DNA of 64,000 nt from Paragordius varius (taxonomy: Eukaryota > Animalia > Nematomorpha). The position numbers were made by a program, and so were the translations under genes. How positions within the stretch are numbered: the stretch's first letter is position 1; the number at the start of each line of letters is the position of its first letter. Location of the stretch: NCBI GenBank assembly GCA_964247055.1, contig OZ176057.1, forward strand, positions 2,852,001 to 2,916,000, in the 5' to 3' direction. Below are positions 1 through 64,000 of the stretch, one piece after another. A model generated the notes under the pieces. The model was not told the DNA's origin. It searched no databases and was given only the letters and a program-made list of their open reading frames with translations.

Positions 1-3000
1 TTATAATAAAAATGTTGCGCATACTTTATAAATGTTTAACTTCATGAATAAATTATATAAAAATGCTTCTTTTTATAAATAAATGGTTAATGTTTTATTT
101 TTCAGATCCTTTTAGCACTTTTTAACCTATACTTTTATTAATATGTTCTTAAATGTTTTCAGATGTCTTACGTAAAAAATGTGATTTAGATTTAGTGTTT
201 ATCATTGAACGATATTTGGTACCAGTATTGCGATGTTAAACACATAGGAAAGACGTAAGCCATGAATACGTCTATCCACGTATATGAAAGCAGACCCCAG
301 GCTAACTCTCAAAAAGGATGTTAAATTATATTCAGAAAAAAAAATTTGTGATAATAAGTAAAAAAATGTTTGATATATTTAGTTCTGCAACCCTGAACTA
401 ACCCATGTCATATAAAATTTTAAAAATGCTCGACATGAGATGATTTTTCGATGTTTGAATAAAGCCCTAGTTTTTAAATCTTTATTGACTTAAGTTTGGC
501 TAATTCTTCAATAAACTCACAGTTTTTGGGTAATGGAAACGTCATAATGAATGCAAAAATAGTAAATATAAAAATCATAATTTACTTTTACCAATTTTTT
601 ATCATCATTATATTCATATATATTAAATTTTAATCGAAATATTTATTTTAAATAAATTATTAAAAGTTCATGAGCGAATATAGTGACCAATGTCTTTTTC
701 CCTATCAGAGTGATTATTGGTAGAAATGGTTAGGGTTCACTTTTCATGTTAGAACGACTAAATTATATCCAGGTATGAAATAGCTTTCACAATCCAAAAT
801 TTTTTTAAAAAAACACATACAATATAAAGTAATCCAGTTAAAATTAACTGATATTATAAGAAATACTGAAATTTGATATGGTCAAATTTTCCTCCATTAT
901 TACTAACTAAAAATTATTCTGTAGTCGCCCATTCAATAAAATACATTTCTGTAGCTCATAGAAATTATTTTTAATTCCTCAATTCAAAAATTTGTTAACT
1001 TAGCTTAAATATTACCACATTTTTGTTACTCGAGTATTAATGTATAGTTTGGCCTTTTAAGCTGCATACTACAATTATTTTTTACAAAATATTTTTTATT
1101 TTTTAGTGTATAATATATTAGAAGGATTGAGTTTCCATATAAATAACCACATTTTGTAAATTATGCAATTATATTCGTGAACTGGGTAAAATATTCATAT
1201 ATTGGCATCTTAGAAGCTGACCTATATCTCAAAACAAAATACCACCCCTATTACAAAAACTAGAAATAATTATATTATTATACAGTAAATAAAATTATAC
1301 AGACAAATAATTAGAGACCAATTTTTTGTAAAGAACATGCCTTTTTAAACTCGAATGATTTATCTAAATTATATACCGTTTTGTGTTCGATAAACATGTA
1401 AATTGGTACCACACCAATTATAAATTTGAAACTGTAATTATATAGTTTATATAAGAAAAATCAAGAGTGTAATTGTCCTTTTTAAAAATCTCAGCAATTA
1501 ATTTTTTATGTTGCCGACGAATCTTTATGGTAACGTTTTACCAATTCATGTTTGGGGTAGCTTTATACCCCTGAGCCATTTAAAATTTAAACATCTTAAA
1601 AATTATTTTTAGCATTGAGCTAAATTAAAAGATATGCTTTATTTAGCCTTTAGGCCTGATAAAAATATTTTAAAACAACTGGATAATTATCTTCTTAACT
1701 TTTCCGTCGCCATTTTCTTTCTTTAATTCGCTTGTGTAAACAGGCATATAAATCTATATAAAAATAATAACTACCAGAAATTTTTTTATATGTTTATTGT
1801 AATTTCATTTGGCCTTGGAGTATCTTATGAGACACTAGATGTTAACAAATTGTAAAAATTTGGAGTGTTATGTCCCATACAGGAGAAGAGAGTTTGATAA
1901 GTTAATTTAACTAAAAACAACTTTCTAAACAATAGTTGGTTTATAATTTATGCTCTGGGATAGAAAACTAACCCATAATGTCATTGCGTACAAAATAGAA
2001 AACGTAATGAAGTGTTTAAGAAGCTAATAAAAAATATTTTTTGTCATAGTTAACGGAAAATAACATATTTTAAATTAAGAAACTTAAAAAACTCGGAAAT
2101 AGCAAACAATTATGGAAACAATATTCCAGCATGTATTTTTAAATATAACCATGATTTGTTGTTATTTAATAATGATTAGATTTGTGACGGTTTTTAACAT
2201 CGATACTATTTTGATTATCAAAATTTTACACATGAGTGCCAATGATATTTATTGCAAATATTAATTTCTTTTGAGGCATACGGATAACTTTTAACCAAAA
2301 ACTGTTTCTTTTTGGATACAAAAACCATTTTATATTAAAAGTCAATGATAAAAAATAGCATTTATTTTGTTTAAGAAGCCAAGAAAGTCAACCAATATTT
2401 GTTTTATTAAATACATCCTTCCCAAGTTTTCAGGCTTTGACCTTTTTAAATTTTTTAGTGTTTCTCTTATTATGCAAATATTTCTGGAAAGGTTAAAGGA
2501 TTTTTAGGGTTTTACGATAATGGCTCAATCACATCCTAATATATATACTTATGTTGAAAATTTTGAGTATAATTAACACAAAAAGTAACATATGTATTTG
2601 ATTGTGGACAAAAAATTATTTTTTATTAAAATAAAATTTTTCGGAGTTTTTGTCATTTTCGCTCATATGTCCTTCCATGATTTATCGAATAAAGCTAATT
2701 AGACTCACGTTAAAATTCAATCCAAAAGATAGATAAAAAACCGCTACATCTCCTACCAATTTAAAAAATATTTTAAAACTTTTTTAATCAGAATTTTTGA
2801 AATTACCTATACCTACTTTTTCGAACCGTATTGTAGCTAAAACTTTATCCAATTTTAATGCAAATATCAACTCAAATTTCACAAAATAAATTTTCCAACC
2901 ATATTAACATATTTCCAATCAAATTTGATCCAAAACACATTTAGATTTACTAATTAAACTACTAAGAATTTTAATTTTTAATCAAAATTTATTTAGAGTA

Positions 3001-3819
3001 GAATTATAATTTAATAATAGTGGGGATTTAAATGGGATATCCGATATGCATCTTAATTCAAATATAATAATAAAAGATTAGTAAATATAAGTATATTCAT
3101 AAAAGATAATTTATTATTTTATGAAGTTTAAAAAGATAACTGATGTTAAATGAAATTAAGTTTTAATTTTGCTTGGAAATTTAATGTTGAGTCTAAGTAT
3201 GAAAATGTGTAAAGTTTGAACAAAACAAATTGATAACCTAAAGGCACAAGAGTTTTTATTATCAGTAGCAGGATATGCATTTTTGTTATGACATTGTATA
3301 GAAATTAGGTTATCTCTATATTTTTGCAAAATGTCGTAAAATACAATTTTAGAATTATGGATTTCTTATATAATTTTAAGATCATTTGCTTGTTCTATAC
3401 CAGAAACTGACGTGTAAAACGAATTCAGTTTTATTACTTAATTGAAACGATATTATGGAAGCAAAAACAAATATCTAAAATATTTCCCATACAAAGACAC
3501 ACACACACACACACCTGAAGAAAGAAGAAATATATCCTGTTTTACATAGGGGTCATATTAAATATATAGGGTTTTATACAAAAAAATAATTGGTATCATA
3601 GAAATTATACTTTGACATTTAGTAACAAAATTTATATATATGTATATGCTAAAACCAGAATAAAGATACTCAGTATTATTACCTATATTAGCTAGAGGGC
3701 CTAAAACGCATCCTTCTAATATAATATTTAAATCAAATTTTTTTATATATATAATTTTTTTATAATTTTTTTTAATCATAAAAAGACAAATATTGTTTTA
3801 CAATTTTTATTTATCACTC

Positions 3820-3865
3820 ATGATTTTGATAGCCTTATTCCTAGCCCTTAGTAGATTCGTTTCAA
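3820..3865 (+). CDS. Gene 1 exon 1: signal-peptide-like MILIALFLALSRFVS, phase-1 donor
   Basis: ATG ATT TTG ATA GCC ... GTT TCA A|gtttat. Hydrophobic core, followed by an 83-nt intron. Same ATG ATT start and GTT TCA R|gttt end as gene 3 exon 1. Confidence 0.75.
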
Positions 3866-3948
3866 GTTTATCTTCTTAATTTTTTATAAATTAACGAATT
3901 TATAAACATTTTGTTGAGTAACCCTATATCAATTTTTTTAATACATAG

Positions 3949-3975
3949 AAGCCGAAGGGTATGCGGTAGCTCCAG
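3949..3975 (+). CDS. Gene 1 microexon (27 nt): (K)AEGYAVAP
   Basis: tttttaatacatag|AAGCC...CTCCAG|gtaaaa. GC island, symmetric phase 1, open frame. Confidence 0.8.
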
Positions 3976-4171
3976 GTAAAATATATATTATCTGCCGTTT
4001 TATTAGTTAAGATATTGGTGATTATTTTTTAATTTAAAAAAAATTAAATTTGATTTATAAATGGATTCTATTAACCATATTAATTATTGATTTAATAAGA
4101 CTAACTAAGGGGGCAAGTTGTTAATTTAAAAAAACATTCATATCTGTTTTCAAATTCAATAGAGTAAGTCG

Positions 4172-4173
<2 letters not shown>

Positions 4174-4225
<52 letters not shown>
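4174..4225. repeat. (TA)n microsatellite (others at ~4301-4328, 18938-18968, 37652-37713)
   Basis: Direct reading; these explain the YIYIYI ORFs in the track. Confidence 0.95.
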
Positions 4226-4228
<3 letters not shown>

Positions 4229-4298
4229 GAAAAAGGGTCAAAATTATAAAAATCTTATATTGATTATTTTTTGGAGATTTAAAACAAAAATAATTTTG

Positions 4299-4333
<35 letters not shown>

Positions 4334-4849
4334 AGCAAAGTAATTTTCAAAATTTTGTAAAGAAACGCTCCGGTTTTATGAATTGGATGAAAAATAAAGC
4401 GGGGGGGCCAATTTTTTTAAATTAATGTTTAATATAAAAATAGTTTTTCGTATACATTTTTGCACTAAATTTTGCGATATTTTTTTAAAGAATTTATAGC
4501 AGATCCCAAAACAGCTAAATTTGTTAAGTTGCAATTATCGAAAAACTTAAACAGGCACTTATATTTCTTCACGTATCTAGTTTATAAAAAAATAGATATG
4601 TTTTTTAAACAGATTTTATTTAGAACCGTGTAATTATCGTGAAAAGTATTAGCTTTTTTTTCAATTTTTTACAATCATTTAACATTTTTTAAATACTAAT
4701 ATAGTGATTGGATTTGGCAATTTATTTTATTTTGAGTTCATCTAAAACCATTCTCTACCTAACCCCTAGTTAAATATTATTAGATACTTAGAAAGCTAAA
4801 AGTTTTATCTACAACTTAAACCAACGATTATTATTTATTATATTTTTAG

Positions 4850-4897
4850 GATGCTGGCCTGTGTGTGTGCCAGCTCAGCCCCCTACTGTCAAGCCAG
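4850..4897 (+). CDS. Gene 1 exon (48 nt): (G)CWPVCVPAQPPTVKP
   Basis: tatttttag|GATGC...AAGCCAG|gttatt. Symmetric phase 1, C-x3-C plus Pro-rich tail. Confidence 0.85.
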
Positions 4898-4981
4898 GTT
4901 ATTACTTTTACAATTTTATAGTGCTTTCTTATGGCAAATATATATATTTTAAATTAAAAAAAAAATTTATCAGGATTCTAG

Positions 4982-5203
4982 GGTGCTTTTATTTTCGGTG
5001 CCTGCGAGAGCCTTTAATAAAGTATTCCAAACTATTCGAAAAAAATCATATGTGAATCAAGAGCCAACATATGTTAAATTAAACGGCAATTAGAAATAAA
5101 GTATAAAGTTCTTAAAATTAACTTGTTACCAGCAAAAATCGTGGTCTAATACCTAAATTGCGAAAAAACGCATGCTTCAAATGTAAAATATGTTTACAAT
5201 CAT
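4982..5203 (+). CDS. Candidate exon pair 4982-5021 (GCFYFRCLREPLI) and 5133-5203 (KNRGLIPKLRKNACFKCKICLQS), jointly frame-preserving
   Basis: 40 nt (phase 1 to 2) plus 71 nt (phase 2 to 1) = 111 nt. Donors gtattc and gtatga, Cys-rich. Alternative boundaries exist. Confidence 0.35.
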
Positions 5204-7682
5204 GTATGACATATAAGCAGTTTATCATTTAAAAATATTTAATTTTAATTATTAATTAAATAACCCTTAAAAGACAGTGTAAAACCTTTACTTGGTATTA
5301 ACTAATTTTAGTAGAGTCCTAAAGTTTTTTCTAATATAATGAATCCCAAATTATAAAACACAGAATAACTTAATTATGACTTCAAAAACTTTTTTATATA
5401 ATATTAATTTACGTTTAGCCCCAAAAACTATATTTTTATTAATATTTTTTTTAAGGGATAAAAACTATGATCCCAAAAAATATTTGAAAAACAGCCACAT
5501 GATATAAAATTTTCAACTTTCCAGGTTTTGGCAAAGATTTATATATAATTGGGTTAAAAAATAATTATATTCTATTTGCCTACTTAATATTTTAACTATA
5601 CAATTATATTTATCCATATGTTTTTATGCGATCGGACGAATTTTCTGGAAATACGGCCCGCGCAGCCCACCCCTGATTAGGCATATAATATAGCATATTT
5701 TTTTCAAAGTTTTTATGTAATTTACAATTAAAAGCACCAGAGAACGTTTTTATATGCCTGTGTCAGATTTAATTACATCACACAATTAATAATGTGTTAT
5801 CTTTTTAATTCTTAACTATTAATTGAAAAATTTATTAATTGGAGAAAACAAATCGTGTTAATTTGCGTCTATACGAACGTATCATATTATATTTTAATTT
5901 AATCAAAAGGAAACAATGACATTTCATAATACTACCTTAGAAATGTTATGTATATATACACTGTGTGCATTTAACTTCAATTTTTTTTATAAGATAGCTT
6001 ATGACCAGTGAATTTTGCCGCCAAAATTAATATTAGTTGGCAATTTATTTTTGGAGTAATAAGAGAAAATAGAAATTGGGCAGGAAGTAAAGAAGATTAA
6101 TTAAGGGTAATTAAAAATATGATAAGACTTGAGAAATAATGATTTATTATCATTTTAGCAGATATTTACAATATATAAATAACCTAAATTCACATATTTA
6201 GGGTTTTTTAAAAAATTCAAATCTAATCTATTAACCTACGTAAAAGACAAAAAAATTTTAGGAAATCATATTTTGTTTAATTATTTACAAGCCATCATTA
6301 TTAAAACCATATTCATATTTTATTCAGTAAAAAAACTTGTAATTTTCTATAAAAATTTTTTAATGAAAACTTAATGCATCATTCTAAAATTATTATTAAT
6401 GTATCACATACCATATTATGAAAAGGACATGACAAAGCATTAAAATTTTGGTCCCTTTAAAAATAGGCTGGTTTTCTTAAAATAAACGCAAAAATCCCGA
6501 GAATTAAAGAACTTCCGATATATATAGTTTCCAAAAAACAACTACCTGGTTCGAAAAAACGATAGTAATTTGCATTGATCTGCAAAACAGTTAAAACTTC
6601 ATTTTTGAATTCAAATAGACGCCGTAGCATATTCCCCTTAGACTTAATAATTTATTAAATAAATTAACTAGTACTATTAAATAATATGTTTATTAACATA
6701 AATTTAAGATCACATCTAATCGTTCGCGCCCCCTCCCAACCCCTAAAATTTTTTTGGTTTCCCTTTTGAAAAACCAGTGTTCTTGCACATCATATTTAAA
6801 ATTATTATCGTATTTCCTTTGTGATGTGATAGAATGGGAAATTTATCGGAGCTCAGAATTTATGTTAATATTTAATAAAATTATTTTAATATGGTTAATA
6901 ATTTAAAAATTTTCTAATATTTTATCAAAAAGATGATTAAAATATCCTCAGAAGCAATCCTTTATTTATTATATAAAAAGATGGCGTTTTCCGCCTTCTC
7001 ATAAAAGATTTGTTATTTTTTATTCAAATCTTACACCAAAGTCCAAATTATTAGGACTTTCTGAAAAGAATGTAAAACTCCTTTGATTTTAGTATAATCT
7101 TATGATACATTTTAACAAATAAAATTTAGTAGACACCGTTTCAACAATTACATTTTTGGATATTGTTTACGCTGAAGTGTGATTGTATTACTATATATGG
7201 AATAATTCAGCAAAAATTATATAAATTTATTATGATATAATATTTCTATTACTACAAGTAATCTTTTCTTATTAACAATACACACATGTTTTTTTAGTTT
7301 CATATCTCATTAAATATTTTTTACTTTAAAATTTAAATTTTAGTTTATATTTAATTTTATTTTTACGTTTGACAAAGATTACTTGTAGTAATCGAAATAT
7401 TATATTATAATAAATTTATATAATTTTTGCTGAATTATTCCATATATAATAATTACATTTTTATTAAAGATAAATGTACGATAAAAAGGGCATTTTTGAT
7501 TTTACTAATACTAAAATGATTTAAACTTTTTAAGCATTTAAACGGCATTTATAATTTCTATATCGAATGTTATACGATTCGATAATATCTGTTTGGCGCC
7601 TACCGTGCAATAAAAAATGTTACACAGACACAACTATAAACTATATTAGTTACAAAAATATATGATAATATATTAAATTTAG

Positions 7683-7760
7683 CATGTCCGAATTCTAGAT
7701 GCAACAGCCAATGCTCTATTAAAGTCCTTATAGATGAATGTGAACAATGTGTTTGTCCCG
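7683..7760 (+). CDS. Gene 1 exon (78 nt): antistasin-like 6-Cys module, copy 1, CPNSRCNSQCSIKVLIDECEQCVCP
   Basis: aaatttag|CATGT...TGTCCCG|gtaaat. Spacing C-x4-C-x3-C-x8-C-x2-C-x-C resembles the antistasin-type pattern (central loop usually ~10). Confidence 0.9.
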
Positions 7761-8379
7761 GTAAATTTATTATTTTTTGGCAAGATGCCATTTATATTGT
7801 AAAATTTTAATTAAGATATTTGATCTGTAGATAATTCATTTTATATGGAAATTTATTTAACCGCATTTTTGATTTATTTATAATTTTATATGAACTGTTT
7901 TTAGATAAATTTCAGTATATTTTATATTTAATCTCTCAAGATACGGGCATGTTTAGAAAAATAATGCATGCTTGCTTATTACCAACGGTGCTTTATAAGC
8001 TAAAAATATATATACGGTCTTTACTCCGCGTCATAGTTTATGATGTATTTTGTCTATTGCCTTTTTTACATGGGTAAACAAACTATTTTAAACTAAATAC
8101 AGTTAGGAAAATAAAAATTAGATATGAGACTAGATTATGTAAATTTAATCCATAATTAAAAAAAATAATGTAAGATAGGGAAAAAGGGGTTTAGTTTCAA
8201 GCATTTGTTGTTTTTTACCTATATGCTACTGTATTACCAATCTGGCAACATTAATATGGATCTAGCAATCGTAAATCCCGGGAGGCATTTTTTACCAAAA
8301 AAAATTATTTACCATTCATTAAATTATTTGGTAAATATAAATGAATTCTGGGCATTTACTTATCAAACTGTCGTTCCCT

Positions 8380-8830
8380 ACTATTGTTGATGCTAAGGTC
8401 GATTCCGACTAACTGCATTGTAAATATATCTTCTCCACTCAAGTCAATCAGATTCGTTTCAATGTACATTTTACACCCATATAGTAATGTGGGGAATACT
8501 ATGGCCTATTAATCTGATTTTGGTTTTTAAATCATGGGATCAAATCTGTCTGTGTTTCGTTTGGTTTTTGAGGTAGATTGTTGTCATTATTTATAATACT
8601 AGCCAAATAGGTGTAGCTGTATACGGTTTCAATCGGATTTTCGTTGAGAATTATTGAGTTGATTGTCTGAGCCGGATTGATTTGTATTACTATTGTTTTT
8701 TGTTTTAAGGTTAATTTTTAATCCGTATTTATTGCACTCGATTGTAATTATGAATTTGCGATAAGATATCGATACTGTTAACGAAAAGCTGTGTCATCAA
8801 TAAACTGAGGTGAGAAACTCACCTTCTAGA
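8380..8830 (-). mobile_element. Decayed LINE RT C-terminal fragment (copy ~12245-12690)
   Basis: Minus-strand ECNKYGLKINLKTK...NENPIETV...PTLLYGC, typical of the non-LTR RT 3' region. Confidence 0.7.
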
Positions 8831-9434
8831 ATGATGTCAGAATTTTTTGGTAAAATTTTTACTATGATCCGAGATAGGCGTTTATAATAATTAGGACCTA
8901 TTATATTATTCTTTTTTAAAAAAAAATGAAAAAAAAGGCGACAAAAAAGTATGATATGAATTTTTTTTCAATTTTACATAATTTAAATAATATTTTTTGT
9001 ATTATGCGCCTAAAAGACTAAAGAAAGCATATTTTTAAATTATGCCTAATATTTTAAATTTTAAACTACCCCAAAAGCTGATGATTGAATTAAATATGAA
9101 AAAACATTGAAAAACAATATTTTATTTATAAATCAATGTTGTAATTATACAATTTATAGTAAAAATTAATTTAGGATTAAAGTATGTTGTCTTTAAAAAA
9201 ATTTTGCTTTGTCTGTATAACTACTAATTTTATTAGATGTTTGAAATATTTCAACAATTATGTTCACTATGTAATCTTCTAACAGTTTAAGACAAACTTA
9301 CAATAATGACAACATTCTACATTAATAATATAATATTAAAATATTATTTTGCCTGACAACCTGAGTTGTTTAGGATCAAATGATGTACAGTAATGCTACC
9401 TATTAGTCCATTTATATATTTTAGTTGTCTAAGG

Positions 9435-9679
9435 CAGGGGTGCGAAACAAATGGCTTGCATTTTCGGAAATAAATCTTGCGGACCGCATGGCATTTACAA
9501 TATCTTATTAAAATTTAAACACAACTCTTTAAAAACTACTATTTATTTTAACATTTTTTGCTAGTTCATTGCCGAATTCGGGAAAAATAACAGAAAATTT
9601 GTTATAAAAATAATTTTAGATTTGAATATCATAAAATTTTATATTTTAAATTTCTTGTGCTGAAGGTTGGCCACCCCTG
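9435..9679. mobile_element. hAT-type MITE (copy 13290-13536)
   Basis: TIR CAGGGGTG/CACCCCTG with near-perfect 8-bp TSD gtctaagg/gtctaaag. Confidence 0.85.
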
Positions 9680-9783
9680 GTCTAAAGGATAATTAAATTT
9701 ACATGTCTGTTGGCATGTATGAGATACTTTACAATATACATTCTAAAATTTTTGTTATTAAAATGCTATTTCATTGCAGACAG

Positions 9784-9795
9784 ACGGCCACACTA
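9784..9795 (+). CDS. Candidate microexon (D)GHT (copy at 13641-13652)
   Basis: ttgcagacag|ACGGCCACACTA|gtagtt. GC island, but the upstream AG (9778-79) would give xRRPH-stop, so boundaries are ambiguous. Confidence 0.3.
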
Positions 9796-10101
9796 GTAGT
9801 TTTAGCATAGAATTTAGCATATTAACATGTGATAGTTAAAAATAATATAAAATGCAAAATCTTGCAAAACAATGAATAAAAATTAAACAAAGTAAGCAAA
9901 ACGGTCTTTATTAAAAAAAGTTTGTCTCTATGTTTTGTATTATCCCTTTTAATTCAAAGACAACTAAACTACTGAAATGGCTACATTATTAACTCTTTCG
10001 TTATATACTTTAACAGCAAATTTGATTTGATTTTATTCCATATGTATTTTATAAAGGGAAATCTTTTATATAAAACAATATTCTTTTATACATGTTACCA
10101 G

Positions 10102-10131
10102 CTCAACCAATGCCACCACCACAACCACCAG
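10102..10131 (+). CDS. Gene 1 Pro-rich microexon (30 nt), copy 1: (A)QPMPPPQPP
   Basis: catgttaccag|CTCAA...CCACCAG|gttttt. Symmetric; all three frames are open, and phase 1 is chosen from neighbouring exons. Confidence 0.8.
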
Positions 10132-10238
10132 GTTTTTATTTAGTTACTTTTTGTTTTTTATAAAAAAAGCACTGTAGTAAAGTATGAGTAAGTATAAATT
10201 TCTAGTTTTTTTAATTATTTCTAGAATCATATATACAG

Positions 10239-10247
10239 ATAGTGTTG
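10239..10247 (+). CDS. Candidate 9-nt microexon (D)SV (copies 14098-14106, 16048-16056)
   Basis: atatacag|ATAGTGTTG|gtgtac. A competing donor 2 nt downstream (gtacgt/gtatgt) gives 11 nt. Identical in three copies while the adjacent sequence has an indel. Confidence 0.45.
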
Positions 10248-10325
10248 GTGTACGTTAATATTATTTAAAATAAATAAAAGTGTATACTGTTTATAAATTT
10301 TTATTACACCTATTCAAACATTTAG

Positions 10326-10343
10326 TAGTATCTAAGACTCGGA
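10326..10343 (+). CDS. Candidate 18-nt microexon (V)VSKTR with NAGNAG acceptor (copies 14185-14202, 16132-16149: VVSKAR)
   Basis: catttag|TAG TATCTAAGACTCGGA|gtaaaa. Both acceptors keep frame; 78-nt upstream intron; one synonymous CGG/CGA difference among copies. Confidence 0.45.
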
Positions 10344-10641
10344 GTAAAAAGATATTTTTAAATTGCAAATAAATCAACCTTTATAATTTAATTAAGTTAC
10401 TTTAATAATATCCTCTTTTTTGTACATTTAGTAAAATAATCAGTAATGTATAGAGTTTTGCAATTATCTTTTACTGCCTTGATACGCCTGAGCTATTTAA
10501 TCAGGAAAAGTAAATTTTGGGACAAATTTTATATGAAGTTTTAGCTATGTAATTAGATGTTTGACGTAAAATATAAACATCTCAAGCTTTTCTATATCAA
10601 TTTTTTCTTTGGTTTTAAAATGTAAATAGGCTAATAAATGG

Positions 10642-11010
10642 TATACCATTTACAGTTCAAATTCACCCTTGAACAATTCAAATTCACCCTTGAACAATTC
10701 AAATTCACCCTTGAACAATTCAAATTCACCCTTGAACAATTCAAATTCACCCTAAAAATAAATTATGAAACTTCGGTCTAATATAACTCATCATAAAAAT
10801 TATATATTTTTATGGCAAAGTTTATTATTTTTTCAGTATTATTTTGATTACATACAAAAATTTTTTTATAAATATAAAAAATATAGGTAATATATAATCT
10901 TAAAAAACACATAATTTATTTTAGGGTGAATTTGAATTGTTTGAAGGTGAATTTGAATTGTTCAAGGAATTTAAATTGTTCAAGGGTGAATTTGAACTGT
11001 AAATGGTATA
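10642..11010. mobile_element. Foldback/MITE with 21-bp subterminal arrays (copies 14509-14845, ~16450-16690, ~37990-38260)
   Basis: TIR TATACCATTTACAGTTCAAATTCACCC with tandem TTCAAATTCACCCTTGAACAA units. Confidence 0.8.
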
Positions 11011-11529
11011 TTAAGAATTAATAAATAGTTTATTATAAAAAGGTTAATTATATTTAAGCAGCAAATTTGGATATTTATTGATTAAGCTTATTCAATTTTG
11101 GATTATAGAACTTATAATCTTTAAAAGATTGATACCCTTTTTATCTAATACAGATTAATGTCTCACTAAATATTTTTTACTTTAAAATTTAAATTTTAGT
11201 TTATATTTAATTTATTTTTACGTTTGACAAAGATTACTTGTAGTAATCGAAATATTATATTATAATAAATTTATATAATTTTTGCTGAATTATTCCATAT
11301 ATAATAATTACATTTTTATTAAAGATAAATGTACGATAAAAAGGGCATTTTTGATTTTACTAATAATAAAATGATTTAAACTTTTTTAGCATTTTAACGG
11401 CATTCTATATCGAATGTTATACGATTCAATAATATCTGTTTGGCGCGTACCGTGCAATAAAAAATGTTACACAGACACAACTATAAACTATATTAGTTAC
11501 AAAAATATATGATAATATATTAAATTTAG

Positions 11530-11607
11530 TATGTCCAAAACCTAGATGCAACAGCCAATGCTCTGTTAAAGTCATTGTAAGGGGATGTGTACATTGTGTT
11601 TGTCCCG
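11530..11607 (+). CDS. Gene 1 exon (78 nt): antistasin-like module, copy 2, CPKPRCNSQCSVKVIVRGCVHCVCP
   Basis: aaatttag|TATGT...TGTCCCG|gtaaat. All six Cys are kept relative to copy 1, with 13 nt differences. Confidence 0.9.
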
Positions 11608-13964
11608 GTAAATTTATTATTTTTTGGCAAGATGCCATTTATATTGTAAAATTTTAATTAAGATATTTGATCTGTAGATAATTCATTTTATATGGAAATT
11701 TATTTAACCGCATTTTTGATTTATTTATTATTTTATATGAACTGTTTTTAGATAAATTTCAGTATATTTTATATTTAATCTCTCAAGATACGGGCATGTT
11801 TAGAAAAATAGTGCATGCTTGCTTATTACCAACGGTGCTTTATAAGCTAAAAATATATGTACGGTCCTTACTCCGCGTCATAGTTTAAAATGTATTTTGT
11901 CTATATTGCCTTTTTTACATGGGTAAACAAACTATTTTAAACTAAATACAGTTAGGAAAATAAAAATCAGATATGAGACTAGATTATGTAAATTTAATCC
12001 ATAATTAAAAAAAATTAATGTAAGATAGGGAAAAAGGGGTTTAGTTTCAAGCATTTGTTGTTTTTTACCTATATGCTACTGTATTACCAATCTGCCAACA
12101 TTAATATGGATCTAGCAATCGTAAATCCCGGGAGGCATTTTTTACCAAAAAAAATTTATTTACCATTCATTTAATTATTTGGTAAATATAAATGGATTTT
12201 GGGCATTTAATTATTTAATCATACTGTAATTCCCTACTATTGTTGTTGTTGCTAAGGTCGATTCCGACTAACTGCATTGTAAATATATCTTCTCCACTCA
12301 AGTCAATCAGATTCGTTTCAATGTACATTTTACACCCATATAGTAATGTGGGGAATACTGTGGCATATTAATCTGATTTTGGTTTTTAAATCATGGGATC
12401 AAATCTGGCTGTGTTTCGTTTGGTTTTTAAGGTAGATTGTTGTCATTATTTATAATATTAGCCAAATAGGTGTAGCTGTCTGTATACGGTTTCAATCGGA
12501 TTTTCGTTGAGAATTATTGAGTTGATTGTCTGAGCCGGATTGATTTGTATTACTATTGTTTTTGTTTTAAGGTTAATTTTTAATCCGTATTTATTGCACT
12601 CGATTGTAATTAAGAATTTGCGATAAGATATCGATACTGTTAACAAAAAGCTGTGTCATCAATAAATGGAGGTGAGAAACTCACCTTCTACAATGATGTC
12701 AGAATTTTTTGGTAAAATTTTTACTATGATCCGAGATAGGCGTTAAAAATATTAGGACCTATTATATTATTCTTTTTTAAAAAAAATGAAAAAAAAGGCG
12801 ACAAAAAAGTTTAATATGAATTTTTTTTTCAATTTTACATAATTTAAATAATATTTTTTGTATTATGCGCCTAGACTAAAGAAAGCATATTTTTAAATTG
12901 TGCCTAATATTTTAAATTTTAAACTACCCCAAAAGCTGATGATTGAATTAAATATGAAAAAACATTAAAAAACAATATTTAATTATATATCAATGTTGTA
13001 ATTATACAAATTATAGTAAAAATTAATTTAGGATTAAAGTATGTTTTCTTTAAAAAAAATTTTGCTTTGTCTGTATAACTACTAAATTTATTAGATGTTT
13101 GAAATATATCAACAATTATGTTCACTATGTAATCTTTTAACAGTTTAAGACATTACAATAATGACAACATTCTACATTAATAATATAATATTAAAATATT
13201 ATTTTGCCTTACAACCTGAGTTGTTTAGGATCAAATGATGTACAGTAATGCTACCTATTAGTCCATTTATATATTTTAGTTGTCTAAGGCAGGGGTGTCC
13301 GAAACAAATGGCTTGCATTTTCGGAAATAAATCTTGCGGACCGCATGGCATTTGCAATATCTTTTTAAAATTTAAACATAACTCTTTAAAAACTACTATT
13401 TATTTTAACATTTTTTGCTAGTTCATTGCCGAATTCGGGAAAAATAACAAAAAATTTGTTATAAAAATAATTTTAGATTTGGATATCATAAAATTTTATA
13501 TTTTAAATTTCTTGTGCTGAAGGTTGGCCACCCCTGGTCTAAAGGATAATTAAATTTACATGTCTGTTGGCATGTATGAGATACTTTACAATATACATTC
13601 TAAAATTTTTGTTATTAAAATGCTATTTCATTGCAGACAGACGGCCACACTAGTAGTTTTAGCATAGAATTTAGCATATTAACATATGATAGTTAAAAAT
13701 AATATAAAATGCAAAATCTTGCAAAACAATGAATAAAAATTAAACAAAGTGAGATAAGCAAAACGGTCTTTATTAAAAAAATGTTTGTCTCTATGTTTTG
13801 TATTATCCCTTTTAATTCAAAGACAACTAAACTACTGAAATGGCTACATTATTAACTCTTTCGTTATATACTTTATCAGCAAATTTGATTTGATTTTATT
13901 CCATATGTATTTTATAAAGGGAAATCTTTTATATAAAACAATATTCTTTTATACATGTTACCAG

Positions 13965-13994
13965 CTCAACCAATGCCACCACCACAACCACCAG
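13965..13994 (+). CDS. Gene 1 Pro-rich microexon, copy 2
   Basis: Identical to 10102-10131 with intact splice sites. Confidence 0.75.
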
Positions 13995-15643
13995 GTTTTT
14001 ATTTAGTTACTTTTTGTTTTTTATAAAAAAAGCACTGTAGTAAAGTATGAGTAAGTATAAATTTCTAGTTTTTTTTAATTATTTCTAGAATATACAGATA
14101 GTGTTGGTGTATGTTAAAATTATTTAAAATAAATAAAGGTGTATACTGTTTATGAATTTTTATTACACCTATTCAAACATTTAGTAGTATCTAAGGCTCG
14201 AAGTAAAAAGATATTTTTAAATTGCAAATAAATCAACCTTTATAATTTAATTACGTTACTTTAATAATATTCTCTTTGTTTGTACATTTAGTAAAATAAT
14301 CAGTAATGTATAGAGTTTTGCAATTATCTTTTACTGCCTTGATACGCCTGAGCTATATAATCAGGAAAAGTAAATTTTGGGACAAATTTTATATGAAGTT
14401 TTAGCTATGTAATTAGATGTTTGACGTAAAATATAAACATTATCTCAAACTTTTCTATAACAATTTTTTCTTTGGAATTATTTAAAATGTAAATAGGCTA
14501 ATAAATGGTATACCATTTACAGTTCAAATTCACCCTTGAACAATTCAAATTCACCCTTGAACAATTCGAATTCACCCTAAAAATTAGTTATGAAACTTCG
14601 GGCTAATATAACTATTTTTATGGAAAAGTTTATTATTTTTTCAGTATTATTTTGATTACATACAAAATTTATTTTTTTATAAATATAAAAAATATAGGTA
14701 ATATATAATCTTAAAAAACACATAATTTATTTTAGGGTCAATTTGAATTGTTCGAAGGTGAATTTGAATTGTTCAAGGGTTAATTTGAATTGTTTAAGGG
14801 TGAATTTGAATTGTTTGAGGGTGAATTTGAACTGTAAATGGTATATTATGAATTAATAAATAATTTAATGTAAAAAGGCTAATTATATTTAAGCAGCAAA
14901 ATTTGGATATTTATTGATTGAGCTTTCTCAATTTTGGATTATAAAACTTAAAATCTTTAAAAGATTGATACCCTTTTTATCTAATACAGATTAATGTTTT
15001 GTTATATTTTAACCAACTTTCAACAGCAGTTTTTATCAACTTAAGTTCTAGGGTTTAAAACTACCCGAAGAGGAGATCTTCCAAAAATATAAATAACCAA
15101 ATCATACAGGGGTTTCTATAAAATCTCAGTTCAAAGAGGGCGTTTTTCTTTCTCGCAAACACAAAAGACAAAATATTTTATGAAACTATATTAAAAAAAA
15201 TTTTTAATTAAAAGAACATATATAAAAATAACTAAAAATATTTATTATTTTTTCATTTTTTTGTTTCTCGGTTTATGTTAATATGAAATTTTATATAAGC
15301 GGAAATTATAAAGTATAATTAAATGAAAATAAAATTTACAAAAAAACCAAAATCCGTCACCAGTAAAAATATTAATATGTGTTAAAACAAACATTTTACA
15401 GGGATTTGTAAAGATTTTTCGTTGATATTCCAGTACTTTTAAATCATATTTTGCACTTATATAATATTTAATTCCCACTCACGTAAGATTCCAAAAGTAT
15501 AAATTTTTTATACACTCAGAAACAAGATAAAAAAAATGACAAAATAAAAAACATATGTTTTATTTTTATTGGATATATAAGTTTTTTTACTGAATAAAAT
15601 TTGTATGTGATTTTGTATATAATTAAAAAAATTATTTTGACAC

Positions 15644-15663
15644 TAGGGTTAGGGTTAGGGTTA
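15644..15663 (+). repeat. Interstitial telomere-like (TTAGGG)3 patch
   Basis: tagggttagggttagggtta, absent from the paralogous position at ~17424. Confidence 0.7.
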
Positions 15664-15915
15664 AGAAACCCCAGACTAAATTTAATTTAGAATTTTTTAA
15701 AAAACTACTGAAAGAAAGGGTCCCAATTTATATTTATGCTTCTATCCTAAATTATATCCCTTTTAATTCAAAGACAACTCAACTACTGAAATGGCAACAT
15801 TATTAACTCTTTCGTTATATACTTTATCAACAAATTAGATTTGATTTTATTCCATATGTATTTTATAAGGGGAAATCTTTTATATAAAACAATATTCTTT
15901 TATACATGTTACCAG

Positions 15916-15945
15916 CTCAACCAATGCCACCACCACAACCACCAG
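15916..15945 (+). CDS. Gene 1 Pro-rich microexon, copy 3
   Basis: Identical to 10102-10131 with intact splice sites. Confidence 0.7.
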
Positions 15946-18095
15946 GTTTTTATTTAATTACTTTTTGCTTTTTATAAAAAAAGCACTGTAGTAAAGTATG
16001 AGTAAGTATAAATTTCTAGTTTTTTTAATTATTTCTAGAATATACAGATAGTGTTGGTGTATGTTAAAATTATTTAAAATAAATAAAGGTTACTGTTTAT
16101 AAATTTTTATTACACCTATTCAAACATTTAGTAGTATCTAAGGCTCGGAGTAAAAAGATATTTTTAAATTGCAAATAAATCAACCTTTATAATTTAATTA
16201 CGTTACTTTAATTATATCCTCTTTGTTTGTACATTTAGTAAAATAATCAGTAATGTATAGAGTTTTGCAATTATCTTTTACTGCCTTGATACGCCTGAGC
16301 TAATTAAGGAAAAGTAAATTTTGGGACAAATTTTATATGAAATTTTAGCTATGTAATTAGATGTTTGACGTAAAATATAAACATTATCTCAAACTTTTCT
16401 ATATCAATTTTTTCTTTGGAATTATTTAAAATGCAAATAGGCTAATAAATTACAGTTCAAATTCACCCTAAACAATTCAAATTCACACTAAAAATTAGTT
16501 ATGAAACTTCGGTCTAATATAACTCATCATCAAAATTAAATATATTTTTATGGCAAAGTTTATTATTTTTTCAGTATTATTTTTATTACATACAAAATTT
16601 CTTTATTTATAAATATAAAAAATATAGGTAATATATAATCTTAAAAAACACATAATTTATTATACGGTGAATTTGAATTGTTCGAAGAGCAAAATTTGGA
16701 TATTTATTGATTGGGCTTTCTCAATTTTGGATTATAGAACTTATAATCTTTAAAAGATTGATAACCTTTTTATCTAATACAAATTAATGTTTTGTTATAT
16801 TTAAACCAACTTTCAACAGCAGTTTTTATTAACTTAAGTTTTAGGGTCTAAAACTACCCGAAGAGGAGATCTTCCAAAAATATAAATAACCAAATCATAC
16901 AGGGGTTTCTATAAAATCTCAGTTCAAAGAGGGCGTTTTTCTTTCTCGCAAACACAAAAGACAAAATATTTTATGAAACTATATTAAAAAAAATTTTTAA
17001 TTAAAAGAACATATATAAAAATAACTAAAAATATTTATTATTTTTTCATTTTTTTGTTTCTCGGTTTATGTTAATATGAAATTTTATATAAGCGGAAATT
17101 ATAAAGTATAATTAAATGAAAATAAAATTTACAAAAAAACCAAAATCCGTCACCAGTAAAAATATTAATATGTGTTAAAACAAACATTTTACAGGGATTT
17201 GTAAAGATTTTTCGTTGATATTCCAGTACTTTTAAATCATATTTTGCACTTATATAATATTTGATTCTCACTAACGTAAGATTCCATAAGTATAAATTTT
17301 TTATAACAAGATGAAAAAAAATGACAAAATAAAAACAATATGTTTTATTTTTAATTCGATATATAAGTTTTTTTTACTGAATAAAATTTGTATGTGATTT
17401 TATATAATTAAAAAAATTATTTCACTTAAATTCAAGTGGGTATCTAAAAACCCCAGACTAAATTTAATTTAGAATTTTTAAAAAACTACTAAACGGTCCC
17501 AATTTATATTTATGCTTTTATCCTAAATTATATTAATATGCCAAAATATCTAAAAAAATGTTTTGAAAAAAAAAGGTCCATGTCAAACTACTTCGACGCA
17601 ATTATTTACAAAATTTTTGCAAAATATCGTCTTCATTTACAAGGGTAAAATTTAAGCTAATTTTTTATTTAATTTACATCCAATATTGATAGAAATAAAG
17701 AAGTTATTTTTGTATTATTTTAAAATTTTACCATATCAAATATGTCACGTTGACGAAATTTCTACCGTTCGGTTTTAGCTTAATATAAGTGATAAAGTAT
17801 TTTTAAATAAATTTTTTTATATCTTTCGGTTAATTAATGTAATATAAGTGCAAATATTGCCATGGTTTCGATTCCTTCCATAATTTTTAATATTTAATTT
17901 TAAACAGGCCAGAGGTATCCGACTACCCCAATTTGAATCGAAGGACTGAAATGAATGTGTTGTATCAAAGTGTTAATAGTTTCATAAAAAATGTTTTGTT
18001 TTTTGCGTGTCTTAAAAGAAAAACGCTATCTTTTAAACTGAGATTTTTTTGAAACCTTAACTATAATTTTAGGGGATTTATATATTGAAAATATT

Positions 18096-18221
18096 TAGGG
18101 CTTGCAACCGGAACCGCATGGAACCGGAACCCGGGTTATGAAATTTTAACAAGAACCGGTTCCATTGGGATGGAACCAACGCAATTCCGTTCCACTTTTT
18201 TTAAACCGGTTTCAAGCCCTG
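18096..18221. mobile_element. Short hAT-like MITE with CCGG/GAACC repeats
   Basis: TAGGGCTTGCAACCGG ... CCGGTTTCAAGCCCTG inverted termini. Confidence 0.6.
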
Positions 18222-18455
18222 TAAATATCTCCTAAAATGATAATAAACCATAATATCTCAACTTTTATCATTATTTTTTAAAAAAAATTAAATTATCCTT
18301 AATTTTCACTTTTAGCCATTTCGATTTCCTCTTAACATATTAAAAACTAGGTCATCAATACATTAAAATTTTTGCAGCAAATGAATTCCTGGTCAAAGGC
18401 TATCTCATGAAAAAAAAATTTTGTTAAAAAATATTAACCCTCTTTTTTGCCACAG

Positions 18456-18488
18456 TTGTAGTATGTTACCATCCTGGACAATGTTCAA
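18456..18488 (+). CDS. Gene 1 microexon (33 nt): (x)VVCYHPGQCS
   Basis: cttttttgccacag|TTGTA...TGTTCAA|gtataa. Homologous to gene 3 exon 57464 with mostly third-position differences. Confidence 0.85.
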
Positions 18489-18557
18489 GTATAATTTACA
18501 ATATATTAACTATCTTGAAATAAAAATAATTTAATTGACAAAATATATTGTTATTAG

Positions 18558-18581
18558 ATGTTCCTTGTAACCCACCATGCT
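18558..18581 (+). CDS. Gene 1 microexon (24 nt): (N)VPCNPPC
   Basis: ttgttattag|ATGTT...CCATGCT|gtaatt. Symmetric, 69-nt upstream intron. Confidence 0.8.
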
Positions 18582-18933
18582 GTAATTTAATTATTCCCTT
18601 AATTATCAGAGGTGCCCACAAATATAGCGGTCCGCATTCAAAAAAGGGGGCATTAAATTTTATTAGAATTTTAAACATATATGAATATAAAATATTATAA
18701 ACATAATATTTATATTAATTATTTCACCCTATTACGCTAGTTGGTTGCGAAATTTCAGAGTTAATTTAATCAGAATTTTTATAAGATATTTTAAAATACC
18801 ACCAAGATTATTTTTGCAAATTAGCAATTTTATTTTGGAAATTAGAAATATTTTATTTGTTTCACAAAATTTTATGTCAGCCACATAAATCATATTGGAG
18901 ATCTCATGTTGGGCACCCCATTTTACACATACT

Positions 18934-18972
<39 letters not shown>

Positions 18973-18976
18973 TTAG

Positions 18977-18997
18977 ATCCAGATCAGCATAGAAAGG
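18977..18997 (+). CDS. Gene 1 microexon (21 nt): (Y)PDQHRK
   Basis: attattttag|ATCCA...GAAAGG|gtaaaa. Symmetric phase 1. Confidence 0.75.
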
Positions 18998-19459
18998 GTA
19001 AAAATTATACGATTATATAATTTTTGAAATTTTGCGCACAAAATATACGAAGGGAAAATGTTATTTGTTTTAAAAATACAAAATTATTTATTATTTGTTA
19101 ATTATTGTATGATTGAGGGCAGTCTTCACATTAAACCTAAGATTAGCAATATGAATAAAATTTTGAATCGACTTTAAGATTTTAATTAATTGATCAAAAA
19201 TTGCGGGTCGTCTATTATTGAAAAAGAATGGGTGGGCCAAGTTTTACGATGTTGTCTAATCTTATTGTGTACAACTTTAATAATCATTAACTAGTTTTGC
19301 ATAAAGGGTTGCCTAAAACAAATTCATCCATTTGACCAGTTTGCTGGTGTTTATATCCTCCCTTAAATGTGAATGAATAGTTTAAAAGTAAGCCATAATT
19401 TTAACTAATTCCTGGAAAGATTTCTATTATAGAAAAAATGTAAAAAATTGCCAAAAGAA

Positions 19460-20035
19460 ATATTAAGGAAGAAAACCGCGAATTCAATATATATTGTACT
19501 TATTAATTAAAATTTACAACAAAGCTTTATGCTTACTTAATAGGCAAATAAACAAATGTTAAATGTTTAATATGCGATGCCACTACGAAACGAAACACAA
19601 AATTGAATATGATAGATATTTAATTTAGTTCTGACAAAGCAAAATAAATCTTTGCAAAATTCTTTAGAAAACTAGGAAAATTCCGCAATAATAGCATCTT
19701 CATTATATATCGAAATTGATTGCAGAACATAATAAACCGTTCACCGAAGGAGATATAATGCCCTCAAACAAATATGCCCCGAACAAATGGAAATTTCAAA
19801 CTTGTCGGCACATTTATAATTCAAAATGTATCAGCCGATATGGTTCAAAAATTTAAATGAAATACTTTTCGATTTTGTTACTGCTCAAAAGCGATCGATG
19901 AAAGCCATGACATAACAAGTACTCAAATAATAGTTTTTATTCAGGGAATGGATAAACCATTCTGTGTAATAGAAGATCTGCTGCATTAAAAGTCTACAAG
20001 AAAAAAGAGGTGAAGATGTTTATGCAACTATCAGC
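19460..20035 (+). mobile_element. hAT transposase relic (SPIN/Charlie, GTF2IRD2-like)
   Basis: Fragments RCHYETKH, KPFTEGDI, IDESHDIT...VFIQG...EDLL; many stops. Confidence 0.75.
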
Positions 20036-20199
20036 TGTGTCGTACGAGCATTTGCCGGGGCATAAAACTCTTATGGCGCCCCTCCCCCCTTTTCTTTCTG
20101 AAAGCCTATAAAACAATTTAGTAAAAAATATAAACGTCCTTAAATGCTGCATTGAAATTAAGTTTAGGATCTTGCAATCTATGTTAAACCCTATCCGTT

Positions 20200-21300
20200 C
20201 ATATAAGTAGGAAAAAATTAACGTTAAAGAATATTAAAAACACTTTGAAGTAAAATAGATTCCTCACTTCTTGCTAGGTATTTGAAATATTTATACTTAA
20301 ATCTTCTAATTATATCAAATCATCTATTCCCTCAGCATTAAGTGCTATTTCTAGCACTTCATCGAACTTTTTTTAGTTTATTATTTGGTCCCATCTAATA
20401 TTTAAATATAAAAAAGATGGATATTTTTCAATTATTCCGAAACAGGTCACAACAATAACATCTTGTTTTGCTACCGTGACTACTAAATTCAAGGAATGAT
20501 TGTGACTATTAACAAATATTGCTCTTTTATTTTTCCCAGTATTCTTTGTTAAACGTCTGAAATGTGACCCGTCATCACAGCTGCATTCTCATAGATTGGA
20601 GATCTACAATTTGTAGCTGAATATTATCCATGAATTTTCTAAAATTACCTTTTCAATTACATTAAATCTTTGTTGAATAACTGAAAAAAAACCAAAAAGG
20701 ATTCCTTTATGACAAATTTATTTTTTTCATATTAACACCTATCTGGCAACTTGAGAAATTTGTTCTAGATGCGCTATATCTGGCGTTGAACAAAAAGTCC
20801 ATAATATATACTTTTATTTATATTATTGATCAATCTAGCTATAACTCTTGAAGCTAAAAGATGTATAAACTCGTTTTTGATTTTGGTTGAAACATAGGAT
20901 GTGTTAGAAGATTCAATGTTTCTCTTGTGATCTTTCAAGATAAAGATGTCCATTGGTGCTGAGTCATCTAGATACATTAAGCTTGCAGGATATTCTCGAA
21001 AAGATTTTGGTTTTAGAAAATTCATGCATGCCAAAATTTGATCTAATTATATCGATCAAAAGATAGGAATCAATAACAATACTTAGATCTGTTCTTTGTT
21101 GAATATAAAAACCAAGACCTATCAACTTTAATCCTTTTTTAACGACATCTCAAAAAACCAAGATTGGGACATTGAACGATGATTTTTTGCTTCAAAGAGA
21201 TTGCATTTATAAAATCCTTAAAATCCGAATAATTAATCATTTCTATGCGAAGTTGATTAGATATTACGGGAACATATTATAAGTAAATTTAAAAAAGGTG
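20200..21300 (-). mobile_element. hAT transposase relic (ZMYM1/DUF4371-like)
   Basis: LKDH...YVSTKIKNEFIHLL, then QSYENAAVMTGH...FVNSHNHSLNLVV. Confidence 0.75.
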
Positions 21301-23044
21301 GCATAATTAAACTTAGTATAGAGCTTGGAATTATTAATGGTATATTTGTAGTTTTCTCATCTCTATTTATTGGAACAATAACTATTTAGGTGTATTAAGG
21401 TTATTATTATTATTATTATTAGGGGTACCGTTATGTTTGGTCGCATACATTTTTTTCAATGTTATGGTCAGATATTTTCGTTAAATAAGATTCCTTATTA
21501 ATTCGCATTTTATTTGTTTTATTATCTTCCTGGATTTTTCTTTTCCTATTTGCTATCCGCCAAAGTTTAGGCTTTAATATCTGACGAAGTTATTATATAA
21601 AATAGAGGACTATATTAATAATAATAAAAACACCTTGTTAGAGATGGAATTATGTTGGGGATTTAATTAAATGAAATTGATTGATATGATTATAATAAGC
21701 AATTATAAATTATAAGAATAAGAGACAAGGTTTCAAACAAAGAGAAAAGTTAAAATAATTTAATTAAAGGCATAAAAAATTAACAATATGCGCGTGATAA
21801 AGAAACGTTTTTTAAGTGAAAAAAAATAAGTTTGCACATTTTGAAGGCAATAATGAAAGTTGTTTTTTGCATAATTTTTGATCTTGATCTCATTATTAAC
21901 TTAAGCAGAACATGATGGGTTATAATACTGGTTTGATTGGCTAATTGAAAAATATAAAAAAATAAAAAGCCTCTTTTTCAACGTTACTCTGCATTATTTT
22001 TTAGATATAGGTTATTTATATAAAACTGTGTTTTTTTATTTTACAAAAAATAAAATTTTAACGGTTCTGATATAAAACATTTTCATTATAATAATTATAC
22101 CAGGGAATGATATAAAAGCATTAACTATTAAATTTAAATGTGCATTCCAGATATTTTTCGAAGCGGCCCGCCTTCCAAAAAGCTTGCCCTGCTATATAGC
22201 ATGTACAGTAACGAGAAATGTTATAAGCTTAAACATGAAAAAGAATAAATTATATTTTACATTTGCTACTTATCAATAATTTTTTTAAAAGTTAGACTTA
22301 AGTGCGCAGCGCAACTAGACAATTCGTTGACATCATTTGATTTTCAAATAGGTTTCAGGTCTGTTTATATATCTTTTACGAAAACAAATATTGTTTAAAA
22401 CTCAAATATGCCAATAATAACGTATAGCCGAAATATACTATTATTATAATATTTTGTATGCGTCTTTAAGGAAAAAGGGAACATATTTAAACTCTAAACC
22501 AAAATCTCAAACTTTAAATATATAACCATTCTTTCAAAAAAGAAATATCCACAAAAATTGCTACTTTAAAGATTTTCCAGTTTCAACTTTAAATCCAATG
22601 AAGTTATATTTGATTGGGATTTTTATAATTAACATCGAGGATAAGTGCCATCCACGAAAAAGGAGCCTAAAAAATCGACTAATATCTGTCAGTAACTAAA
22701 ATATTTCGCATTAGTTAATTGTGAATATGTATTTTACCACGTAACTTATTTTATTCAGATCGCCTGCATAAATTTTTCTATTCAGGATAATCGAACTTTT
22801 AATTTGTCACTGTCCTAACCTCATTTGTAAAATTATAGAAATCGATTAATCTTGTAAGACCATAGTAAAATTCAAAATTAAAATTTATGTCTTATTTTGC
22901 CAATTAATATAGCAAAATATTAGTTATAGTATGTGGTATGTATATCATGTTTAAAAAAATTTTTACTAATCAACACTCCGTGGAATTTTAAATATGGCCC
23001 TCTGATATTTCTTTTTTGATCGATTTTTCTTTGATTTTATTCAG

Positions 23045-23083
23045 AAAAACCTAAGCTACAGATACCGCGCTAGAGCATAGCTG
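23045..23083 (+). other. Symmetric 39-nt exon-like unit with in-frame TAG: (E)KPKLQIPR-stop (alternative terminal, poison or pseudo-exon)
   Basis: ttttctttgattttattcag|AAAAA...ATAGCTG|gtattt. TAG at 23071-23073 in the phase-1 frame. Confidence 0.45.
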
Positions 23084-23206
23084 GTATTTGAACAACAAAA
23101 AATTATTTAATATAATTTTTTCAGTTAAACAATATATCCCTTTGTGTACACATGAAATATTATTTATTTATAATTGCGCAATATAATCCATATTATTTTT
23201 TTATAG

Positions 23207-23251
23207 ATGATGATGAGGATGTTATCTTTAAATTTTTCAGACAATTCTTGG
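23207..23251 (+). CDS. Gene 1 exon (45 nt): (D)DDEDVIFKFFRQFL
   Basis: ttttttatag|ATGAT...TTCTTGG|gtaatt. Symmetric phase 1. Confidence 0.8.
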
Positions 23252-24388
23252 GTAATTTATATATATATATATATATATAATTTACGTATATGTAGGACAA
23301 AGTGTTTAAGTTTTGATACAGTATAAAAATGTTGTCAATATGGAGTTGAATAGAAATGAAAAATTAGCTATTGTGGTTTACCATTAGGTTAACAAAGAGA
23401 TATTAAAATTAGAATAATTCAAAATAAATAAAAACATTGTTGGAACGACCGTTAAAGGGTTCGTGAATAAATTTAAACATAACTAAAATTAAAATATTTC
23501 TAGGAGTTAAAATTTTGCCACAGTTTACTTAAACATTTACAGACATATTTATACATAGAATTAATATTAATTTTCCAAAACTTAAATATCCAAACTCAAA
23601 GCACACAAATCCAACATTTTTTTAATTAAATTCAACACATTTTGTTTTCCTAAAACTATCTTTTTTACATAAAAAATAAGTCCGTTTAAAATACATTAAA
23701 TAAAATGCTTAATAACATTTAATCATGCAAAATATTTTTTTTATGTTTTGAAAAATTTTGAAATTGATTGGGAAAAATGTTTAATTATTACACAATTTTT
23801 GAGTTGAAAGCAACCTTTTTTTACCAAACATACTATTTTTTTATTAAATGATATTTTTTTACATTTTTTCAAGGGAACGCAATATTTTTGATCAAAAACA
23901 CTTTTTCAAGCAAATGCAAATTTTTTTGTGTCTTTGCAAAAATTGTTTGCTTTGGAAAGTATTGTGTTTGGATGAAAAATGTTGCATTTGGTTGAAAACT
24001 GTATAAAAAAGGTTATAATCCAAATAAAATTAAAATATATAATTTTATTGTATTATACTAAAATGTCAAAAAATATGCTTTTTAAGTAAAACCGGCATTA
24101 AATCCAAAAATAAGAAATATATTTAACAAAATTTAGGCTTTAATTATTTTGGATTCGAAATGAAATTTAAGGATTATAAGCGTTTCGAATTTGCTATAAT
24201 ATTAAGTTTATTGTTATCTAATCTTTTACAAAATTGATATGATTTAGTATATTTGTATTTATTACTTTTCAAACCTTATTTTTTCCTACAATTACTTGAT
24301 TACACTTAAAAATAAAATTGAGTGTAATAACAATTTATATTAAATCCCTATTTCGCAACCCAAAAACAATAAGTAATATTAAAATAAA

Positions 24389-24441
24389 TTTGCCACCTTC
24401 CCGTGGTGTTGGCTGGGGCATGAAAATGCGCTAACGGCAAA
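24389..24441 (+). ncRNA. HDV-like (nested double pseudoknot) ribozyme core, 5' P1 strand missing
   Basis: P2 TTTGCC/GGCAAA; P3 ACC/GGT; L3 TTCCCGT; P1-3' GTTGGCT; GG (P1.1); P4 GCAT-GAAA-ATGC; J4/2 G-C-TAAC with putative catalytic C at 24431. Confidence 0.85.
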
Positions 24442-27400
24442 GGCCAGTTTTCTAATGATCTGTAAAATCATTAGTTGTACACAAGGGCATGTGATACGTA
24501 AAAAATTGCCTCAATAAACCATGAAGTATAATAATATGAATATGAAAGAACACTAAAACCTTATCAACATCTCAAATAACAATAATAATTCAACTTATAA
24601 TAATTATTTTGATAATATTTCCCATTTACACTTTTATACACTATATTTTTTGATATATACTTTGAATAAAAATTACCAAAATAATTATGAAAATAAATAA
24701 TACCGTTAGTAATAATAATAAAACAGTTCTGAAATTTGCCACATGAAATGTGGGTACCCTAGTTAACAAAATATTAATGATAACAAACACTCTTAGCCAT
24801 AACAATATAGATATATGTTGCATCCAAGAGGCCAGAATGAAAGGAGAGGGATTGAAAAACTTAGACAATTATACATTATTCCATAAAGGAAATGACAAGG
24901 GACAAAGTGGTGTTGCGATTTTCATTAAAAACATCTATCGTGATAATATAATTGATGTAATAAGACATAATCCAAGAATGATTCAAATAAAAATATTGAT
25001 GAATGATAATGTAATAAATATAGTTTCAACTTGCGCACCACAATCTGATCTAAGTGAAACATCAAAAAACGAATATTGGGAAGCCCTCTATGATTTGATG
25101 AACAAAACTTCTTCTAGCGAACAAACTTTTGTTGGTGGTGATTTTAATTGCCATATAAATAATGATAGTAATGAATACCATGGCGTGCATGGTGGAAATG
25201 GCGTTCGAGCCCTCGATAAGATGGGCGAGAGTTTGCTAGACTTTTGCATTGCAAATCAACTCATAGTCGCAAATACCCATTTTAAGAAAAAAACCAACAG
25301 CATATAACATATAATTCCGGTGACCACTCATCTATGATAGACTTCATATTAATTCCAAAAAACATTAGGAAACATCTAACAAACATCAAAACTTACTATC
25401 ACTCCTCTTACCAACACAAGCTAATAACAGCATTTCTAATCATTGAGAAAATCCGAAGACCGCATTCCAACATCAAAAAATAAATATAGCAAAGTTAAAG
25501 GATTCAAAATTATTAACCGATTATACCAAAAACACAGAGTTACATCCCGAACGAAACAATGTTGAAACTCTATGGAAAAATTTTAAAAGCACAATTCTAA
25601 CAGCTGCCAAAAAACATTGTGGTTTTACTAAACCAATGAGGCAACGGAAAAGCTGGTGGTGGAAAAATGAAATAAAACCATTGTTGCGTGAAAAAGGCGA
25701 AGCATATAAAAAATGGAAAAGTTCCAAAAATAATGATAATAAAAAAGTTTATAATGATAAAAAACGAGAGGTCCAAAAGGCCATTCGACGCGCTATGAAT
25801 CCGTTAAAATCGCTGAAAGTTTAGAAAAAGACTTTAAAAACCAAACGATTTTTAAAAGACTCAAAAACCTTAACAATAGTAATAAAGATGTTAAAACCAT
25901 AAAATGTATTAAAGATAATAATGATAATATAATAACGAATCCCTCGAAAGTCAAAGAAATTTGGAAAACGAACTTAGAAAAACAACTCAACCAAGTAAAC
26001 CCGACCAAACACCAGTAGCTGGTCCCATACAAGATATCACCATAGATGAAGTCACAACTGCAATCAATATTTTAGTAACAAAGCTCCTGGCCCAAGCAGC
26101 CTTTCAGTCGACCTCATTCGACCCATCAAAAACACTGCAGAGTATCTAACAAAACTCTTTAACCAAATAATAATTACAAACCAAACTCCCAGCGATTGGA
26201 AGAACAGCATAATAATCCCCATTTATAAAAATAAAGGCGATCGACTAAAAACATCGTCCTACCGACCTTTAAAACTTCTGGAACACACACTGAAAATATT
26301 CGAAAATATATTGGAAAACAGGCTGAGAAAACATATAAACATAGATTCGAATCAGTTTGCATTCCGTCCAAACAGTAGCACAATAGATCCCTTGTTTATC
26401 CTAAGACGCTTACAAGAAAAATATCTGGAAAAGAAACAAAAGCTATACCATGTCTTTGTAGATCTGGAACGTGCCTTTGACCAACCACGCACCACAATTC
26501 AATGGGCACTACGTAAAAAGGGAATAGAAGAACATACTATACAAATCTTATTATTACTCTATAAAAATACAAAAACCAAGGTTAGAACCAATATCGGCAA
26601 TATAAGCAATTTCCCAACCAATGCTGGACTACATCAGGGTTCAGTTCTAAGTCCACTCCTTCTTATAACTATAATGGATGCGGCAACGCAAGACATAAGA
26701 ACTGAATGCCCTTGGGAAATGTTATTCGCCAACGACCTCGTGATAACGACACGATCATGGGATCAAATGGTAAATACATATACCAAGTGGAAGAAATGCC
26801 TTGAACAATATGGAATGATTATAAACGCCACAAAAACAAAAATAATGATAACGGGTGAAAGTGAAACACCCAGATACCCCTGTTCCATTTGCAGTAAGGA
26901 AGTACGTTCAAATTCCATTAAATGCATATCATGTCAAATGTGGGTACACAAAAAGTGCTCTAAAATAAAAGGAAAGTTAACAAACGTAATATAAATGTTT
27001 AAATTGCTTAGCCCAAGCAATAATAATTTTAATCGACCAAAGCTACTTAACATTGATGGACATGACATCGAATTGGTTGACTCTTTCGTATACCTAGGAG
27101 ACGTCATTACATCTCAGGGAGGCCCACAAAAGGCTATCAAAAGAAAAATACAACAAGGTTGGATAAAATATAATCAGTTAAAATATGTTTTCCAAAACAA
27201 AAATGTTAACAATCGTAATAAATGGTATATTACAAGGTAGGAATAAGACCTGCTCTTACCTATGGTTCTGAAACCTAGGCATTAAACAAAATAAATCAAA
27301 CAAAACTCCTAACCAGTGAGAACCGAATACTCAAAAGCTGCTTTCGCACACCAGAATTACCAATTTTCATTAAATAAACCGATAAAATTGATTATATAAT

Positions 27401-27657
27401 TCAAACTAACAGATTGCGTCTATACGGTCATACTCAGAGAAGAGACGCCACCCATCCGTTAAAAACTGTTGAAAACATTAATGTTGATGGCAATAGAAGA
27501 AAGGGACGACCACTCTTTTCCTATAATGATAATATAAAAATGGACTTAAATCAACGTAGCCTTTCCACAGAACAATGTAAAGATCGTAACTTATGGAGGA
27601 AACTACTTTGTGGATACAAAACTCCGAATATGGAGTCCTAAAATTATCCATCCATCC
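24389..27657 (+). mobile_element. Near-full-length decayed RTE-clade LINE (APE endonuclease + RT, PHD-like Cys/His insert, (TCCA)n tail)
   Basis: KFAT*NVGTL, CIQEAR, GGDFN, YRPLKLL, GLHQGSVLSP, MLFANDL (ADD decayed), FVYLG, LYGH, GRP. Stops and frameshifts throughout. Confidence 0.92.
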
Positions 27658-28579
27658 AAAATTTAAAAATAGTTTTTAGAAAAAAATATATTTTTACGTT
27701 TTGCGTATAATTTCATTTACTGTATTTGGGAAAAATTAAGGTTTAAAAAAGTATGGTTGTCTTTAAAAAATTAATTGTCTTCCGATTTTTTACGTTTTGT
27801 CCGTATATGAAATTAATTTTTACTGTATATACCAAGATGGCATTCCAAATACACATTGGAAGATATTCTTTGATCACAAAATATTAAATTATCAATTTTA
27901 ATCAAGAAAATAGTAGGGAAACGAAAGCAATTTTAAAATATTTTCTATAGTTAATGCTCTGTCTTAATTAATTGTCAATTTAATTTTACATATCTTTTAA
28001 ACTAACTTTTTATACGCGTCAACTTAATAATTTTTTAAACTCTTGACTCTTTAATACTCCATCCAATATAATGCTTGTGCAAAAATTTTTTAATTTTAAT
28101 GTCACAGTATGAATTTACCTAGCTTAGTATACTACTATGTCCTCTTCATAATAATACGGTTCACAGCTTTTACAGTAAAAATTGAAATCATACGAAGTAA
28201 AACGTAAAATAATATAGACAAATATATTTTCAAAAGACATCCTCCACACTTTTTTAAACCTTACTTTCAAAGAAATTACATAAGTAAAATTGTAAAATAA
28301 AAAATTGATTGTTTTACCAATACATTTTAAATTAATTCTTTACAGATTAAAACAATGAAAAAAAAATCAAGATTAAAAAAGTATGGTTGTCTTTTAGAAA
28401 AATATTTGTCTTTATTTTATACGTTTTGTCCGTATTATATTTGTTTTTTGTACTTTTATAAATTGAGCCCGTTTCTTAAAAATTTTTACTTTTTACTAAA
28501 GCTATATATAATTATTCCTTACTGTAATTCATTCAATATAAAAATTTAAAATTTTAATTCTTTATTTTATATATAACAG

Positions 28580-28618
28580 AGTTACTACTACTTAGCCGTT
28601 CACATTCTGGAATAGGAG
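28580..28618 (+). CDS. Gene 1 exon (39 nt): (E)LLLLSRSHSGIG
   Basis: tatataacag|AGTTA...ATAGGAG|gtatat. Symmetric phase 1. Confidence 0.8.
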
Positions 28619-31061
28619 GTATATACTACATATTGTAAAAAAATTATTTTTTGATCAACATATGTAATTGGTAAATTTTTGCTAAATTTAAAAAAAACCT
28701 ATGGTTAAAACAATAGAATTAATTAATTATTTAAACGTATTTAAATCAAGGTAATTTCCAAATTTAATTAATATTTTAAGGTCAAAATTTATATTTATTT
28801 TTTTTAAATAAACATTCAGATCCGAAAAACTTGAAATGTTGCATTTATAAAAAATGCGCTAAATGAGTCGATTTTAAGCAGGCATTAGGAAATTACAAAA
28901 TCTTATAATATTTTTATAAAAAATGGCTTTTTGGGACCTATTGCTGTTAATATTAGATATATAAAATAAAATAAAAACAGTTTTTTTCAAATATCTTTAA
29001 GTTTGTACTAGCTAGAAAGTTACACTGTGTCCAAAAAAGAGGGTTAATTTTTTTTAAATTTTACAGTGCTTATGATCAGAGAATTTATTTGCCGAAATTT
29101 ATTTGTTGAGGACCTAGATTTTGAGATATTGACAGATAATCGAAATCGAGCAAAAATTGAAAATTAAATATAATTAAAGATAATTCAAAAATAATGATAA
29201 AATTTGAAATATTATGATATTATCATTATATAAGATATTTCCAAAATATTAATGCCTAAAATCATATTGTTAGGCTTTCTATAAAATCTCAGATCAAAAG
29301 AGGGTTTTCTTTAACACACTTAAAAGATATTTTTTATGAAACTATAATAAAATAATTATTTATTATTTACTAGTTAAACTCAATTAAATTCATATTTTGA
29401 GTAAAATATTTATATTAAAATAAAAAAAATATTGTTTTTTTATTTTTATATTATTTATCATCTGGTTTATGAGTGTAAAAAAATTTTTACTCTTTTATTT
29501 TGGAATCTTACATGTATGGGTGTTAAAAAATATATAATTTATGCAGAATAAAATTTATTTTCAACCAATCCGTAAATCCCTGTAAGGTTTTTTTGAACAC
29601 AAATTAATTTTACTGGAATATGTAGTGATATTTGGTTTTCCACTACTTTAAAATACTATTTGCATGAATTATATTTATAACCCCGATTCATGTAAGATTC
29701 CAAATAAAACAGTATAAATTATTTATACACTCATAAATCAGATGACAAAATATTGAAAAATAAAAAACAATATTTTTTAATTTTATTTTGATATATAACT
29801 TTTTTACTGTATAAAATATGAATGCTATGATTTTAATAATGAATTTAGCGAGTAAATAATAAAAAAATTAAGTTTTTTTATGTCTTATAAGACATTTAAA
29901 AGAAAAAAGCCATCTTTTAGCTGAGATTTATAAAAACCCTAGCAATATGATTAAGCTATTTATATATAGGAAATATCTCATATAATAATAATATAAATAT
30001 TATCTTATTTTTCAATTTTCTCTCAATATTTTAAAACAAGATCGTAAACAAATAAATATTTTTACTGCAAATGAATACGCTTGTCATAAGCTATCTCATG
30101 ATTTTGTTAAATTGCTTGCACACAGTGTTATATATAATAATTATTTAATATGCTTAACACTTCAGAGCTCTACTTTTTTGTCCTGGTTTATCTTTCTGGG
30201 GTAGTTTTATATTTCAGATCAATTTTGTAAATAAACTAATGTTTTGAAAGATATTGTATTTAATCAAACATTTTTCCTATGTTTTAAAAGCATATCTATT
30301 TTACAGTTTTGTTTAGAACTTAAATTGCGATAGCTCCAAAACAGAATTGCAACAAACAGCTTATATAAAAATAAAAATATATAAAGTTTTTGCTGACAAA
30401 TGTAGCATTAAAGCTTTTTATTATTAGTTATACACATTTTCTAATCATAAAACATTTATTGCCTGTTGCATTGGCAAAAAAATTATAAAAAAAGACGGCA
30501 AAAAAGTTTGAGATGAGGTTTTTTACAATTTTTAAAAAAAAAAATTGTAAAACGCGCCTTAAAGGCTACAGAAGCATTTTATTTAAATTAGGCAGTACCT
30601 TTTTAAATTTTAGATTTGATATAGCCTTAGTATATAAAACTACCCCACAAGGTAATAGAGCGTTAATAATATAAACACATGCAGTTTGATTATTTTAGTT
30701 TTTAATCATAACAGATTTAGTTAGTTATATAAATTTTACAATATGACTTTTAAAGATTACACATTGATTTATAAATGTTGAAGCTTATATAAACCAGGTT
30801 AATTTATTGATTTTAAATTTTAATTAATTAATTTGAATTTAAAAAAATTATATAATAAACAGTATACGAAAACGCCTGACTTCATATATCAATTTCTTAG
30901 TTTATTTTTACTTCATAATCAATTTCTCAATTTATTTTTCTTAAATAATGCAACATGTGTCCCCTAAATTTTTATTTTGCTTTTATGACGTTGGATCCTA
31001 TTGGATGCTCGAATTATCCAAAAAAGTTAATCATCTAAAATCAGTACCATATAATTATTAG

Positions 31062-31127
31062 GTTTGAATCCTTTTAATGGTATGCTTGGAGGCGGTAGCG
31101 GTTCAAGCAATTCAAATTTGGATTTCG
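31062..31127 (+). CDS. Gene 1 exon (66 nt): (G)LNPFNGMLGGGSGSSNSNLDF
   Basis: aattattag|GTTTG...GATTTCG|gtatgt. Gly/Ser-rich, similar to 33652-33711. Confidence 0.85.
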
Positions 31128-31354
31128 GTATGTGATCAAAAAAATTAAATAAATTATAAATGGTTACGAAAAAAGTTTGTAGCGAGAGGTATGCTTGAAA
31201 ATAGAAATGATAAAATAATTTAATCCATTTTACGGGAAAACAAATTTGACATATTATTTCTTTTTTATATTGCACGCATTTTGCCGTAAAATATTATTTA
31301 TATATTGGTTTTATTCTCTAACTCTATATATATATTTTTTTTGTTATCTTGTAG

Positions 31355-31369
31355 TGGCCAGATTTTTGG
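31355..31369 (+). CDS. Gene 1 microexon (15 nt): (V)ARFL
   Basis: ttgttatcttgtag|TGGCCAGATTTTTGG|gtaatt. Ends like exon 23207 (TTG G|gtaatt). Confidence 0.75.
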
Positions 31370-33651
31370 GTAATTTGTTTTTTATACATTATTATTATTA
31401 GATTACACTACACCTTGTCATACATAGAGCTGCGCTAAAAATAAAATAGCATACTAAAACATTCCTGTAACACAGGGGTTCCCAATACAAATGGGTCGCG
31501 GGACGCATTTGAAACATTTATGGGCATTCATATATAATTTCTTAGATTTCAAACATAAAACTGCAAAATAAAAACGGAACTATTTCTTGTTCTCTATTGG
31601 AGAGACTTATTTAGAAAAATAAAAATTACCAATATCACTAAGATTTCATAACCACATCTTTGTATTATGGATGCCAAATTTTTGGCGGGCCGCGTGTTGC
31701 ACTTCTGCTGTACTCCTTGTATTATGTTTAATATAAAATATGAAAATTTTGCTAGATATTAATCCGAGAAAGCTAAGAAGTTAAAATGCAAAAATTGTAT
31801 ATTTTACATATTTTCATAATTGTGAGATATGTTACCTAACTAAATTAGCAAAAACTTGAATTTCACATAAATGTTATATACACATTGCACTATGTTAATG
31901 AATTATATATTTGGTAAATGTATCAAAATTCTTATGGTACATTTGGTTTTAAGCCTTTACAAAAATATTCACATTTTTGTACTCAAACATCGTAAAATTT
32001 GTTTAATTTCTGTGCTAAAAACAATTTTTGGTGAAAGCCAAATGCATTCCAAAATATTATTAATCTTTCATTATAAGCTATAAAAAAAGAAAATATTTTT
32101 ATTAAATAGTTATTTTTACTGCTCACAAACCTCAAATTTATCCGCCACCAAATATATTAGTTTTTTAATAATTAATCCCAAAAACCGAGAATACGCGATA
32201 ATTTTTAATACATGATAAATTATAGCATCAATTAAAGCATACTCTATTTTAATTTTTAATGTTTGTTGGAGCTATCATCCTTTTTAAAGCATCAGCGCTT
32301 AAAAGCATTATAAGTTAATAAAATATTTTTATATCTGCAATGAATATATCTATCACCGATTTTTTAAAATGCAAAAGGAAATAAAAACATAAGATATATT
32401 TATTTAATGATAGAAATGTTGAAGTCTATTGAGTTATGCCTAAGTATTTACTAAACGTGTTTTTCTACCGGTTTTCTCATTTTTCGAAATAGCTTAAGCA
32501 GGCTTTAACGAAATCATTTAAATTTTTAAACTAAGTGTGCTTTTTTAAAAAAATAAATTTGGTACTATAAAACAGGGATGTCCAAAACCCTTTTTGGTAT
32601 CCCAAAAGTGGTAAAAAAATATTTGATTTTAATATTTACAGTTATTTTATAGATATATCGCCAAAAATTGGCCTAAAATTAAAAAAAACCAAAAATATTA
32701 AAGTAAACCGGCAAAATTGTTGTATGGGACACCTCTGCTTTAAAATATCATTCACTATAGATTTCGCTAAATATAGGATATTTGCGTTTATTTTAAGAGA
32801 AATATCCGGTTCTGGAGTGAGGCAAAATTTTAATTTCGGAGCCCTAATAAAAAAAATTTAGAATTTTTTTTTACCTTTTAAATACAGTATAACATATGTT
32901 TTATTTTTTTGGAATGGATTTGTTGCCACAAAATATTAAGCTTAATAAACGCAATTCTATTTTACGACTTCGGGTAATACCACATAAAAAATATAACATC
33001 CTTTAGTAAGCCCCGTAATTATAGATATCCATCAAACATATATTAGATGAATGATTAGGATTATATAAATACTCGCTTTTCCAATCTAAAATAGCTAGCA
33101 AGAAATTAGTATCAAAATTTTAAGAGCTTGTGATAAAGTAAAGTGTAATGCGTAAATGATAAATTTTGTTTTACAAATAAATTTCCATCAAATTTTGTAA
33201 AATAACATTTATTAGATTGGTTAAAATATTTTTACGCTCTGTTTAAAATTTGTTTAATTCAAACATTTTTTATTAATTAAGCTGATAATAGATCTTAATT
33301 ATTAACAATTATGTTTATAGGACACAGAATAAACATAATGTTCTTAGATGGGCAGTGGTTATATTCATATCTAAAATTTCTTGCGGTTAGCCCTGACTTT
33401 AAATGCCTATAAATTATACTTTATAAGTTATTTACCATTTAATCATACCAAAGAACATTAATCATAAACATTTTTAGTTTGGTTTTGCTATATACAATGC
33501 GACCCTAAAATTTACAAAAGATTATGAAAGTTGGTAACTTTTATAAAATAAGAAATGTTGAATATTATATTATTAAATCTAAATTTAAAAACTTTAAAAA
33601 TATTGAAATATATGCAAAAAATAATTATATTATATCGTTATTTAATTATAG

Positions 33652-33711
33652 GTTTAATGCGTAGCTTTGGTGTTGGCGGCAGTTCAAGCAGTTTTAATCA
33701 TGATTTGAACG
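33652..33711 (+). CDS. Gene 1 exon (60 nt): (G)LMRSFGVGGSSSSFNHDLN
   Basis: ttaattatag|GTTTA...TTGAACG|gtatat. Symmetric phase 1. Confidence 0.85.
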
Positions 33712-33809
33712 GTATATAATTTTACAAATAAAATTTTTAAGGGGCTTTTTAGATTTAATGGCAAAATAATTATAGTATAGATTAAATAATCATTGTTAAA
33801 TTTTGATAG

Positions 33810-33880
33810 ACAACATATTTTTGTCACCGAGTTTTATGCATTTTCTAGTATTAACTATTTTGACAGTAAATCAAATCTAA
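33810..33880 (+). CDS. Gene 1 putative terminal exon: (D)NIFLSPSFMHFLVLTILTVNQI-stop, GPI-signal-like tail
   Basis: ttttgatag| acceptor after a 98-nt intron. Open to TAA at 33878-33880; hydrophobic run FMHFLVLTILTV. Confidence 0.65.
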
Positions 33881-36738
33881 TGTAATTACAATTCTACAAT
33901 AACTTTTTATTTTCATGATTACGCCCTCTTTCTATCATAATTATTCTAAAAAATGGTTTTATTTAAAAGCCTACAACGAATGCCCTTTTAAAATATCCCG
34001 AAAGAGTAATTAAAACTCTATAAAATGTTGCTATCTTTCATATCGCTATTTACAGTCATGTAGACTTTATTTTATCAAAAATTTACTTTTTTTTCGATAA
34101 ATGGGTATTAATATTTGGTAATGAATATGAAAACAAAATGGTATTACCATATCATATTCTTTAAAATAGTAAAAGAAGTGTGGGGGAAGGGCGTCGGAAA
34201 TCTTTGGTAAAAAATGATACACTAACTACCAACCCTTCACTTAAAATTATTGTAAAGGGTTAGGAAAATCGTAATTTTTATCTCAATTATAATTTTTTTT
34301 GTTTTGATATGGGAACGATTTATAAGATGCTATATTAAATAATCATAAAATTAAATTCTTTAAAAAATATATCAAAACCATTGTAATTTCCACTTATATA
34401 ACAATAATAAACAGAATTATATAAAATAATTTATTCAAAAATACTTATTACTTATTTTAAGCTACGAAAGGTAAAAATTTAATCAACGTGACATGTGTGC
34501 AATGGTAAAATTGTAAAAATAATACAAATAAATCGCTTTATCTATTTCTATCAATGTAAGATGTAATTTAAATAAAAAATTAGCTTTAATTTTGCCCTTA
34601 ACATTAAGTAAAGACGACATTTTGCAAATATTTTGTAAAATAAAAATGGCGTCGAAGTTGTTTGACCTGTAACTTGTTTTTCAAAACAAAATTTTATTTA
34701 GATATTTTGGCATATTTATATAACTTTTATTAGGAAAGAAGCATAAATTTAAATTGGGACCGTTTCTTTCACTATTTTATTAATATTAACTCAAATTTAG
34801 TCTGGGGTATATTTGGATACCCCAATTTGAATCTAGGTGTTAAATAAAAAATTTATCAAAAAAAATTAATAAATAAAATTTTGTTATAAATAAAATATTA
34901 CCATTCCCATTTAACAACATTTTAAGATTTTCATTTTTTACCAAAGATTTCCGACGCCCTTCACCCCACACTTCTTTTACTTTTTTAAAGAATATGATAT
35001 GGTAATACCATATATCTTGTTTTTATATTCTTTACCAAATATTAATACTCATTTAACGAAAAAAAGTAATTTTTTGATAAAATAAAGTCTACATAATATA
35101 GATGTTGGTTACTTCTGTGTGCAGATGGCAATGAAGAAAGATAACACAATTTTTTTTTATTAAAACACTTATTAATTGCTTTGATGGCATTCAAAACCTC
35201 CATTTTTTTTGATAAAATTACCATCGCATTTTTAATTCTTTGAACAAGGCTTAAAGACTATCCCTGAAGTTTTAGTATTCTTGATCTATAATATTATAGA
35301 AATAAATATGCATTTATATCTATTCATTTTATATCTATTAGTTAAGGTATAGTAATTTTAAGAATAATAATAAAACCAAAACAAAAGCTTTTTCAAAATA
35401 TTTTTAAATTTTAAATGTAACCCTATAAATTATATTAAAATACATTTTTATGAGATTTAACTATATAGCAAAACTTTTAATTCTATAAATAAAAAGGTAT
35501 AATATAAAATTAGGCCAAATATTTCGATGAACTTAAATAAAAAAATTTTTAGTTAGACCATTTTTTTTTCAGATATAGTATTTATGTAATAAAACAAAAT
35601 TAAAATTAAAAATGGCACTTGAAGGAGTTAAAATTTGTCTTGAGTTATTATACTATATTTGTATATATATTCATATCTTTTGTCCATTTATATTTCTTAT
35701 GTTTTCTTATAGTTATCCGAATGTTGATAGGTAATTTTTTTTATACATTTTCTATATATTTTATTTAATCGTTGCTCTACATAAGGCTGTATGATTTTGT
35801 AAATTATTTTTGAAATCGTATCAAATATCATATTACAGTATGAAGTATACATTATTAGAAAGTCATTTATTATTGCCAAATAGCATATACAACAAAGGGC
35901 AGTATTATTGACTAACTTAAAAATGAAAAAATTAACTATAGCCAATAATATTGCTCTTTGTTTTTTATATTATTTGGCAATTAATAACTTTCTACCAATT
36001 TATACCAAATCATACTTTATATCTTGTCGAGTATGTTGCCCACATGTTTTACGAGTTCTATGTTTCATTTTAATTTCATCCTTCTTAGGAGTACCCATCA
36101 TATAAGTTTTTTTTTCTTAACACAAAGTTCAATATTTAGTATTTATGCAATAATATCTGTTAAATCAAACCACGAATTTTTTTCTGTATGCCTAGTTCCG
36201 ATTCATATATATACATTAAAGATTAACGAGTTTATGTCCCACCTTTATTGATATATCTTGGTTACAGAAATTCCTGGCTCATAGATAAAAATACCTTGTT
36301 TAGATTACGTTTTCCTTTTAATCGTTACCTAACATGGGCTCATTACTAATTTGGCAATTTGTTAATTCGTCTTCATTACTATAAAATAATTCCAATTTTA
36401 CATAATTCTTACAAACATTATTATTTGAAAATTTATTTTATTTGGGATTGTGTGATTGCGAATCTCGTCTCTCTCTCTCTCTCTATTTGTTATGTCTAAT
36501 TCCTCCTAAATATCCGAGTTCACAAAAAATCTAATTTTCTTTTTATAACTCAATGATCATTTCTAAAATAATTGCAAAGTTTAAAGCACACATTTATTTA
36601 ACATGCTTCTTATATTTTTATAAATATAATCAAAATTTTTCTGATCTCTTTTTACATAATACGGACCAGCATCCTAAATTTTGGTTCAACTGCTCTCTAA
36701 ATGTAAAATTCATAGGCTTTAATACTGGTACTATACGA

Positions 36739-36810
36739 ATGAATGTTCGTAACTGTGTTTTAATTCTTGTATTACTTCATTCCCTAACTTTCATAAAAGC
36801 AGAATATGTG
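36739..36810 (+). CDS. Gene 2 exon 1: signal-peptide-like MNVRNCVLILVLLHSLTFIKAEYV, phase-0 donor
   Basis: Basic n-region, hydrophobic core, small-residue cleavage region, then |gtaaac. Confidence 0.6.
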
Positions 36811-37016
36811 GTAAACTTTATTTTATATTATAAAACACTAACTATTAATGACAAAATATATTAATTTATCCTAAACAGTGATAATTAAACGTCTTTTTCT
36901 ATGCTTTATAAGTTAAAAGCTAACTAACCTTATTTTGTGCAATTAATTGTTAAATAATAAATATGACTGTAACGAAAGGCTCCCACCATATATCATTCTA
37001 ATCATCTCAATTATAG

Positions 37017-37160
37017 AAATGTGTTAATGATCATTATTTTCTTGAAATTCTTTATGGACTCGGTCAAATTCTAACAAAACTGATTTCTATATCCTTGCCA
37101 AATTTCAATGTGTGGCATATCATTGGGGAACCTACAAACCGTTGTGATAACTTTTCCTAA
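37017..37160 (+). CDS. Gene 2 candidate exon 2: KCVNDHYFLEILYGLGQILTKLISISLPNFNVWHIIGEPTNRCDNFS-stop (or shorter, ending at phase-1 donors 37062 or 37143)
   Basis: ctaat branch-like motif and ttatag acceptor. Phase 0 matches exon 1; 47 open codons in AT-rich DNA. Confidence 0.5.
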   Translation, partial: KCVNDHYFLEILYGLGQILTKLISISLPNFNVWHIIGEPTNRCDNFS

Positions 37161-37600
37161 TTATATAATTTCTAACAAAAAAATTGACGCCTTATTTCAT
37201 TCATTGATTAGTTCTAATCAATCTTTCTAATGTTGTCCCATTTATACTATCTTATAAGGGTCAAGCATTAGTCTTGCATCTTATAGTTTTTATACAATAA
37301 GTAATTTTAAATTGTGTTCGAAAAATTTCCTTAATCAAATAATAAGTAATGATGATGTATATATTTGCAAAATATACTAAGTTCAAAAAATTTAAGGGCC
37401 GTAACTTTTTTAAATCGGATGGGCTTTATTAGGCATATTAATATCCAAATAATATTGGTTAGATAACATCAATTTTATGATATTTATTTAAAAATATTGT
37501 TAATATAAATTTGACCTCAAATACGAATCTTTAAAAGTGGTTCCGAATGTTTATGATTATATTTATTTATATTTTTTCTGTATCTCAATCAAAACTTTAG

Positions 37601-37609
37601 GTTTAGTGG
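37601..37609 (+). CDS. Candidate 9-nt microexon (G)LV
   Basis: Pyrimidine tract ...aaactttag|GTTTAGTGG|gtatgt. Consensus donor, symmetric. Confidence 0.4.
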
Positions 37610-37648
37610 GTATGTTTTATTATAAACATAATTATGTACAAATAATTT

Positions 37649-37718
<70 letters not shown>

Positions 37719-39589
37719 TTTACTTTTTTAGCCAAGAGAAAATAATACATCAATACAAATAAAACTTTTTCTGACAAAAGGATGTCATCATATATTATAT
37801 TCATTTTAAAAATTTTAAAAACTGGCCTCTATGGCTCAGGTCAAAAATAATATTTTAATAATTTCTTATATCGAATTTGAATGATGTTTCTTATATCCAA
37901 TGTTTTAATACAAATAATAATAAATGTATGCTTCATTTATATAATTTTAAAAATAAATTAATAAATATATACTGGATAATGATCAATAAATACCATTTAC
38001 AGTTCAAATTCACCCTAAAAATAAATTTTCTTTTTCGAATTAATATAACTCATTTTAATATGAATATCATTATGGCAATGTTTATTATTTTTTCAGTATT
38101 ATTTTAATTTTAAACAAAACTTTATTTTTAAAAATATATAAAAATATAGGTAATTTTTAATCTTAAAAAACATATAATTTATTTGAATTGTTCGAGGATG
38201 TTGAATTGTTCAAGGGTGAATATGAATTTTAAGAGTGAGTTTGAATTGTAAATGGTATAATACGTGAATTCAAATTTCGAGTATTATGTTCCCTTCATGC
38301 GTTGAGTTAATACAATATGATTAGAGATTTTACAGTAAAAATTAAAATTATAGGGACAAAAACCTAAAAATAAAAATACAAATATTTTTTTAAAAGACAA
38401 CCCTAATTATTCAAACCTTAATTATTCCTACATAAACTATTTGATTACATTTTTAAATGATTGAGTGTAATAATTTATATATCTAATCCCTATTTAGCAA
38501 CCCAAAACAATAGGAGAAGTTTTTGTTAGATTCTTAAAGCGTTTTTATACCGTTTATGCTTAAAAATGCATGAGAAGTACGCTTCAACAAAATTTTGAAG
38601 TAGTATGCATTTTTGAAAATTTTATTTGATGCCATAACTAACTTCATATTAAAAATTTTTATCCTGAAATCTCATCATTTTTGTGTTTATCTTAAAAAAG
38701 CCTCCCATTTTAGAATGGGGCAAATAATCTAGACCTTGTAGCAGGCCACTAAAATTAAAAAAAATATAATAACGTTGTTATGCTATTTACACATAGTATT
38801 TACAGTCATGTATCCTTTATTTTATCGAAAATTTACATTTTTTTTGTATGGGTATAAATATTTGGTAAAGAATGGAAAAACAAGAGCTCTATGGTATTAA
38901 CCATATCATTAAAAGAAGTGTGGGGGAAGGGTGTCGGAAATCTTTGGTAAAAATGAAGATCTTAATAAAGGGGAATGTAATATTTTTGTTAATTTTTTAG
39001 CAAAATTATTACTATTTTTTTCAAAAAAATTATTTTAAGCAAAACAAATAAACCACGTATATATTAATTTTTATATATAGGTAAAAAATATTATTATAAT
39101 TTATTTAATAGATATCACAATGAACAAAACAAAAATTATAACGGACAAAATATAAGGATGTAATCACTTCTATATTAAGGGAAAACATAGGGAATGAATA
39201 TTTATTATATAGTGTTCATAAAAATATATTATTGAACTGAATGCGTTTCATCCAAAAATGCTCTATTTTAGGAAATAAAATAATCATATGAATAACCATT
39301 TTACCACTATTTAACCCTATTGAATGTTTTTATTCTATGATAATTGTTTAAAAAAAGCAAGATATATCTGGAAATTATTTTCATATCGTACTGTGCGATC
39401 AAAGAAAAACAAAATCGTCTCTGATACTTACAATAAATGATGGTTAAAAATGTTTTCATTCACCAACCTTAGTTTTTTTTAAAAGCAACATCAATTAAAA
39501 CTCATTTTGAAAAATCATAATATTTTGAAGAGATTTTGTTTTTCTTTCGTCGCAAAATCTTTTGATTCTGCAATATTGTTCTTAGAATG

Positions 39590-39990
39590 TAGTGCATCTT
39601 GGTTTATTTCATAATAAAATTTTAATTCGTTAACAAAAAATTCAATAGGATTAAGTTGGGACAAATAAGGTGGTAAATATATAAGCTTGTTTCTTAAATT
39701 ACCTACAATAAAACATTTATGAATGGGTGCGTTGTCGCAAATACAAACGCATTTTGTGGTAACATGGCCAAAGCCTCCAAAAATGGCTTAAACGTGTCGC
39801 CATTGAACGCTCCCTGTTTGATGCTCTAATTAACATTACCCTGTATGGCAATCATACACAACAAAGAGACGTTTTTACATGTAATAAAATAATATATCTT
39901 TATTAAAGCCTTTTACGATAGGTGCCTGTCCTGACGGTGCCCGACCGAATATATTTTTTGCTATCAATGAAAACCCTGACTCATCTATTT
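39590..39990 (-). mobile_element. IS630/Tc1-like DDE transposase relic
   Basis: DESGF...GRAPSG; ICDNAPIH; LPPYLSQLNPIEFF. Confidence 0.8.
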
Positions 39991-41456
39991 AATAATGTGA
40001 CCAGATATTTTTAACTTGGGCGCAGTACAAAATTAAAACATACTTTGCCTGTTTTACACCATCGGTGTGGTATATTACACAGTTTCCGCAAAAAAATACC
40101 TTGATGAAATATATAATTTTTGAGAGGAAAATATCATGTTTTTTTAACCTTTCTGATAGGTTCTCCGTATATAATTGCAAACGGTGCGTAATTTTTCCAA
40201 ATATATTTTTTGGTGAAAGCTAAATGCTTTATTTCAAAAAATATCACTAAAATATAACATAAACTACTATAAAAAGCAAAAAATATTTTTAAAAATTTTA
40301 AAATTTTAGATGTGAGCTTTCCCAATTTTTTGGCTCTTTTAAAATGGACTGTTCTCCTAAAATAAACGCAAAAATTTGCAATAATTTTAAATATATACTA
40401 AATTTTGAAATTAACTAAATATATTTTTTAAAAAATGCACACTTTCAAAAATTTAATTTTTAGCAAAATTTTGTTAAAGCGTACTTCACATCATTTTTAA
40501 CATGATGGAAAAGATATAAACGGTTAAAATGTTATAATATTTTATATATAATGCTAATTGTCAATCGAAATTTTGATTAAATTATTCGTTCGTTTTCAAA
40601 ATTATGTTAAATAAAAATTGTCTGTTTTAAAAAAATTCACCAAAATTTTCAAGCAAAACCTTTAAATTAAACATCTGAACCTATAGTAATGTTCAACATT
40701 ATCGAATTATTTAGAAAAGGGATTTATTATATCTTAAAGCGTTATACCGTTTCCATCATACTTCAAAATCGTTAGAAGTACGGTTCAACAAAATATATCA
40801 AATTTATTTTACGGGAATAACAATTTTCCAAATAATTTTCCGTGTGATAATAACAAAAAATGAACTGTCTAAACTTGAACAAATATTGATTAAAATATCA
40901 TAAATTAATTTTTTTATTTTGAATTTTGAGGCACCTCTTTTTGAACCCTGAAAGTCATTAGCCTGAATCTTACGGTGTATATTCCGAGATCTAAAGTTTC
41001 GCCACGCGCGAAAAGCTGCAATCTTAATTTTATTATTTGAGCAGAAAATAAAATATTAACCAATAATGGGCCAATCTTAGTTTTTTACCGGAAAATGAAC
41101 CATTTCTTTAAAAATTACGGGATTATTTTTATTATAGGATACTATATTATGTTCTAAAATAATTTTTTTAATATAAAAGGTAATTAATATATATTTATAA
41201 AAATTAAATTTTTTTTATTTCAAAAACCAGTACAAAAGTGGGCGCAGTACAGGCGCAGCTTTTTTCTGAAAACCCAGTACTGTACTGCAAAAAACAGCCT
41301 ATCTGGTCACATTACTATAAAATAGATTTTGTCCAAGGGTATACCGTTCATAAGGCAGGCATACTTAAATCGTTTCTGAATTACCAGCAAGGAATCGCGC
41401 TGAGGTTCCATAATACACCTTTTGCGCGTATAGTTTATTATTTTGAAACATAAAGT

Positions 41457-41750
41457 TTATTTCCATTCTGTTGGTAATTTATTGAGATTCTCATCGATCG
41501 ATTCACTATGGAGGATTGTTTTGACCTGCCTGACTAAGCCTTCATTGCATTGCGTTTTCCTACCCTTTTTCAATGGCTCTTTCTTTATTCCCAAAATCAT
41601 GCTTCGTCTTATAGCATTTATGGAACTTATAGACATGAAATCATCTACAAAATGACGAGACGATAACTCATGATTTTTGGGATTACCGAAAATTTTGTAA
41701 GCCTTAGCCTTTTTTTCATCTGACCAAAAATGATATTCTAAAATTAACAA
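41457..41750 (-). mobile_element. THAP-domain relic of a DNA transposon
   Basis: NPKNHELSSRHFVDD...ILGIKKEPLKKG resembles the THAP C-terminal C/S-x2-HF motif. Confidence 0.5.
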
Positions 41751-42415
41751 AAACGGTATTTTTACCTTTTCCTCTACCGTTTAATGAATTTTCATTGTAT
41801 TATCGATTTTATTAACTAAATTCTAAATGTAAAAAAACCATCGTTGCCAGGCACATTACAATTTTGTTGTCTTATACCAGCGTCAACATATTCTGAATCT
41901 AACATTATAAAGGAAAAAAACCCGCAATACCAGGGTTACATCCTAACGAAATCGGATCAAAATGATTATTTAATATAGCATCTGTCGTGAATATCCCTTT
42001 TGAAATCGTTCCCATATCAAAACAAAAAAAATATAATTGAGATAAAAATTACGATTTTCCCAACCCTTTTATACAATAATTTTAAGTGAAGGGTTAGTTG
42101 TTAGTGTATTTTCATTTTTTACCAAAGATATCCGACGCCTCACACTTCTTTTACTTTTTTGATGAATATGATATGGTTAATACCAGGGAGCTCTTGTTTC
42201 CATTCTTTAGCAGATATTTATACCTATTTAACGAAACAAAGAAATGATAAAATAAAGGATACATGACTGTAATATATAAGGATAGCATTTATCTTTCAAA
42301 AAAATTATATTAAGTACGCAATTTTTATTTTTTAATAAAACCACCAATTAAATATTTTTTATATCACGTAAAGACCCAAAACAACAACAAAAATCCTAAT
42401 TTATTTTTCTTTTAG

Positions 42416-42495
42416 AATATTCAGGAAATTTCACTTATCCCGATTTTGTGCGCAATATATTTTTATCTGAATCCAATAAGAATTTAATAAAATAA
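42416..42495 (+). CDS. Candidate exon (x)YSGNFTYPDFVRNIFLSESNKNLIK-stop
   Basis: Strong acceptor (cctaat...tttttcttttag). NIFLS is shared with the gene 1 terminal exon; phase and end are uncertain. Confidence 0.35.
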
Positions 42496-43259
42496 TAAAA
42501 TTAATAATATTTTAAATCCATTTTAAAATCTTTCACTCTTCTTCACTGCTATATCTAGTGATAAACCGAAAAATGTTCTGGTTAAAATATGTTTTCTTAT
42601 ACAATCCACAATCTATGATATAGAAAAGTTGTTTTATAAAACCGTACATGAGCAAAATTATTGTTTGTATTAATAAATAAATTGGCTAATAATTCTACTC
42701 TTGTATTCTATTTTATTCAAAGCTAACTATTTCTGCATTATTATATCAATAACAGTTTCAATATTAGGGGTAAAACAACTTCATACTTGATAATTTTCTG
42801 CAAAAGATATCCTAATCCTCATCGCCAACTGTATAGGCTAAATGTAAATAATTATCTCTAATTGCATTCCATCTAATTTGCCCCAAATCAAAAAATTATA
42901 ATCGCATATGTTACGTCAAAAGTAAAAATTTTACTACCCTAAGATACTTTGCGCTTTACCGCCACATGAATACACAATCAGATATTGTCCAAGCAAAATA
43001 AAAAATATATATTCTAGAATAAAACAATAACTCTAATTATTACGAAATATACAAAACATGATGAAGTTCAGTAACCTAATGGAGACATTCAATAAAATAA
43101 AACAAACACTGATTATCCAAAATTTTCTTCTATTTAACCATAATACGACAAAAAAATATACAACATATTTGTAATAAAATAATATATTTAAAACATTCAT
43201 AGCCCTTATACTATTTCCACTTCAATTTGGCTCGCCAAAGCATTTAGAAAAATTTACAA

Positions 43260-45013
43260 AAATTAAATTAAAACTTAACCGTCAGCGAGCTGAAAGCGGC
43301 CCATAAATAATAATAGCTTTTTCAGAAAATTTAGCATTTATTGATTTAACCAATTACTTTTATATATCAATCTGATTGCACATAAACAAGCACGAATTGA
43401 CAACCATGTTTAACTATTATAAATCTTAATTTTTGATTTATTGGTTTAATTATTAATATTATATTGAAGAGTAAATAGTAGATCAAAGAAAATATAAATT
43501 ATTAAAGAATACCGCAAATTAAATGAAAACTAGACATCTGAATATTTCATTATTGCTAAGTCCAGACAAGACAATTAGTTTATTTACGAAAGAAGTACCA
43601 CAAAACATTCAAAAAATGCGATGAACAAAGCGTAATATTGGTCAGAACTTTTTGCTGTATTTCAAAATTAATTGCTTACAATAACCAACCATTTATTATT
43701 GGAACTTAAAAATGCATTTTAACATCCGTTACCGAGCCCCTGAATATATTAGGAAAAATTCAAAAATCTTATTATATCGGCTCACACCATCGTCCGAAAG
43801 ATAGATTGTATCTCGAGTAATCTGATCAACAAACTAATTGAAATTTCACAATATATATTTTTTAGTAGCAGCTGATGAAAGTAACAATATTACTAGCACC
43901 GCTCAGTTTTCTAATTTTTGTCCGTGTAGTTGAACTTTTGTATACAGAAGTTGCTACAGGGAAAAGCCTTCATGGAAACACAAAAGAAGAAGATATATAT
44001 TTGTACTCTTAGTTTTTTTAGTGTATGAACTTAAATGAAAAAATTTTAGAAGTATAACAACTTACGGTGCATGAAACATGACTGGGCACAACACTGTATT
44101 AATTTGATTACTAAAAAGTTAAATATTAAATATGAATCAATATCTAATAAATTTCATTGCTATATCATGCGCTTTGCGCGAAATTTTTTAATTTAAAAAG
44201 AGTTATGAATATTATGATAAAAACTCTCAATTGATCGTAAAATAACACGAGCCACAATTGTTTAGTAATTTTTGGATAGGAGCATGTTATTTACTTTTTA
44301 GAAGTGATGGCTTAGCCGCGGAAAAGTTTTAAAAAAATATTTCGAGTTGATTGATTAAAGTGTTTTTGGCTGCAAATGTTAATTATACCCCAAAATTATC
44401 AAATATTAAATGACTACGCGATTTAGCTTTTCTGGTTGATATCATAGGTTATTTAAATAAATTAATCACAACATTGCAAGGAAAGAAAAGTTAATCAACG
44501 ATTTATTTGGAAAATACCAGAAAATTTACAACTAGTAATTGATTTTTTGCAACCTAATATAAATATTTTAATGAAAATAATTTGATTACATTTTTATCAA
44601 TTCTACCTATCATGAATTTACTAATCCAATGATTTGCATTTTTTTAAGCACCTATTTATGCAAACAAACGTTTTCAAGAACACATTTTATAAAATTTAAA
44701 TAGTGAACCAGGTTGACTTATGAAGATTTGCAACACTTGTTGAATCACCAGAAACATAGATTTTCTAATAAATAAATGAAATAAATAAGGTATTATAGTC
44801 ATGTAGAATAGGATATCTCATATTTTTAGGGTAATTAAAAACGAGTGAAGTTGCCGAATCATAGTCACATTATTATTATTATAGCATGCAATTTTTAGAA
44901 TAAATATCCATTTTATTAATATTATATTGACATAGTATCTTATATTTTTAAGCCTAGGGCTCTTCTAAAATATTTTAAAAACAGCTCACCTCCAAATAAA
45001 GTCGCAGACACTG
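43260..45013 (+). mobile_element. hAT transposase relic (GTF2IRD2/SPIN-like)
   Basis: ADESNNITSTAQ, TTYGA*NMTG, LRDLAFLVDI..YLNKL...LQGK; terminus gcagacactg. Confidence 0.75.
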
Positions 45014-48000
45014 ATCTACATGGTTATTCTATGTAAATTAGATAAAAGGAAAAAATGTTATTATATGATAAATAAAATATTAAAAAATTTTTAAAATAAT
45101 AATGTTTATTCCATTTTTATGGCACATTATTAAACTTAATTTTTAAAAATAAACCTTATGCTTTTAAGGAAGTTGGTACCAGAACCAGGCTGGTTCCTAA
45201 AAATTTTAAAATGGCACCGGAGTGGTTAAGTTTTGGAACTAAACTGGGGTGGTTACTAGGAAAACGGAACCGCAACCGGGTTGATTCCAACTTAACCAAA
45301 CGGTTCTCAAAATACTCAGAAACCGGGTTCCGATTCCATCAAGGATCTACACAAATGGCTTTCGGCCGCATATAAAATCTCGGAGAGCGTGTTGTTTCTT
45401 TTCTAATTATATAATATTTTCGTTAACTCCCCTATGACGGATATTGTAAAATCCATAAACGAACAGCGTGACACTATAGATATTATTTAATTTAATATCG
45501 CTCTTCAACAAAAACTAACTGCATCGAGTTGTGTTAATTTGTGAATGTGTTCATCGAACAACAAACTTTAGGCGGCATTACTTTAAATTCATTGTTTTAG
45601 CCGCATTTTTGACTCAAATAATCCAGCGTGCTGCATTCGTAATATATATGTGAATTTAAAAGGAAAATATTTAAACATAAAAGTGGAATTTGATTCGTGC
45701 CAATCGGATAGATTTATTTAAAATTTGTTCAATAAATATCGATTATATTATATTTTGTGAGCATATTTCTATAATTTATGGATTTTTAATTTTTTCCCAC
45801 AAAAATTTGACCGCATACAGACCGCGTTGGGTAAATTTTCGTACAAAAAACAATTTTAACATAAATTTAAAAAACAAATAATTTATTTCAAGGTCTGAGT
45901 TAATAGAAATATTTAGTATGACCGAAATGTATGGATAAAGTGTTTTTTAATAAGCGTTTTTCCTATTCCATCATGCTTACCCAGTGACGTACCGAGCATT
46001 TGCGGCTCCCGGGATATAAAACTCTTATGCCACCCTCCCTCATCTTGATAGCCAATAAAACAATTTAGTATAAAAATACGTTGCAACCTAAACACCTTAG
46101 ATACAGCCTAGTCATATAAATTAAATATTATATATGAAACTTTATTCATTCGAATTATGTACAAATTCTATAATATGGAATTTATATATATATAAATAAT
46201 ACACTTTGATTTTCGTTGCATATATTGAATTGATCTTATGATAATGGCGAACAATAAAGATTCAAAAAATAATTGTATATATAGGCAAATTTTACAATAC
46301 AGATTTTAACGGAATTAAAATTTATGACAATATAATCCGTAAAATATTATGTTATAAATGAGATTTTACTACTTGGAAAGGAAAGAGGCAACTAAGAGAC
46401 TTTTGATATTGCATAATTATCTATCAATTATGTTATTAAAATCTCTCATATTTTATTCTTTTTCCACACTACCATGTTAAGTCATTCAAACGATCTTGAC
46501 CCAACGTCGATCGCATATATGTTAAAATTAATTTTAATTTGCTGAATGACATTTCACAACTAGCGATTGACGTTGAAATAAAAAGTATTTGAAGTGCAAC
46601 CCTTAAATTGGGAAACACATCTTCGCCGTTTGAAATTATATAGTTAAGAGTATCGGAGTTTTAGGTTTGACATCCTTTCGACTTAGGAATATCCTAAATC
46701 AAAAACTTCTATAAAAAGATTTGTTCCATTAAAGTATTGTATTCGCCTATAGATTTACAATTTTTTTTAAATCATTATTGTTATTGTTATTACGTGTCAA
46801 TAAAGTTTTGATATCTAACAAAAATTCAAATTTAGAATTCACATCTCATAGAGGATCGATTTTCCATTTCCATTCGCAATTTATTCAACACGTGTTTCAT
46901 AACACGAGATATTTCACTTTCTGCAGAAAAAATCACTCCACTGATTCTCCTGGGAATTTTGGCTTAGCACGGGTAGATATAGATATACATACATCCCAGT
47001 TTTCACATACAAATTTAGCTTTTTTATGGCTTCTTCTCAAAGTTGATTCGTAATATCTATTAATTATAGTTAAGTATTCAGGTCCTTAACACTTTGATTC
47101 ATTTGGGGTATCTATTACTTCAAACAATATTTGAATTGATATTTTTGGAAAATTACTGAAGGAAAAGGTTCCAATTATTAAGCCAAATATATAAATAAAA
47201 TTTAGTTTTGGAAAAAAAGTACCGTATAAACTATTTAGACGCCATTTTTATTTTACAAAATTTTTGCAAAATATGGTGTTTATTTGATTCTAAGCCTAAT
47301 AAGTTTAATTTATTAATAAAATCACATTTAACATTGATAAAAACAGAAAAAGTGGTATATTTTGCACTATTTTTGTATTTTGCTTATGGACACATGTCAT
47401 CTTTGATAAATTTTTACCTTTCGGTTTTGCCCTTGAATGAGTAATATCAAGTATTTTTGAATGAATATTTTATTATATTTTGGTTCATAAATGTTGTATA
47501 AGTGCAAACTTTTGCCATGGTTTAAATTTTTTCTATATATTTTGAAAAATTTATATTTAAACAAGCCTGGGGTATCTAACTACCTTAATTTGAATTGAAG
47601 GACTGAAATGAATGCGTTGCATCCAAGTGTTAGATGCTTTTTTATATTAATAATGATAACTTACCTTTATAGATGATATAATCTTGGGATGTAAATAAAT
47701 AAAATTGGGTTTTAAAATCGAATATGATTAATAAAGAGAAAAAATATTATTTTACATATATTTAATTAAAAAAAATCATTTCGGACCCCCTAAATAACGG
47801 CGCCCGGGGCATGATGCACCCACTTGCCCTCCCCCCTCAGTACGCCACTGTGCCTACCATAAAATAAGCATTATTTTAAATTGTTGCATAAAATTACCTT
47901 ATATTTGTAAATTTTTTTGCTAAAGAAACAGACATTTTAGAAGAACAAATATCTGTTTTGCTCTTTATATGAAGTTTATGATATATAATATTATACTTAG

Positions 48001-48149
48001 AATGAAGCATTCACAGCAAAAATTATAATATTACATATAAAACGTAAAATAACAAATATTGTTTTCTAAAAGACAACCATAGTTTTCAAATCTATTTTTT
48101 TTAGTATAAATCATTGTTAAAAATTATAAAGTATGACATAGAGATGTAT

Positions 48150-51100
48150 ATTGGTCTTATTTCAACCTGGGTGTCTTTCTCGTTTTCTTTTTCTTTGCTT
48201 GGTTCCTCCCCCACTTCCCGATTATTAGTTGTAATCCCTTCATCTGTTTGGTTTATCGTTAAATTATCCTCCTCCTCAACGCCGTTCTCGACTCCGGTCG
48301 GCCGTAATTGATCCGCATGCTTGCGAAGTGTTCGATTTCCATCTTTAACCGTGTACGAGAGTACCCCTGTTCTCTCCAAAATTGAACCTTTTCTCCACCC
48401 TGAATTGATTTCATTCTTTATGTACACTTCTTCGTCCGGTCTAAAAACTTGATTGGGAATTATGTCGTCCTCTAATTGTTGTGCGGGTGTTTCCCTAACC
48501 CAAGAGAAGGGGGTATTAATATGTCTTTTCAGAAATAAATTATACGGGCACTCTTTTGTGGCGCTATGTACGGCGGAGCGATAACCCCATAACACTTGGT
48601 TTATTTTTTTGTCAGGAGTCAGCTTAGAATCCGTTAACGATTTATAGTGTGCTTTTAAGGTGTAAATGACCCGTTCCACCAGCCCATTTGTTCGTGGATG
48701 ATAGGGGGCGCTAGTGACAGGTTTGATGTTTGCTCGTTGCAAGGTATCTTTAAAATCTTTCGATGCAAAATATGATGCATTATCGGTAACTATCATTCGG
48801 GGAAACCCGTACCTAACACACAAATTTCCAACCAATGTAGTATGTTTGCAGAGTTAACAGTTCTTAGCAATTCGACTTCAACCCATCTGGAGCTACTATC
48901 GATAGCTACTAACCAATACAACCCATCCATAGGACCGGCAATATCAAGATGTATCCTTTCCCAGATACTCGTATTAAAATTCCATTTGTATGTTGGATTA
49001 CTTTTTATGTTACTCCGGTTTAACTGACACCCCATACAAGATCTCACATAACTTTCAATATCTTGGTTTATACCTGGTCAATAAACCCTAGCCTTGGCAG
49101 ACTCTTTCATTACATTAGCCCCCGAATGTCCAACATGCAAAAATTTTAACGTTTCATTTCGCAACGTCCTGGGAATAAACAGACGATCGCCCCAATACAG
49201 CATCCCATATGATTGTTGTATTTCGTTTCTTATACTCAATATCGAATTTAAAATTGGAGCTAACCAATCATTATGATGTAGAGCCGATTTTAATGCCATC
49301 AAAAACTCATCCCGTAAAGTATTTTTTCATGCGCTGTGCGCTTAAGTTGTCAGTTGTTAGAAAGTTGATTTGCCTGGGTTGCTCCTCAACTTCCTCAGTC
49401 GGTTCTTCATACGGTAGACGAGATAACCAATCCGCTAAATTTTCCGAACCATTAATATATTGTATAGTAAAATTATAATCGGCTCTTCTGAGTATCCATC
49501 TTACTAATCTACTATTGTTAATATTACTTAGATCTCTCTTAAAGCCAAACAACTTGATCAGGGGTTTATGATCGGTTAATAATACGAACTTTCTGCCATA
49601 CACAAACATTTTAAAATTTTCTAGCGCATATAAAATTGCCCTTGCTTCTTTTTCAATTACCGAGAAATATTGTTCTGTCTTCGCACATTTTCGAGACGCA
49701 AAAGCTATCGGCCGTTTTCCCTCACTTGTCATATGTGATAAAACTGCTCCGAATCCGTCATTCGATGCATCTGTTTCCAACACTAACGGAAGGTTCGGAT
49801 TAAACATTATTAGACATAATGCATTACTCACCAACAGTTTAGCTTTATCAAAAACCCTCTCTTCTTTTGTCGATCAACACCATTTCTTAGAACCTGTAAG
49901 CGAATGTAAGTCCGCGATTGTAGCATGCAAAGATGGAATAAAACGAGCGTGAAAATTTAACATTCCCAAAAAAGACCGAAGTGATGTTTTATTGGTAGGT
50001 GTAGGACAATTCAAAATTGCTTTTACTTTTTCGTTATCAGGTTTAATTCCTTTGTCTGAAATTATATATCCTAAGTATGACACTGAGGAACGAGCTAATT
50101 GTATTTTATCCTTTTTTAATTTCAAACCCACAGCAGCTAATTTGTTCAACACTTTTTCTAAATTATGCTTATGCTCCCTTACCTTTGTTCCACTAACAAT
50201 TACATCATCTAAGTAAACCGCTGTACCTGGACAATCTTTTAATCATCCATAATTTGTTGAAATATCGTGGGTGCACTAGATATTCCAAATGGCAGTCTCT
50301 TAAACCGAAAAAGGCCTATATGTGAACTAAACGTGAGTAAATGTTGATAATCTTGGTGTATCGGCATTTGCCAGTAAGCTTCTTTTAGATCTAAGGTCGT
50401 AAAAACTTTTCCTTGCCCGATTTTAAACACTAACTGATCAAACGTTGGAATCAGATGATCTACAGGAACCAGACTTGGGTTTAAAGTAACTCTAAAATCA
50501 CCACATATGCGAATATCATTATCATTCTTTTTAACTATCACCAACGGAGTTACCCAGTCAATTCGTGTTTGCGAGGGGTTTATGGACTCTATAATACCCA
50601 GACTTTCAAGCCTCTTTAATTCATTCTCCACCTTAGACTGAAGCGGAATAGGTACCCTCCTGGCTGCAAATCTTTTGGGGATACTCCCTTTTTTGAGAAA
50701 CAACTTGATGGGTGGTCCCGTGTAACACCCCATACCCTCACAAAACATTTAAATTTATTCAATTCCACGTAATTAATATTTTTTACACATACCGCCTCTG
50801 ACTGCATTCAAAGCTTTTCATCCATGGTAACCCAAAAATGTTACCCCAATCATCCCTAGTAACCATACATTCCAACTGTTTGACCATACCATTCCATTTC
50901 ACATCTACCACACATTGTCCCATCACCTCTACACCTTGCTGGTTGAACCCAACTATTGGACCCGCGGGTGTTAAGGTCGGCCTCCCAATCTCCATCCACG
51001 TGCTCTTCCCAATCAATGATATTTGAGCTCCGGTATCGTACAACATCCTCACCCAATGGCCATTCAGACTTGCTTGCGTTCGGGCTTCATTATTATTATT

Positions 51101-52057
51101 ATTATTATTGTTACTCAGTATATTAACGCGCCGGCAACACCTGCCAAAATGACCACGTCCTTTGCATCGGTAACACTCCTTGTTTGAAGCGGGACACCAG
51201 TTGATCGCATGCACGTATCCCTATTTTCCACATTTTTTTCTTATTATCATAACCTGCCTATTGTCGGGACCCTGATCAATCAAACAGCTGTCCGCCTTTT
51301 CATACGCCATTGCCATTTCTACCACCATCTCCAACGTAACCGGTTTCCCATCAACCATTACATCTGGAAATTTTGTGAACAGATATATTTCCAATATTTT
51401 GAGTTGTAACCCTCCCACAAACCCATCTCTGATTCTTAGCATTGCATCTTGCCCAAAGTTGCACCGGGCAGCACATTCCTTTACTCGAATCAAAAAATCC
51501 ATCACTGATTCCGTGGCTTCCCTCCGGAGTTCTGTAAACTGCCTGGCTGCAAACACATTGTATGTCGGAGCAAATATTTTTTTCCCAGCTGCTACCAAAG
51601 CATACCAGCCCACTTCCTCTAACAGGACGGGATAAAAGAATTTCTTCAACTTTGGAATATGGGATAGACCAATGTAGGCCAATAATAAGTTTTTTTTTGT
51701 TTCGTCATCTTCTGGAATTAATTTCACTTTTAACATTCTCTTTATATAATCGATATAATCATCAAAGCTAGTTGCGGGATCATAGGCTTCCAGACTTAAT
51801 TTCTCCATGCGCGAATGTAATGAGGTAAAAAAAATTCGACCGCGCCAAATGTAGTAGTAAATCAAGAAACCGCAATAAGATTTATTGAGATAAAGTGCAA
51901 AAACTGAATTACATACAGTTTGCGATGTTTATATACTTTTTGTGAATATAATATTTACATGTTAAACCAAGGTAAAATAACGTGTGCAGAAATACAAAAT
52001 TGATACAATAGTTTAACTCATATATAAAAGGTCATCAAAATGTATTCAAATCTAACA
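48150..52057 (-). mobile_element. Decayed Ty3/Gypsy LTR retrotransposon (Mag/K02A2.6-like), gag-PR-RT-RH-IN, 3' LTR absent
   Basis: Gag ATG at 51808, two CCHC knuckles, DTGA, YLDD, TDAS/DHKPL, HHCC, DIAGP/TDNA/NGLVER. PBS-like TGGCGCGGTCG at 51837-51847. Confidence 0.93.
51850..52057 (-). repeat. Putative 5' LTR
   Basis: TG...CA termini on the minus strand, 2 nt from the PBS; contains TATATAAA and AATAAA. No second copy to confirm the boundary. Confidence 0.5.
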
Positions 52058-52286
52058 TATAAATTGGTCTAGGTTAATAACTTGATGTATTCTTATCTAT
52101 CAATCATATATATTGGATAAATCTAAAATTTAAAAAGTATGGTTTTGTAAGAAAATTTGTCCTTATTTTTTACAATTTATTCGTATATAACTTCAGTTAC
52201 TATAGCTTTAACCAAAAAAATTTATTGTAAAAAATATGCGCACATTTCCATTTTCTCATATGGAACATTTAACACAAGTAACTTTC

Positions 52287-52873
52287 TTAACACTTCGATT
52301 CAAATTGGGGTTTCTAAATACCCCAGACAAATTTTAAATTAATATTTTTAAAAAACTACTGAAGGAAACGGTCCCAATTTAAATTTATGGTTGTATCCTA
52401 ATAAAAATTATATAAATATGCAAAAATATCTTGATAAAATTTTGTTTTGAAAAAAAAGCTTCATGTCAAACTACTTCGACGCCATTTTTATTTTACAAAA
52501 TTTTTGCAAAATATCGTCTTCATTTAATTTTAAGGGTAAAATTAAAGGTAATTTTTTATTTAAATTACATCTAACATTGATAGCGAAACAAAAAGCGGTT
52601 TATTTTGTATTATTTATTAATTTTACTATTTCGCACATGTCACGTTGACGAAATTTTTACCTTTAGGTTTTAGCTCTAAATAAGTAATATCAAGTATTTT
52701 TAAAATTTTTTTATATAATTCGGTTTATTAATGTTACATAAGTGCAAAATTTTGCCATGGTTTTGATTCCTTCCATACTTTTTAAAGTATTATATTTTAA
52801 ACAGGCCTGGGGTATTTAACTACCCCAATTTGAATCGAAGGACTAAAATGAGTGTGTTGTATCCAAGTGTTAA
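52287..52873. mobile_element. TTAA-flanked MITE family (other copies ~17421-17976, 47086-47632, ~59860-60403, ~34480-34845 inverted)
   Basis: Termini TTAA-CACTT...AAGTG-TTAA and a shared interior (caaactacttcgacgcc...). Confidence 0.8.
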
Positions 52874-53744
52874 ATGACCATAAGGGCCAAAACAAAATCC
52901 AAAATTATACAATACATTTTTATATCATTTATATGTCATCAGGATATTTTTTGCCAACACTTGGAATATGAAGTAGACTACAAAATTTTGCTAACAAATA
53001 AATAGTTGACAAAGTATGCTTTTTTATGTAATTATAATAAATTTTGATCATATTTTTGAAAAAAAACAACTTCCCAAAAATTTGTGTAATAAAATGTGCT
53101 CAAATTTTGCCATTTTCTGATTAGTAAAAGTCATAATAATTTTTTTATATAACGTATGTCTCCGAATTCAGGATAATTTTTCGTAAATAAATTAACACTA
53201 AACAAAAGTTTTATCAAAACTTGATAGCGCCATCGAAATAAATAGAAAAGGTGCTGATTAGAAGTTTTCCAATTTAACATGCTTTAAATTACTTAAGGCT
53301 TAAACTAATGCTAAATTTTAATTTTTGTAATTAACTTTTTAAAATATTTTTTTATATAAAACACCATATAAATAGATCTAATCGCAAAGATTATACATTG
53401 AGTATAAAAATAAAACTAACCCATTTAAGTGGTGACAGTTGCCCCATGTAAAAATTTATTAAAATTAGCTTTTTGAATATAGTGTATGATATAATTATAT
53501 AATATTTTTACATTATTATGCATTTAGCTTTCACCATATTATTATTTAACATAGCACTTAAGATATTTTTCAATATGGAACAATTACTACAGTGGCTCAA
53601 TTTCTTTTTACTGACTCATGGGCAAAACTAAAAATCATAGGTGAAGCATTTTTTCACAGAAAATACATATAGATTTATAAAAAACTTAAAAGTATTGAAT
53701 TTTAGTTTGACATGCAAACGCGATATATAAATTTTTTGACCTAG

Positions 53745-53780
53745 TCAATATGGGTTTGCACAAAGTAGCGCAAGAGCCCT
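53745..53780 (+). CDS. Candidate exon (36 nt): (x)NMGLHKVAQEP
   Basis: ttttttgacctag|TCAAT...GAGCCCT|gtaata. Symmetric, but GAGCCCTG could also be a hAT terminus. Confidence 0.4.
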
Positions 53781-53959
53781 GTAATAATGTGATACATATT
53801 TATATGCCATTTTTCTAATCATATATAAATAATTGCCTACTTTGATGAAAACTAAATTTTAGCAAACTAGAAGCGTATTTTATGGTAGTACACATTCATT
53901 CATTCAAAAAAAATGCGCAAAATTACCTTTATAATATTTTCTTATAATTTTTCTATTTA

Positions 53960-54340
53960 TCGTTTTATTTGAAGTATATTACATTCCGAGTCATATTTTT
54001 TATTCCTCAGTTGTAAAGATGCGTATTTTATTTCATTTTTATTTATTGATATATATTTATTTATCTATTTTTTTGGCTCAAGTTTTTTGGTTCTTTTTTT
54101 GGTTTCATTTAAGTATTAGTTACTATCTATTTTAGTGTTTATTTTTATCTATTATTATAAATCTTATTTATCGTATTTTTGTTTTTTTATGGGTGTTATT
54201 TGTAAGGCGTGCAGGCCAGACCTGGCCCGCTGCAGGAGGTAGGGGCCAATAGGGATAAGTTATGTTGTAGAGTGTGTTTTGCGAGTATAAATGTTGGTTC
54301 GTTAAGAAGTATTATTATATTGGAAACCGTATAATATACA
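53960..54340 (-). mobile_element. Possible 5' fragment of a LINE (GC-rich UTR, A-rich leader, decayed TWNV start)
   Basis: Minus-strand NMTRNV resembles the APE start TWNV; layout matches the RTE 5' end. Confidence 0.3.
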
Positions 54341-54440
54341 CTTACACATATATTTATAATGATTCAGTTAAAGATTCTACATGCAAATTTATTTACCATC
54401 ATGGCGATTCTTAAATAATACTATTTATAATTATTTTTAG

Positions 54441-54601
54441 GCTATGGGGAAACAAAGCTGAAATTTCTAGATAAATGTTCATTATTCAATTTTATAATTG
54501 TCTTTATATTTTATATCGTTTTATATGTGTCAAAATACCATAATATACGTCAATATAAATTAATTAAAATTAAGTTTACACCAAATTATGTTTTTTTCTA
54601 A
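54441..54601 (+). CDS. Gene 2 candidate terminal exon with TM-like segment: (x)YGETKLKFLDKCSLFNFIIVFIFYIVLYVSKYHN...F-stop
   Basis: ttatttttag acceptor, 52 open codons, 17-aa hydrophobic run. An alternative phase-1 donor lies at 54477. Confidence 0.45.
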
Positions 54602-56176
54602 AAGAATTATTCAATTACTTGAATAATATTGAATGATTCCTCAAGACATGTTATGGAGATTATTTTCTTAGCCTACCTTTTTAATAATAAGTCATAGTAC
54701 CTCCTATCATGCAATAGGTGTATGAAACGAAAAGTTAAAATTTATGAGATCGTTTACTCCTTGTTGTGGACTTATCAGTCACATATAAAGAACACGGGTA
54801 AACACTACAGTTAAGATTTTGTATATATACTGAGTATTTAAGTTTTTAAGATGACCCTTTGGGTGTTCCCTGTTTTAAGACCAACATTTGGTAAAAACTT
54901 TAATACTAAGTATACATATAAAAAACCCTAACTGAAAGTGTTTCGTGTTTATTATGTCTGACTGATTACAACAAGGCGAAACGCGTCTCACACTATGACA
55001 TGTGGTAAACACTGTCCTCTGTAAATTTTTGTTTTATAAAACCGCCTATTGCTTGATAGGAGGTCCTATAACATCCAATTGCAAAGGTAGACTAAGTAAA
55101 TAATCTCCATAACATGTTTTATACCTTTGTAGATGACGAAAAGAATTACAGTAAATACCAATAAACCTAGGTACCATAGCCGCGTGTATAAGTGAACAAA
55201 TATAACCAGATCAAAAAATGCTTTTACAATTTAAAATTTGGGAGCCATATTTTGAGATATGTACAACATAGGATTAGGTAGATTACATCAAAAATATTAT
55301 CATGAAATAATTTTAAATATTGAATGAAAAAAGGGTTGTGGTATAAACACCAAGCTGAGATGAGTATTAAACATAGAAAAAACCCATGGAACGCTTACGC
55401 TTTGTTACCAGTTGGAACCCAAAAGTAATTTTTCGAAATTGTGCTTATTTTATATAATCTTCTTCATTTATTGTCGATTAATTTTTTGTAAAATTAATAA
55501 TGTAATGTTCTATATGTTAATTTCTTTAGCAATTACCTCTCTAGAAATATATATATATATATGAATTCTAGATATAAATAATATTTCACACGTTTGCTAA
55601 AAATATGTTAACAATAGTACGCCATAGAGATGCATTACGTCTTACAATTGACTTAGGGTTGTAAATATCTGAGTGATTTAAGTGTTTTACTAAAAAAATA
55701 TATCACCTTTTAAATTTATTCATGTAAACAAGATATATATTAAATGAAAATTTTCTTAAATAGCTTGAGACACGCTAAGTGTGAGGTCCAAAAATAACAT
55801 GTATCTAAACTATTTAAATATTTGCTTCAAGATGTTTAAGAAGTAACCCAATTTATATATATAACTTAGAAAAAATGTCATGTTTTGGACATCGTTTTAT
55901 ATGCTAAAAATTACGAAAAATTTATAATAAAATAAAAAACTCAAAAATAAGAAACAAGAATAGTAATAAAATGGTAATAAAAAATGTATGTATGTACCCT
56001 CAAACCAAAAATAAGGATACTATTCGTTCGCAGGTATTTCTTAGCCAAAATAATACCGTATACTTTAAATTTTTATATACACATACAGATATTAACATAT
56101 TTTTGTTAAAAAAAATTTTGTGAAACATATTCCTCCAACTTTAAAATTATCACTATTTACGACAAATAATCCGTTC

Positions 56177-56228
56177 ATGATTAGACTATCCCTTTTACTG
56201 TGCTTTGCAATTATTGGCTGTGTTTCAG
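56177..56228 (+). CDS. Gene 3 exon 1: signal peptide MIRLSLLLCFAIIGCVS
   Basis: ATG ATT AGA ... GTT TCA G|gtttct, followed by a 98-nt intron. Confidence 0.85.
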
Positions 56229-56326
56229 GTTTCTTTTTCCTAATATTTTTATGCGTAAACTATTATGTAGAATAAATTTCTATGATAACATAACTAACAT
56301 TTTTATAATAATTTTTCTAATCAAAG

Positions 56327-56368
56327 GAGATAATGGGAGTGGTAAACCAGTCGATTCACCAAAACCAG
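56327..56368 (+). CDS. Gene 3 exon (42 nt): (G)DNGSGKPVDSPKP
   Basis: ctaac branch motif; tcaaag|GAGAT...AAACCAG|gtttaa. Confidence 0.85.
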
Positions 56369-56446
56369 GTTTAATATAAATCGCAATTAACTATTTTTCA
56401 TCATTTTTTATCATTATTACAATTACAAATTTTTTAAACTTAATAG

Positions 56447-56464
56447 CAATCCCTGAAGGATCAT
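56447..56464 (+). CDS. Gene 3 microexon (18 nt): (A)IPEGS
   Basis: ttaatag|CAATCCCTGAAGGATCAT|gtaagt, a consensus donor. Confidence 0.85.
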
Positions 56465-57463
56465 GTAAGTCTATGAAATTTTTATTTATTCGTGAAACAT
56501 TTTCAACAATTATTAACTCATATTTTAGTAAAATAATTTATATTATTTGTTATCGCCTAGGTAGTCCTTAATTAAACATTTGGTTATTGATTAAACAAAA
56601 CCCTATTAAAACACCTAATCTTTTAGTTTATATAAAAGTAAAGAGCACTTTAATGCTATATATGTTTTTTAATTCATTAATTTGCATGTAATTAGCCATG
56701 GTTAAAATTTTTCGTTTATTTATTACATATTTAATACCTTGATACCGTTTCACTTTTTTTGTCCTAGTCCCAGAGCTTGTTTTATTAAATAAAACAGTTT
56801 TGAAAGTTAATTGAGGTAAAACTTTAATTATAAAACATTGTTCTATGTATTGGATATATAAGGTTAGGTTACAAATTTTACCGCTTTATGACTTCTAGGG
56901 TCGAAAATTGAAACAGCTCCAAAGGATTGTAACGAACAGCTGTATCATATAGAAATATATCAAAAGTTTGCTGGTAAAATAAAACCTGAATACTTTTTAA
57001 AAATAATATCCATTTCAAACCATACATTTATTGGATGTTGTATTAATAAATAAATGATTTTTGGAAAAAAAATGATGGTAAAATGGATTATTTTACAATT
57101 CTATGCGCCTAAAAGACTCAGGAAAGCTGATTTTAAAATTTTAGGATAAAAATAATCGCTCTTGGATGTAAAACAACCCCCAAAAGGTGAGTGTTAACAC
57201 TATTTTTTCCCACACTTTGATATGTATGTAATAAAATAAATAATCAATCATAAACATAGCTACTGACATGTTTAATTACTCTTATGGCCAATAAAAATAC
57301 AGATATAGCCTATAAATTATGTATTGTAAATAGCAAACTGTATAAACCAATGTTAAGTACTCATTAATTGTGTTTTATCTATAATAATTTTAATAAAATA
57401 GTTTTTAACCAATGAGTGAATATTAAAGTATAGTTAGAACAAATATTTTTCCCAAAATTTTAG

Positions 57464-57523
57464 TCGTATGCTATTACCCACAATGCTCGTATCCACAACC
57501 TCCGCCACCAGAAATGCCTACAG
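57464..57523 (+). CDS. Gene 3 exon (60 nt): (F)VCYYPQCSYPQPPPPEMPT
   Basis: aattttag|TCGTA...CCTACAG|gttttt. Paralogous to 18456-18488. Confidence 0.9.
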
Positions 57524-59530
57524 GTTTTTACCCAGTACTTATAAAATTTTTTCACGAGTACAAAAATCTTTATTCAATATATTTTATAACATTCACACTT
57601 TAAAATACGTATTTCCCTTCAATCAAAACTTCAAAACAATCGAACAACTTTTCATTAAGTTTGATTTTATGTTAAACATAACATTATAAGACGCTAGCTA
57701 ATTGGATCTAACTCCAATTTTGTTTTTTGATATATCCCTTAAAAAAAACTTTAACATTTTATATTTAATCCTAAACTTGCGAATTTTCCTATATTTCATG
57801 AAATATAATAATATATAAAATAGTTTGGGTGTTTCCGAGCTAAATTTATTGAGATATCTAGTATTGTTTTTAGCGTGTTTTACCCTTTCTCTATCTTTCC
57901 TCACCCAAATGTGATAGTTTTTTTGAAAAACTGTAATTCTAAATATTTTTTTTTATACAGGCCAAGAGGGGTATAGTATATCAACACCTCTTAAAACAGT
58001 TTGTACTTTAAGCATTAAGGTAGATTGCTACAAAATGTTATCGCTTGCAAAAATGAAAAGGTCATGAAGTGTTAAATAAATTAAACATTCAAACATTTAT
58101 TAAAAACAACCATTTGTTATAAAATCCAAATTTTATGATATTTTATTAATAAAAATGTTAAAACTAGGGTAATGAAATAGTACTGGACGAAATTAATAAT
58201 TTATCTCAGAACCACCCAAATTTTTAAAGTTTGAAAAATTTAGTCAGGTTGACATAAACATTAAATATTGAAATGTTTGACACCCTAATCAAAATGTAAT
58301 AGTAAAAAATATGATTTTAGATTATATTATGAGTAATAAATAACTGTGTTGTTAACAAGATAAATGAAAATGATATTTTAGTATTTTATTTATATCTTGT
58401 AATAATATATATTTTATTGACTAGAAAATTCTTTAATTATTTGAGTTTTGTATTGGGAAATTGATTTGAAAATGGGTTTAATTATTCAGAAAAATGTATT
58501 TAGATTTGGAAATGGATATGTTTAACATACAGAAACCTAAGAAGAAGCGCATGCTTTGCCTTTCAAAGCTCAAATTTAATTATAATTTGTAAATAGTGAA
58601 TTGTAAGGTACTGCTACTATAATCAAATATAATTCCGATCTAATACTTTAACATTGGACAGAAATAGGTTCGCTAATTTATAACAAAAAATTTTAACTTA
58701 TTTTAACAATTGGGCCAAATATATAAATTGGTATTATTTGGTCTTTTTAAGGTGAATTATTGTATTTTTTTAACTTTTTATAAAAAATGTAACTTCTATC
58801 CGCGATTTGTTAGATAATATAAAATAAAAAAGTATACATATATATATAAAGTGTAGATAGTTGTCAACACGCTCCTGAAAGAATAGTAAAAATTCTAGAA
58901 AAGTTAAAATAACTTTTTAATTATCACAAATAGTAAAAGTATCTTAAGAATCTAAATTCATTTTTCCATCACCGTATAGACTAATCCTTTTAAAATAGCC
59001 CTATAAGACTTAGATCATTTTTGTTAAAACAGATATTTTGGTTGAGTCGGATTATGTCAAAATTTTGATGAAGCATATTTTTGTTTTTGAAATTTAATAC
59101 GATTTGGAGTGACGTTTGTTTGTGAGTTATGGTAAACTATTGTTTAAAAGTTTTAAAAGTCATATTGGTATCTCTTTATAGAACAATGCCAGCTTGCAAT
59201 AATTAGACACCAAAATATTTGAGATTTTGTAAAATTAGAGTATAATATATTTTAATAATTTTGGGAATAAAGTTATTATTATCCAAAAAAATTAAACTAT
59301 ACACGAAATTTCGCGACTTTCAATACTCATTAATACAAGATAACTTCAAAATTATTTTATGATATGATTCCTAAGCCGCAAAACTAGCATCATAATCCCT
59401 ATACATATTTAAAATCTATTTCGCTATTTCTGTGTTGTGATGTTAAATGATATTTTTGCAGTGCACTATTCCACAAGATCATACATAATTATTAGTATGG
59501 CATAAAATTTATTATATTTTATATTTGTAG

Positions 59531-59584
59531 GATGTTATCAGGCAGATTGCCAGGGATATCATCAGCCAGCAAGGCCATCGTCAG
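59531..59584 (+). CDS. Gene 3 exon (54 nt): (G)CYQADCQGYHQPARPSS
   Basis: atatttgtag|GATGT...TCGTCAG|gtattc. Symmetric. Confidence 0.88.
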
Positions 59585-61260
59585 GTATTCTACAGTAAAA
59601 AATTATATGTCAAATTTTGGTTAACTAACATCGGTCGGTGAGTTGTTAATTATAAACGGTAAGAATTCTATATTTTTAAATTTAAAATAATATTTAATAA
59701 AAAACATGAAGTGCGTTTACCCTAAAAAGACATTGAATAAGTTAACTCAAACCTTTTTGTTTTCAACCAAACAGTTGTTATTCGCCATACTCCATATATC
59801 TCGAATTATAAGATTAGATGTGTATTATTTTGGGTAAATAAATTTTTACATAATTTATAACCTATTAATTTTTAAGACCTTGACTCAAATTGGGGTATCA
59901 AAGACCCGAGACTATATAAGTTGTATTTTTAAAAACGACAGAAGTAAACTGTTCCAATTTTATGCTTCTATTCTGATAAAAATTATAGAAATAAGCTAGT
60001 CGTATTATAATTTCGCTTTCCAAAAAAAGTTCCATTCACTATCAGACTACTTCGACGGCAATTTTATATCACAACAAGTTTGCAAAATATCTGTGAATTA
60101 GATTCAACGCTAAAATTTAAGCTAATTGTATTACCTATCTATAACATCGTAAAGAAAAAAGTTTTTCAATTGATTTATTTTTATATTTAGCTATTATACA
60201 CATGTCATGTTAACTAAATTTTTACCTTGATATTTATCCATAAAATAAGTTAAAAGATTTTCAAAAGCAATCATTCCTATAATTTGGTGCTTCATTGTAA
60301 TATAATTGCAAACTTTTGATGTCGATTTCCATAAAAAAGATTTTGAACAGGCCTAGGGTCACCACCCAATTCGATTCATGAATGTGCTGTATACAAGTGT
60401 TAAAATTTTTCTGATTGAAAAATGAACCACATAATTAATTTACAGCAGTCATCTGATTTTGAAAACTTGAAATCAAATTTTTGTATAAAAAAAAATAAAA
60501 ATAAACCCTTTCGTTATTACCGATACTAGGAAAATTTTTACAAAGCATTTTGTAGTGGTAAATCTTAATATATGCTAGTCTCAAACTTTTGCCAATTATC
60601 ATGATTATATTAATCAACTGTTTGTTTCGATATAGTTTAATAGTTACTAAAATAGAGACTTTTTATAACTTTCACACATTTACACATAAAAAATAAAAAG
60701 GTATTATATGGGAACATAAAAACAATCCAAAATATATAGTTCCGTTAAAATTTGAAATTTGGGGTATTATAGAATATACATTTATATATACCTGTGTTGT
60801 TTTGGTTACCCCTGACTTTTTAAAATAAATTAGTAGATCTTATACCAAGTTAAAATGTATTTAATATTTAGGATATACTATGATTTATTAATGGTTGCAG
60901 AATTAAAACCTTAACTAATATGCTGTATTTTATAAACAAAAGTTTTACTTATTTAACCATATATGATTATACCAGTTTTGAACAAACCTCTTTAATATTT
61001 AAAAATAATTTTTATAGTGTCAGATCACGTATTTTGGATTTTGTATAATAAATAATATATTCTTACGCTTGGGCTTAATAAGTAATGAATTTTTAATAAA
61101 GTACCGAGTTGTATTTAATTTATCCAAAACTTTATTAAGAGATGAAATGCCTATTTTTTATACATCGATCAAACAATACCATCATTATATTATAAATAAA
61201 GTATATCTGCTTAAACAATTGTTACCTTATTTATATAAGCATTTTTATATTTACTTATAG

Positions 61261-61284
61261 GTTGTCGTCGTAGCGGATGTTCAG
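61261..61284 (+). CDS. Gene 3 microexon (24 nt): (G)CRRSGCS
   Basis: ttacttatag|GTTGT...GTTCAG|gttaat. Symmetric. Confidence 0.85.
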
Positions 61285-61793
61285 GTTAATTATTTATCAT
61301 TGTTTCATAAAAAATTAAATTTAATTGTATAAATCTTTATTTTATTAATAATTTTTAAGGATTGAATTAACCAGATTTTTTCATAAAACTTATATTTTCA
61401 ATAACGCTTAATAGGGAAGGGATGTTAATTGGAAACATTTCACACATAATTTTGATGCAGTAAAAATTGGAATTATACGGACAAAATATAAAAATATAAG
61501 ACAAATATTTTTTCCAAAACACACCCATACTATTTAAATCTTGTTTTTTTTATTAATAAATCATTGTTAATGAATTATAGATATATAATAGTAACACAAT
61601 CAATTATATATTTTACAATTGTAATAAAATAATTTATTTGGCAAAAATTCATGTTTTATGGTTTGTTAATTAAATAAAAATATTTGCTTTGATATTTTTA
61701 CGTTTCCATAGTATAATTTCAATTTTTACTGTAAAAAACATAAAATGAAAACGCTTTTTATTTAAAGGCTTTGTCTAAATAATTTAATCTACA

Positions 61794-63394
61794 CAGGGCT
61801 TCTTAAACTATGGGTCGCGACCCCATTTGGGGTCGTGAGTGATAAAAAATAAATTTGACAAAAAATGTTTTTTAACTTGTAAAATTATTGTTATAAAGAA
61901 AAATAACAATCATCGTATATAAATATATCCTAAAATCTTCTGGTTCGGAAAGACTGTTTATACCAGCATTTCTATATTGATCATCATAATCTATATATTT
62001 ATAAAAATGGAAAATGCTGGCTTTGTGATCTGTTTCCGGAAAACCGGTAGACACATTCAAATCCAAATGTCAAAAAATATTCATTTCCCGACAATAGCTT
62101 CGCCCTTTTTTAAAATTAGGCCCCTTCGGGCCCACCTTGTGTAAAAAACGTTTTTTTGAAAGTCCACAGTCTCTGAGACAATTTTCCGCAAAAGGTGTTG
62201 GTCGATTTCAAATATGATTTTTTTACCTTTTCTCGATTGCCCCGAACATAGTGGGTTTACTTTTTTAATTTAGGCTCTCTTTTTACCCTCTTCCCCCGTA
62301 AAATGCTATTTTTTTCAAAAAAAACTAAATAATTTTTTGTCGGGTATGAGACCGTTATTCAATGAAGATTCCAGGTATTCCCTATTAAAAGACAAAAATT
62401 TTAGCCTTGCGTTTTTTAAATATTGGCTGCTAGGTAAACAGATAGCTGCTAGAACTGCTCTACTATACAGAAATTTCGTTTTTGGAACTAATTTACAGAA
62501 AATTTATAAAGCCATATGAGCTTAAAAGCTTACCGTAACTAGGTAAAAATTAAGGTCGGGCTTATCAGCCGTTAATTTGGGGTCTTTATGCCCCCATCAT
62601 ATAATTATTTACTGTTGAAGTATTTTTTTGAATAACCCATGAGACGATGGTATCAAAGATAATTCCAAATATTTGCCCTATAAAGGCAAAGAATTTAACT
62701 CAGCACTTTTTCCATACTATGGGTAGGGGTTTCCAAAACAGAGACGCCATATAAAATGGCGTAGTTTTGGAGCTAATGTTCAAAAAACTTAAGGAGCCAT
62801 ACGAGTTTAGTTAAACACACTGGATAATTTGTATAATATCATTCTCTCCTTTTAAAAGGGATCACAAATGATTTACTTTTTATAACCCTTGATCCCTTCT
62901 GTGTGAACACAATTTCAAAATAGAACTTTTAACCATGATTTCGTAAAATAAAAATTTAAAATAAATCCAATGATAGTTGAATACTAACTTTAATAGGGAC
63001 AGTTTAAATATGGTCAATTTCGAGTAAACAATATTTGAGCCTATGCAAAAATTCGGAAAAGAATAATTAAAGACATTTGTTATTAAATATATTTTTTATT
63101 ATTTTTTTATCTTTATTAACTCTATATATTACAAATTATTAGGAATAAGCAAAGCGTAACAGGGCCAGCCAGTATCTTGGTTAAATTATTCAGAAAATGT
63201 TATAGAAATTTATAAAAAATGTAGATTTATTTTTGTCAATTTCTTAAAACCGAAATAATCCTGATAAATATTATCAACAATATTTCTAAGTGTTATTGCG
63301 AAGAAACTATTATTTTTTTCATATTTGTTGGGGTCGTGAAAGAAACACGCCATCATAAATGGGGTCGGGAACTACAAAAGTTTAATAAGCCCTG
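61794..63394. mobile_element. hAT non-autonomous element with internal insertions, in the last intron of gene 3
   Basis: TIR CAGGGCTTCTTAAACT / AGTTTAATAAGCCCTG; gggtcgcgacccc subterminal motif; near-TSD atctacac/atctatac. Confidence 0.75.
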
Positions 63395-63446
63395 ATCTAT
63401 ACTGTTTATATAATTAAACATATGCATATATTTTATTGTATATTAG

Positions 63447-63529
63447 GATATTCATGTGACCAACATTGCAACTGTAATAATTTAATCATAATAATATTAG
63501 TTATATTTATAGTAATTAAAACCACATAA
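63447..63529 (+). CDS. Gene 3 terminal exon: (G)YSCDQHCNCNNLIIIILVIFIVIKTT-stop (membrane anchor or GPI-like tail)
   Basis: tgtatattag acceptor; 12 consecutive I/L/V/F before TAA at 63527-63529. An alternative phase-1 donor (gtaata) lies at 63474. Confidence 0.75.
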
Positions 63530-64000
63530 AACTAATATATTTTCCAAAACCGTCTTGTTTTTCTAGTATTTAAACCCCAAGGATGTCCAATAAAAATGGT
63601 TTTATAGGCCACATTTTAAATCAAAAAATAATAATGGACATTAATAGATAAATATTTTATTAGATTTTAGACCTATATATAAAACCAACAATTTATTTTA
63701 ACATTTTCTCTACAAGTTGATTGTCAAAATTCGGAAAAATTTATCAGAAAATTTGTTCAGAAAATATTTTAGTCTTAGATTTCGTAATGTTATAATTTTT
63801 TTAAATTTTCGCGGGCCAAATGAAGTCTCACACGGTCGCGTATTGATAAACTCTAATCTTACAACAATTTGATGTGAAATCCTTAAATCTAATATCAATG
63901 CAAATCTCCTGTTGTGTGGTATAAACCCGTACAAAAATTTAAAAAAAATTACAATATTTTGTTAATATGATCGGTGAAAAAATCGCTTGAAAGTATACCT

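Follow-up and report, generated by a model that had tools for sequence, protein, structure and literature searches.

Two probable micro-exon genes for small Cys/Pro-rich, putatively secreted proteins in a very AT-rich animal genome

The 64,000-nucleotide stretch of DNA analyzed here (the window) very probably holds two genuine protein-coding genes that escape ORF callers, and their products, as read from the sequence, are very probably small Cys/Pro-rich proteins, putatively secreted. Gene 1 (3820 to ~18700) has 10 exons and gene 3 (56177–63529) has 7; both genes, like every exon described below, lie on the + strand. The joined exons give uninterrupted frames of 180 codons in gene 1 and 110 in gene 3. 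The original prediction held that these genes are invisible to ORF calling, and this is borne out for both; no single exon codes for 30 residues. It also described + strand islands bounded by ag and gt, nearly all multiples of 3, and open in phase 1, which by sequence reading and by script is true of all internal exons of the two genes; these span 18–78 nt and are all symmetric in phase 1. Exon GC is 0.40–0.43 overall and reaches 0.62 in single exons, versus 0.24–0.25 in introns. Donors read CAG^gt (the caret marks the junction) in 10 of the 15 internal exons (7 of the 12 distinct ones), with weak intron-side donors (gtttnn) at several exons, and acceptors are ttttag-like. Introns measure 83, 874, 2785, 2341, 1398, 2357, 1921, 2510, and 69 nt in gene 1 and 98, 78, 999, 2007, 1676, and 2162 nt in gene 3, so that the shortest introns of gene 1 are its first (83 nt) and last (69 nt), and those of gene 3 are the two nearest its 5' end (98 and 78 nt).

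Gene 1 opens with a 46-nt exon (3820–3865) that begins with ATG and encodes MILIALFLALSRFVS, a putative signal peptide on manual reading; it has a phase-1 donor (CAA^gtttat) and is separated by 83 nt from exon 2, with which it is in frame. Exon 2 (3949–3975, 27 nt, AEGYAVAP) has a GC of 0.59, distributed as 0.89/0.56/0.33 over the codon positions, and the donor CAG^gtaaaa. Exon 3 (4850–4897, 48 nt, CWPVCVPAQPPTVKP, GC 0.62) is bounded by tttttag^ and CAG^gt. Exon 4 (7683–7760, 78 nt) encodes a six-Cys module, CPNSRCNSQCSIKVLIDECEQCVCP, which recurs as CPKPRCNSQCSVKVIVRGCVHCVCP in exon 6 (11530–11607), within a 3.86-kb tandem duplicate. A 30-nt exon for the Pro-rich linker QPMPPPQPP (codon-position GC 0.9/0.7/0.1) is present in three identical copies, as exon 5 (10102–10131), exon 7 (13965–13994), and exon 8 (15916–15945), the last inside a nested duplication of ~1.95 kb. 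Exon 9 (18456–18488, 33 nt, VVCYHPGQCS) has an alternative acceptor at 18462 and is paralogous to the start of the gene 3 exon at 57464. The last coding exon (18558–18700) either reads through to TAA, giving VPCNPPCCNLIIPLII..., or is a 24-nt micro-exon (18558–18581) with the donor T^gtaatt; coding-like composition is confined to 18558–18581. Between 7305 and 17500, exon-plus-intron cassettes are nested in tandem duplications, a 3.86-kb unit present twice and then a unit of ~1.9 kb, with copies 92–99% identical. Gene 1 is a clean natural example of gene growth via exon-cassette duplication.

The first exon of gene 3 (56177–56228, 52 nt) likewise starts with ATG and encodes a putative signal peptide, MIRLSLLLCFAIIGCVS, ahead of the donor CAG^gtttct. 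It is followed by exon 2 (56327–56368, 42 nt, DNGSGKPVDSPKP, codon-position GC 0.64/0.57/0.14) and by an 18-nt exon 3 (56447–56464, IPEGS, donor CAT^gtaagt) that is a candidate for skipping; with exon 3 left out, the codon at the following junction would be GTC (Val), matching gene 1. Exons 4 (57464–57523, 60 nt, VCYYPQCSYPQPPPPEMPT), 5 (59531–59584, 54 nt, CYQADCQGYHQPARPSS), and 6 (61261–61284, 24 nt, CRRSGCS, codon-position GC 0.5/1.0/0.12) precede the last exon (63447–63529), which as read encodes YSCDQHCNCNNLIIIILVIFIVIKTT and stops at TAA, or is a 27-nt micro-exon (63447–63473) with the donor T^gtaata; the tail region is 20% GC. A 9-nt island at 61415–61423, originally taken for an exon, falls away, as joining it to the last exon would give TGA.

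Genes 1 and 3 probably belong to a micro-exon gene family specific to their lineage and are old paralogues of each other, which we regard as the best explanation of the locus. VVCYHPGQCS in gene 1 and VVCYYP-QCS in gene 3 form the only cross-gene module match (tblastn E 3e-4), and VCYHPGQCS and VCYYP-QCS do differ at five synonymous third positions, as originally described, plus one codon difference. The likeness of the first-exon ends (ATGATT...GTTTCAR^gttt) is also exactly as described; at the nucleotide level, the first exons are no more alike than shuffled controls. Comparison of the two genes by nucleotide BLAST returned only transposon copies in common (17338–17982 versus 59796–60409) because the exons are too short. 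What had been called a tandem cluster comes down to two paralogues 37 kb apart; the candidate exons that lie between are unrelated and Gly/Ser-rich. The "gene 2" of the original prediction could not be assembled from these, as there are four weakly supported exons and no in-phase start or stop exon at 19–56 kb. Two of the candidates, 31062–31127 (66 nt, LNPFNGMLGGGSGSSNSNLDF, with weak codon periodicity) and 33652–33711 (60 nt, LMRSFGVGGSSSSFNHDLN), resemble each other within the exon only.

The duplicated six-Cys exon provides the one recent exon pair available in which protein evolution can be followed. The two copies, exons 4 and 6, differ at 13 of 78 positions, versus 79 of 3540 (2.2%) in the rest of the 3.86-kb duplicate (Fisher p 4.5e-8); the flanks are ~98–99% identical, and the differences end exactly at the flanking ag and gt. 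Twelve of the 13 are non-synonymous and 10 residues are changed, but all six cysteines are retained (6/6). The corresponding rates are dN 0.207 and dS 0.082, with an intron divergence of 0.022. For this pair, then, the sequence shows the loops changing fast over a fixed Cys scaffold, a natural example of divergence ~9x that of the flanking introns. The cause would be either selection or patch conversion. The spacing, C-x4-C-x3-C-x8-C-x2-C-x-C, resembles the antistasin pattern (CPxxxCxxxC...CxxCxC), with one domain per exon. Relative to antistasin (PF02822), however, the central loop is shorter, and one copy is without the usual Gly/Asp positions; neither six-Cys exon matches any Pfam family, antistasin included, with E <= 10, and PDB sequences gave no relevant match beyond a chance match to fibrinogen.

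The ends of the genes are less secure than their interiors. In the peptides of both first exons, a stretch of small residues stands between a hydrophobic core and the junction (a manual reading; similar ORFs arise ~100 times per strand by chance). The hydrophobic tails that were said to end the genes are no more than putative and differ in length: the run in gene 3 comprises 12 hydrophobic residues and then KTT, and that in gene 1 only 7, followed by a polar tail of 30 unrelated residues. Both tails lie in AT-rich sequence directly behind a possible donor, T^GTAAT, and such hydrophobic runs are common by chance. It could be, then, that the exons are coding but the boundaries are wrong, such that one or two longer genes run past 18.7 kb and past the window end, the tails are intron read through, and the products are ordinary, constitutively spliced structural proteins of cuticle, eggshell, or matrix rather than a variable system. 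In both "last" exons the possible donor stands where coding-like composition stops (18581/18582 and 63473/63474), the gene 1 tail has only the short hydrophobic run just described, and a composition of Cys, Pro, Tyr, and Gly fits cross-linked structural proteins. Nevertheless, gene 3 opens with an ATG of its own in a leader exon similar to the one in gene 1, which implies two transcription units or more; past the possible donor, both genes encode similar residues, CN(N)LII (E 0.05); an AATAAA lies at 63590, 61 nt beyond the gene 3 stop; and fast, Cys-preserving divergence of the six-Cys exon would be unusual for bulk structural proteins. On balance we consider such misplaced boundaries unlikely.

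A second possibility is that the loci are dying or dead, coding until recently and now untranscribed, which would account both for the lack of RNA contigs and for the disorder at the 3' end in gene 1. In three usable RNA-labelled runs from the same species (19–30 Mb of contigs each), no RNA contigs lie on 56100–62100 or 13100–19100, and the same runs contain no sampled words of 3700–8000 and none of the gene 3 last exon. The few RNA-run pieces of 20–35 nt on the genes are low-complexity matches, and run searches for the gene sequence found it only in DNA-like runs. Absence from three small transcriptomes is not proof that either gene is silent. The C-terminal exon of gene 1 lacks the hydrophobic run present in gene 3, and the introns hold many transposon insertions, both of which would suit decaying loci. 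Against this, reading frames are intact across 17 exons with every splice dinucleotide present; the first two codon positions keep a GC of 0.6 versus a mutational background of 0.25, a difference that decays quickly without selection; and exon cassettes duplicated very recently are still open. Thus, death of the loci seems quite improbable.

Homology searches offer no outside reference for the two genes. Both spliced products were compared with 5.8 billion proteins, including ORFs from assembled public runs, and none matched at E <= 10. Because the window's own retroelement (an RTE reverse transcriptase) finds nothing above 47% identity in that set, this genome seems absent from the collection. 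The retroelement integrase falls with arthropod- or cnidarian-like clusters of the ESM Atlas, an uninformative match as to its host. One run labelled as another organism has contigs near-identical to the window (0–1 differences per 200–490 nt) and consequently gives no divergence for measuring cross-species conservation. The original statement that no named family is recognizable stands: this is an orphan Cys/Pro-rich family, with no homologue in Pfam, PDB, or the 5.8 billion proteins.

Codon-position composition supports the coding character of genes 1 and 3. In ten unique internal exons, GC is 0.61/0.60/0.27 at the three positions (chi-square p 8e-10); the third position is the lowest in every exon tested and equals intron GC. 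Control islands that are likewise GC-rich, symmetric, and open lack this periodicity (0.51/0.46/0.51 on the + strand, 0.50/0.43/0.53 on the - strand). As a filter, codon-position GC retains 38 candidates on the + strand versus 9 on the - strand, and those on the + strand are concentrated in the gene 1 and gene 3 intervals. By simpler measures the strands differ little: symmetric, phase-1-open, GC-rich ag/gt islands number 25 on the + strand versus 17 on the control strand (17 of its 85 islands), or 32 versus 22 in a second count, and chance yields ~100 signal-like first-exon ORFs and ~50 hydrophobic last-exon ORFs per strand. Counts of GC islands with ag/gt bounds and scans for leader- or tail-like ORFs proved non-discriminating and were dropped as evidence. 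Of the more than 25 islands originally claimed, ~17 are convincing coding exons (10 in gene 1, 7 in gene 3); the full count is not confirmed, since the control strand is nearly as rich. That AT-rich DNA with GC-richer patches merely yields ag/gt-bounded open segments, chained by a reader into apparent genes, would accord with the control strand islands, with the plentiful leader-like ORFs, and with 61415–61423 and similar short islands that do not fit the gene model, but it is hardly credible for genes 1 and 3, as chance produces neither the codon-position periodicity, nor the exon-confined divergence, nor a module kept at the protein level with synonymous changes. It remains the default for most islands at 19–56 kb. 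The codon-position GC test is a cheap, RNA-free means of separating micro-exons from chance islands in AT-rich genomes.

Read as paralogous micro-exon genes, as we favor, genes 1 and 3 have the following design. Each consists of a short signal-peptide-like leader exon and then a string of phase-1 symmetric exons of 18–78 nt, separated by introns of 0.07–2.8 kb. One module is carried per exon, either a Cys pair or cluster (CxxxC, CxxxxC, or the six-Cys unit) or a Pro-rich linker. Because internal exons mostly end in ...CAG, the split codon always begins with G, and only the downstream exon decides whether a module opens with Gly, Ala, or Val. Any exon could then be duplicated, lost, or skipped with the frame and its neighbors unaffected, and the duplications in gene 1 show the family growing by tandem duplication of exon-plus-intron cassettes. 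The product would be small and secreted, with disulfide-stapled mini-loops set apart by stiff Pro-rich spacers and perhaps a tether in the form of a short C-terminal hydrophobic segment; its place of action would be extracellular, on the surface or in the matrix.

Micro-exon genes are regarded as a specialty of parasitic flatworms, in which they are associated with variable proteins secreted where parasite and host meet. We can raise, tentatively and as one possibility, a broader reading of this design: that a non-flatworm animal independently evolved a MEG-like system. Each symmetric phase-1 micro-exon, ending in G, would supply a single Cys-scaffold or Pro-linker module of a secreted protein, and the modules would be recombinable by exon skipping and cassette duplication. 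With loops under diversifying selection, the result would be a variable coat that faces the host, convergent with the coat of blood flukes. If true, the same design, with unrelated proteins, would occur in the very AT-rich genome of another animal and would evolve repeatedly, and standard annotation of such AT-rich genomes would overlook a class of secreted proteins.

Several known systems bear on this reading. In venom and host-interface families such as conotoxins and snake PLA2, introns are conserved and mature-peptide exons are hypervariable. Genes 1 and 3 differ from these in offering a single exon pair, in which an unseen paralogue may have been the source of patch gene conversion; as in those families, however, the Cys framework is kept, replacements fall in loops, and the introns of recent duplicates are far more alike than the exon. 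Phase 1-1 module exons in animal extracellular proteins are a product of exon shuffling. Here, too, there is one module per symmetric phase-1 exon, permitting duplication and shuffling, but at 6–26 residues the modules are far smaller than EGF- or Ig-type domains. Schistosome MEGs have a signal-peptide first exon, symmetric exons of 6–81 nt, and introns of 0.1–5 kb that are shorter at gene ends (PMC10526429), and they show accelerated evolution (PMC4350168). The original proposal of a MEG-like family is upheld as to exon and intron architecture, with a putative signal peptide, but not as to homology, of which the 5.8-billion-protein search gave none. MEG biology is defined by transcription, glandular expression, and exon-skipping isoforms. 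In genes 1 and 3, exon length averages above the 15-nt MEG mode, exons number 7–10 per gene versus 10–20, their products are Cys/Pro-rich with paired Cys, and the host genome is much more AT-rich. Nevertheless, as in flatworm MEGs, most of their coding sequence lies in multiple-of-3 exons of 6–81 nt; their long introns (69–2785 nt) shorten toward the gene ends; their exons change faster than their introns, as far as one exon pair can tell; and their products, of ~110–180 residues without recognizable domains, are of the kind that automatic annotation misses.

Genes 1 and 3 are real, unusual hidden genes, for which coding is strongly backed by statistics and splicing is predicted. The gene models were rebuilt by direct sequence reading and by script. 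Gene 1 opens on the + strand with an ATG exon (3820–3865, MILIALFLALSRFVS), continues through internal exons at 3949–3975, 4850–4897, 7683–7760, 10102–10131, 11530–11607, 13965–13994, 15916–15945, and 18456–18488, and reaches a final exon starting at 18558. Gene 3, also on the + strand, begins with an ATG exon at 56177–56228 (MIRLSLLLCFAIIGCVS) and runs through internal exons at 56327–56368, 56447–56464, 57464–57523, 59531–59584, and 61261–61284 to a final exon at 63447–63529. Every internal exon of both genes has a length divisible by three, sits between ag and gt, and stays open in phase 1; the joined exons form open frames of 180 (gene 1) and 110 (gene 3) codons, the latter reproducing the 110-residue model of the original prediction. 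As had also been claimed, the two first exons share ATGATT...GTTTCAR|gttt, and the modules VCYHPGQCS and VCYYP-QCS differ at five synonymous third positions, in addition to one codon replaced and one missing.

The island criteria from which these genes were first proposed are by themselves insufficient to exceed chance. With GC islands defined objectively, and a pass requiring ag/gt borders that yield a symmetric, phase-1-open exon, 25 of 85 islands pass on the + strand versus 17 of 85 on the control strand; a looser scan yields 32 versus 22. Across the whole window, leader-like ATG exons number about 100 per strand and hydrophobic terminal exons about 50. Three other tests decide the case for genes 1 and 3: codon-position GC, exon-confined divergence, and a shared module. 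Across the ten unique internal exons, the first, second, and third codon positions have GC of 0.61, 0.60, and 0.27 (chi-square p 8e-10), and the third position is the lowest in each single exon, equaling intron GC (0.24–0.25). Comparison islands outside the models, equally GC-rich, symmetric, and open, have no such periodicity (0.51/0.46/0.51 on the + strand, 0.50/0.43/0.53 on the − strand). Applied as a filter, the signature retains 38 candidates on the + strand versus 9 on the − strand, the former concentrated in the intervals of genes 1 and 3. To keep first and second positions at 60% GC when the background is 25% takes protein-level selection, either current or until recently.

The exon-confined divergence comes from a 3.86-kb exon-plus-intron cassette that is tandemly duplicated within gene 1. 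The two copies of its 78-nt exon show 13 differences, versus 79 in 3540 aligned bases (2.2%) in the remainder of the cassette (Fisher p 4.5e-8), and the exonic differences end precisely at the flanking ag and gt. All but one of the 13 are nonsynonymous (dN 0.207, dS 0.082), altering ten residues while all six cysteines are retained. Four changes fall within six adjacent bases (GATGAA at 7734–7739, AGGGGA at 11581–11586), a pattern suggestive of a single complex or templated event rather than independent point mutations. The Cys spacing of this exon is antistasin-like; Pfam profile and PDB searches with the exon give no supporting match. A foldback-type element, consisting of tandem 21-nt units (TTCAAATTCACCCTTGAACAA) and an inverted arm, occurs at 10640–11000, 14480–14900, and 38000–38240, and the copy within the second duplicated cassette carries indels.

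When all exon peptides were compared with the window by tblastn, the sole match between genes 1 and 3 was VVCYHPGQCS/VVCYYP-QCS (E 3e-4), a module in which the protein is conserved and the synonymous sites are scrambled. Nucleotide BLAST between the genes detects only the copies of an interspersed repeat. This family, whose copies are ~65% alike, lies at 17338–17982 (inside a gene 1 intron) and 59796–60409 (inside a gene 3 intron), and also at 47.3 and 52.6 kb. The two genes are most probably old paralogues belonging to an orphan family. Their predicted spliced products have no match among 5.8 billion proteins, a collection from which this genome is seemingly absent, since the best identity that the RTE-type element of the window reaches there is 47%. 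The sequencing runs that contain the gene region are DNA-like. Three usable same-species runs labeled as RNA (19–30 Mb of contigs each) have nothing on 56100–62100 or 13100–19100 and no sampled words of 3700–8000 or of the last exon of gene 3, and a fourth RNA-labeled public run, X9 (eight records), gave no placement either. Public run X5 (2024, DNA-like, filed under another organism label) shows 0–1 differences per 200–490 nt against 56100–62100; the two labels cover nearly one and the same genome, and X5 is therefore of no use as a conservation test.

The animal DNA of the window is very AT-rich, with GC of 0.21–0.29 outside two retroelements, compatible with the published value of 26.9% for Gordionus montsenyensis (10.1101/2023.06.26.546503). 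No tRNA or Rfam family was found across the window, and its sole long ORFs come from these retroelements. One is a degenerate RTE-type LINE (24389–27500, + strand), its pieces separated by frameshifts, with one ORF for an endonuclease (24750–25307) and another for a reverse transcriptase (26311–26994) that has a PHD-type zinc finger at its end. The other is a Gypsy-type LTR retrotransposon at ~48–52 kb (47300–52900 with repeats, − strand) encoding gag, protease, reverse transcriptase, RNase H, and integrase in ORFs split into five pieces (48101–51865); the direct repeats flanking it (47306–47636 and 52549–52876) are only 74–80% alike.

The tandem cluster originally envisaged is thus a real pair, genes 1 and 3, of smaller extent than stated. 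A putative gene 2 between 19 and 56 kb cannot be assembled, because the only candidates there, two pairs of mutually similar exons (Gly/Ser-rich, + strand, 31062–31127 and 33652–33711; V[AI]R[FM]L, 31355–31369 and 35713–35730), have weak codon periodicity (p 0.3), and the interval yielded neither a start nor a stop exon. A proposed 9-nt island (61415–61423) ends in T and would create TGA with the last exon of gene 3. The hydrophobic tails are also questionable, at 12 hydrophobic residues in gene 3 and 7 in gene 1, where 30 unrelated ones come after them. Coding-like composition ends in each gene at T|GTAAT, a possible donor (18581/18582 and 63473/63474), so either "last" exon could be one more symmetric micro-exon, which would make the 3′ ends as drawn provisional. 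A 21-nt + strand island (18977–18997, PDQHRK), 400 nt downstream of the last exon of gene 1, combines good splice sites with a coding-like GC pattern across codon positions, and would be in phase if 18558–18581 splices at T|gtaatt.

Donors of the internal exons read CAG|gt in 10 of 15 cases (7 of 12 distinct), so that the split codon starts with G and the downstream exon alone sets the choice among Gly, Ala, and Val. Each exon would therefore be one portable module, which could be duplicated, or in principle skipped, without disturbing frame or neighbors; duplication is seen three times within gene 1. The modules, one per exon, include Cys pairs (CWPVC, CYYPQC, CYQADC, CRRSGC, CDQHC), the six-Cys unit, and Pro-rich linkers (QPMPPPQPP, PQPPPPEMPT). 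The product would be a secreted protein with disulfide-stapled loops on stiff spacers, and may be variable and host-facing or else an ordinary cross-linked structural component.

Full-text literature searches found micro-exon genes (MEGs) discussed for flatworms only, and nothing for Nematomorpha. Schistosome MEGs have symmetric exons of 6–81 nt, introns of up to 5 kb that shorten toward gene ends, a signal peptide, and products of <190 residues, and are hard to annotate (PMC10526429); their evolution is accelerated (PMC4350168). The design of genes 1 and 3 agrees in exons, introns, product size, annotation difficulty, and accelerated evolution (in the one recent exon pair), and each gene starts with a putative signal-peptide exon; there is no sequence relationship. 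The biology that defines MEGs is that of spliced isoforms and gland expression. By this comparison, genes 1 and 3 would be MEG-like in working but stand outside the MEG family, an unusual version of a known gene architecture.

Follow-up and report, generated by a model that had tools for sequence, protein, structure and literature searches.

Gene structure and exon content

The window analysed here, a stretch of 64,000 nt, carries on its plus strand a gene of very small exons, gene 1, predicted at 3820–33880. Its 17 segments sum to 741 nt (246 codons and a stop), which reproduces from the sequence the original prediction of about 740 nt, 17 exons and an uninterrupted ORF of about 246 residues; the peptide order along the gene was also recovered as predicted. 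Coding sequence makes up 2.5% of the locus. All 16 introns are GT-AG, with lengths of 69–5328 nt. The predicted phase 1 of every internal junction was likewise borne out, since all 15 internal exons (15–78 nt) are multiples of three and open in phase 1, although the exon set had been picked for that phase and non-symmetric candidates with a similar splice score exist (33321–33357). Phase 1 is the only open phase in exons 4, 6, 13, 14 and 16. The 5′ half, which is rich in Pro (28%) and Cys (15%), comprises the following exons:

3820–3865, plus strand: exon 1, ATG and signal-peptide h-region, ending in phase 1
3949–3975, plus strand: exon 2, 27 nt, or 24 nt if the tandem acceptor at 3952 is used; splice sites strong, 59% GC
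4850–4897, plus strand: exon 3, 48 nt, Cys pair and Pro linker, highest score in the cross-validated scan
7683–7760, plus strand: exon 4, 78 nt, six-Cys module A, C-x4-C-x3-C-x8-C-x2-C-x-C
10102–10131, plus strand: exon 5, 30 nt, poly-Pro spacer
11530–11607, plus strand: exon 6, 78 nt, six-Cys module B
13965–13994, plus strand: exon 7, poly-Pro, same sequence as exon 5
15916–15945, plus strand: exon 8, poly-Pro, same sequence as exon 5
18456–18488, plus strand: exon 9, 33 nt (27 nt if it starts at 18462), with weak splice scores and a Cys pair of the C-Y-x3/4-C type
18558–18581, plus strand: exon 10, 24 nt, Cys pair
18977–18997, plus strand: exon 11, 21 nt, possible read-through to a stop at about 19020

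The N-terminal signal peptide is predicted from a hydrophobicity scan and an A-x-G site, and is likely to be cleaved behind the A-E-G of exon 2. On the plus strand of the 64 kb, just two exons look like signal exons and have a good donor, exon 1 and that of the neighbouring gene 3, and the Cys pair type of exon 9 is common to both genes. Every Cys-bearing internal exon has an even Cys count. An alternative C-Y-x3-Q-C frame across the poly-Pro exons was rejected, as it scored at null level and lacked an in-phase acceptor.

Support for the gene model

Splice matrices trained solely on the neighbouring gene (56–63.5 kb) were used for a cross-validated scan, in which symmetric exons open in phase 1 accounted for 8 of the 15 top plus-strand candidates; 100 local shuffles gave 2.7 on average, and one of them reached 8. 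The same scan gave three such candidates among the top 15 of the minus strand; a comparison of the two strands by itself (9/15 vs 4/15) was not significant (P = 0.14). For the 3′ half alone the count was five of eight, which none of 100 shuffles matched. The six-Cys spacing occurs twice in the real sequence and never in 200 shuffles. Exons 2–8 and 13–16 are supported independently of frame. The strong support originally claimed for all 17 exons was not confirmed for exon 9 with its weak splice scores, exon 12 (29% GC) or exon 17 (middling acceptor), which, taken singly, are not distinguishable from a background in which about 18% of top shuffle candidates are short open symmetric segments. We regard gene 1 as very probably a real coding gene, and there is good support for reading it as a micro-exon gene that encodes a Cys/Pro protein with a signal peptide.

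Duplication and divergence of the six-Cys module

The two six-Cys exons derive from a 3.9-kb tandem duplication, and the locus records one older and two recent duplications in all:

7296–14997: recent tandem duplication, copies 7296–11161 and 11152–14997, carrying the six-Cys and poly-Pro exons
15755–17533: partial third copy, holding only a poly-Pro exon

Exons 4 and 6 differ at 13 of 78 nt and 10 of 26 residues (38%), with about 11 nonsynonymous changes, 1 synonymous change and all six Cys kept. The introns of the two copies differ at only 88 of 3675 positions (2.4%; exon vs intron, P ~ 4e-8) and the exon flanks at 2.3%, so the exon is 7-fold more diverged than the introns; no 78-column intron window holds more than 8 differences. 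Nine of the 13 changes fall in the stretch from Cys3 to Cys5 (P = 0.06), a region that forms the beta-hairpin of the exon 6 structure model (pLDDT 82). Nonsynonymous change is accelerated between these paralogous exons relative to the intron rate within the locus; pN/pS computed from the exon (0.18/0.08) does not reach significance on its own (P = 0.44). Even if divergence is set at 7.6%, nonsynonymous changes are numerous (P = 0.005).

Pieces specific to each copy, with alleles of both, occur in an independent sequencing run. Run X5 contains an older flank, 92% identical, joined to copy-2-type alleles. Runs X5 and X6 were considered as related species and rejected as such, because their pieces match the window or copy 2 without differences, at a depth of 2–5. 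Difference-free, low-depth pieces of window DNA are present in runs labelled as two other organisms, which could reflect a parasite sequenced inside its hosts, or else contamination.

The 3′ half and the end of the gene

The downstream exons are rich in Ser (17%) and Gly (14%), contain no Cys, and are listed here with further candidates:

21423–21484, plus strand: candidate alternative last exon, hydrophobic and stop-terminated, absent from the 17-exon model
23207–23251, plus strand: exon 12, 45 nt, acidic patch and amphipathic helix, moderate support
24389–27620, plus strand: decayed RTE-type non-LTR retrotransposon in intron 12, in the sense direction, its ORF interrupted by stops and frame changes
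28580–28618, plus strand: exon 13, 39 nt
30166–30230, plus strand: candidate alternative last exon, hydrophobic
31062–31127, plus strand: exon 14, 66 nt, Gly/Ser-rich, paralog of exon 16
31355–31369, plus strand: exon 15, 15 nt, paralogous with 35713–35730, flanks included
33652–33711, plus strand: exon 16, 60 nt, Gly/Ser-rich, paralog of exon 14
33810–33880, plus strand: proposed exon 17, with the stop and a hydrophobic tail
35713–35730, plus strand: additional 18-nt exon beyond the proposed stop, symmetric, phase 1, strong donor

A 20-nt GT-AG intron inside exon 12 was considered and rejected, because only 25 nt would remain and the reading frame would change. The RTE protein has a best database match of 47%, and the 5′ end of the element carries an HDV-like core; an Rfam search returned nothing. 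The core should not cut the pre-mRNA, since no P1 strand lies nearby upstream.

The original placement of the gene end at 33880 was not confirmed, since the exon 15 paralog at 35713–35730 (BLAST E 5e-6 over 66 nt; z 5.0 vs local shuffles) lies downstream of it and three other hydrophobic last-exon candidates are available between 19 and 36 kb. The predicted GPI-like tail is hydrophobic, uncharged and rarer than chance, since of 371 minus-strand acceptors 1 gives an equivalent; it has three competitors, however, and no clear omega site was identified in it. A 21-nt internal exon (33810–33830) with a weak donor is another reading of the segment. Homology among candidate tails was not significant after 21 comparisons, the 33810/42416 pair being borderline. 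It is doubtful that 33880 is the main end of gene 1.

One transcript or two

A hidden second signal exon in gene 1 was sought and none was found: besides exon 1, the window scan gave none with a good donor between 3865 and 56177, as the original prediction had stated for the interval between the two halves, and the 3′ half offers no usable in-frame ATG. Gene 3 (56–63.5 kb) is a paralog of gene 1 and follows the order signal, Cys/Pro modules, hydrophobic tail. Since no second signal exon was found in that interval and gene 3 shows this order, we infer that a single transcript over both halves is the most parsimonious reading, and it is more likely than not that the two halves form one transcription unit. 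The gene could nevertheless stop before 23.2 kb, via 21423–21484 or by exon 11 read-through.

No RNA run was found for 30960–33960 (297 sampled words, with about 11 expected in exons 14, 16 and 17 if expressed), which does not imply silence, and five putative RNA runs contained next to none of the words of exons 14–17. Two putative RNA runs gave no contig over 4780–10240 (exons 3–5), again without implying silence.

Possible antistasin likeness of the six-Cys module

Each protein search took a single exon as its query, of 25 residues or, where lengthened by a few in-frame codons of the intron, 31. Exons 4 and 6 gave no Pfam match at E up to 1 and 10, where queries of 25–31 residues have low power, only chance matches among PDB sequences, and nothing from ESM Atlas features or from phmmer against 1.84 billion representative proteins. 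The exon 6 model has a pLDDT of 82 and that of exon 4 is poor (pLDDT 53); Foldseek and VIA searches of PDB structures with the module models yielded no significant match, and the closest ESM Atlas shape was a CRIM1-like antistasin/VWC cluster (TM 0.48 over 31 residues).

From the Cys spacing and this one weak shape match, the module may be described as antistasin-like. The 26-residue pattern C-x4-C-x3-C...C-x2-C-x-C may correspond to that of Hydra antistasin, CRIM1 and the C-terminal subdomain of leech antistasin and hirustasin (PF02822), and the modules would likewise be secreted and are arranged in tandem, one per exon. The Cys3-Cys4 loop is about 10 residues in typical members of the family but 8 in gene 1, whose modules are also parted by poly-Pro micro-exons and lack a Pfam or PDB match. 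The loop that we take, by analogy with hirustasin, to hold the reactive residue is invariant, and its Asn is unusual for an inhibitor. Hydra antistasin has six-Cys repeats of 25–26 residues (PMC7851590), a size with which the gene 1 module agrees. The ten-Cys antistasin domain has disulfides 5-8, 6-9 and 7-10 (PMC6265900), for which the equivalents in a six-Cys module of the family would be 1-4, 2-5 and 3-6.

Proposed explanation and alternatives

We lean towards gene 1 being an intact micro-exon gene that has grown by cassette duplication, bears diversifying antistasin-like modules and encodes a small protein, secreted or anchored at the surface. Gene 1 would belong to a tandem cluster of related genes and would enlarge by tandem duplication of genomic segments bearing phase 1-1 cassettes, every duplicate copy remaining in frame because all internal exons are such cassettes. 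Its product would consist of a signal peptide and small disulfide modules spaced by stiff poly-Pro, followed probably by a flexible Gly/Ser-rich part and a hydrophobic C-terminal anchor. The modules, if antistasin-like, may serve as binding or protease-inhibitor units, and the excess change observed in their second loop may reflect diversifying selection since the duplication, of the sort that a parasite-host interface would be expected to bring. A host-facing role appears to us an even proposition. Exon skipping would be allowed by this layout but unnecessary to account for it.

A single 17-exon transcript from which combinatorial splicing makes a ladder of GPI-anchored isoforms, in the manner of schistosome micro-exon genes (MEGs; PMC4350168, PMC8293314), would exploit the symmetry of the internal exons and their even Cys counts, which keep disulfides paired after skipping. 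The original prediction that any exon could be skipped is correct as to frame, but joining exon 10 to exon 13 would create a TAG stop, since exon 10 alone ends in T; this is the only possible skip that does so. Three identical poly-Pro exons and in-frame duplications nevertheless account for the symmetry without regulated skipping, exons of at most 36 nt form only 8 of the 15 internal exons and 28% of coding length, the 3′ end is ambiguous, and the putative RNA runs gave no contig on exons 3–5 and next to no words of exons 14–17. This ladder seems to us quite improbable, and substantial combinatorial skipping of any kind is rather unlikely; phase symmetry is already explained by DNA-level exon duplication directly visible at the locus. 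Another reading divides the locus into a Cys/Pro gene (exons 1–11), ending at 21423–21484 or by exon 11 read-through, and a Gly/Ser array (23–36 kb) that is separate or orphaned with an unrecognised start, or a decaying remnant cut off by the RTE insertion. The sharp contrast in composition suggests it, as do the introns on either side of exon 12, at 4.2 and 5.3 kb the longest in the gene, the hydrophobic end of the 21423 candidate and its acceptor, the best-scoring of the interval, and gene 3, which has only about 110 residues and no Gly/Ser part. That acceptor score, however, owes something to a short TTA run, the 3′ half has neither signal exon nor usable ATG, its exons are still open in the shared phase and have strong splice sites, and the HDV-like core should leave the pre-mRNA uncut; we consider the division unlikely.

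A role in structure or adhesion, for instance in cuticle, egg string or cyst wall, with Cys cross-links and poly-Pro rods as spacers as in leech cocoon protein and cnidarian minicollagens, would make the difference between exons 4 and 6 a matter of relaxed constraint or of gene conversion from an older copy. An antistasin-like protein of the leech cocoon wall appears in the references of PMC7851590, and the term antistasin-like occurs in limpet and sea-star adhesive papers; the older flank in run X5 has copy-2-type alleles, and pS of 0.08 fits its distance. Relaxed constraint, however, cannot surpass the neutral rate seen in the introns, a conversion tract would need to end at both exon edges and leaves the nonsynonymous count high even at 7.6%, and the Gly-X-Y repeat of minicollagens is absent. 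There is a small chance that this role applies. Chance assembly of AG...GT islands in 25% GC DNA could produce many symmetric segments, including exons 9, 12 and 17, but not readily the doubled six-Cys pattern, the exon paralogy, divergence confined to an exon yet sparing its Cys, or a second gene with the same plan, and the independent run showing both duplicate copies speaks against an assembly artefact; either origin is very improbable. The preferred account of cassette duplication might be extended to a large MEG-like family arisen independently in a third parasite lineage, the horsehair worms, in which in-frame DNA cassette duplication and positive selection on antistasin-like binding loops, together with combinatorial RNA skipping and a choice between hydrophobic last exons, provide a variable surface or secreted repertoire against arthropod host proteases; we give this extension a small chance as well.

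Comparison with known systems

Fast-evolving secreted micro-exon genes have been described from blood flukes and aphids, and no report from horsehair worms was found in the literature searched, whose coverage is incomplete. If the DNA is from a horsehair worm, the micro-exon layout has evolved once more, in a parasite of an unrelated lineage. Ordinary annotation would miss such genes, given the small coding share of the locus. The locus appears to catch the process in the act, with a duplication 2.4% diverged in its introns and an added module 38% changed in residues with all Cys kept. It could be used to distinguish phase symmetry that serves splicing variation from plain DNA-level module gain, and to ask which host molecule the module binds.

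Gene 1 resembles the MEGs of Schistosoma (PMC10526429, PMC4350168, PMC8293314) in its 10–20 short symmetric exons, long introns and signal peptide, as well as in clustered paralogs, transposon-rich surroundings, exon duplication and raised nonsynonymous change. MEGs, however, consist mainly of exons of at most 36 nt, and their alternative splicing is demonstrated, whereas the exons of gene 1 are predicted from DNA alone; two of these hold whole 26-residue disulfide modules, and sequence similarity was neither found nor expected. Aphid bicycle genes (PMC9168663) likewise have about 17 exons, internal exons that start at codon position 2 (phase-1 introns) and secreted, fast-evolving products. 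Their gene-structure classifier (coefficients from PMC9168663), trained on aphids, scores the gene 1 model at 0.993 against a cut-off of 0.72, which reflects layout and not homology. Gene 1 lacks the paired CYC motifs, and its module models as a beta-hairpin, whereas bicycle proteins are reported to be saposin-like (PMC13552887). The design of gene 1 matches both schistosome MEGs and aphid bicycle genes and belongs to neither. The in-frame duplication of symmetric phase-1 exons is also shared with class 1-1 exon shuffling. That process builds mosaic secreted proteins by duplicating such exons, but the cassettes of gene 1 are far smaller (5–26 codons) and are mostly linkers or Cys pairs rather than folded domains.

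Gene model and exon support

The locus at 3820-33880 (plus strand) is a real micro-exon gene. Rebuilt from the sequence, the original prediction was reproduced at 17 exons, 741 nt and 246 codons, with introns that are all GT-AG and 69-5328 nt in length. Phase 1 had been claimed for every internal junction, and all 15 internal exons are indeed multiples of three and open in that phase; in exons 4, 6, 13, 14 and 16 it is the sole open phase, which fixes the frame. Because a phase-consistent exon chain could be selected to fit, we also ran a frame-free test, in which candidates were ranked with splice matrices trained only on gene 3, a neighbouring paralog:

56177-56228, 56327-56368, 56447-56464, 57464-57523, 59531-59584, 61261-61284, 63447-63529, plus strand: gene 3, paralog, seven exons

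Eight of the top 15 candidates were symmetric phase-1-open exons, against 2.7 in shuffles (eight being reached in 1/100) and three on the minus strand under the same ranking. The 3′ half alone gave 5/8, which no shuffle attained; the difference between the plus and minus strands, taken alone, was not significant. Given this enrichment, the exon set as a whole is real. The description of all 17 exons as strongly supported is not confirmed: the weak single members 9 (poor splice scores), 12 (GC 29%) and 17 (middling acceptor score) are unproven. The symmetry of the internal exons would allow frame-safe skipping in general, but joining exon 10 to exon 13 would create a stop. At most, the layout permits combinatorial splicing.

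Words from 30960-33960 (about 11 of those sampled being exonic) were next to absent from five putative RNA runs under the species' own label, and two of these runs yielded no contig for exons 3-5, where contigs prove presence, not absence. The gene may be stage-specific.

Tandem acceptors occur on the plus strand at 3949/3952 (exon 2, 3 nt apart) and 18456/18462 (exon 9, 6 nt apart), and either choice stays in frame. Exon 12 contains a 20-nt GT...AG stretch (23221-23240, plus strand) whose removal would cause a frameshift. A possible extra symmetric exon of 18 nt (or 9 nt) lies directly 3′ of each poly-Pro exon (14089-14106, 16039-16056 and about 10224-10246, plus strand); in the last of these, the first copy, five additional nucleotides would abolish the 18-nt reading. 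At the start of the poly-Pro exons (10093-10113, 13956 and 15907, plus strand), a second frame reads C-Y-x3-Q-C, resembling exon 9 and the gene 3 cassettes. This frame had no in-phase acceptor and scored at the null level; it is possibly a trace of the poly-Pro cassette's origin.

Duplications and divergence

Extracellular modules are ordinarily duplicated by way of symmetric phase-1 exons, and this is the route visible at the locus. The segment 7296-11161 is repeated as 11152-14997 and in part again as 15755-17533, which makes exons 6, 7 and 8 copies of exons 4 and 5. The 3′ half rests on an older duplication: the alignment of exons 14 and 16 extends into the flanking sequence (z 6.7-9.6), and the counterpart of exon 15 is a symmetric exon of 18 nt at 35713-35730, absent from the first model (E 5e-6, z 5.0). 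At the breakpoint of the incomplete third copy (15646-15663, plus strand) lie three TTAGGG-type telomeric hexamers.

The recent duplication is not confined to one read set: some pieces in an independent run carry copy-2 letters (11152-14997) at twelve sites while others fit copy 1 (7296-11161) alone. Two haplotypes set in tandem are an unlikely alternative. The same run contains an older flank, 92% identical, without a 394-nt insert, which implies a further copy or allele elsewhere. Versions lacking 7079-7472 and 7890-9006 are present in X5 and X6, two coded runs labelled as other organisms, so these stretches are insertions, either polymorphic or missing from another copy of the locus. Runs labelled as two other organisms contain 150-280-nt pieces of window DNA with zero differences at depth 2-5, which fits a parasite within the sequenced hosts, or contamination.

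Exons 4 and 6, which encode the two six-Cys modules, differ at 13/78 nt, compared with 88/3675 (2.4%) in the duplicated introns (P ~4e-8) and at most eight differences in intron windows of exon size. About 11 of the changes are nonsynonymous and one is synonymous; 10/26 residues but 0/6 cysteines are changed, and the Cys3-Cys5 interval takes 9/13 of the changes. The pN/pS within the exon (0.18/0.08) is not significant by itself. Gene conversion from an older copy could have raised this distance, but the tract would need to end at both edges of the exon, and the nonsynonymous count is high even at 7.6% (P 0.005). The divergence is the best evidence for translation of the six-Cys exon and points to diversifying selection; DNA duplication with exon-restricted amino-acid change is demonstrated here.

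The six-Cys module

The cysteine spacing, C-x4-C-x3-C-x8-C-x2-C-x-C over 26 residues, was absent from 200 shuffles. The six-Cys repeats of Hydra antistasin are of the same size (PMC7851590). Protein searches and folding were performed one exon at a time. The module found no match in these sequence searches or against the PDB. The single-sequence model of exon 6 (pLDDT 82) forms the variable loop as a beta-hairpin, and the closest match to it by shape in the Atlas, a CRIM1-like cluster containing antistasin repeats, reaches a TM of only 0.48; exon 4 gave a poor model. With these blank searches, the low TM and the poor exon 4 model, "antistasin-like" denotes resemblance, not membership. By analogy with hirustasin, the reactive residue would follow Cys2; the module has an invariant Asn at this position, which may mean binding without inhibition. 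We infer an antistasin-like fold, secretion of the product and a host-facing role.

Extent of the transcription unit

We lean towards both halves, Cys/Pro (exons 1-11) and Gly/Ser (exons 12-17), forming one transcription unit, which would be read as a single transcript. On the plus strand of the 64-kb window, signal-like exons with a good donor occur only at 3820 and 56177, the latter belonging to gene 3, and the 3′ exons have no usable in-frame start. Gene 3, with internal exons that are all symmetric phase 1, displays the family plan of a signal exon, Cys-pair and Pro cassettes, and a strongly hydrophobic tail. Against a single gene, the two halves differ in composition, read-through of exon 11 reaches a stop, and there are four hydrophobic stop-ended phase-1 candidates (21423, 30166, 33810 and 35300), versus three on the entire minus strand.

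It is rather doubtful that 33880 is the main end of the gene. The proposed exon 17 tail, a putative C-terminal anchor, is rare under the null (1/371); the exon-15 paralog at 35713 lies downstream of this end, and 33810-33830 could instead serve as an internal exon of 21 nt, its donor being weak. Two further segments, situated between the genes, are possibly true 3′ exons, or the remains of another gene:

42416-42495, plus strand: stop-ended phase-1 segment, strong acceptor, borderline match to exon 17 over a motif of five residues
54441-54601, plus strand: stop-ended phase-1 segment, strong acceptor, containing a hydrophobic stretch

Other elements in the window

The window has a GC content of about 25% and animal-type DNA; the 26.9% of Gordionus montsenyensis (10.1101/2023.06.26.546503) is compatible with this, no more. 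It contains no long ORFs besides those of a decayed RTE-type element and a Ty3/gypsy-type remnant.

24.4-27.6 kb: RTE-type element, decayed, intronic
24389-24448, plus strand: HDV-like ribozyme core, 5′-terminal in the intronic RTE
48101-51865, minus strand: Ty3/gypsy-type remnant with gag, protease, RT, RNase H and integrase pieces, stops and frame changes
10642-11010 and 14509-14845: palindromic MITE-like element, inverted arms being arrays of a 21-nt unit

The RTE protein has a best match of 47%, and a PHD-like zinc finger directly follows the reverse transcriptase domain of the remnant (26311-26994, plus strand), as in many of its relatives of 40-47% identity. The HDV-like core lacks an upstream 5′ strand of P1 nearer than 23387, which makes cleavage of the pre-mRNA by this core improbable; it had no Rfam match, and a matching 7-mer lies directly downstream at 24442. 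No envelope ORF was seen in the Ty3/gypsy-type remnant. Shorter relatives of the MITE-like element occur at 16452-16687 and 37990-38262.

Comparison with known systems

For horsehair worms, our literature search found no paper describing micro-exon genes or antistasin-like genes. The layout works like that of schistosome MEGs (PMC10526429, PMC4350168, PMC8293314), which are defined by mainly having exons of ≤36 nt, whereas such exons make up 28% of the coding region here. The locus lacks the motifs of aphid bicycle genes, yet scores 0.993 with the bicycle gene-structure classifier; the "phase 2" exons of bicycle genes begin at codon position 2, and thus correspond to phase-1 introns (PMC9168663).

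Follow-up and report, generated by a model that had tools for sequence, protein, structure and literature searches.

The 64-kb window, by which we mean the whole stretch of DNA that was analysed and from whose first letter all positions are counted, is AT-rich (26% G+C), and Rfam and tRNA scans detected no RNA genes in it. Reverse-transcriptase and RNase H searches found retroelement proteins in the window with top identities of 45-48%, the named matches being from Hydractinia, Branchiostoma and Mercenaria. The plus strand carries a putative gene whose product would be a small, probably secreted, Cys- and Pro-rich protein. The proposed exons and the repeat units that contain some of them are as follows.

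3820-3865, plus strand: putative first exon with a phase-1 end, an ATG plus 15 codons for a hydrophobic stretch resembling a signal peptide (placed by eye)
3949-3975, plus strand: putative 27-nt phase-1 exon (placed by eye)
4850-4897, plus strand: putative 48-nt phase-1 exon at a GC peak, with a two-Cys motif and then a run rich in Pro
7305-11160, plus strand: tandem unit A, ~3.86 kb, with a six-Cys exon and a Pro-rich linker exon (self-BLAST, repeat-family spacing and MAFFT; bounds refined by eye)
7683-7760, plus strand: copy A of the six-Cys exon, 78 nt in phase 1-1, cysteines spaced 4-3-8-2-1, net charge -1
10102-10131, plus strand: unit A's Pro-rich linker exon, 30 nt in phase 1-1, between AG and GTTTTT
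11161-14996, plus strand: tandem unit B, immediately after unit A (self-BLAST, repeat families and MAFFT)
11530-11607, plus strand: copy B of the six-Cys exon, again 78 nt in phase 1-1, Cys frame as in copy A, net charge +4
13965-13994, plus strand: Pro-rich linker exon of unit B
14997-15754, plus strand: spacer S1, repeat-derived
15755-16790, plus strand: partial unit C, a unit tail without the six-Cys exon (self-BLAST and alignment)
15916-15945, plus strand: the linker exon again (third copy), inside partial unit C
18456-18488, plus strand: putative phase-1 exon of 33 nt that carries a two-Cys motif and resembles the exon at 57464-57523 of a second gene
18558-18581, plus strand: putative 24-nt phase-1 exon, Cys/Pro

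In this model the proposed exons following the signal-peptide-like one are 27, 48, 78, 30, 78, 30, 30, 33, and 24 nt long, all multiples of three and all of phase 1-1, with putative introns of ~0.07 to 2.8 kb. Including both six-Cys modules leaves the reading frame unbroken. The linker exon is identical in sequence across its three copies in A, B, and C. The proposed donors GTTTTT, GTTATT, and GTATAA match the usual donor consensus weakly. A second gene of similar build is present in the window at ~56.2-61.3 kb, and a gene family therefore exists; BLAST between these two genes registered nothing, as their exons are too short.

Units A and B adjoin directly, with neither a spacer nor a run of N at the junction, and the spacing of repeat families across them is 3835-3863 nt. 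Alignment of the two units with MAFFT gave 3674 matches, 99 mismatches, and 31 gap events. Outside the exon the divergence is 86 of 3695 aligned sites, or 2.3% over the whole 3.85-kb unit, and it rises to 4-6% in some 200-nt bins. Partial unit C lies at a substitution distance of 3.5% from A and 3.1% from B, and a second spacer, S2 (16790-17530), is a duplicate of S1, from which it differs at 22 of 763 aligned positions. The third tail copy and the duplicated spacer, at distances of 2.9-3.5%, demonstrate that a real duplication took place at this locus.

The two six-Cys exons occupy the positions given by the first-pass annotation, each preceded by AG and followed by GTAAAT, and a recount reproduced its description of how they differ. 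Between the copies, 8 transitions and 5 transversions make up 13 differences in 78 nt, which change 10 residues, nine in frame and one as Ala/Val in the split first codon, while a single CCG/CCA change is synonymous. The replacement of IDECEQ by VRGCVH is among these changes. All six cysteines are intact, with identical codons in A and B, and no residue changes between Cys2 and Cys3; of the 16 residues that did not change, 15 have an identical codon. Both copies also retain their splice dinucleotides, their phase, and an open frame. In random stop-free sets of 12 substitutions, all six cysteines were retained in only 5%. The divergent patch covers exon nucleotides 1-65, a 65-nt segment with sharp edges, and within it changes are clustered, with four in one stretch of 5 nt and three in another. 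Upstream, 82 nt are identical, and downstream a single mismatch occurs in 200 nt, both as previously reported; the first upstream mismatch lies 83 nt from the exon, and ~120 nt are identical downstream. The patch tracks the coding boundaries and is not an arbitrary tract. Sequencing error was rejected as its source, as 13 clustered differences leave both reading frames open.

We compared these rates in several ways. The exon differs more than the surrounding non-coding DNA (13/78 vs 86/3695, Fisher p = 6.8e-8), in agreement with the exon-faster-than-intron divergence proposed earlier; the excess is ~7-fold, with a Poisson p of 7e-8. The flanking introns had been put at 1-2%, a value that understates the divergence over the whole unit, where 86/3695 sites differ. 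Among all 78-nt windows of the unit the exon is the most divergent, with 13 differences against 8 for the runner-up. When differences lying within 2 nt of one another were merged, 9 events remained where 1.6 were expected (p = 5e-5). Nonsynonymous divergence, dN = 0.207, is ~9-fold above the non-coding value of 0.024 (p = 2e-7), whereas dS = 0.082 is indistinguishable from it (p = 0.30). Nonsynonymous and synonymous changes stand at ~11:1, over 60 and 15 sites, respectively. The Nei-Gojobori dN/dS of 2.5 is not significant (Fisher p = 0.44) because the exon has only 15 synonymous sites. The signal is therefore one of dN against intron divergence and not of dN/dS alone; these values describe a single exon pair with no outgroup, and its 13 changes carry no polarity. 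The claim of accelerated protein evolution thus stands as far as it concerns exon divergence above that of the introns on an intact six-Cys frame, but a dN/dS above 1 does not reach significance. Since 15 of the 16 unchanged residues share an identical codon, the exon pair should be as young as its introns.

The family assignment was not supported. The exon had been called antistasin-like, and the six-Cys spacing does look akin to what we take to be that of the antistasin family, a resemblance that served as a lead only. Searching Pfam-A by hmmscan with both 25-residue modules returned no families at E <= 10, and phmmer against all PDB chains (E <= 10) returned no antistasin-type chains; copy A gave one chance match, to a fibrinogen alpha fragment (E = 0.36), and copy B gave none. 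Because neither Pfam nor the PDB gave an antistasin match, a family alignment is absent and there is no basis for equating the unchanged NSQ segment with the antistasin reactive site. AlphaFold2 modelling of a 56-residue stop-free frame around the exon gave a mean pLDDT of 54, a quality that does not allow a fold search. Among 1.84 billion protein representatives, profile searching with the two stop-free 56-residue exon frames found no real relative. One of its two matches aligned only to the intron-coded flank and the other was a 6252-residue repeat protein without the Cys frame, and both were set aside as spurious. Scanning metagenomes with an alignment of the two modules yielded 92 pattern matches with none confirmed, and an exact 21-mer scan yielded two chance matches without module context. 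Contigs with called ORFs were also searched by way of a reverse-strand ORF that crosses the exon, which gave no candidate. Membership in the antistasin family is thus not supported, and by the searches that were run the six-Cys module appears to be an orphan.

The reading we favour, at roughly an even chance, is that the duplication is genuine and intragenic and that the six-Cys module has since been under diversifying selection. What is established is the duplication, the excess in rate, and the retained Cys frame. On this reading a 3.85-kb segment was duplicated in tandem within a putative gene of tiny symmetric phase-1 exons, ordered as a signal-peptide-like exon, small Cys motifs, Pro-rich linkers, and the 25-residue six-Cys module. 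The gene would thereby have gained one more six-Cys module and one more linker without loss of frame, and both modules may be included in the mRNA. Afterwards the non-coding DNA and the synonymous sites would have drifted by ~2-8%, while ~11 amino-acid-changing substitutions accumulated in the module loops and the cysteines and the Cys2-Cys3 segment stayed fixed. Copy A is now mildly acidic (-1) and copy B basic (+4), as might be expected if diversifying (positive) selection acted on loops exposed at the surface of a presumably secreted, disulfide-locked module with a probable role in binding.

Several alternatives to this reading were weighed. If A and B were two haplotypes assembled end to end, the exon differences would be allelic and possibly under balancing selection. 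Many invertebrates are heterozygous enough to account for a divergence of 2.3% with numerous indels, the units directly adjoin, and copy number is not readable from a single window. The junction has no N gap, however, the duplicated segment keeps the reading frame, and the unit tail exists in three copies, more than two haplotypes could supply, the third lying, like the duplicated spacer, at 2.9-3.5%; we judge an assembly artefact improbable. Non-allelic gene conversion supposes instead that one of the copies was overwritten by a short piece of a related exon of the six-Cys type elsewhere in the genome, the patch being imported. Clustered differences in one compact patch with sharp edges would fit such an event, as would the presence of a family, given the similarly built second gene. 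Against this, neither a donor nor a third copy of the exon was found within the 64 kb by Cys pattern, k-mers, blastn, or tblastn, and the tract would have to start within one base of the acceptor while carrying no intron difference. Import from an old paralog is further argued against because synonymous differences would be expected from an old donor, whereas 15 of 16 codons are the same and there is about one synonymous difference (P = 0.003 if codon identity is 0.6). Conversion from a distant paralog, which the first-pass annotation had raised against its own reading, is less likely in view of these identical codons, the identical flanks, and a patch that lies inside the exon, and we hold conversion in general to be unlikely.

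The differences might also have arisen by mutation without selection, through a few complex multi-nucleotide events or a hypermutable patch in a non-expressed or decaying exon. The clustering is in keeping with this, as the 13 sites reduce to 9 events; the ~11:1 split is the random expectation for 60:15 sites, and neither transcript nor protein records of the gene turned up. Yet the excess persists when events are counted in place of sites, the patch coincides with the coding segment, and both copies are open with intact Cys codons and splice sites. Neutral decay cannot top the flanking rate, and relaxed constraint or pseudo-exon decay was for this reason rejected as a sole cause. A purely mutational origin therefore seems to us quite unlikely.

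Returning to duplication and diversifying selection, the proposed gene resembles several known systems in part. A fixed Cys scaffold with variable loops is typical of venom peptides such as conotoxins and of snake phospholipases A2; the likeness of the present pair to venom, immunity, and host-interaction systems is in the pattern of divergence alone. The antistasin modules of leech antistasin, hirustasin, and bdellastasin are likewise ~25-residue six-Cys modules that are tandemly repeated and secreted, as is presumed for the protein described here, but both window modules differ from them in lacking Pfam and PDB matches. Tandem exon duplication can yield mutually exclusive alternative exons. 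The present exons are similarly adjacent, equal in length and phase, and diverged in sequence; unlike such exons, however, the duplicated unit holds a module together with its linker and both modules can co-occur in frame. The pair shares both its signature and its test with accelerated exon evolution, in which exon differences exceed those of flanking introns and which is enriched in duplicated exons (PMC3906575). In contrast to such evolution in duplicated genes, the duplicates here are two exons belonging to one gene, and one pair.

The architecture is also reminiscent of the micro-exon genes (MEGs) of schistosomes, which have exons of 3-81 bp and introns of up to 5 kb (doi 10.1101/2023.06.21.545858); their dN/dS is high, their duplications are lineage-specific, and they are enriched in transposons (PMC4350168). 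The putative model similarly begins with a signal-peptide-like exon, continues with symmetric exons of 18-78 nt in multiples of three, and has long repeat-laden introns. MEGs have been reported as specific to the Schistosomatidae, and in contrast to them the window modules are cysteine-framework domains with no match to a known protein. By this analogy, the resemblance is one of gene architecture and evolutionary mode, not of homology. It is possible, although we put it forward tentatively, that the locus represents a MEG-like system outside schistosomes, a lineage-specific secreted family of tiny phase-1 exons in which an orphan six-Cys module was multiplied by exon-pair duplication and driven to opposite charge. 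Such a system would be an independently evolved route to variant secreted proteins. The pattern of exon-over-intron divergence is itself already well known, and no long-standing question is opened by it. If the model holds, the micro-exon gene style, so far mainly a schistosome feature, would reach another lineage, and the locus would flag an orphan family of Cys-rich modules. It would also offer a compact and datable case in which a new protein module emerged and became specialised, with about eleven amino-acid changes confined to loops and the surrounding DNA serving as a built-in neutral clock.

After a recent intragenic duplication, a 78-nt exon encoding a six-Cys module has diverged faster than the introns around it while its Cys frame has been conserved, and this difference is real and statistically strong. 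The window (26% G+C, no N), a large share of which is transposon-derived DNA, carries the exon within a nested tandem repeat that spans about 7.3-17.5 kb and is built as follows.

About 7305-11160: unit A, a full unit
7683-7760: six-Cys exon A, 78 nt, flanked by AG and GTAAAT
About 11161-14996: unit B, a full unit, directly adjoining unit A
11530-11607: six-Cys exon B, 78 nt, flanked by AG and GTAAAT
14997-15754: spacer S1, 758 nt, directly after unit B
15755-16790: partial unit C, the tail of the unit only
16790-17530: spacer S2, a second copy of spacer S1

In a global alignment, units A and B match at 3674 positions and mismatch at 99, with 31 gap events. Over the tail common to the three copies, the substitution distances were 2.9% for A-B, 3.5% for A-C and 3.1% for B-C, which is close to a star pattern. 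Three TTAGGG-type telomere-like repeat units, for which the chance expectation is none, lie inside spacer S1 at 15643-15660 (+) and are missing from S2.

The two exons differ at 13 of 78 nt, compared with 86 of 3695 aligned sites (2.3%) in the rest of the unit (Fisher p = 6.8e-8; Poisson p = 7e-8). The exon is the most divergent 78-column window in the whole alignment; the runner-up has 8 differences. The 82 nt upstream are without any difference between the copies, and the 200 nt downstream contain 1 mismatch. The substitution counts for the exon pair and its flanks in the first-pass annotation, which had proposed accelerated protein evolution, were correct on recount; its figure of 1-2% for the introns gives way to the unit-wide 2.3%, with many indels in addition. 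The exon-adjacent intron (7583-7960 compared with 11430-11810) falls below the unit average, with 2 mismatches in 300 nt against ~7 expected at 2.3%. This reduction is marginal; splicing signals may explain it, or a local conversion event that left the exon untouched. Testing an exon against the introns beside it is an established approach, and fast exons are known to be enriched in duplications (PMC3906575).

Read in phase 1, both copies encode 25 residues with six Cys at a spacing of 4-3-8-2-1. There are nine in-frame residue changes, one further change in the split first codon and a single synonymous change, while all Cys codons are identical; random trials (12 substitutions, no stop created) retained all six Cys in 5% of cases. 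The changes fall in the loops Cys1-Cys2 (2 of 4 residues), Cys3-Cys4 (5 of 8) and Cys4-Cys5 (2 of 2), with none in the Cys2-Cys3 segment or the C-terminal end, and the net charge moves from -1 in copy A to +4 in copy B. By the Nei-Gojobori method, 10.8 differences over 60.0 non-synonymous sites and 1.2 over 15.0 synonymous sites give a dN of 0.207 and a dS of 0.082, a ratio of 2.5 that taken alone is not significant (p = 0.44). The dN is ~9-fold above the non-coding divergence (p = 2e-7), and the dS does not differ significantly from that divergence (p = 0.30).

With moderate confidence, we favour diversifying selection, acting on the loops of a putative secreted, disulfide-rich module, as the most likely cause. 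Gene conversion from a more distant paralog beyond the window could also have delivered a divergent exon, and is unlikely: 15 of the 16 residues common to both copies have the identical codon (P = 0.003 if codon identity with an old paralog were 0.6), synonymous differences number only about one, the patch of differences is confined to nt 1-65 of the exon and is flanked on either side by identical intron, and neither a third copy nor a k-mer donor was found within the 64 kb. That units A and B are two haplotypes brought together by the assembly is similarly improbable; the presence of the unit tail in three copies and of the spacer in two, at similar distances, shows that genuine duplication has taken place at this locus. 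Clustered mutation without selection is a further unlikely explanation. The exon differences are clustered; when those within 2 nt of each other are counted as one, 9 events remain, compared with 1.6 expected, and the excess is still significant (p = 5e-5).

The six-Cys exon appears to belong to a series of very short exons that make up a putative gene. All proposed exons are in phase 1 with lengths that are multiples of three, and several of the putative donor sites are weak.

3820-3865: putative first exon, hydrophobic, signal-peptide-like
3949-3975: putative exon, next after the signal-peptide-like exon
4850-4897: putative exon, two-Cys motif, then a Pro-rich stretch
10102-10131: 30-nt Pro-rich linker exon, after six-Cys exon A and before six-Cys exon B
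13965-13994 and 15916-15945: two linker exons after six-Cys exon B, identical to that at 10102-10131
18456-18488 and 18558-18581: putative exons, both Cys/Pro

In schistosome micro-exon genes the exons are symmetric and 3-81 bp in length, the introns are long and the products are secreted (doi 10.1101/2023.06.21.545858), with high dN/dS and transposon enrichment (PMC4350168); the present gene is alike in architecture but shows no homology to them. A second, similarly constructed putative gene occupies about 56177-61284 (+) and possibly extends further. After a signal-peptide-like first exon it has symmetric phase-1 micro-exons (42, 18, 60, 54 and 24 nt) that bear two-Cys motifs and Pro-rich stretches; the portion seen shows no six-Cys module. 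Motif resemblance suggests that the two genes may be paralogs.

The label ‘antistasin-like’ attached to the module earlier failed every available test. Pfam gave no family at E <= 10 for the six-Cys modules, a PDB sequence search returned no antistasin, hirustasin or bdellastasin chain, a profile search of 1.84 billion representatives yielded two matches, both spurious, and the AlphaFold2 model (pLDDT 54) was too poor for use. Two metagenome scans likewise gave no real match to the module. As no exon reaches 30 residues in length, the queries in the large protein searches were stop-free frames including intron-coded residues, which limited sensitivity; at the sensitivity reached, these comparisons mark the module as an orphan.

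Several mobile elements were also recognised.

10642-11010: foldback or MITE-like element, located within the duplicated unit (unit A); other copies at about 14481-14850 and, degraded, ~16430-16690; related piece at 37999-38249
24747-27638 (+): non-LTR retrotransposon of the LINE type; regions for endonuclease, reverse transcriptase and a PHD-like zinc finger
39518-39787 (-): DNA transposase fragment, Tc1/mariner-type DDE_3 domain
46472-46660 (-): DNA transposase fragment, hAT C-terminal dimerisation domain
48104-51928 (-): internal region of a Ty3/gypsy-type LTR retrotransposon

The non-LTR coding region is broken into ~8 stop-free frames by ~7 interruptions, mostly frame changes with at least one in-frame stop, and its best relatives are 45% identical. 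A shrimp-virus envelope family reported within it was a sub-threshold Pfam line (16 bits; cut-off 24) and is attributed to chance. The Ty3/gypsy-type element runs in the order gag-like region, aspartic protease, reverse transcriptase, RNase H and integrase, with best relatives at most 48% identical; of its ~7 interruptions, about three are in-frame stops and about four are frame changes, and one of the latter may correspond to the natural gag-pol boundary. For reverse transcriptase and RNase H in the window, the closest relatives are only 45-48% identical. The foldback or MITE-like element has 44-nt terminal inverted repeats that are 98% complementary, and both of its arms are made up of 21-nt tandem subrepeats, the number of which is unequal between units A and B.

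Follow-up and report, generated by a model that had tools for sequence, protein, structure and literature searches.

Near the right end of the window, by which we mean the whole stretch of 64,000 nt analyzed and in whose coordinates all positions are given, lies gene 3, a frame that runs from ATG to TAA over 333 nt (110 codons) in 7 exons (Table 1). Recomputing the model from the sequence reproduced every coordinate of the earlier note, which had described a 7-exon, 110-residue gene with internal exons of 42, 18, 60, 54, and 24 nt, all of phase 1. All 6 introns are of the GT-AG type, every junction is of phase 1, and the GC content is 0.40 in the exons and 0.15–0.28 in the introns. An in-frame stop lies 31 codons before the start, with position 56177 being the first ATG past that stop, and exon 2 has a tandem acceptor 3 nt downstream, at 56330, that is likewise in frame. 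The introns measure 98, 78, 999, 2007, 1676, and 2162 nt, with the short ones confined to the 5' end. Repeats add to the length of the last two, and the right end of the MITE-like element in intron 6 recurs more than 40 times in the genome at 85–96% identity (the termini of this element, missed by an inverted-repeat tool, were read by eye).

Table 1. Features of gene 3 and its surroundings (window coordinates; slashes mark splice junctions).
Feature	Position	Strand	Remarks
TATA-like TTTAAAAT	56140..56147	+	37 nt 5' of the ATG; weak, inferred promoter element
Exon 1	56177..56228	+	start codon and predicted 17-residue signal peptide; phase-1 donor CAG/gt
Exon 2, 42 nt	56327..56368	+	Gly/Ser/Pro-rich, one N-G-S sequon
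Exon 3, 18 nt	56447..56464	+	donor CAT/gtaagt
Exon 4, 60 nt	57464..57523	+	C-x4-C head, Pro-rich tail; GC peak 0.62
Exon 5, 54 nt	59531..59584	+	C-x4-C head, Pro-rich tail; internal duplicate of exon 4
Dispersed repeat, intron 5	59869..60404		>40 copies, 68–74% identity
Exon 6, 24 nt	61261..61284	+	C-x4-C module alone
MITE-like element, CAGGGCTT... termini	61794..63394		fills three quarters of intron 6
Exon 7, module part	63447..63473	+	C-x3-C-x-C; possible donor ACT/gtaata at end
Exon 7, read-through tail	63474..63529	+	C-N-N, 12 hydrophobic codons in a row, K-T-T, TAA
AATAAA	63589..63594	+	60 nt past the stop; possible poly(A) signal, hexamer common in such DNA

Exon 1 is predicted to encode a cleavable signal peptide that would end exactly at the phase-1 junction. 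Judged by inspection of the sequence, the n-region MIR, the 11-residue hydrophobic core, and the residues C-V-S before the junction fit the −3/−1 rule, which agrees with the signal-peptide first exon proposed earlier. The approximately 93 residues that follow are rich in Pro, Gly, Ser, Cys, Tyr, and Gln and are ordered as two glycosylatable spacer modules and then four modules with a close Cys pair at the start. The modular design previously suggested for this protein, with frame-neutral modules that begin with a Cys pair and continue as a Pro-rich spacer, is borne out by the sequence. The more specific claim of a C-x4-C head on each module applies to exons 4–6 and fails in exon 7, where the spacing is C-x3-C (the full motifs being C-Y-x3-C in exons 4 and 5, C-x4-C in exon 6, and C-x3-C-x-C in exon 7). 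The tail carries T at each second codon position and has a GC content of ~12%, with its TAA stop at 63527–63529; this composition is intron-like, and a usable donor, ACT/gtaata, sits at its start. A protein of this kind would enter the secretory pathway and would probably be mostly extended and unstructured, and it may act as a cross-linkable (by disulfides, perhaps by Tyr) component of a surface coat or matrix or as a secreted parasite factor.

The kinship of gene 3 is seen at the level of its exons. A degenerate search of the whole 110-Mb genome for the motif C-Y-[YH]-P-(x)-Q-C, for which the reversed-pattern control gave 0 matches, returned 2: exon 4 and positions 18464–18484 in gene 1 of the window. 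Both copies are in the window, share a strand, and closely follow a phase-1 acceptor, and 5 of the 6 codon differences between them, read from the sequence, are synonymous. Exon 4 resembles the gene 1 exon at 18456–18488 at the peptide level, and when exon 5 was compared with 1139 candidate exons, its best peptide match was exon 4; on the evidence of their sequences, exons 4 and 5 arose by duplication. The signal-peptide core L-x-C-F-[VA]-I-I-G is common to exon 1 and the first exon of an upstream gene, again with synonymous differences. This upstream gene starts 9.9 kb before the window.

At the DNA level there are no relatives of the gene 3 exons in the genome (exons 1–3 and exon 4 match themselves alone), each exon with its flanks was aligned locally to 283 kb of sequence with no score that exceeded background, and blastn at very loose settings returned noise only. 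Similarity along the gene, of the kind that tandem paralogy with genes 1 and 2 of the window would imply, was not found. The earlier note had called gene 3 a paralog; with no paralog at the DNA level, the term is valid exon by exon only, in that none of the exons shows DNA similarity along the gene, whereas exons 1 and 4 do have peptide-level counterparts. A candidate peptide similarity between the read-throughs of exon 7 and of gene 1 was discarded as not significant, its score being equal to that of the best minus-strand decoy. Two pieces were compared with Pfam, the 26 aa encoded by exon 7 and the 29 aa of the open frame that surrounds exon 4, and neither matched a family at E <= 10. The nematode cuticle-collagen N-domain (PF01484), sought in the genome as a check on the kinship of the animal, had no match, and the control likewise gave no signal. 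The mosaic pattern of kinship seen for exons 1, 4, and 5 implies that exon exchange or duplication has happened, and since all internal exons are 1-1 symmetric, exons could be duplicated, swapped between tandem neighbors, or skipped without a break in the frame.

At the 3' end of the model, translation most likely continues through exon 7 as far as the TAA. Stretches of 12 or more hydrophobic codons number 18 in 566,000 codons, and among GT read-throughs on the same strand of the cluster they occur in 4 of 3101 (~0.1%, this tail counted), a statistical rarity that favors a real terminal exon. The read-throughs of 27 other donors in the cluster include 2 that enter hydrophobic runs of 9–10, so that true intron starts may look more hydrophobic than the background estimate.

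The chief alternative is a longer modular gene of which the seven exons make up just the 5' half. Exon 7 would then be spliced at 63473 to phase-1 exons beyond the window, namely a 21-nt basic exon at ~65547–65567 and then Gly/His-rich exons from ~66861 (window coordinates), and the hydrophobic tail would belong to an intron or could serve at most as an alternative 3' terminus. We consider this somewhat unlikely. The alternative donor at 63473/63474, pointed out earlier, is indeed present and would provide a symmetric 27-nt phase-1 exit. The order of parts is alike in gene 1, where a CY[YH]P-QC exon is followed by a short Cys exon ending in T/gtaat, a 21-nt exon identical to the 65547 candidate at 15 of 21 bases, and Gly-rich N-P-[FH] exons that resemble those downstream of gene 3. 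The end of exon 7 also resembles the gene 1 donor at 18581 (GCT/gtaatt, then TTAAT), after which more exons follow in gene 1. The counterpart exon on the gene 1 side, at 28580, lacks an in-frame ATG past the nearest upstream stop and must therefore be internal; neither of the Gly-rich “genes” yielded a convincing signal-peptide exon, and the upstream relative joins Cys-rich and His-rich parts within one gene. On the other hand, a run of 12 hydrophobic codons is rare by chance and is followed by an in-frame stop and then AATAAA, the two 21-nt exons are dissimilar as peptides and have flanks that amount to generic splice signals, a weak start exon (13 residues) for a separate downstream gene can be read at ~66047, and the implied intron of 2.1–3.4 kb would equal or exceed the longest in the model. 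The description of gene 3 as complete gains from the statistically unusual 12-residue tail and loses from the parallel with gene 1, the comparable 21-nt exon located 2 kb downstream, and the next “gene,” which has no convincing start.

Taken as a whole, the locus is best explained by a seven-exon gene for a secreted Cys/Pro-rich protein with the tail included, to which we assign a probability of roughly 0.6. For the tail taken by itself, we lean toward its being coding in at least one isoform. If so, it is probably of the GPI type rather than transmembrane, as the 12-residue hydrophobic C-terminus would resemble a GPI-attachment signal more than a membrane span. Proteins with such signals combine an N-terminal signal peptide with a hydrophobic stretch of ~8–20 residues at the very end, and they have small residues at the cleavage site and at +2, ahead of ~6–10 polar spacer residues. 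The stretch found here, valid only if the tail is coding, has 12 residues followed by K-T-T and the stop. By eye, the candidate cleavage region is Gly84, Tyr85, and Ser86, with Gly84 as the putative site and Ser at +2, and then a 9-residue polar spacer (residues 87–95). Two related ideas were set aside. A hydrophobic tail is not a family trait, given that the last exon of the upstream relative is long and ordinary, with no such tail, and the gene 1 read-through is hydrophobic for 7–8 residues only. A small GPI protein of the Ly6/uPAR type is a misfit to the Pro-rich low-complexity sequence, in which no C-C...C-N ending was found by eye.

It is also important to consider how far an exon chain of this kind exceeds chance. 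A fixed filter for symmetric open exons of phase 1, with a T-rich acceptor, a good donor, and GC >= 0.36, was applied to 73 kb and gave 24 distinct exons for phase 1 on the plus strand and 10–17 for each other combination of strand and phase, and a looser filter on the non-repeat intron DNA of gene 3 gave one extra candidate only. Phase-1 exons opening with C-x3-5-C were found in 283 kb at 14 places on the plus strand as against 2 on the minus strand; 13 of these 14 sit within the gene cluster of gene 3, and gene 3 itself holds 4 within 6 kb where ~0.05 are expected. Judged from these counts and the sequence, gene 3 is very likely real, a protein-coding gene present as a single copy in an AT-rich animal genome. 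That it is non-functional, either open segments strung together by chance or a decayed copy whose expression has ceased, would suit the lack of a close paralog in the genome, the exon pieces with no family match, and the weak acceptor of exon 2 (caaag), but is highly improbable in view of an exon excess specific to one strand and phase, a genome-unique motif held in common with gene 1 at synonymous divergence, a frame intact across seven exons, and repeats that lie in the introns and leave the exons unique.

Taken alone, gene 3 is an ordinary member of the micro-exon gene class. If the model is true, it offers a compact and readily assayed micro-exon gene, with seven exons and one clear repeat motif, two testable alternatives for the 3' end, anchored or extended, and a case of exon-level shuffling among tandem neighbors. 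Genes of this type escape ordinary gene finders and homology searches, and they would encode secreted or surface proteins for host contact or for the building of outer layers. Within the collection of papers searched, “micro-exon gene” and Nematomorpha occur together in a single paper, whose subject is flatworm phylogeny. The signal-peptide exon held in common with one neighbor, the Cys-Tyr exon held in common with another, and the internal duplication suggest a bolder and, we think, rather unlikely reading, in which the locus belongs to an “exon workshop” of tandem genes in a phylum of parasitic worms from which micro-exon genes are not known to have been described. Here neighbors would trade and duplicate phase-1 micro-exons, with the last exon leading either to a membrane/GPI tail or to Gly/His-rich modules. 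Were this true, anchored and soluble surface proteins would come from one locus, which would be a convergent counterpart of the schistosome micro-exon genes (MEGs) and the aphid bicycle genes.

Among known systems, extracellular exon-shuffled proteins are built of 1-1 symmetric phase-1 modules behind signal peptides, and one study reportedly treats exon-phase symmetry and disorder. Gene 3 is like these proteins in its all-phase-1 symmetric exons, its disorder-prone modules, and its phase-1 signal-peptide junction, and unlike them in that its modules are of 6–20 residues and not folded domains. The cross-linked envelope precursors of the SPRR/LCE type and the procyclin-type surface coats have short Pro-rich repeats with Cys in the one case and a GPI-anchored Pro-rich rod in the other. 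The likeness here is one of composition and plausible action, a functional analogy only, as gene structure and lineage are quite different, and we claim no homology.

A closer comparison is with the bicycle and pea-aphid cassette effector families, which are secreted, have many small exons of one phase, and evolve too fast for sequence searches (PMC9168663; PMC7495047). Gene 3 resembles them in its small one-phase exons, its predicted secreted product, and the short Cys/Tyr motif as a repeating unit. Nearly all internal exons of the bicycle genes are of phase 2, with paired C-Y-C motifs (PMC9168663), whereas those of gene 3 are of phase 1 with the motif C-Y-x3-C; the aphid families also have hundreds of members, and the gene 3 exon type has 2 copies in the genome.

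The schistosome MEGs, described as specific to the Schistosomatidae and with exon skipping as their hallmark, have 10–20 very short exons (mostly ~15 bp), internal exons of 6–81 bp in multiples of three, a first exon that encodes a signal peptide, and long introns of 0.1–5 kb that become shorter toward the gene ends (bioRxiv 10.1101/2023.06.21.545858). Gene 3 differs in having 7 exons rather than 10–20, with internal exons of 18–60 nt rather than mostly 15 nt and only two of at most 24 nt, and in belonging to another phylum. The two are alike in the predicted signal peptide of exon 1, the short internal exons in multiples of three, the introns that are far longer than these exons and at their shortest toward the 5' end, the small, predicted secreted product with no recognizable domain, the tandem relatives, and the parasitic animal that carries them.

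The seven-exon model of gene 3, which would encode a Cys/Pro-rich secreted protein, was reproduced with every exon exactly where the earlier note had placed it; the frame is again 110 codons long and the internal exons measure 42, 18, 60, 54 and 24 nt. All introns (98, 78, 999, 2007, 1676 and 2162 nt) are GT-AG and every junction is in phase 1, with a GC content of 0.40 in the exons vs. 0.15–0.28 in the introns. Five of the six donors read CAG/gt, while the remaining one, CAT/gtaagt, compensates for its absent G with a full intron-side consensus. A tandem acceptor at exon 2 (AAG GAG, 56325–56330) is in frame at either site and would add or remove one Gly codon. Among the donors of the cluster CAG/gtt, with T at +3, is frequent, and gtaa or gtat occurs where G is absent at −1 (this +3/−1 pattern is seen at 4897, 10131, 56228, 56368, 57523 and 61284), which suggests two classes of 5' splice sites.

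The window lies in an assembly of 110.5 Mb in 44 contigs, its GC is about 25% from end to end, and its long ORFs are confined to two mobile elements (see table), which marks the DNA as animal and non-human. The gene 3 exons are single-copy in the genome; the right end of the MITE-like element in intron 6 has more than 40 copies across contigs at 85–96% identity. A second repeat (~63630–63787; copies at 80% identity) lies directly past the gene. Farther away, at distances of ~94.6 and ~101.3 kb ahead of the window, there are collagen-type Gly-x-y coding exons on both strands, one of which terminates with a C-x-x-C motif; the wider neighbourhood therefore holds matrix-protein genes.

Features in and beyond the window (window numbering)
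Feature	Position	Strand	Remarks
Gene 3 exons 1–7	56177–56228, 56327–56368, 56447–56464, 57464–57523, 59531–59584, 61261–61284, 63447–63529	+	tail, 63474–63529
Gene 1 21-nt exon	18977–18997		
Gly-rich N-P-F exons, gene 1 side, past the RTE insertion	31062, 33652		
Candidate 21-nt exon downstream of gene 3	~65547–65567		15/21 bases identical to gene 1 21-nt exon
Gly/His-rich N-P-H exons downstream of gene 3	~68725, ~70010		
RTE-type LINE	24.7–27.0 kb	+	long ORFs
Gypsy-type element	48.1–51.9 kb	−	long ORFs
Dispersed repeat	59869–60404		in gene 3 intron 5
MITE-like element, 1.6 kb	61794–63394		CAGGGCTT termini; fills three-quarters of gene 3 intron 6

Under one fixed filter, 73 kb yielded 24 distinct candidate exons on the + strand in phase 1 vs. 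10–17 in the other five strand/phase combinations. In 283 kb, phase-1 exons opening with C-x3-5-C start at 14 sites of the + strand vs. 2 of the − strand, and 13 of the 14 lie in the interval from 1.5 kb ahead of the window to 63473; the four within 6 kb in gene 3 correspond to ~80 times the background rate. A looser filter applied to the gene 3 introns outside the MITE-like element gave a single extra candidate (56899–56973), which sits in a stretch (56786–57045) with one further match in the genome.

The product was assembled and inspected locally for frame and residue composition. A signal peptide of 17 residues, with C-V-S just ahead of the junction, is followed by two Gly/Ser/Pro spacer exons with one N-G-S sequon, and then by four Cys-headed modules. 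The C-x4-C head claimed earlier for each module is present in exons 4–6, but exon 7 has C-x3-C-x-C instead. Each Cys pair may close a loop of its own, as the earlier note proposed, or else link separate chains. The 93 residues past the signal peptide include 13 Pro, 9 Gly, 9 Ser, 9 Cys, 8 Ile, 6 Tyr and 6 Gln, a composition from which the protein is most likely an extended, cross-linkable matrix or coat protein, secreted or surface-attached; alternatively, it may be secreted to act on the host.

No DNA-level relatives of the gene 3 exons were found by genome search or by local alignment against 283 kb. At the peptide level, exon 4 opens V-C-Y-Y-P-Q-C-S and a 33-nt phase-1 exon of the neighbouring gene 1 (18456–18488) reads V-V-C-Y-H-P-G-Q-C-S. 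In the whole genome a degenerate DNA pattern written for C-Y-[YH]-P-(x)-Q-C hits only these two exons, and its reversed control hits none. Since 5 of their 6 codon differences are synonymous, they appear to be old copies kept by peptide-level selection. Of 1139 candidate exons, exon 4 is the one that exon 5 matches best, and the pattern they share, C-Y-x3-C-x1-2-Y-x-Q-P-x-x-P, indicates internal exon duplication. The signal-peptide cores in the first exons of gene 3 and the upstream gene, whose start lies 9.9 kb ahead of the window, are also alike (L-L-C-F-A-I-I-G vs. L-F-C-F-V-I-I-G), again with synonymous changes. The description of gene 3 as a paralog thus holds for individual exons and not for the whole gene. 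The picture drawn from the sequence is of a tandem cluster of secreted-protein genes whose exons would have been duplicated and exchanged within it. The upstream cluster gene terminates in one long ordinary exon of ~225 codons (spanning ~855–185 bases ahead of the window), a C-P-P-C-rich block followed by a Thr/His-rich region, whereas its neighbours have a micro-exon layout.

The weak point of the model is its 3' end. We put at roughly 60% the probability that one or more isoforms use the hydrophobic tail as coding sequence. Past the last Cys there are 12 consecutive hydrophobic codons, T occupying the second position of every one, and K-T-T and TAA close the frame; AATAAA lies 60 nt past the stop. 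Such runs number 18 in 566,000 codons in six-frame translation of 283 kb, and 4 of 3101 GT read-throughs from the + strand of the cluster contain one, this tail included. Twelve residues is short for a membrane span. Having Gly84/Ser86 and a polar spacer of 9 residues, the tail has by eye the general layout of a GPI signal; if Gly84 were the cleavage site, exactly six Cys, or three pairs, would be retained. Against a coding tail, its GC of ~12% is intron-like, the upstream relative has none like it, and it opens with a usable donor (ACT/gtaata) whose use would make exon 7 a symmetric 27-nt cassette. Two of 27 other cluster donors also read into hydrophobic runs of 9–10, so that the background estimate may be too generous. 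Elsewhere (~66821–66902), translating the T-rich acceptor tract of the exon at ~66861 in frame gives a 14-residue signal-peptide-like stretch behind an ATG, which shows how signal peptides can be imitated by pyrimidine tracts in this genome. Past ~66902 the read-through, too, begins with M-M and a hydrophobic run of 10 residues.

Also against a coding tail is the order of parts in gene 1, which parallels that in gene 3 and the downstream pieces; that gene 3 exists solely as a longer gene continuing past 63473 is judged less likely than a coding tail. In gene 1 the C-Y-H-P exon is followed by a 24-nt Cys exon ending GCT/gtaatt and then TTAAT, the 21-nt exon, the RTE insertion and Gly-rich exons. 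The counterpart exon at 28580 must be internal, as it lacks an ATG after the nearest in-frame stop, and a convincing signal-peptide exon was not found for either Gly-rich "gene". On these grounds gene 1 with "gene 2", and gene 3 with its downstream neighbour, may each form a single transcription unit, whether as a long modular gene or as a gene whose 3' end takes two alternative forms. The two tandem units (18456–18997 plus 28580–34836, and 57464–63473 plus ~65547–70063) carry exon types in identical order, namely a Cys-Tyr exon, then a short Cys exon whose end reads T/gtaat, a 21-nt basic exon and Gly-rich N-P-[FH]-x-G exons, which suggests a segmental duplication.

A Pfam scan of two gene 3 pieces, the 26-aa product of exon 7 and a 29-aa open frame around exon 4 (the other exons being below size limits), gave no family match at E ≤ 10. 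In the paper library searched, "micro-exon gene" and "Nematomorpha" co-occurred in a single paper, which deals with flatworm phylogeny. The micro-exon genes of schistosomes resemble gene 3 in having a signal peptide, short exons of symmetric phase and introns that are long, but differ in exon number and typical exon size (bioRxiv 10.1101/2023.06.21.545858). Like gene 3, the bicycle and cassette genes of aphids keep to a single exon phase and carry a short motif of Cys and Tyr, although their phase is 2 rather than 1 and the motif is also different (PMC9168663, PMC7495047).
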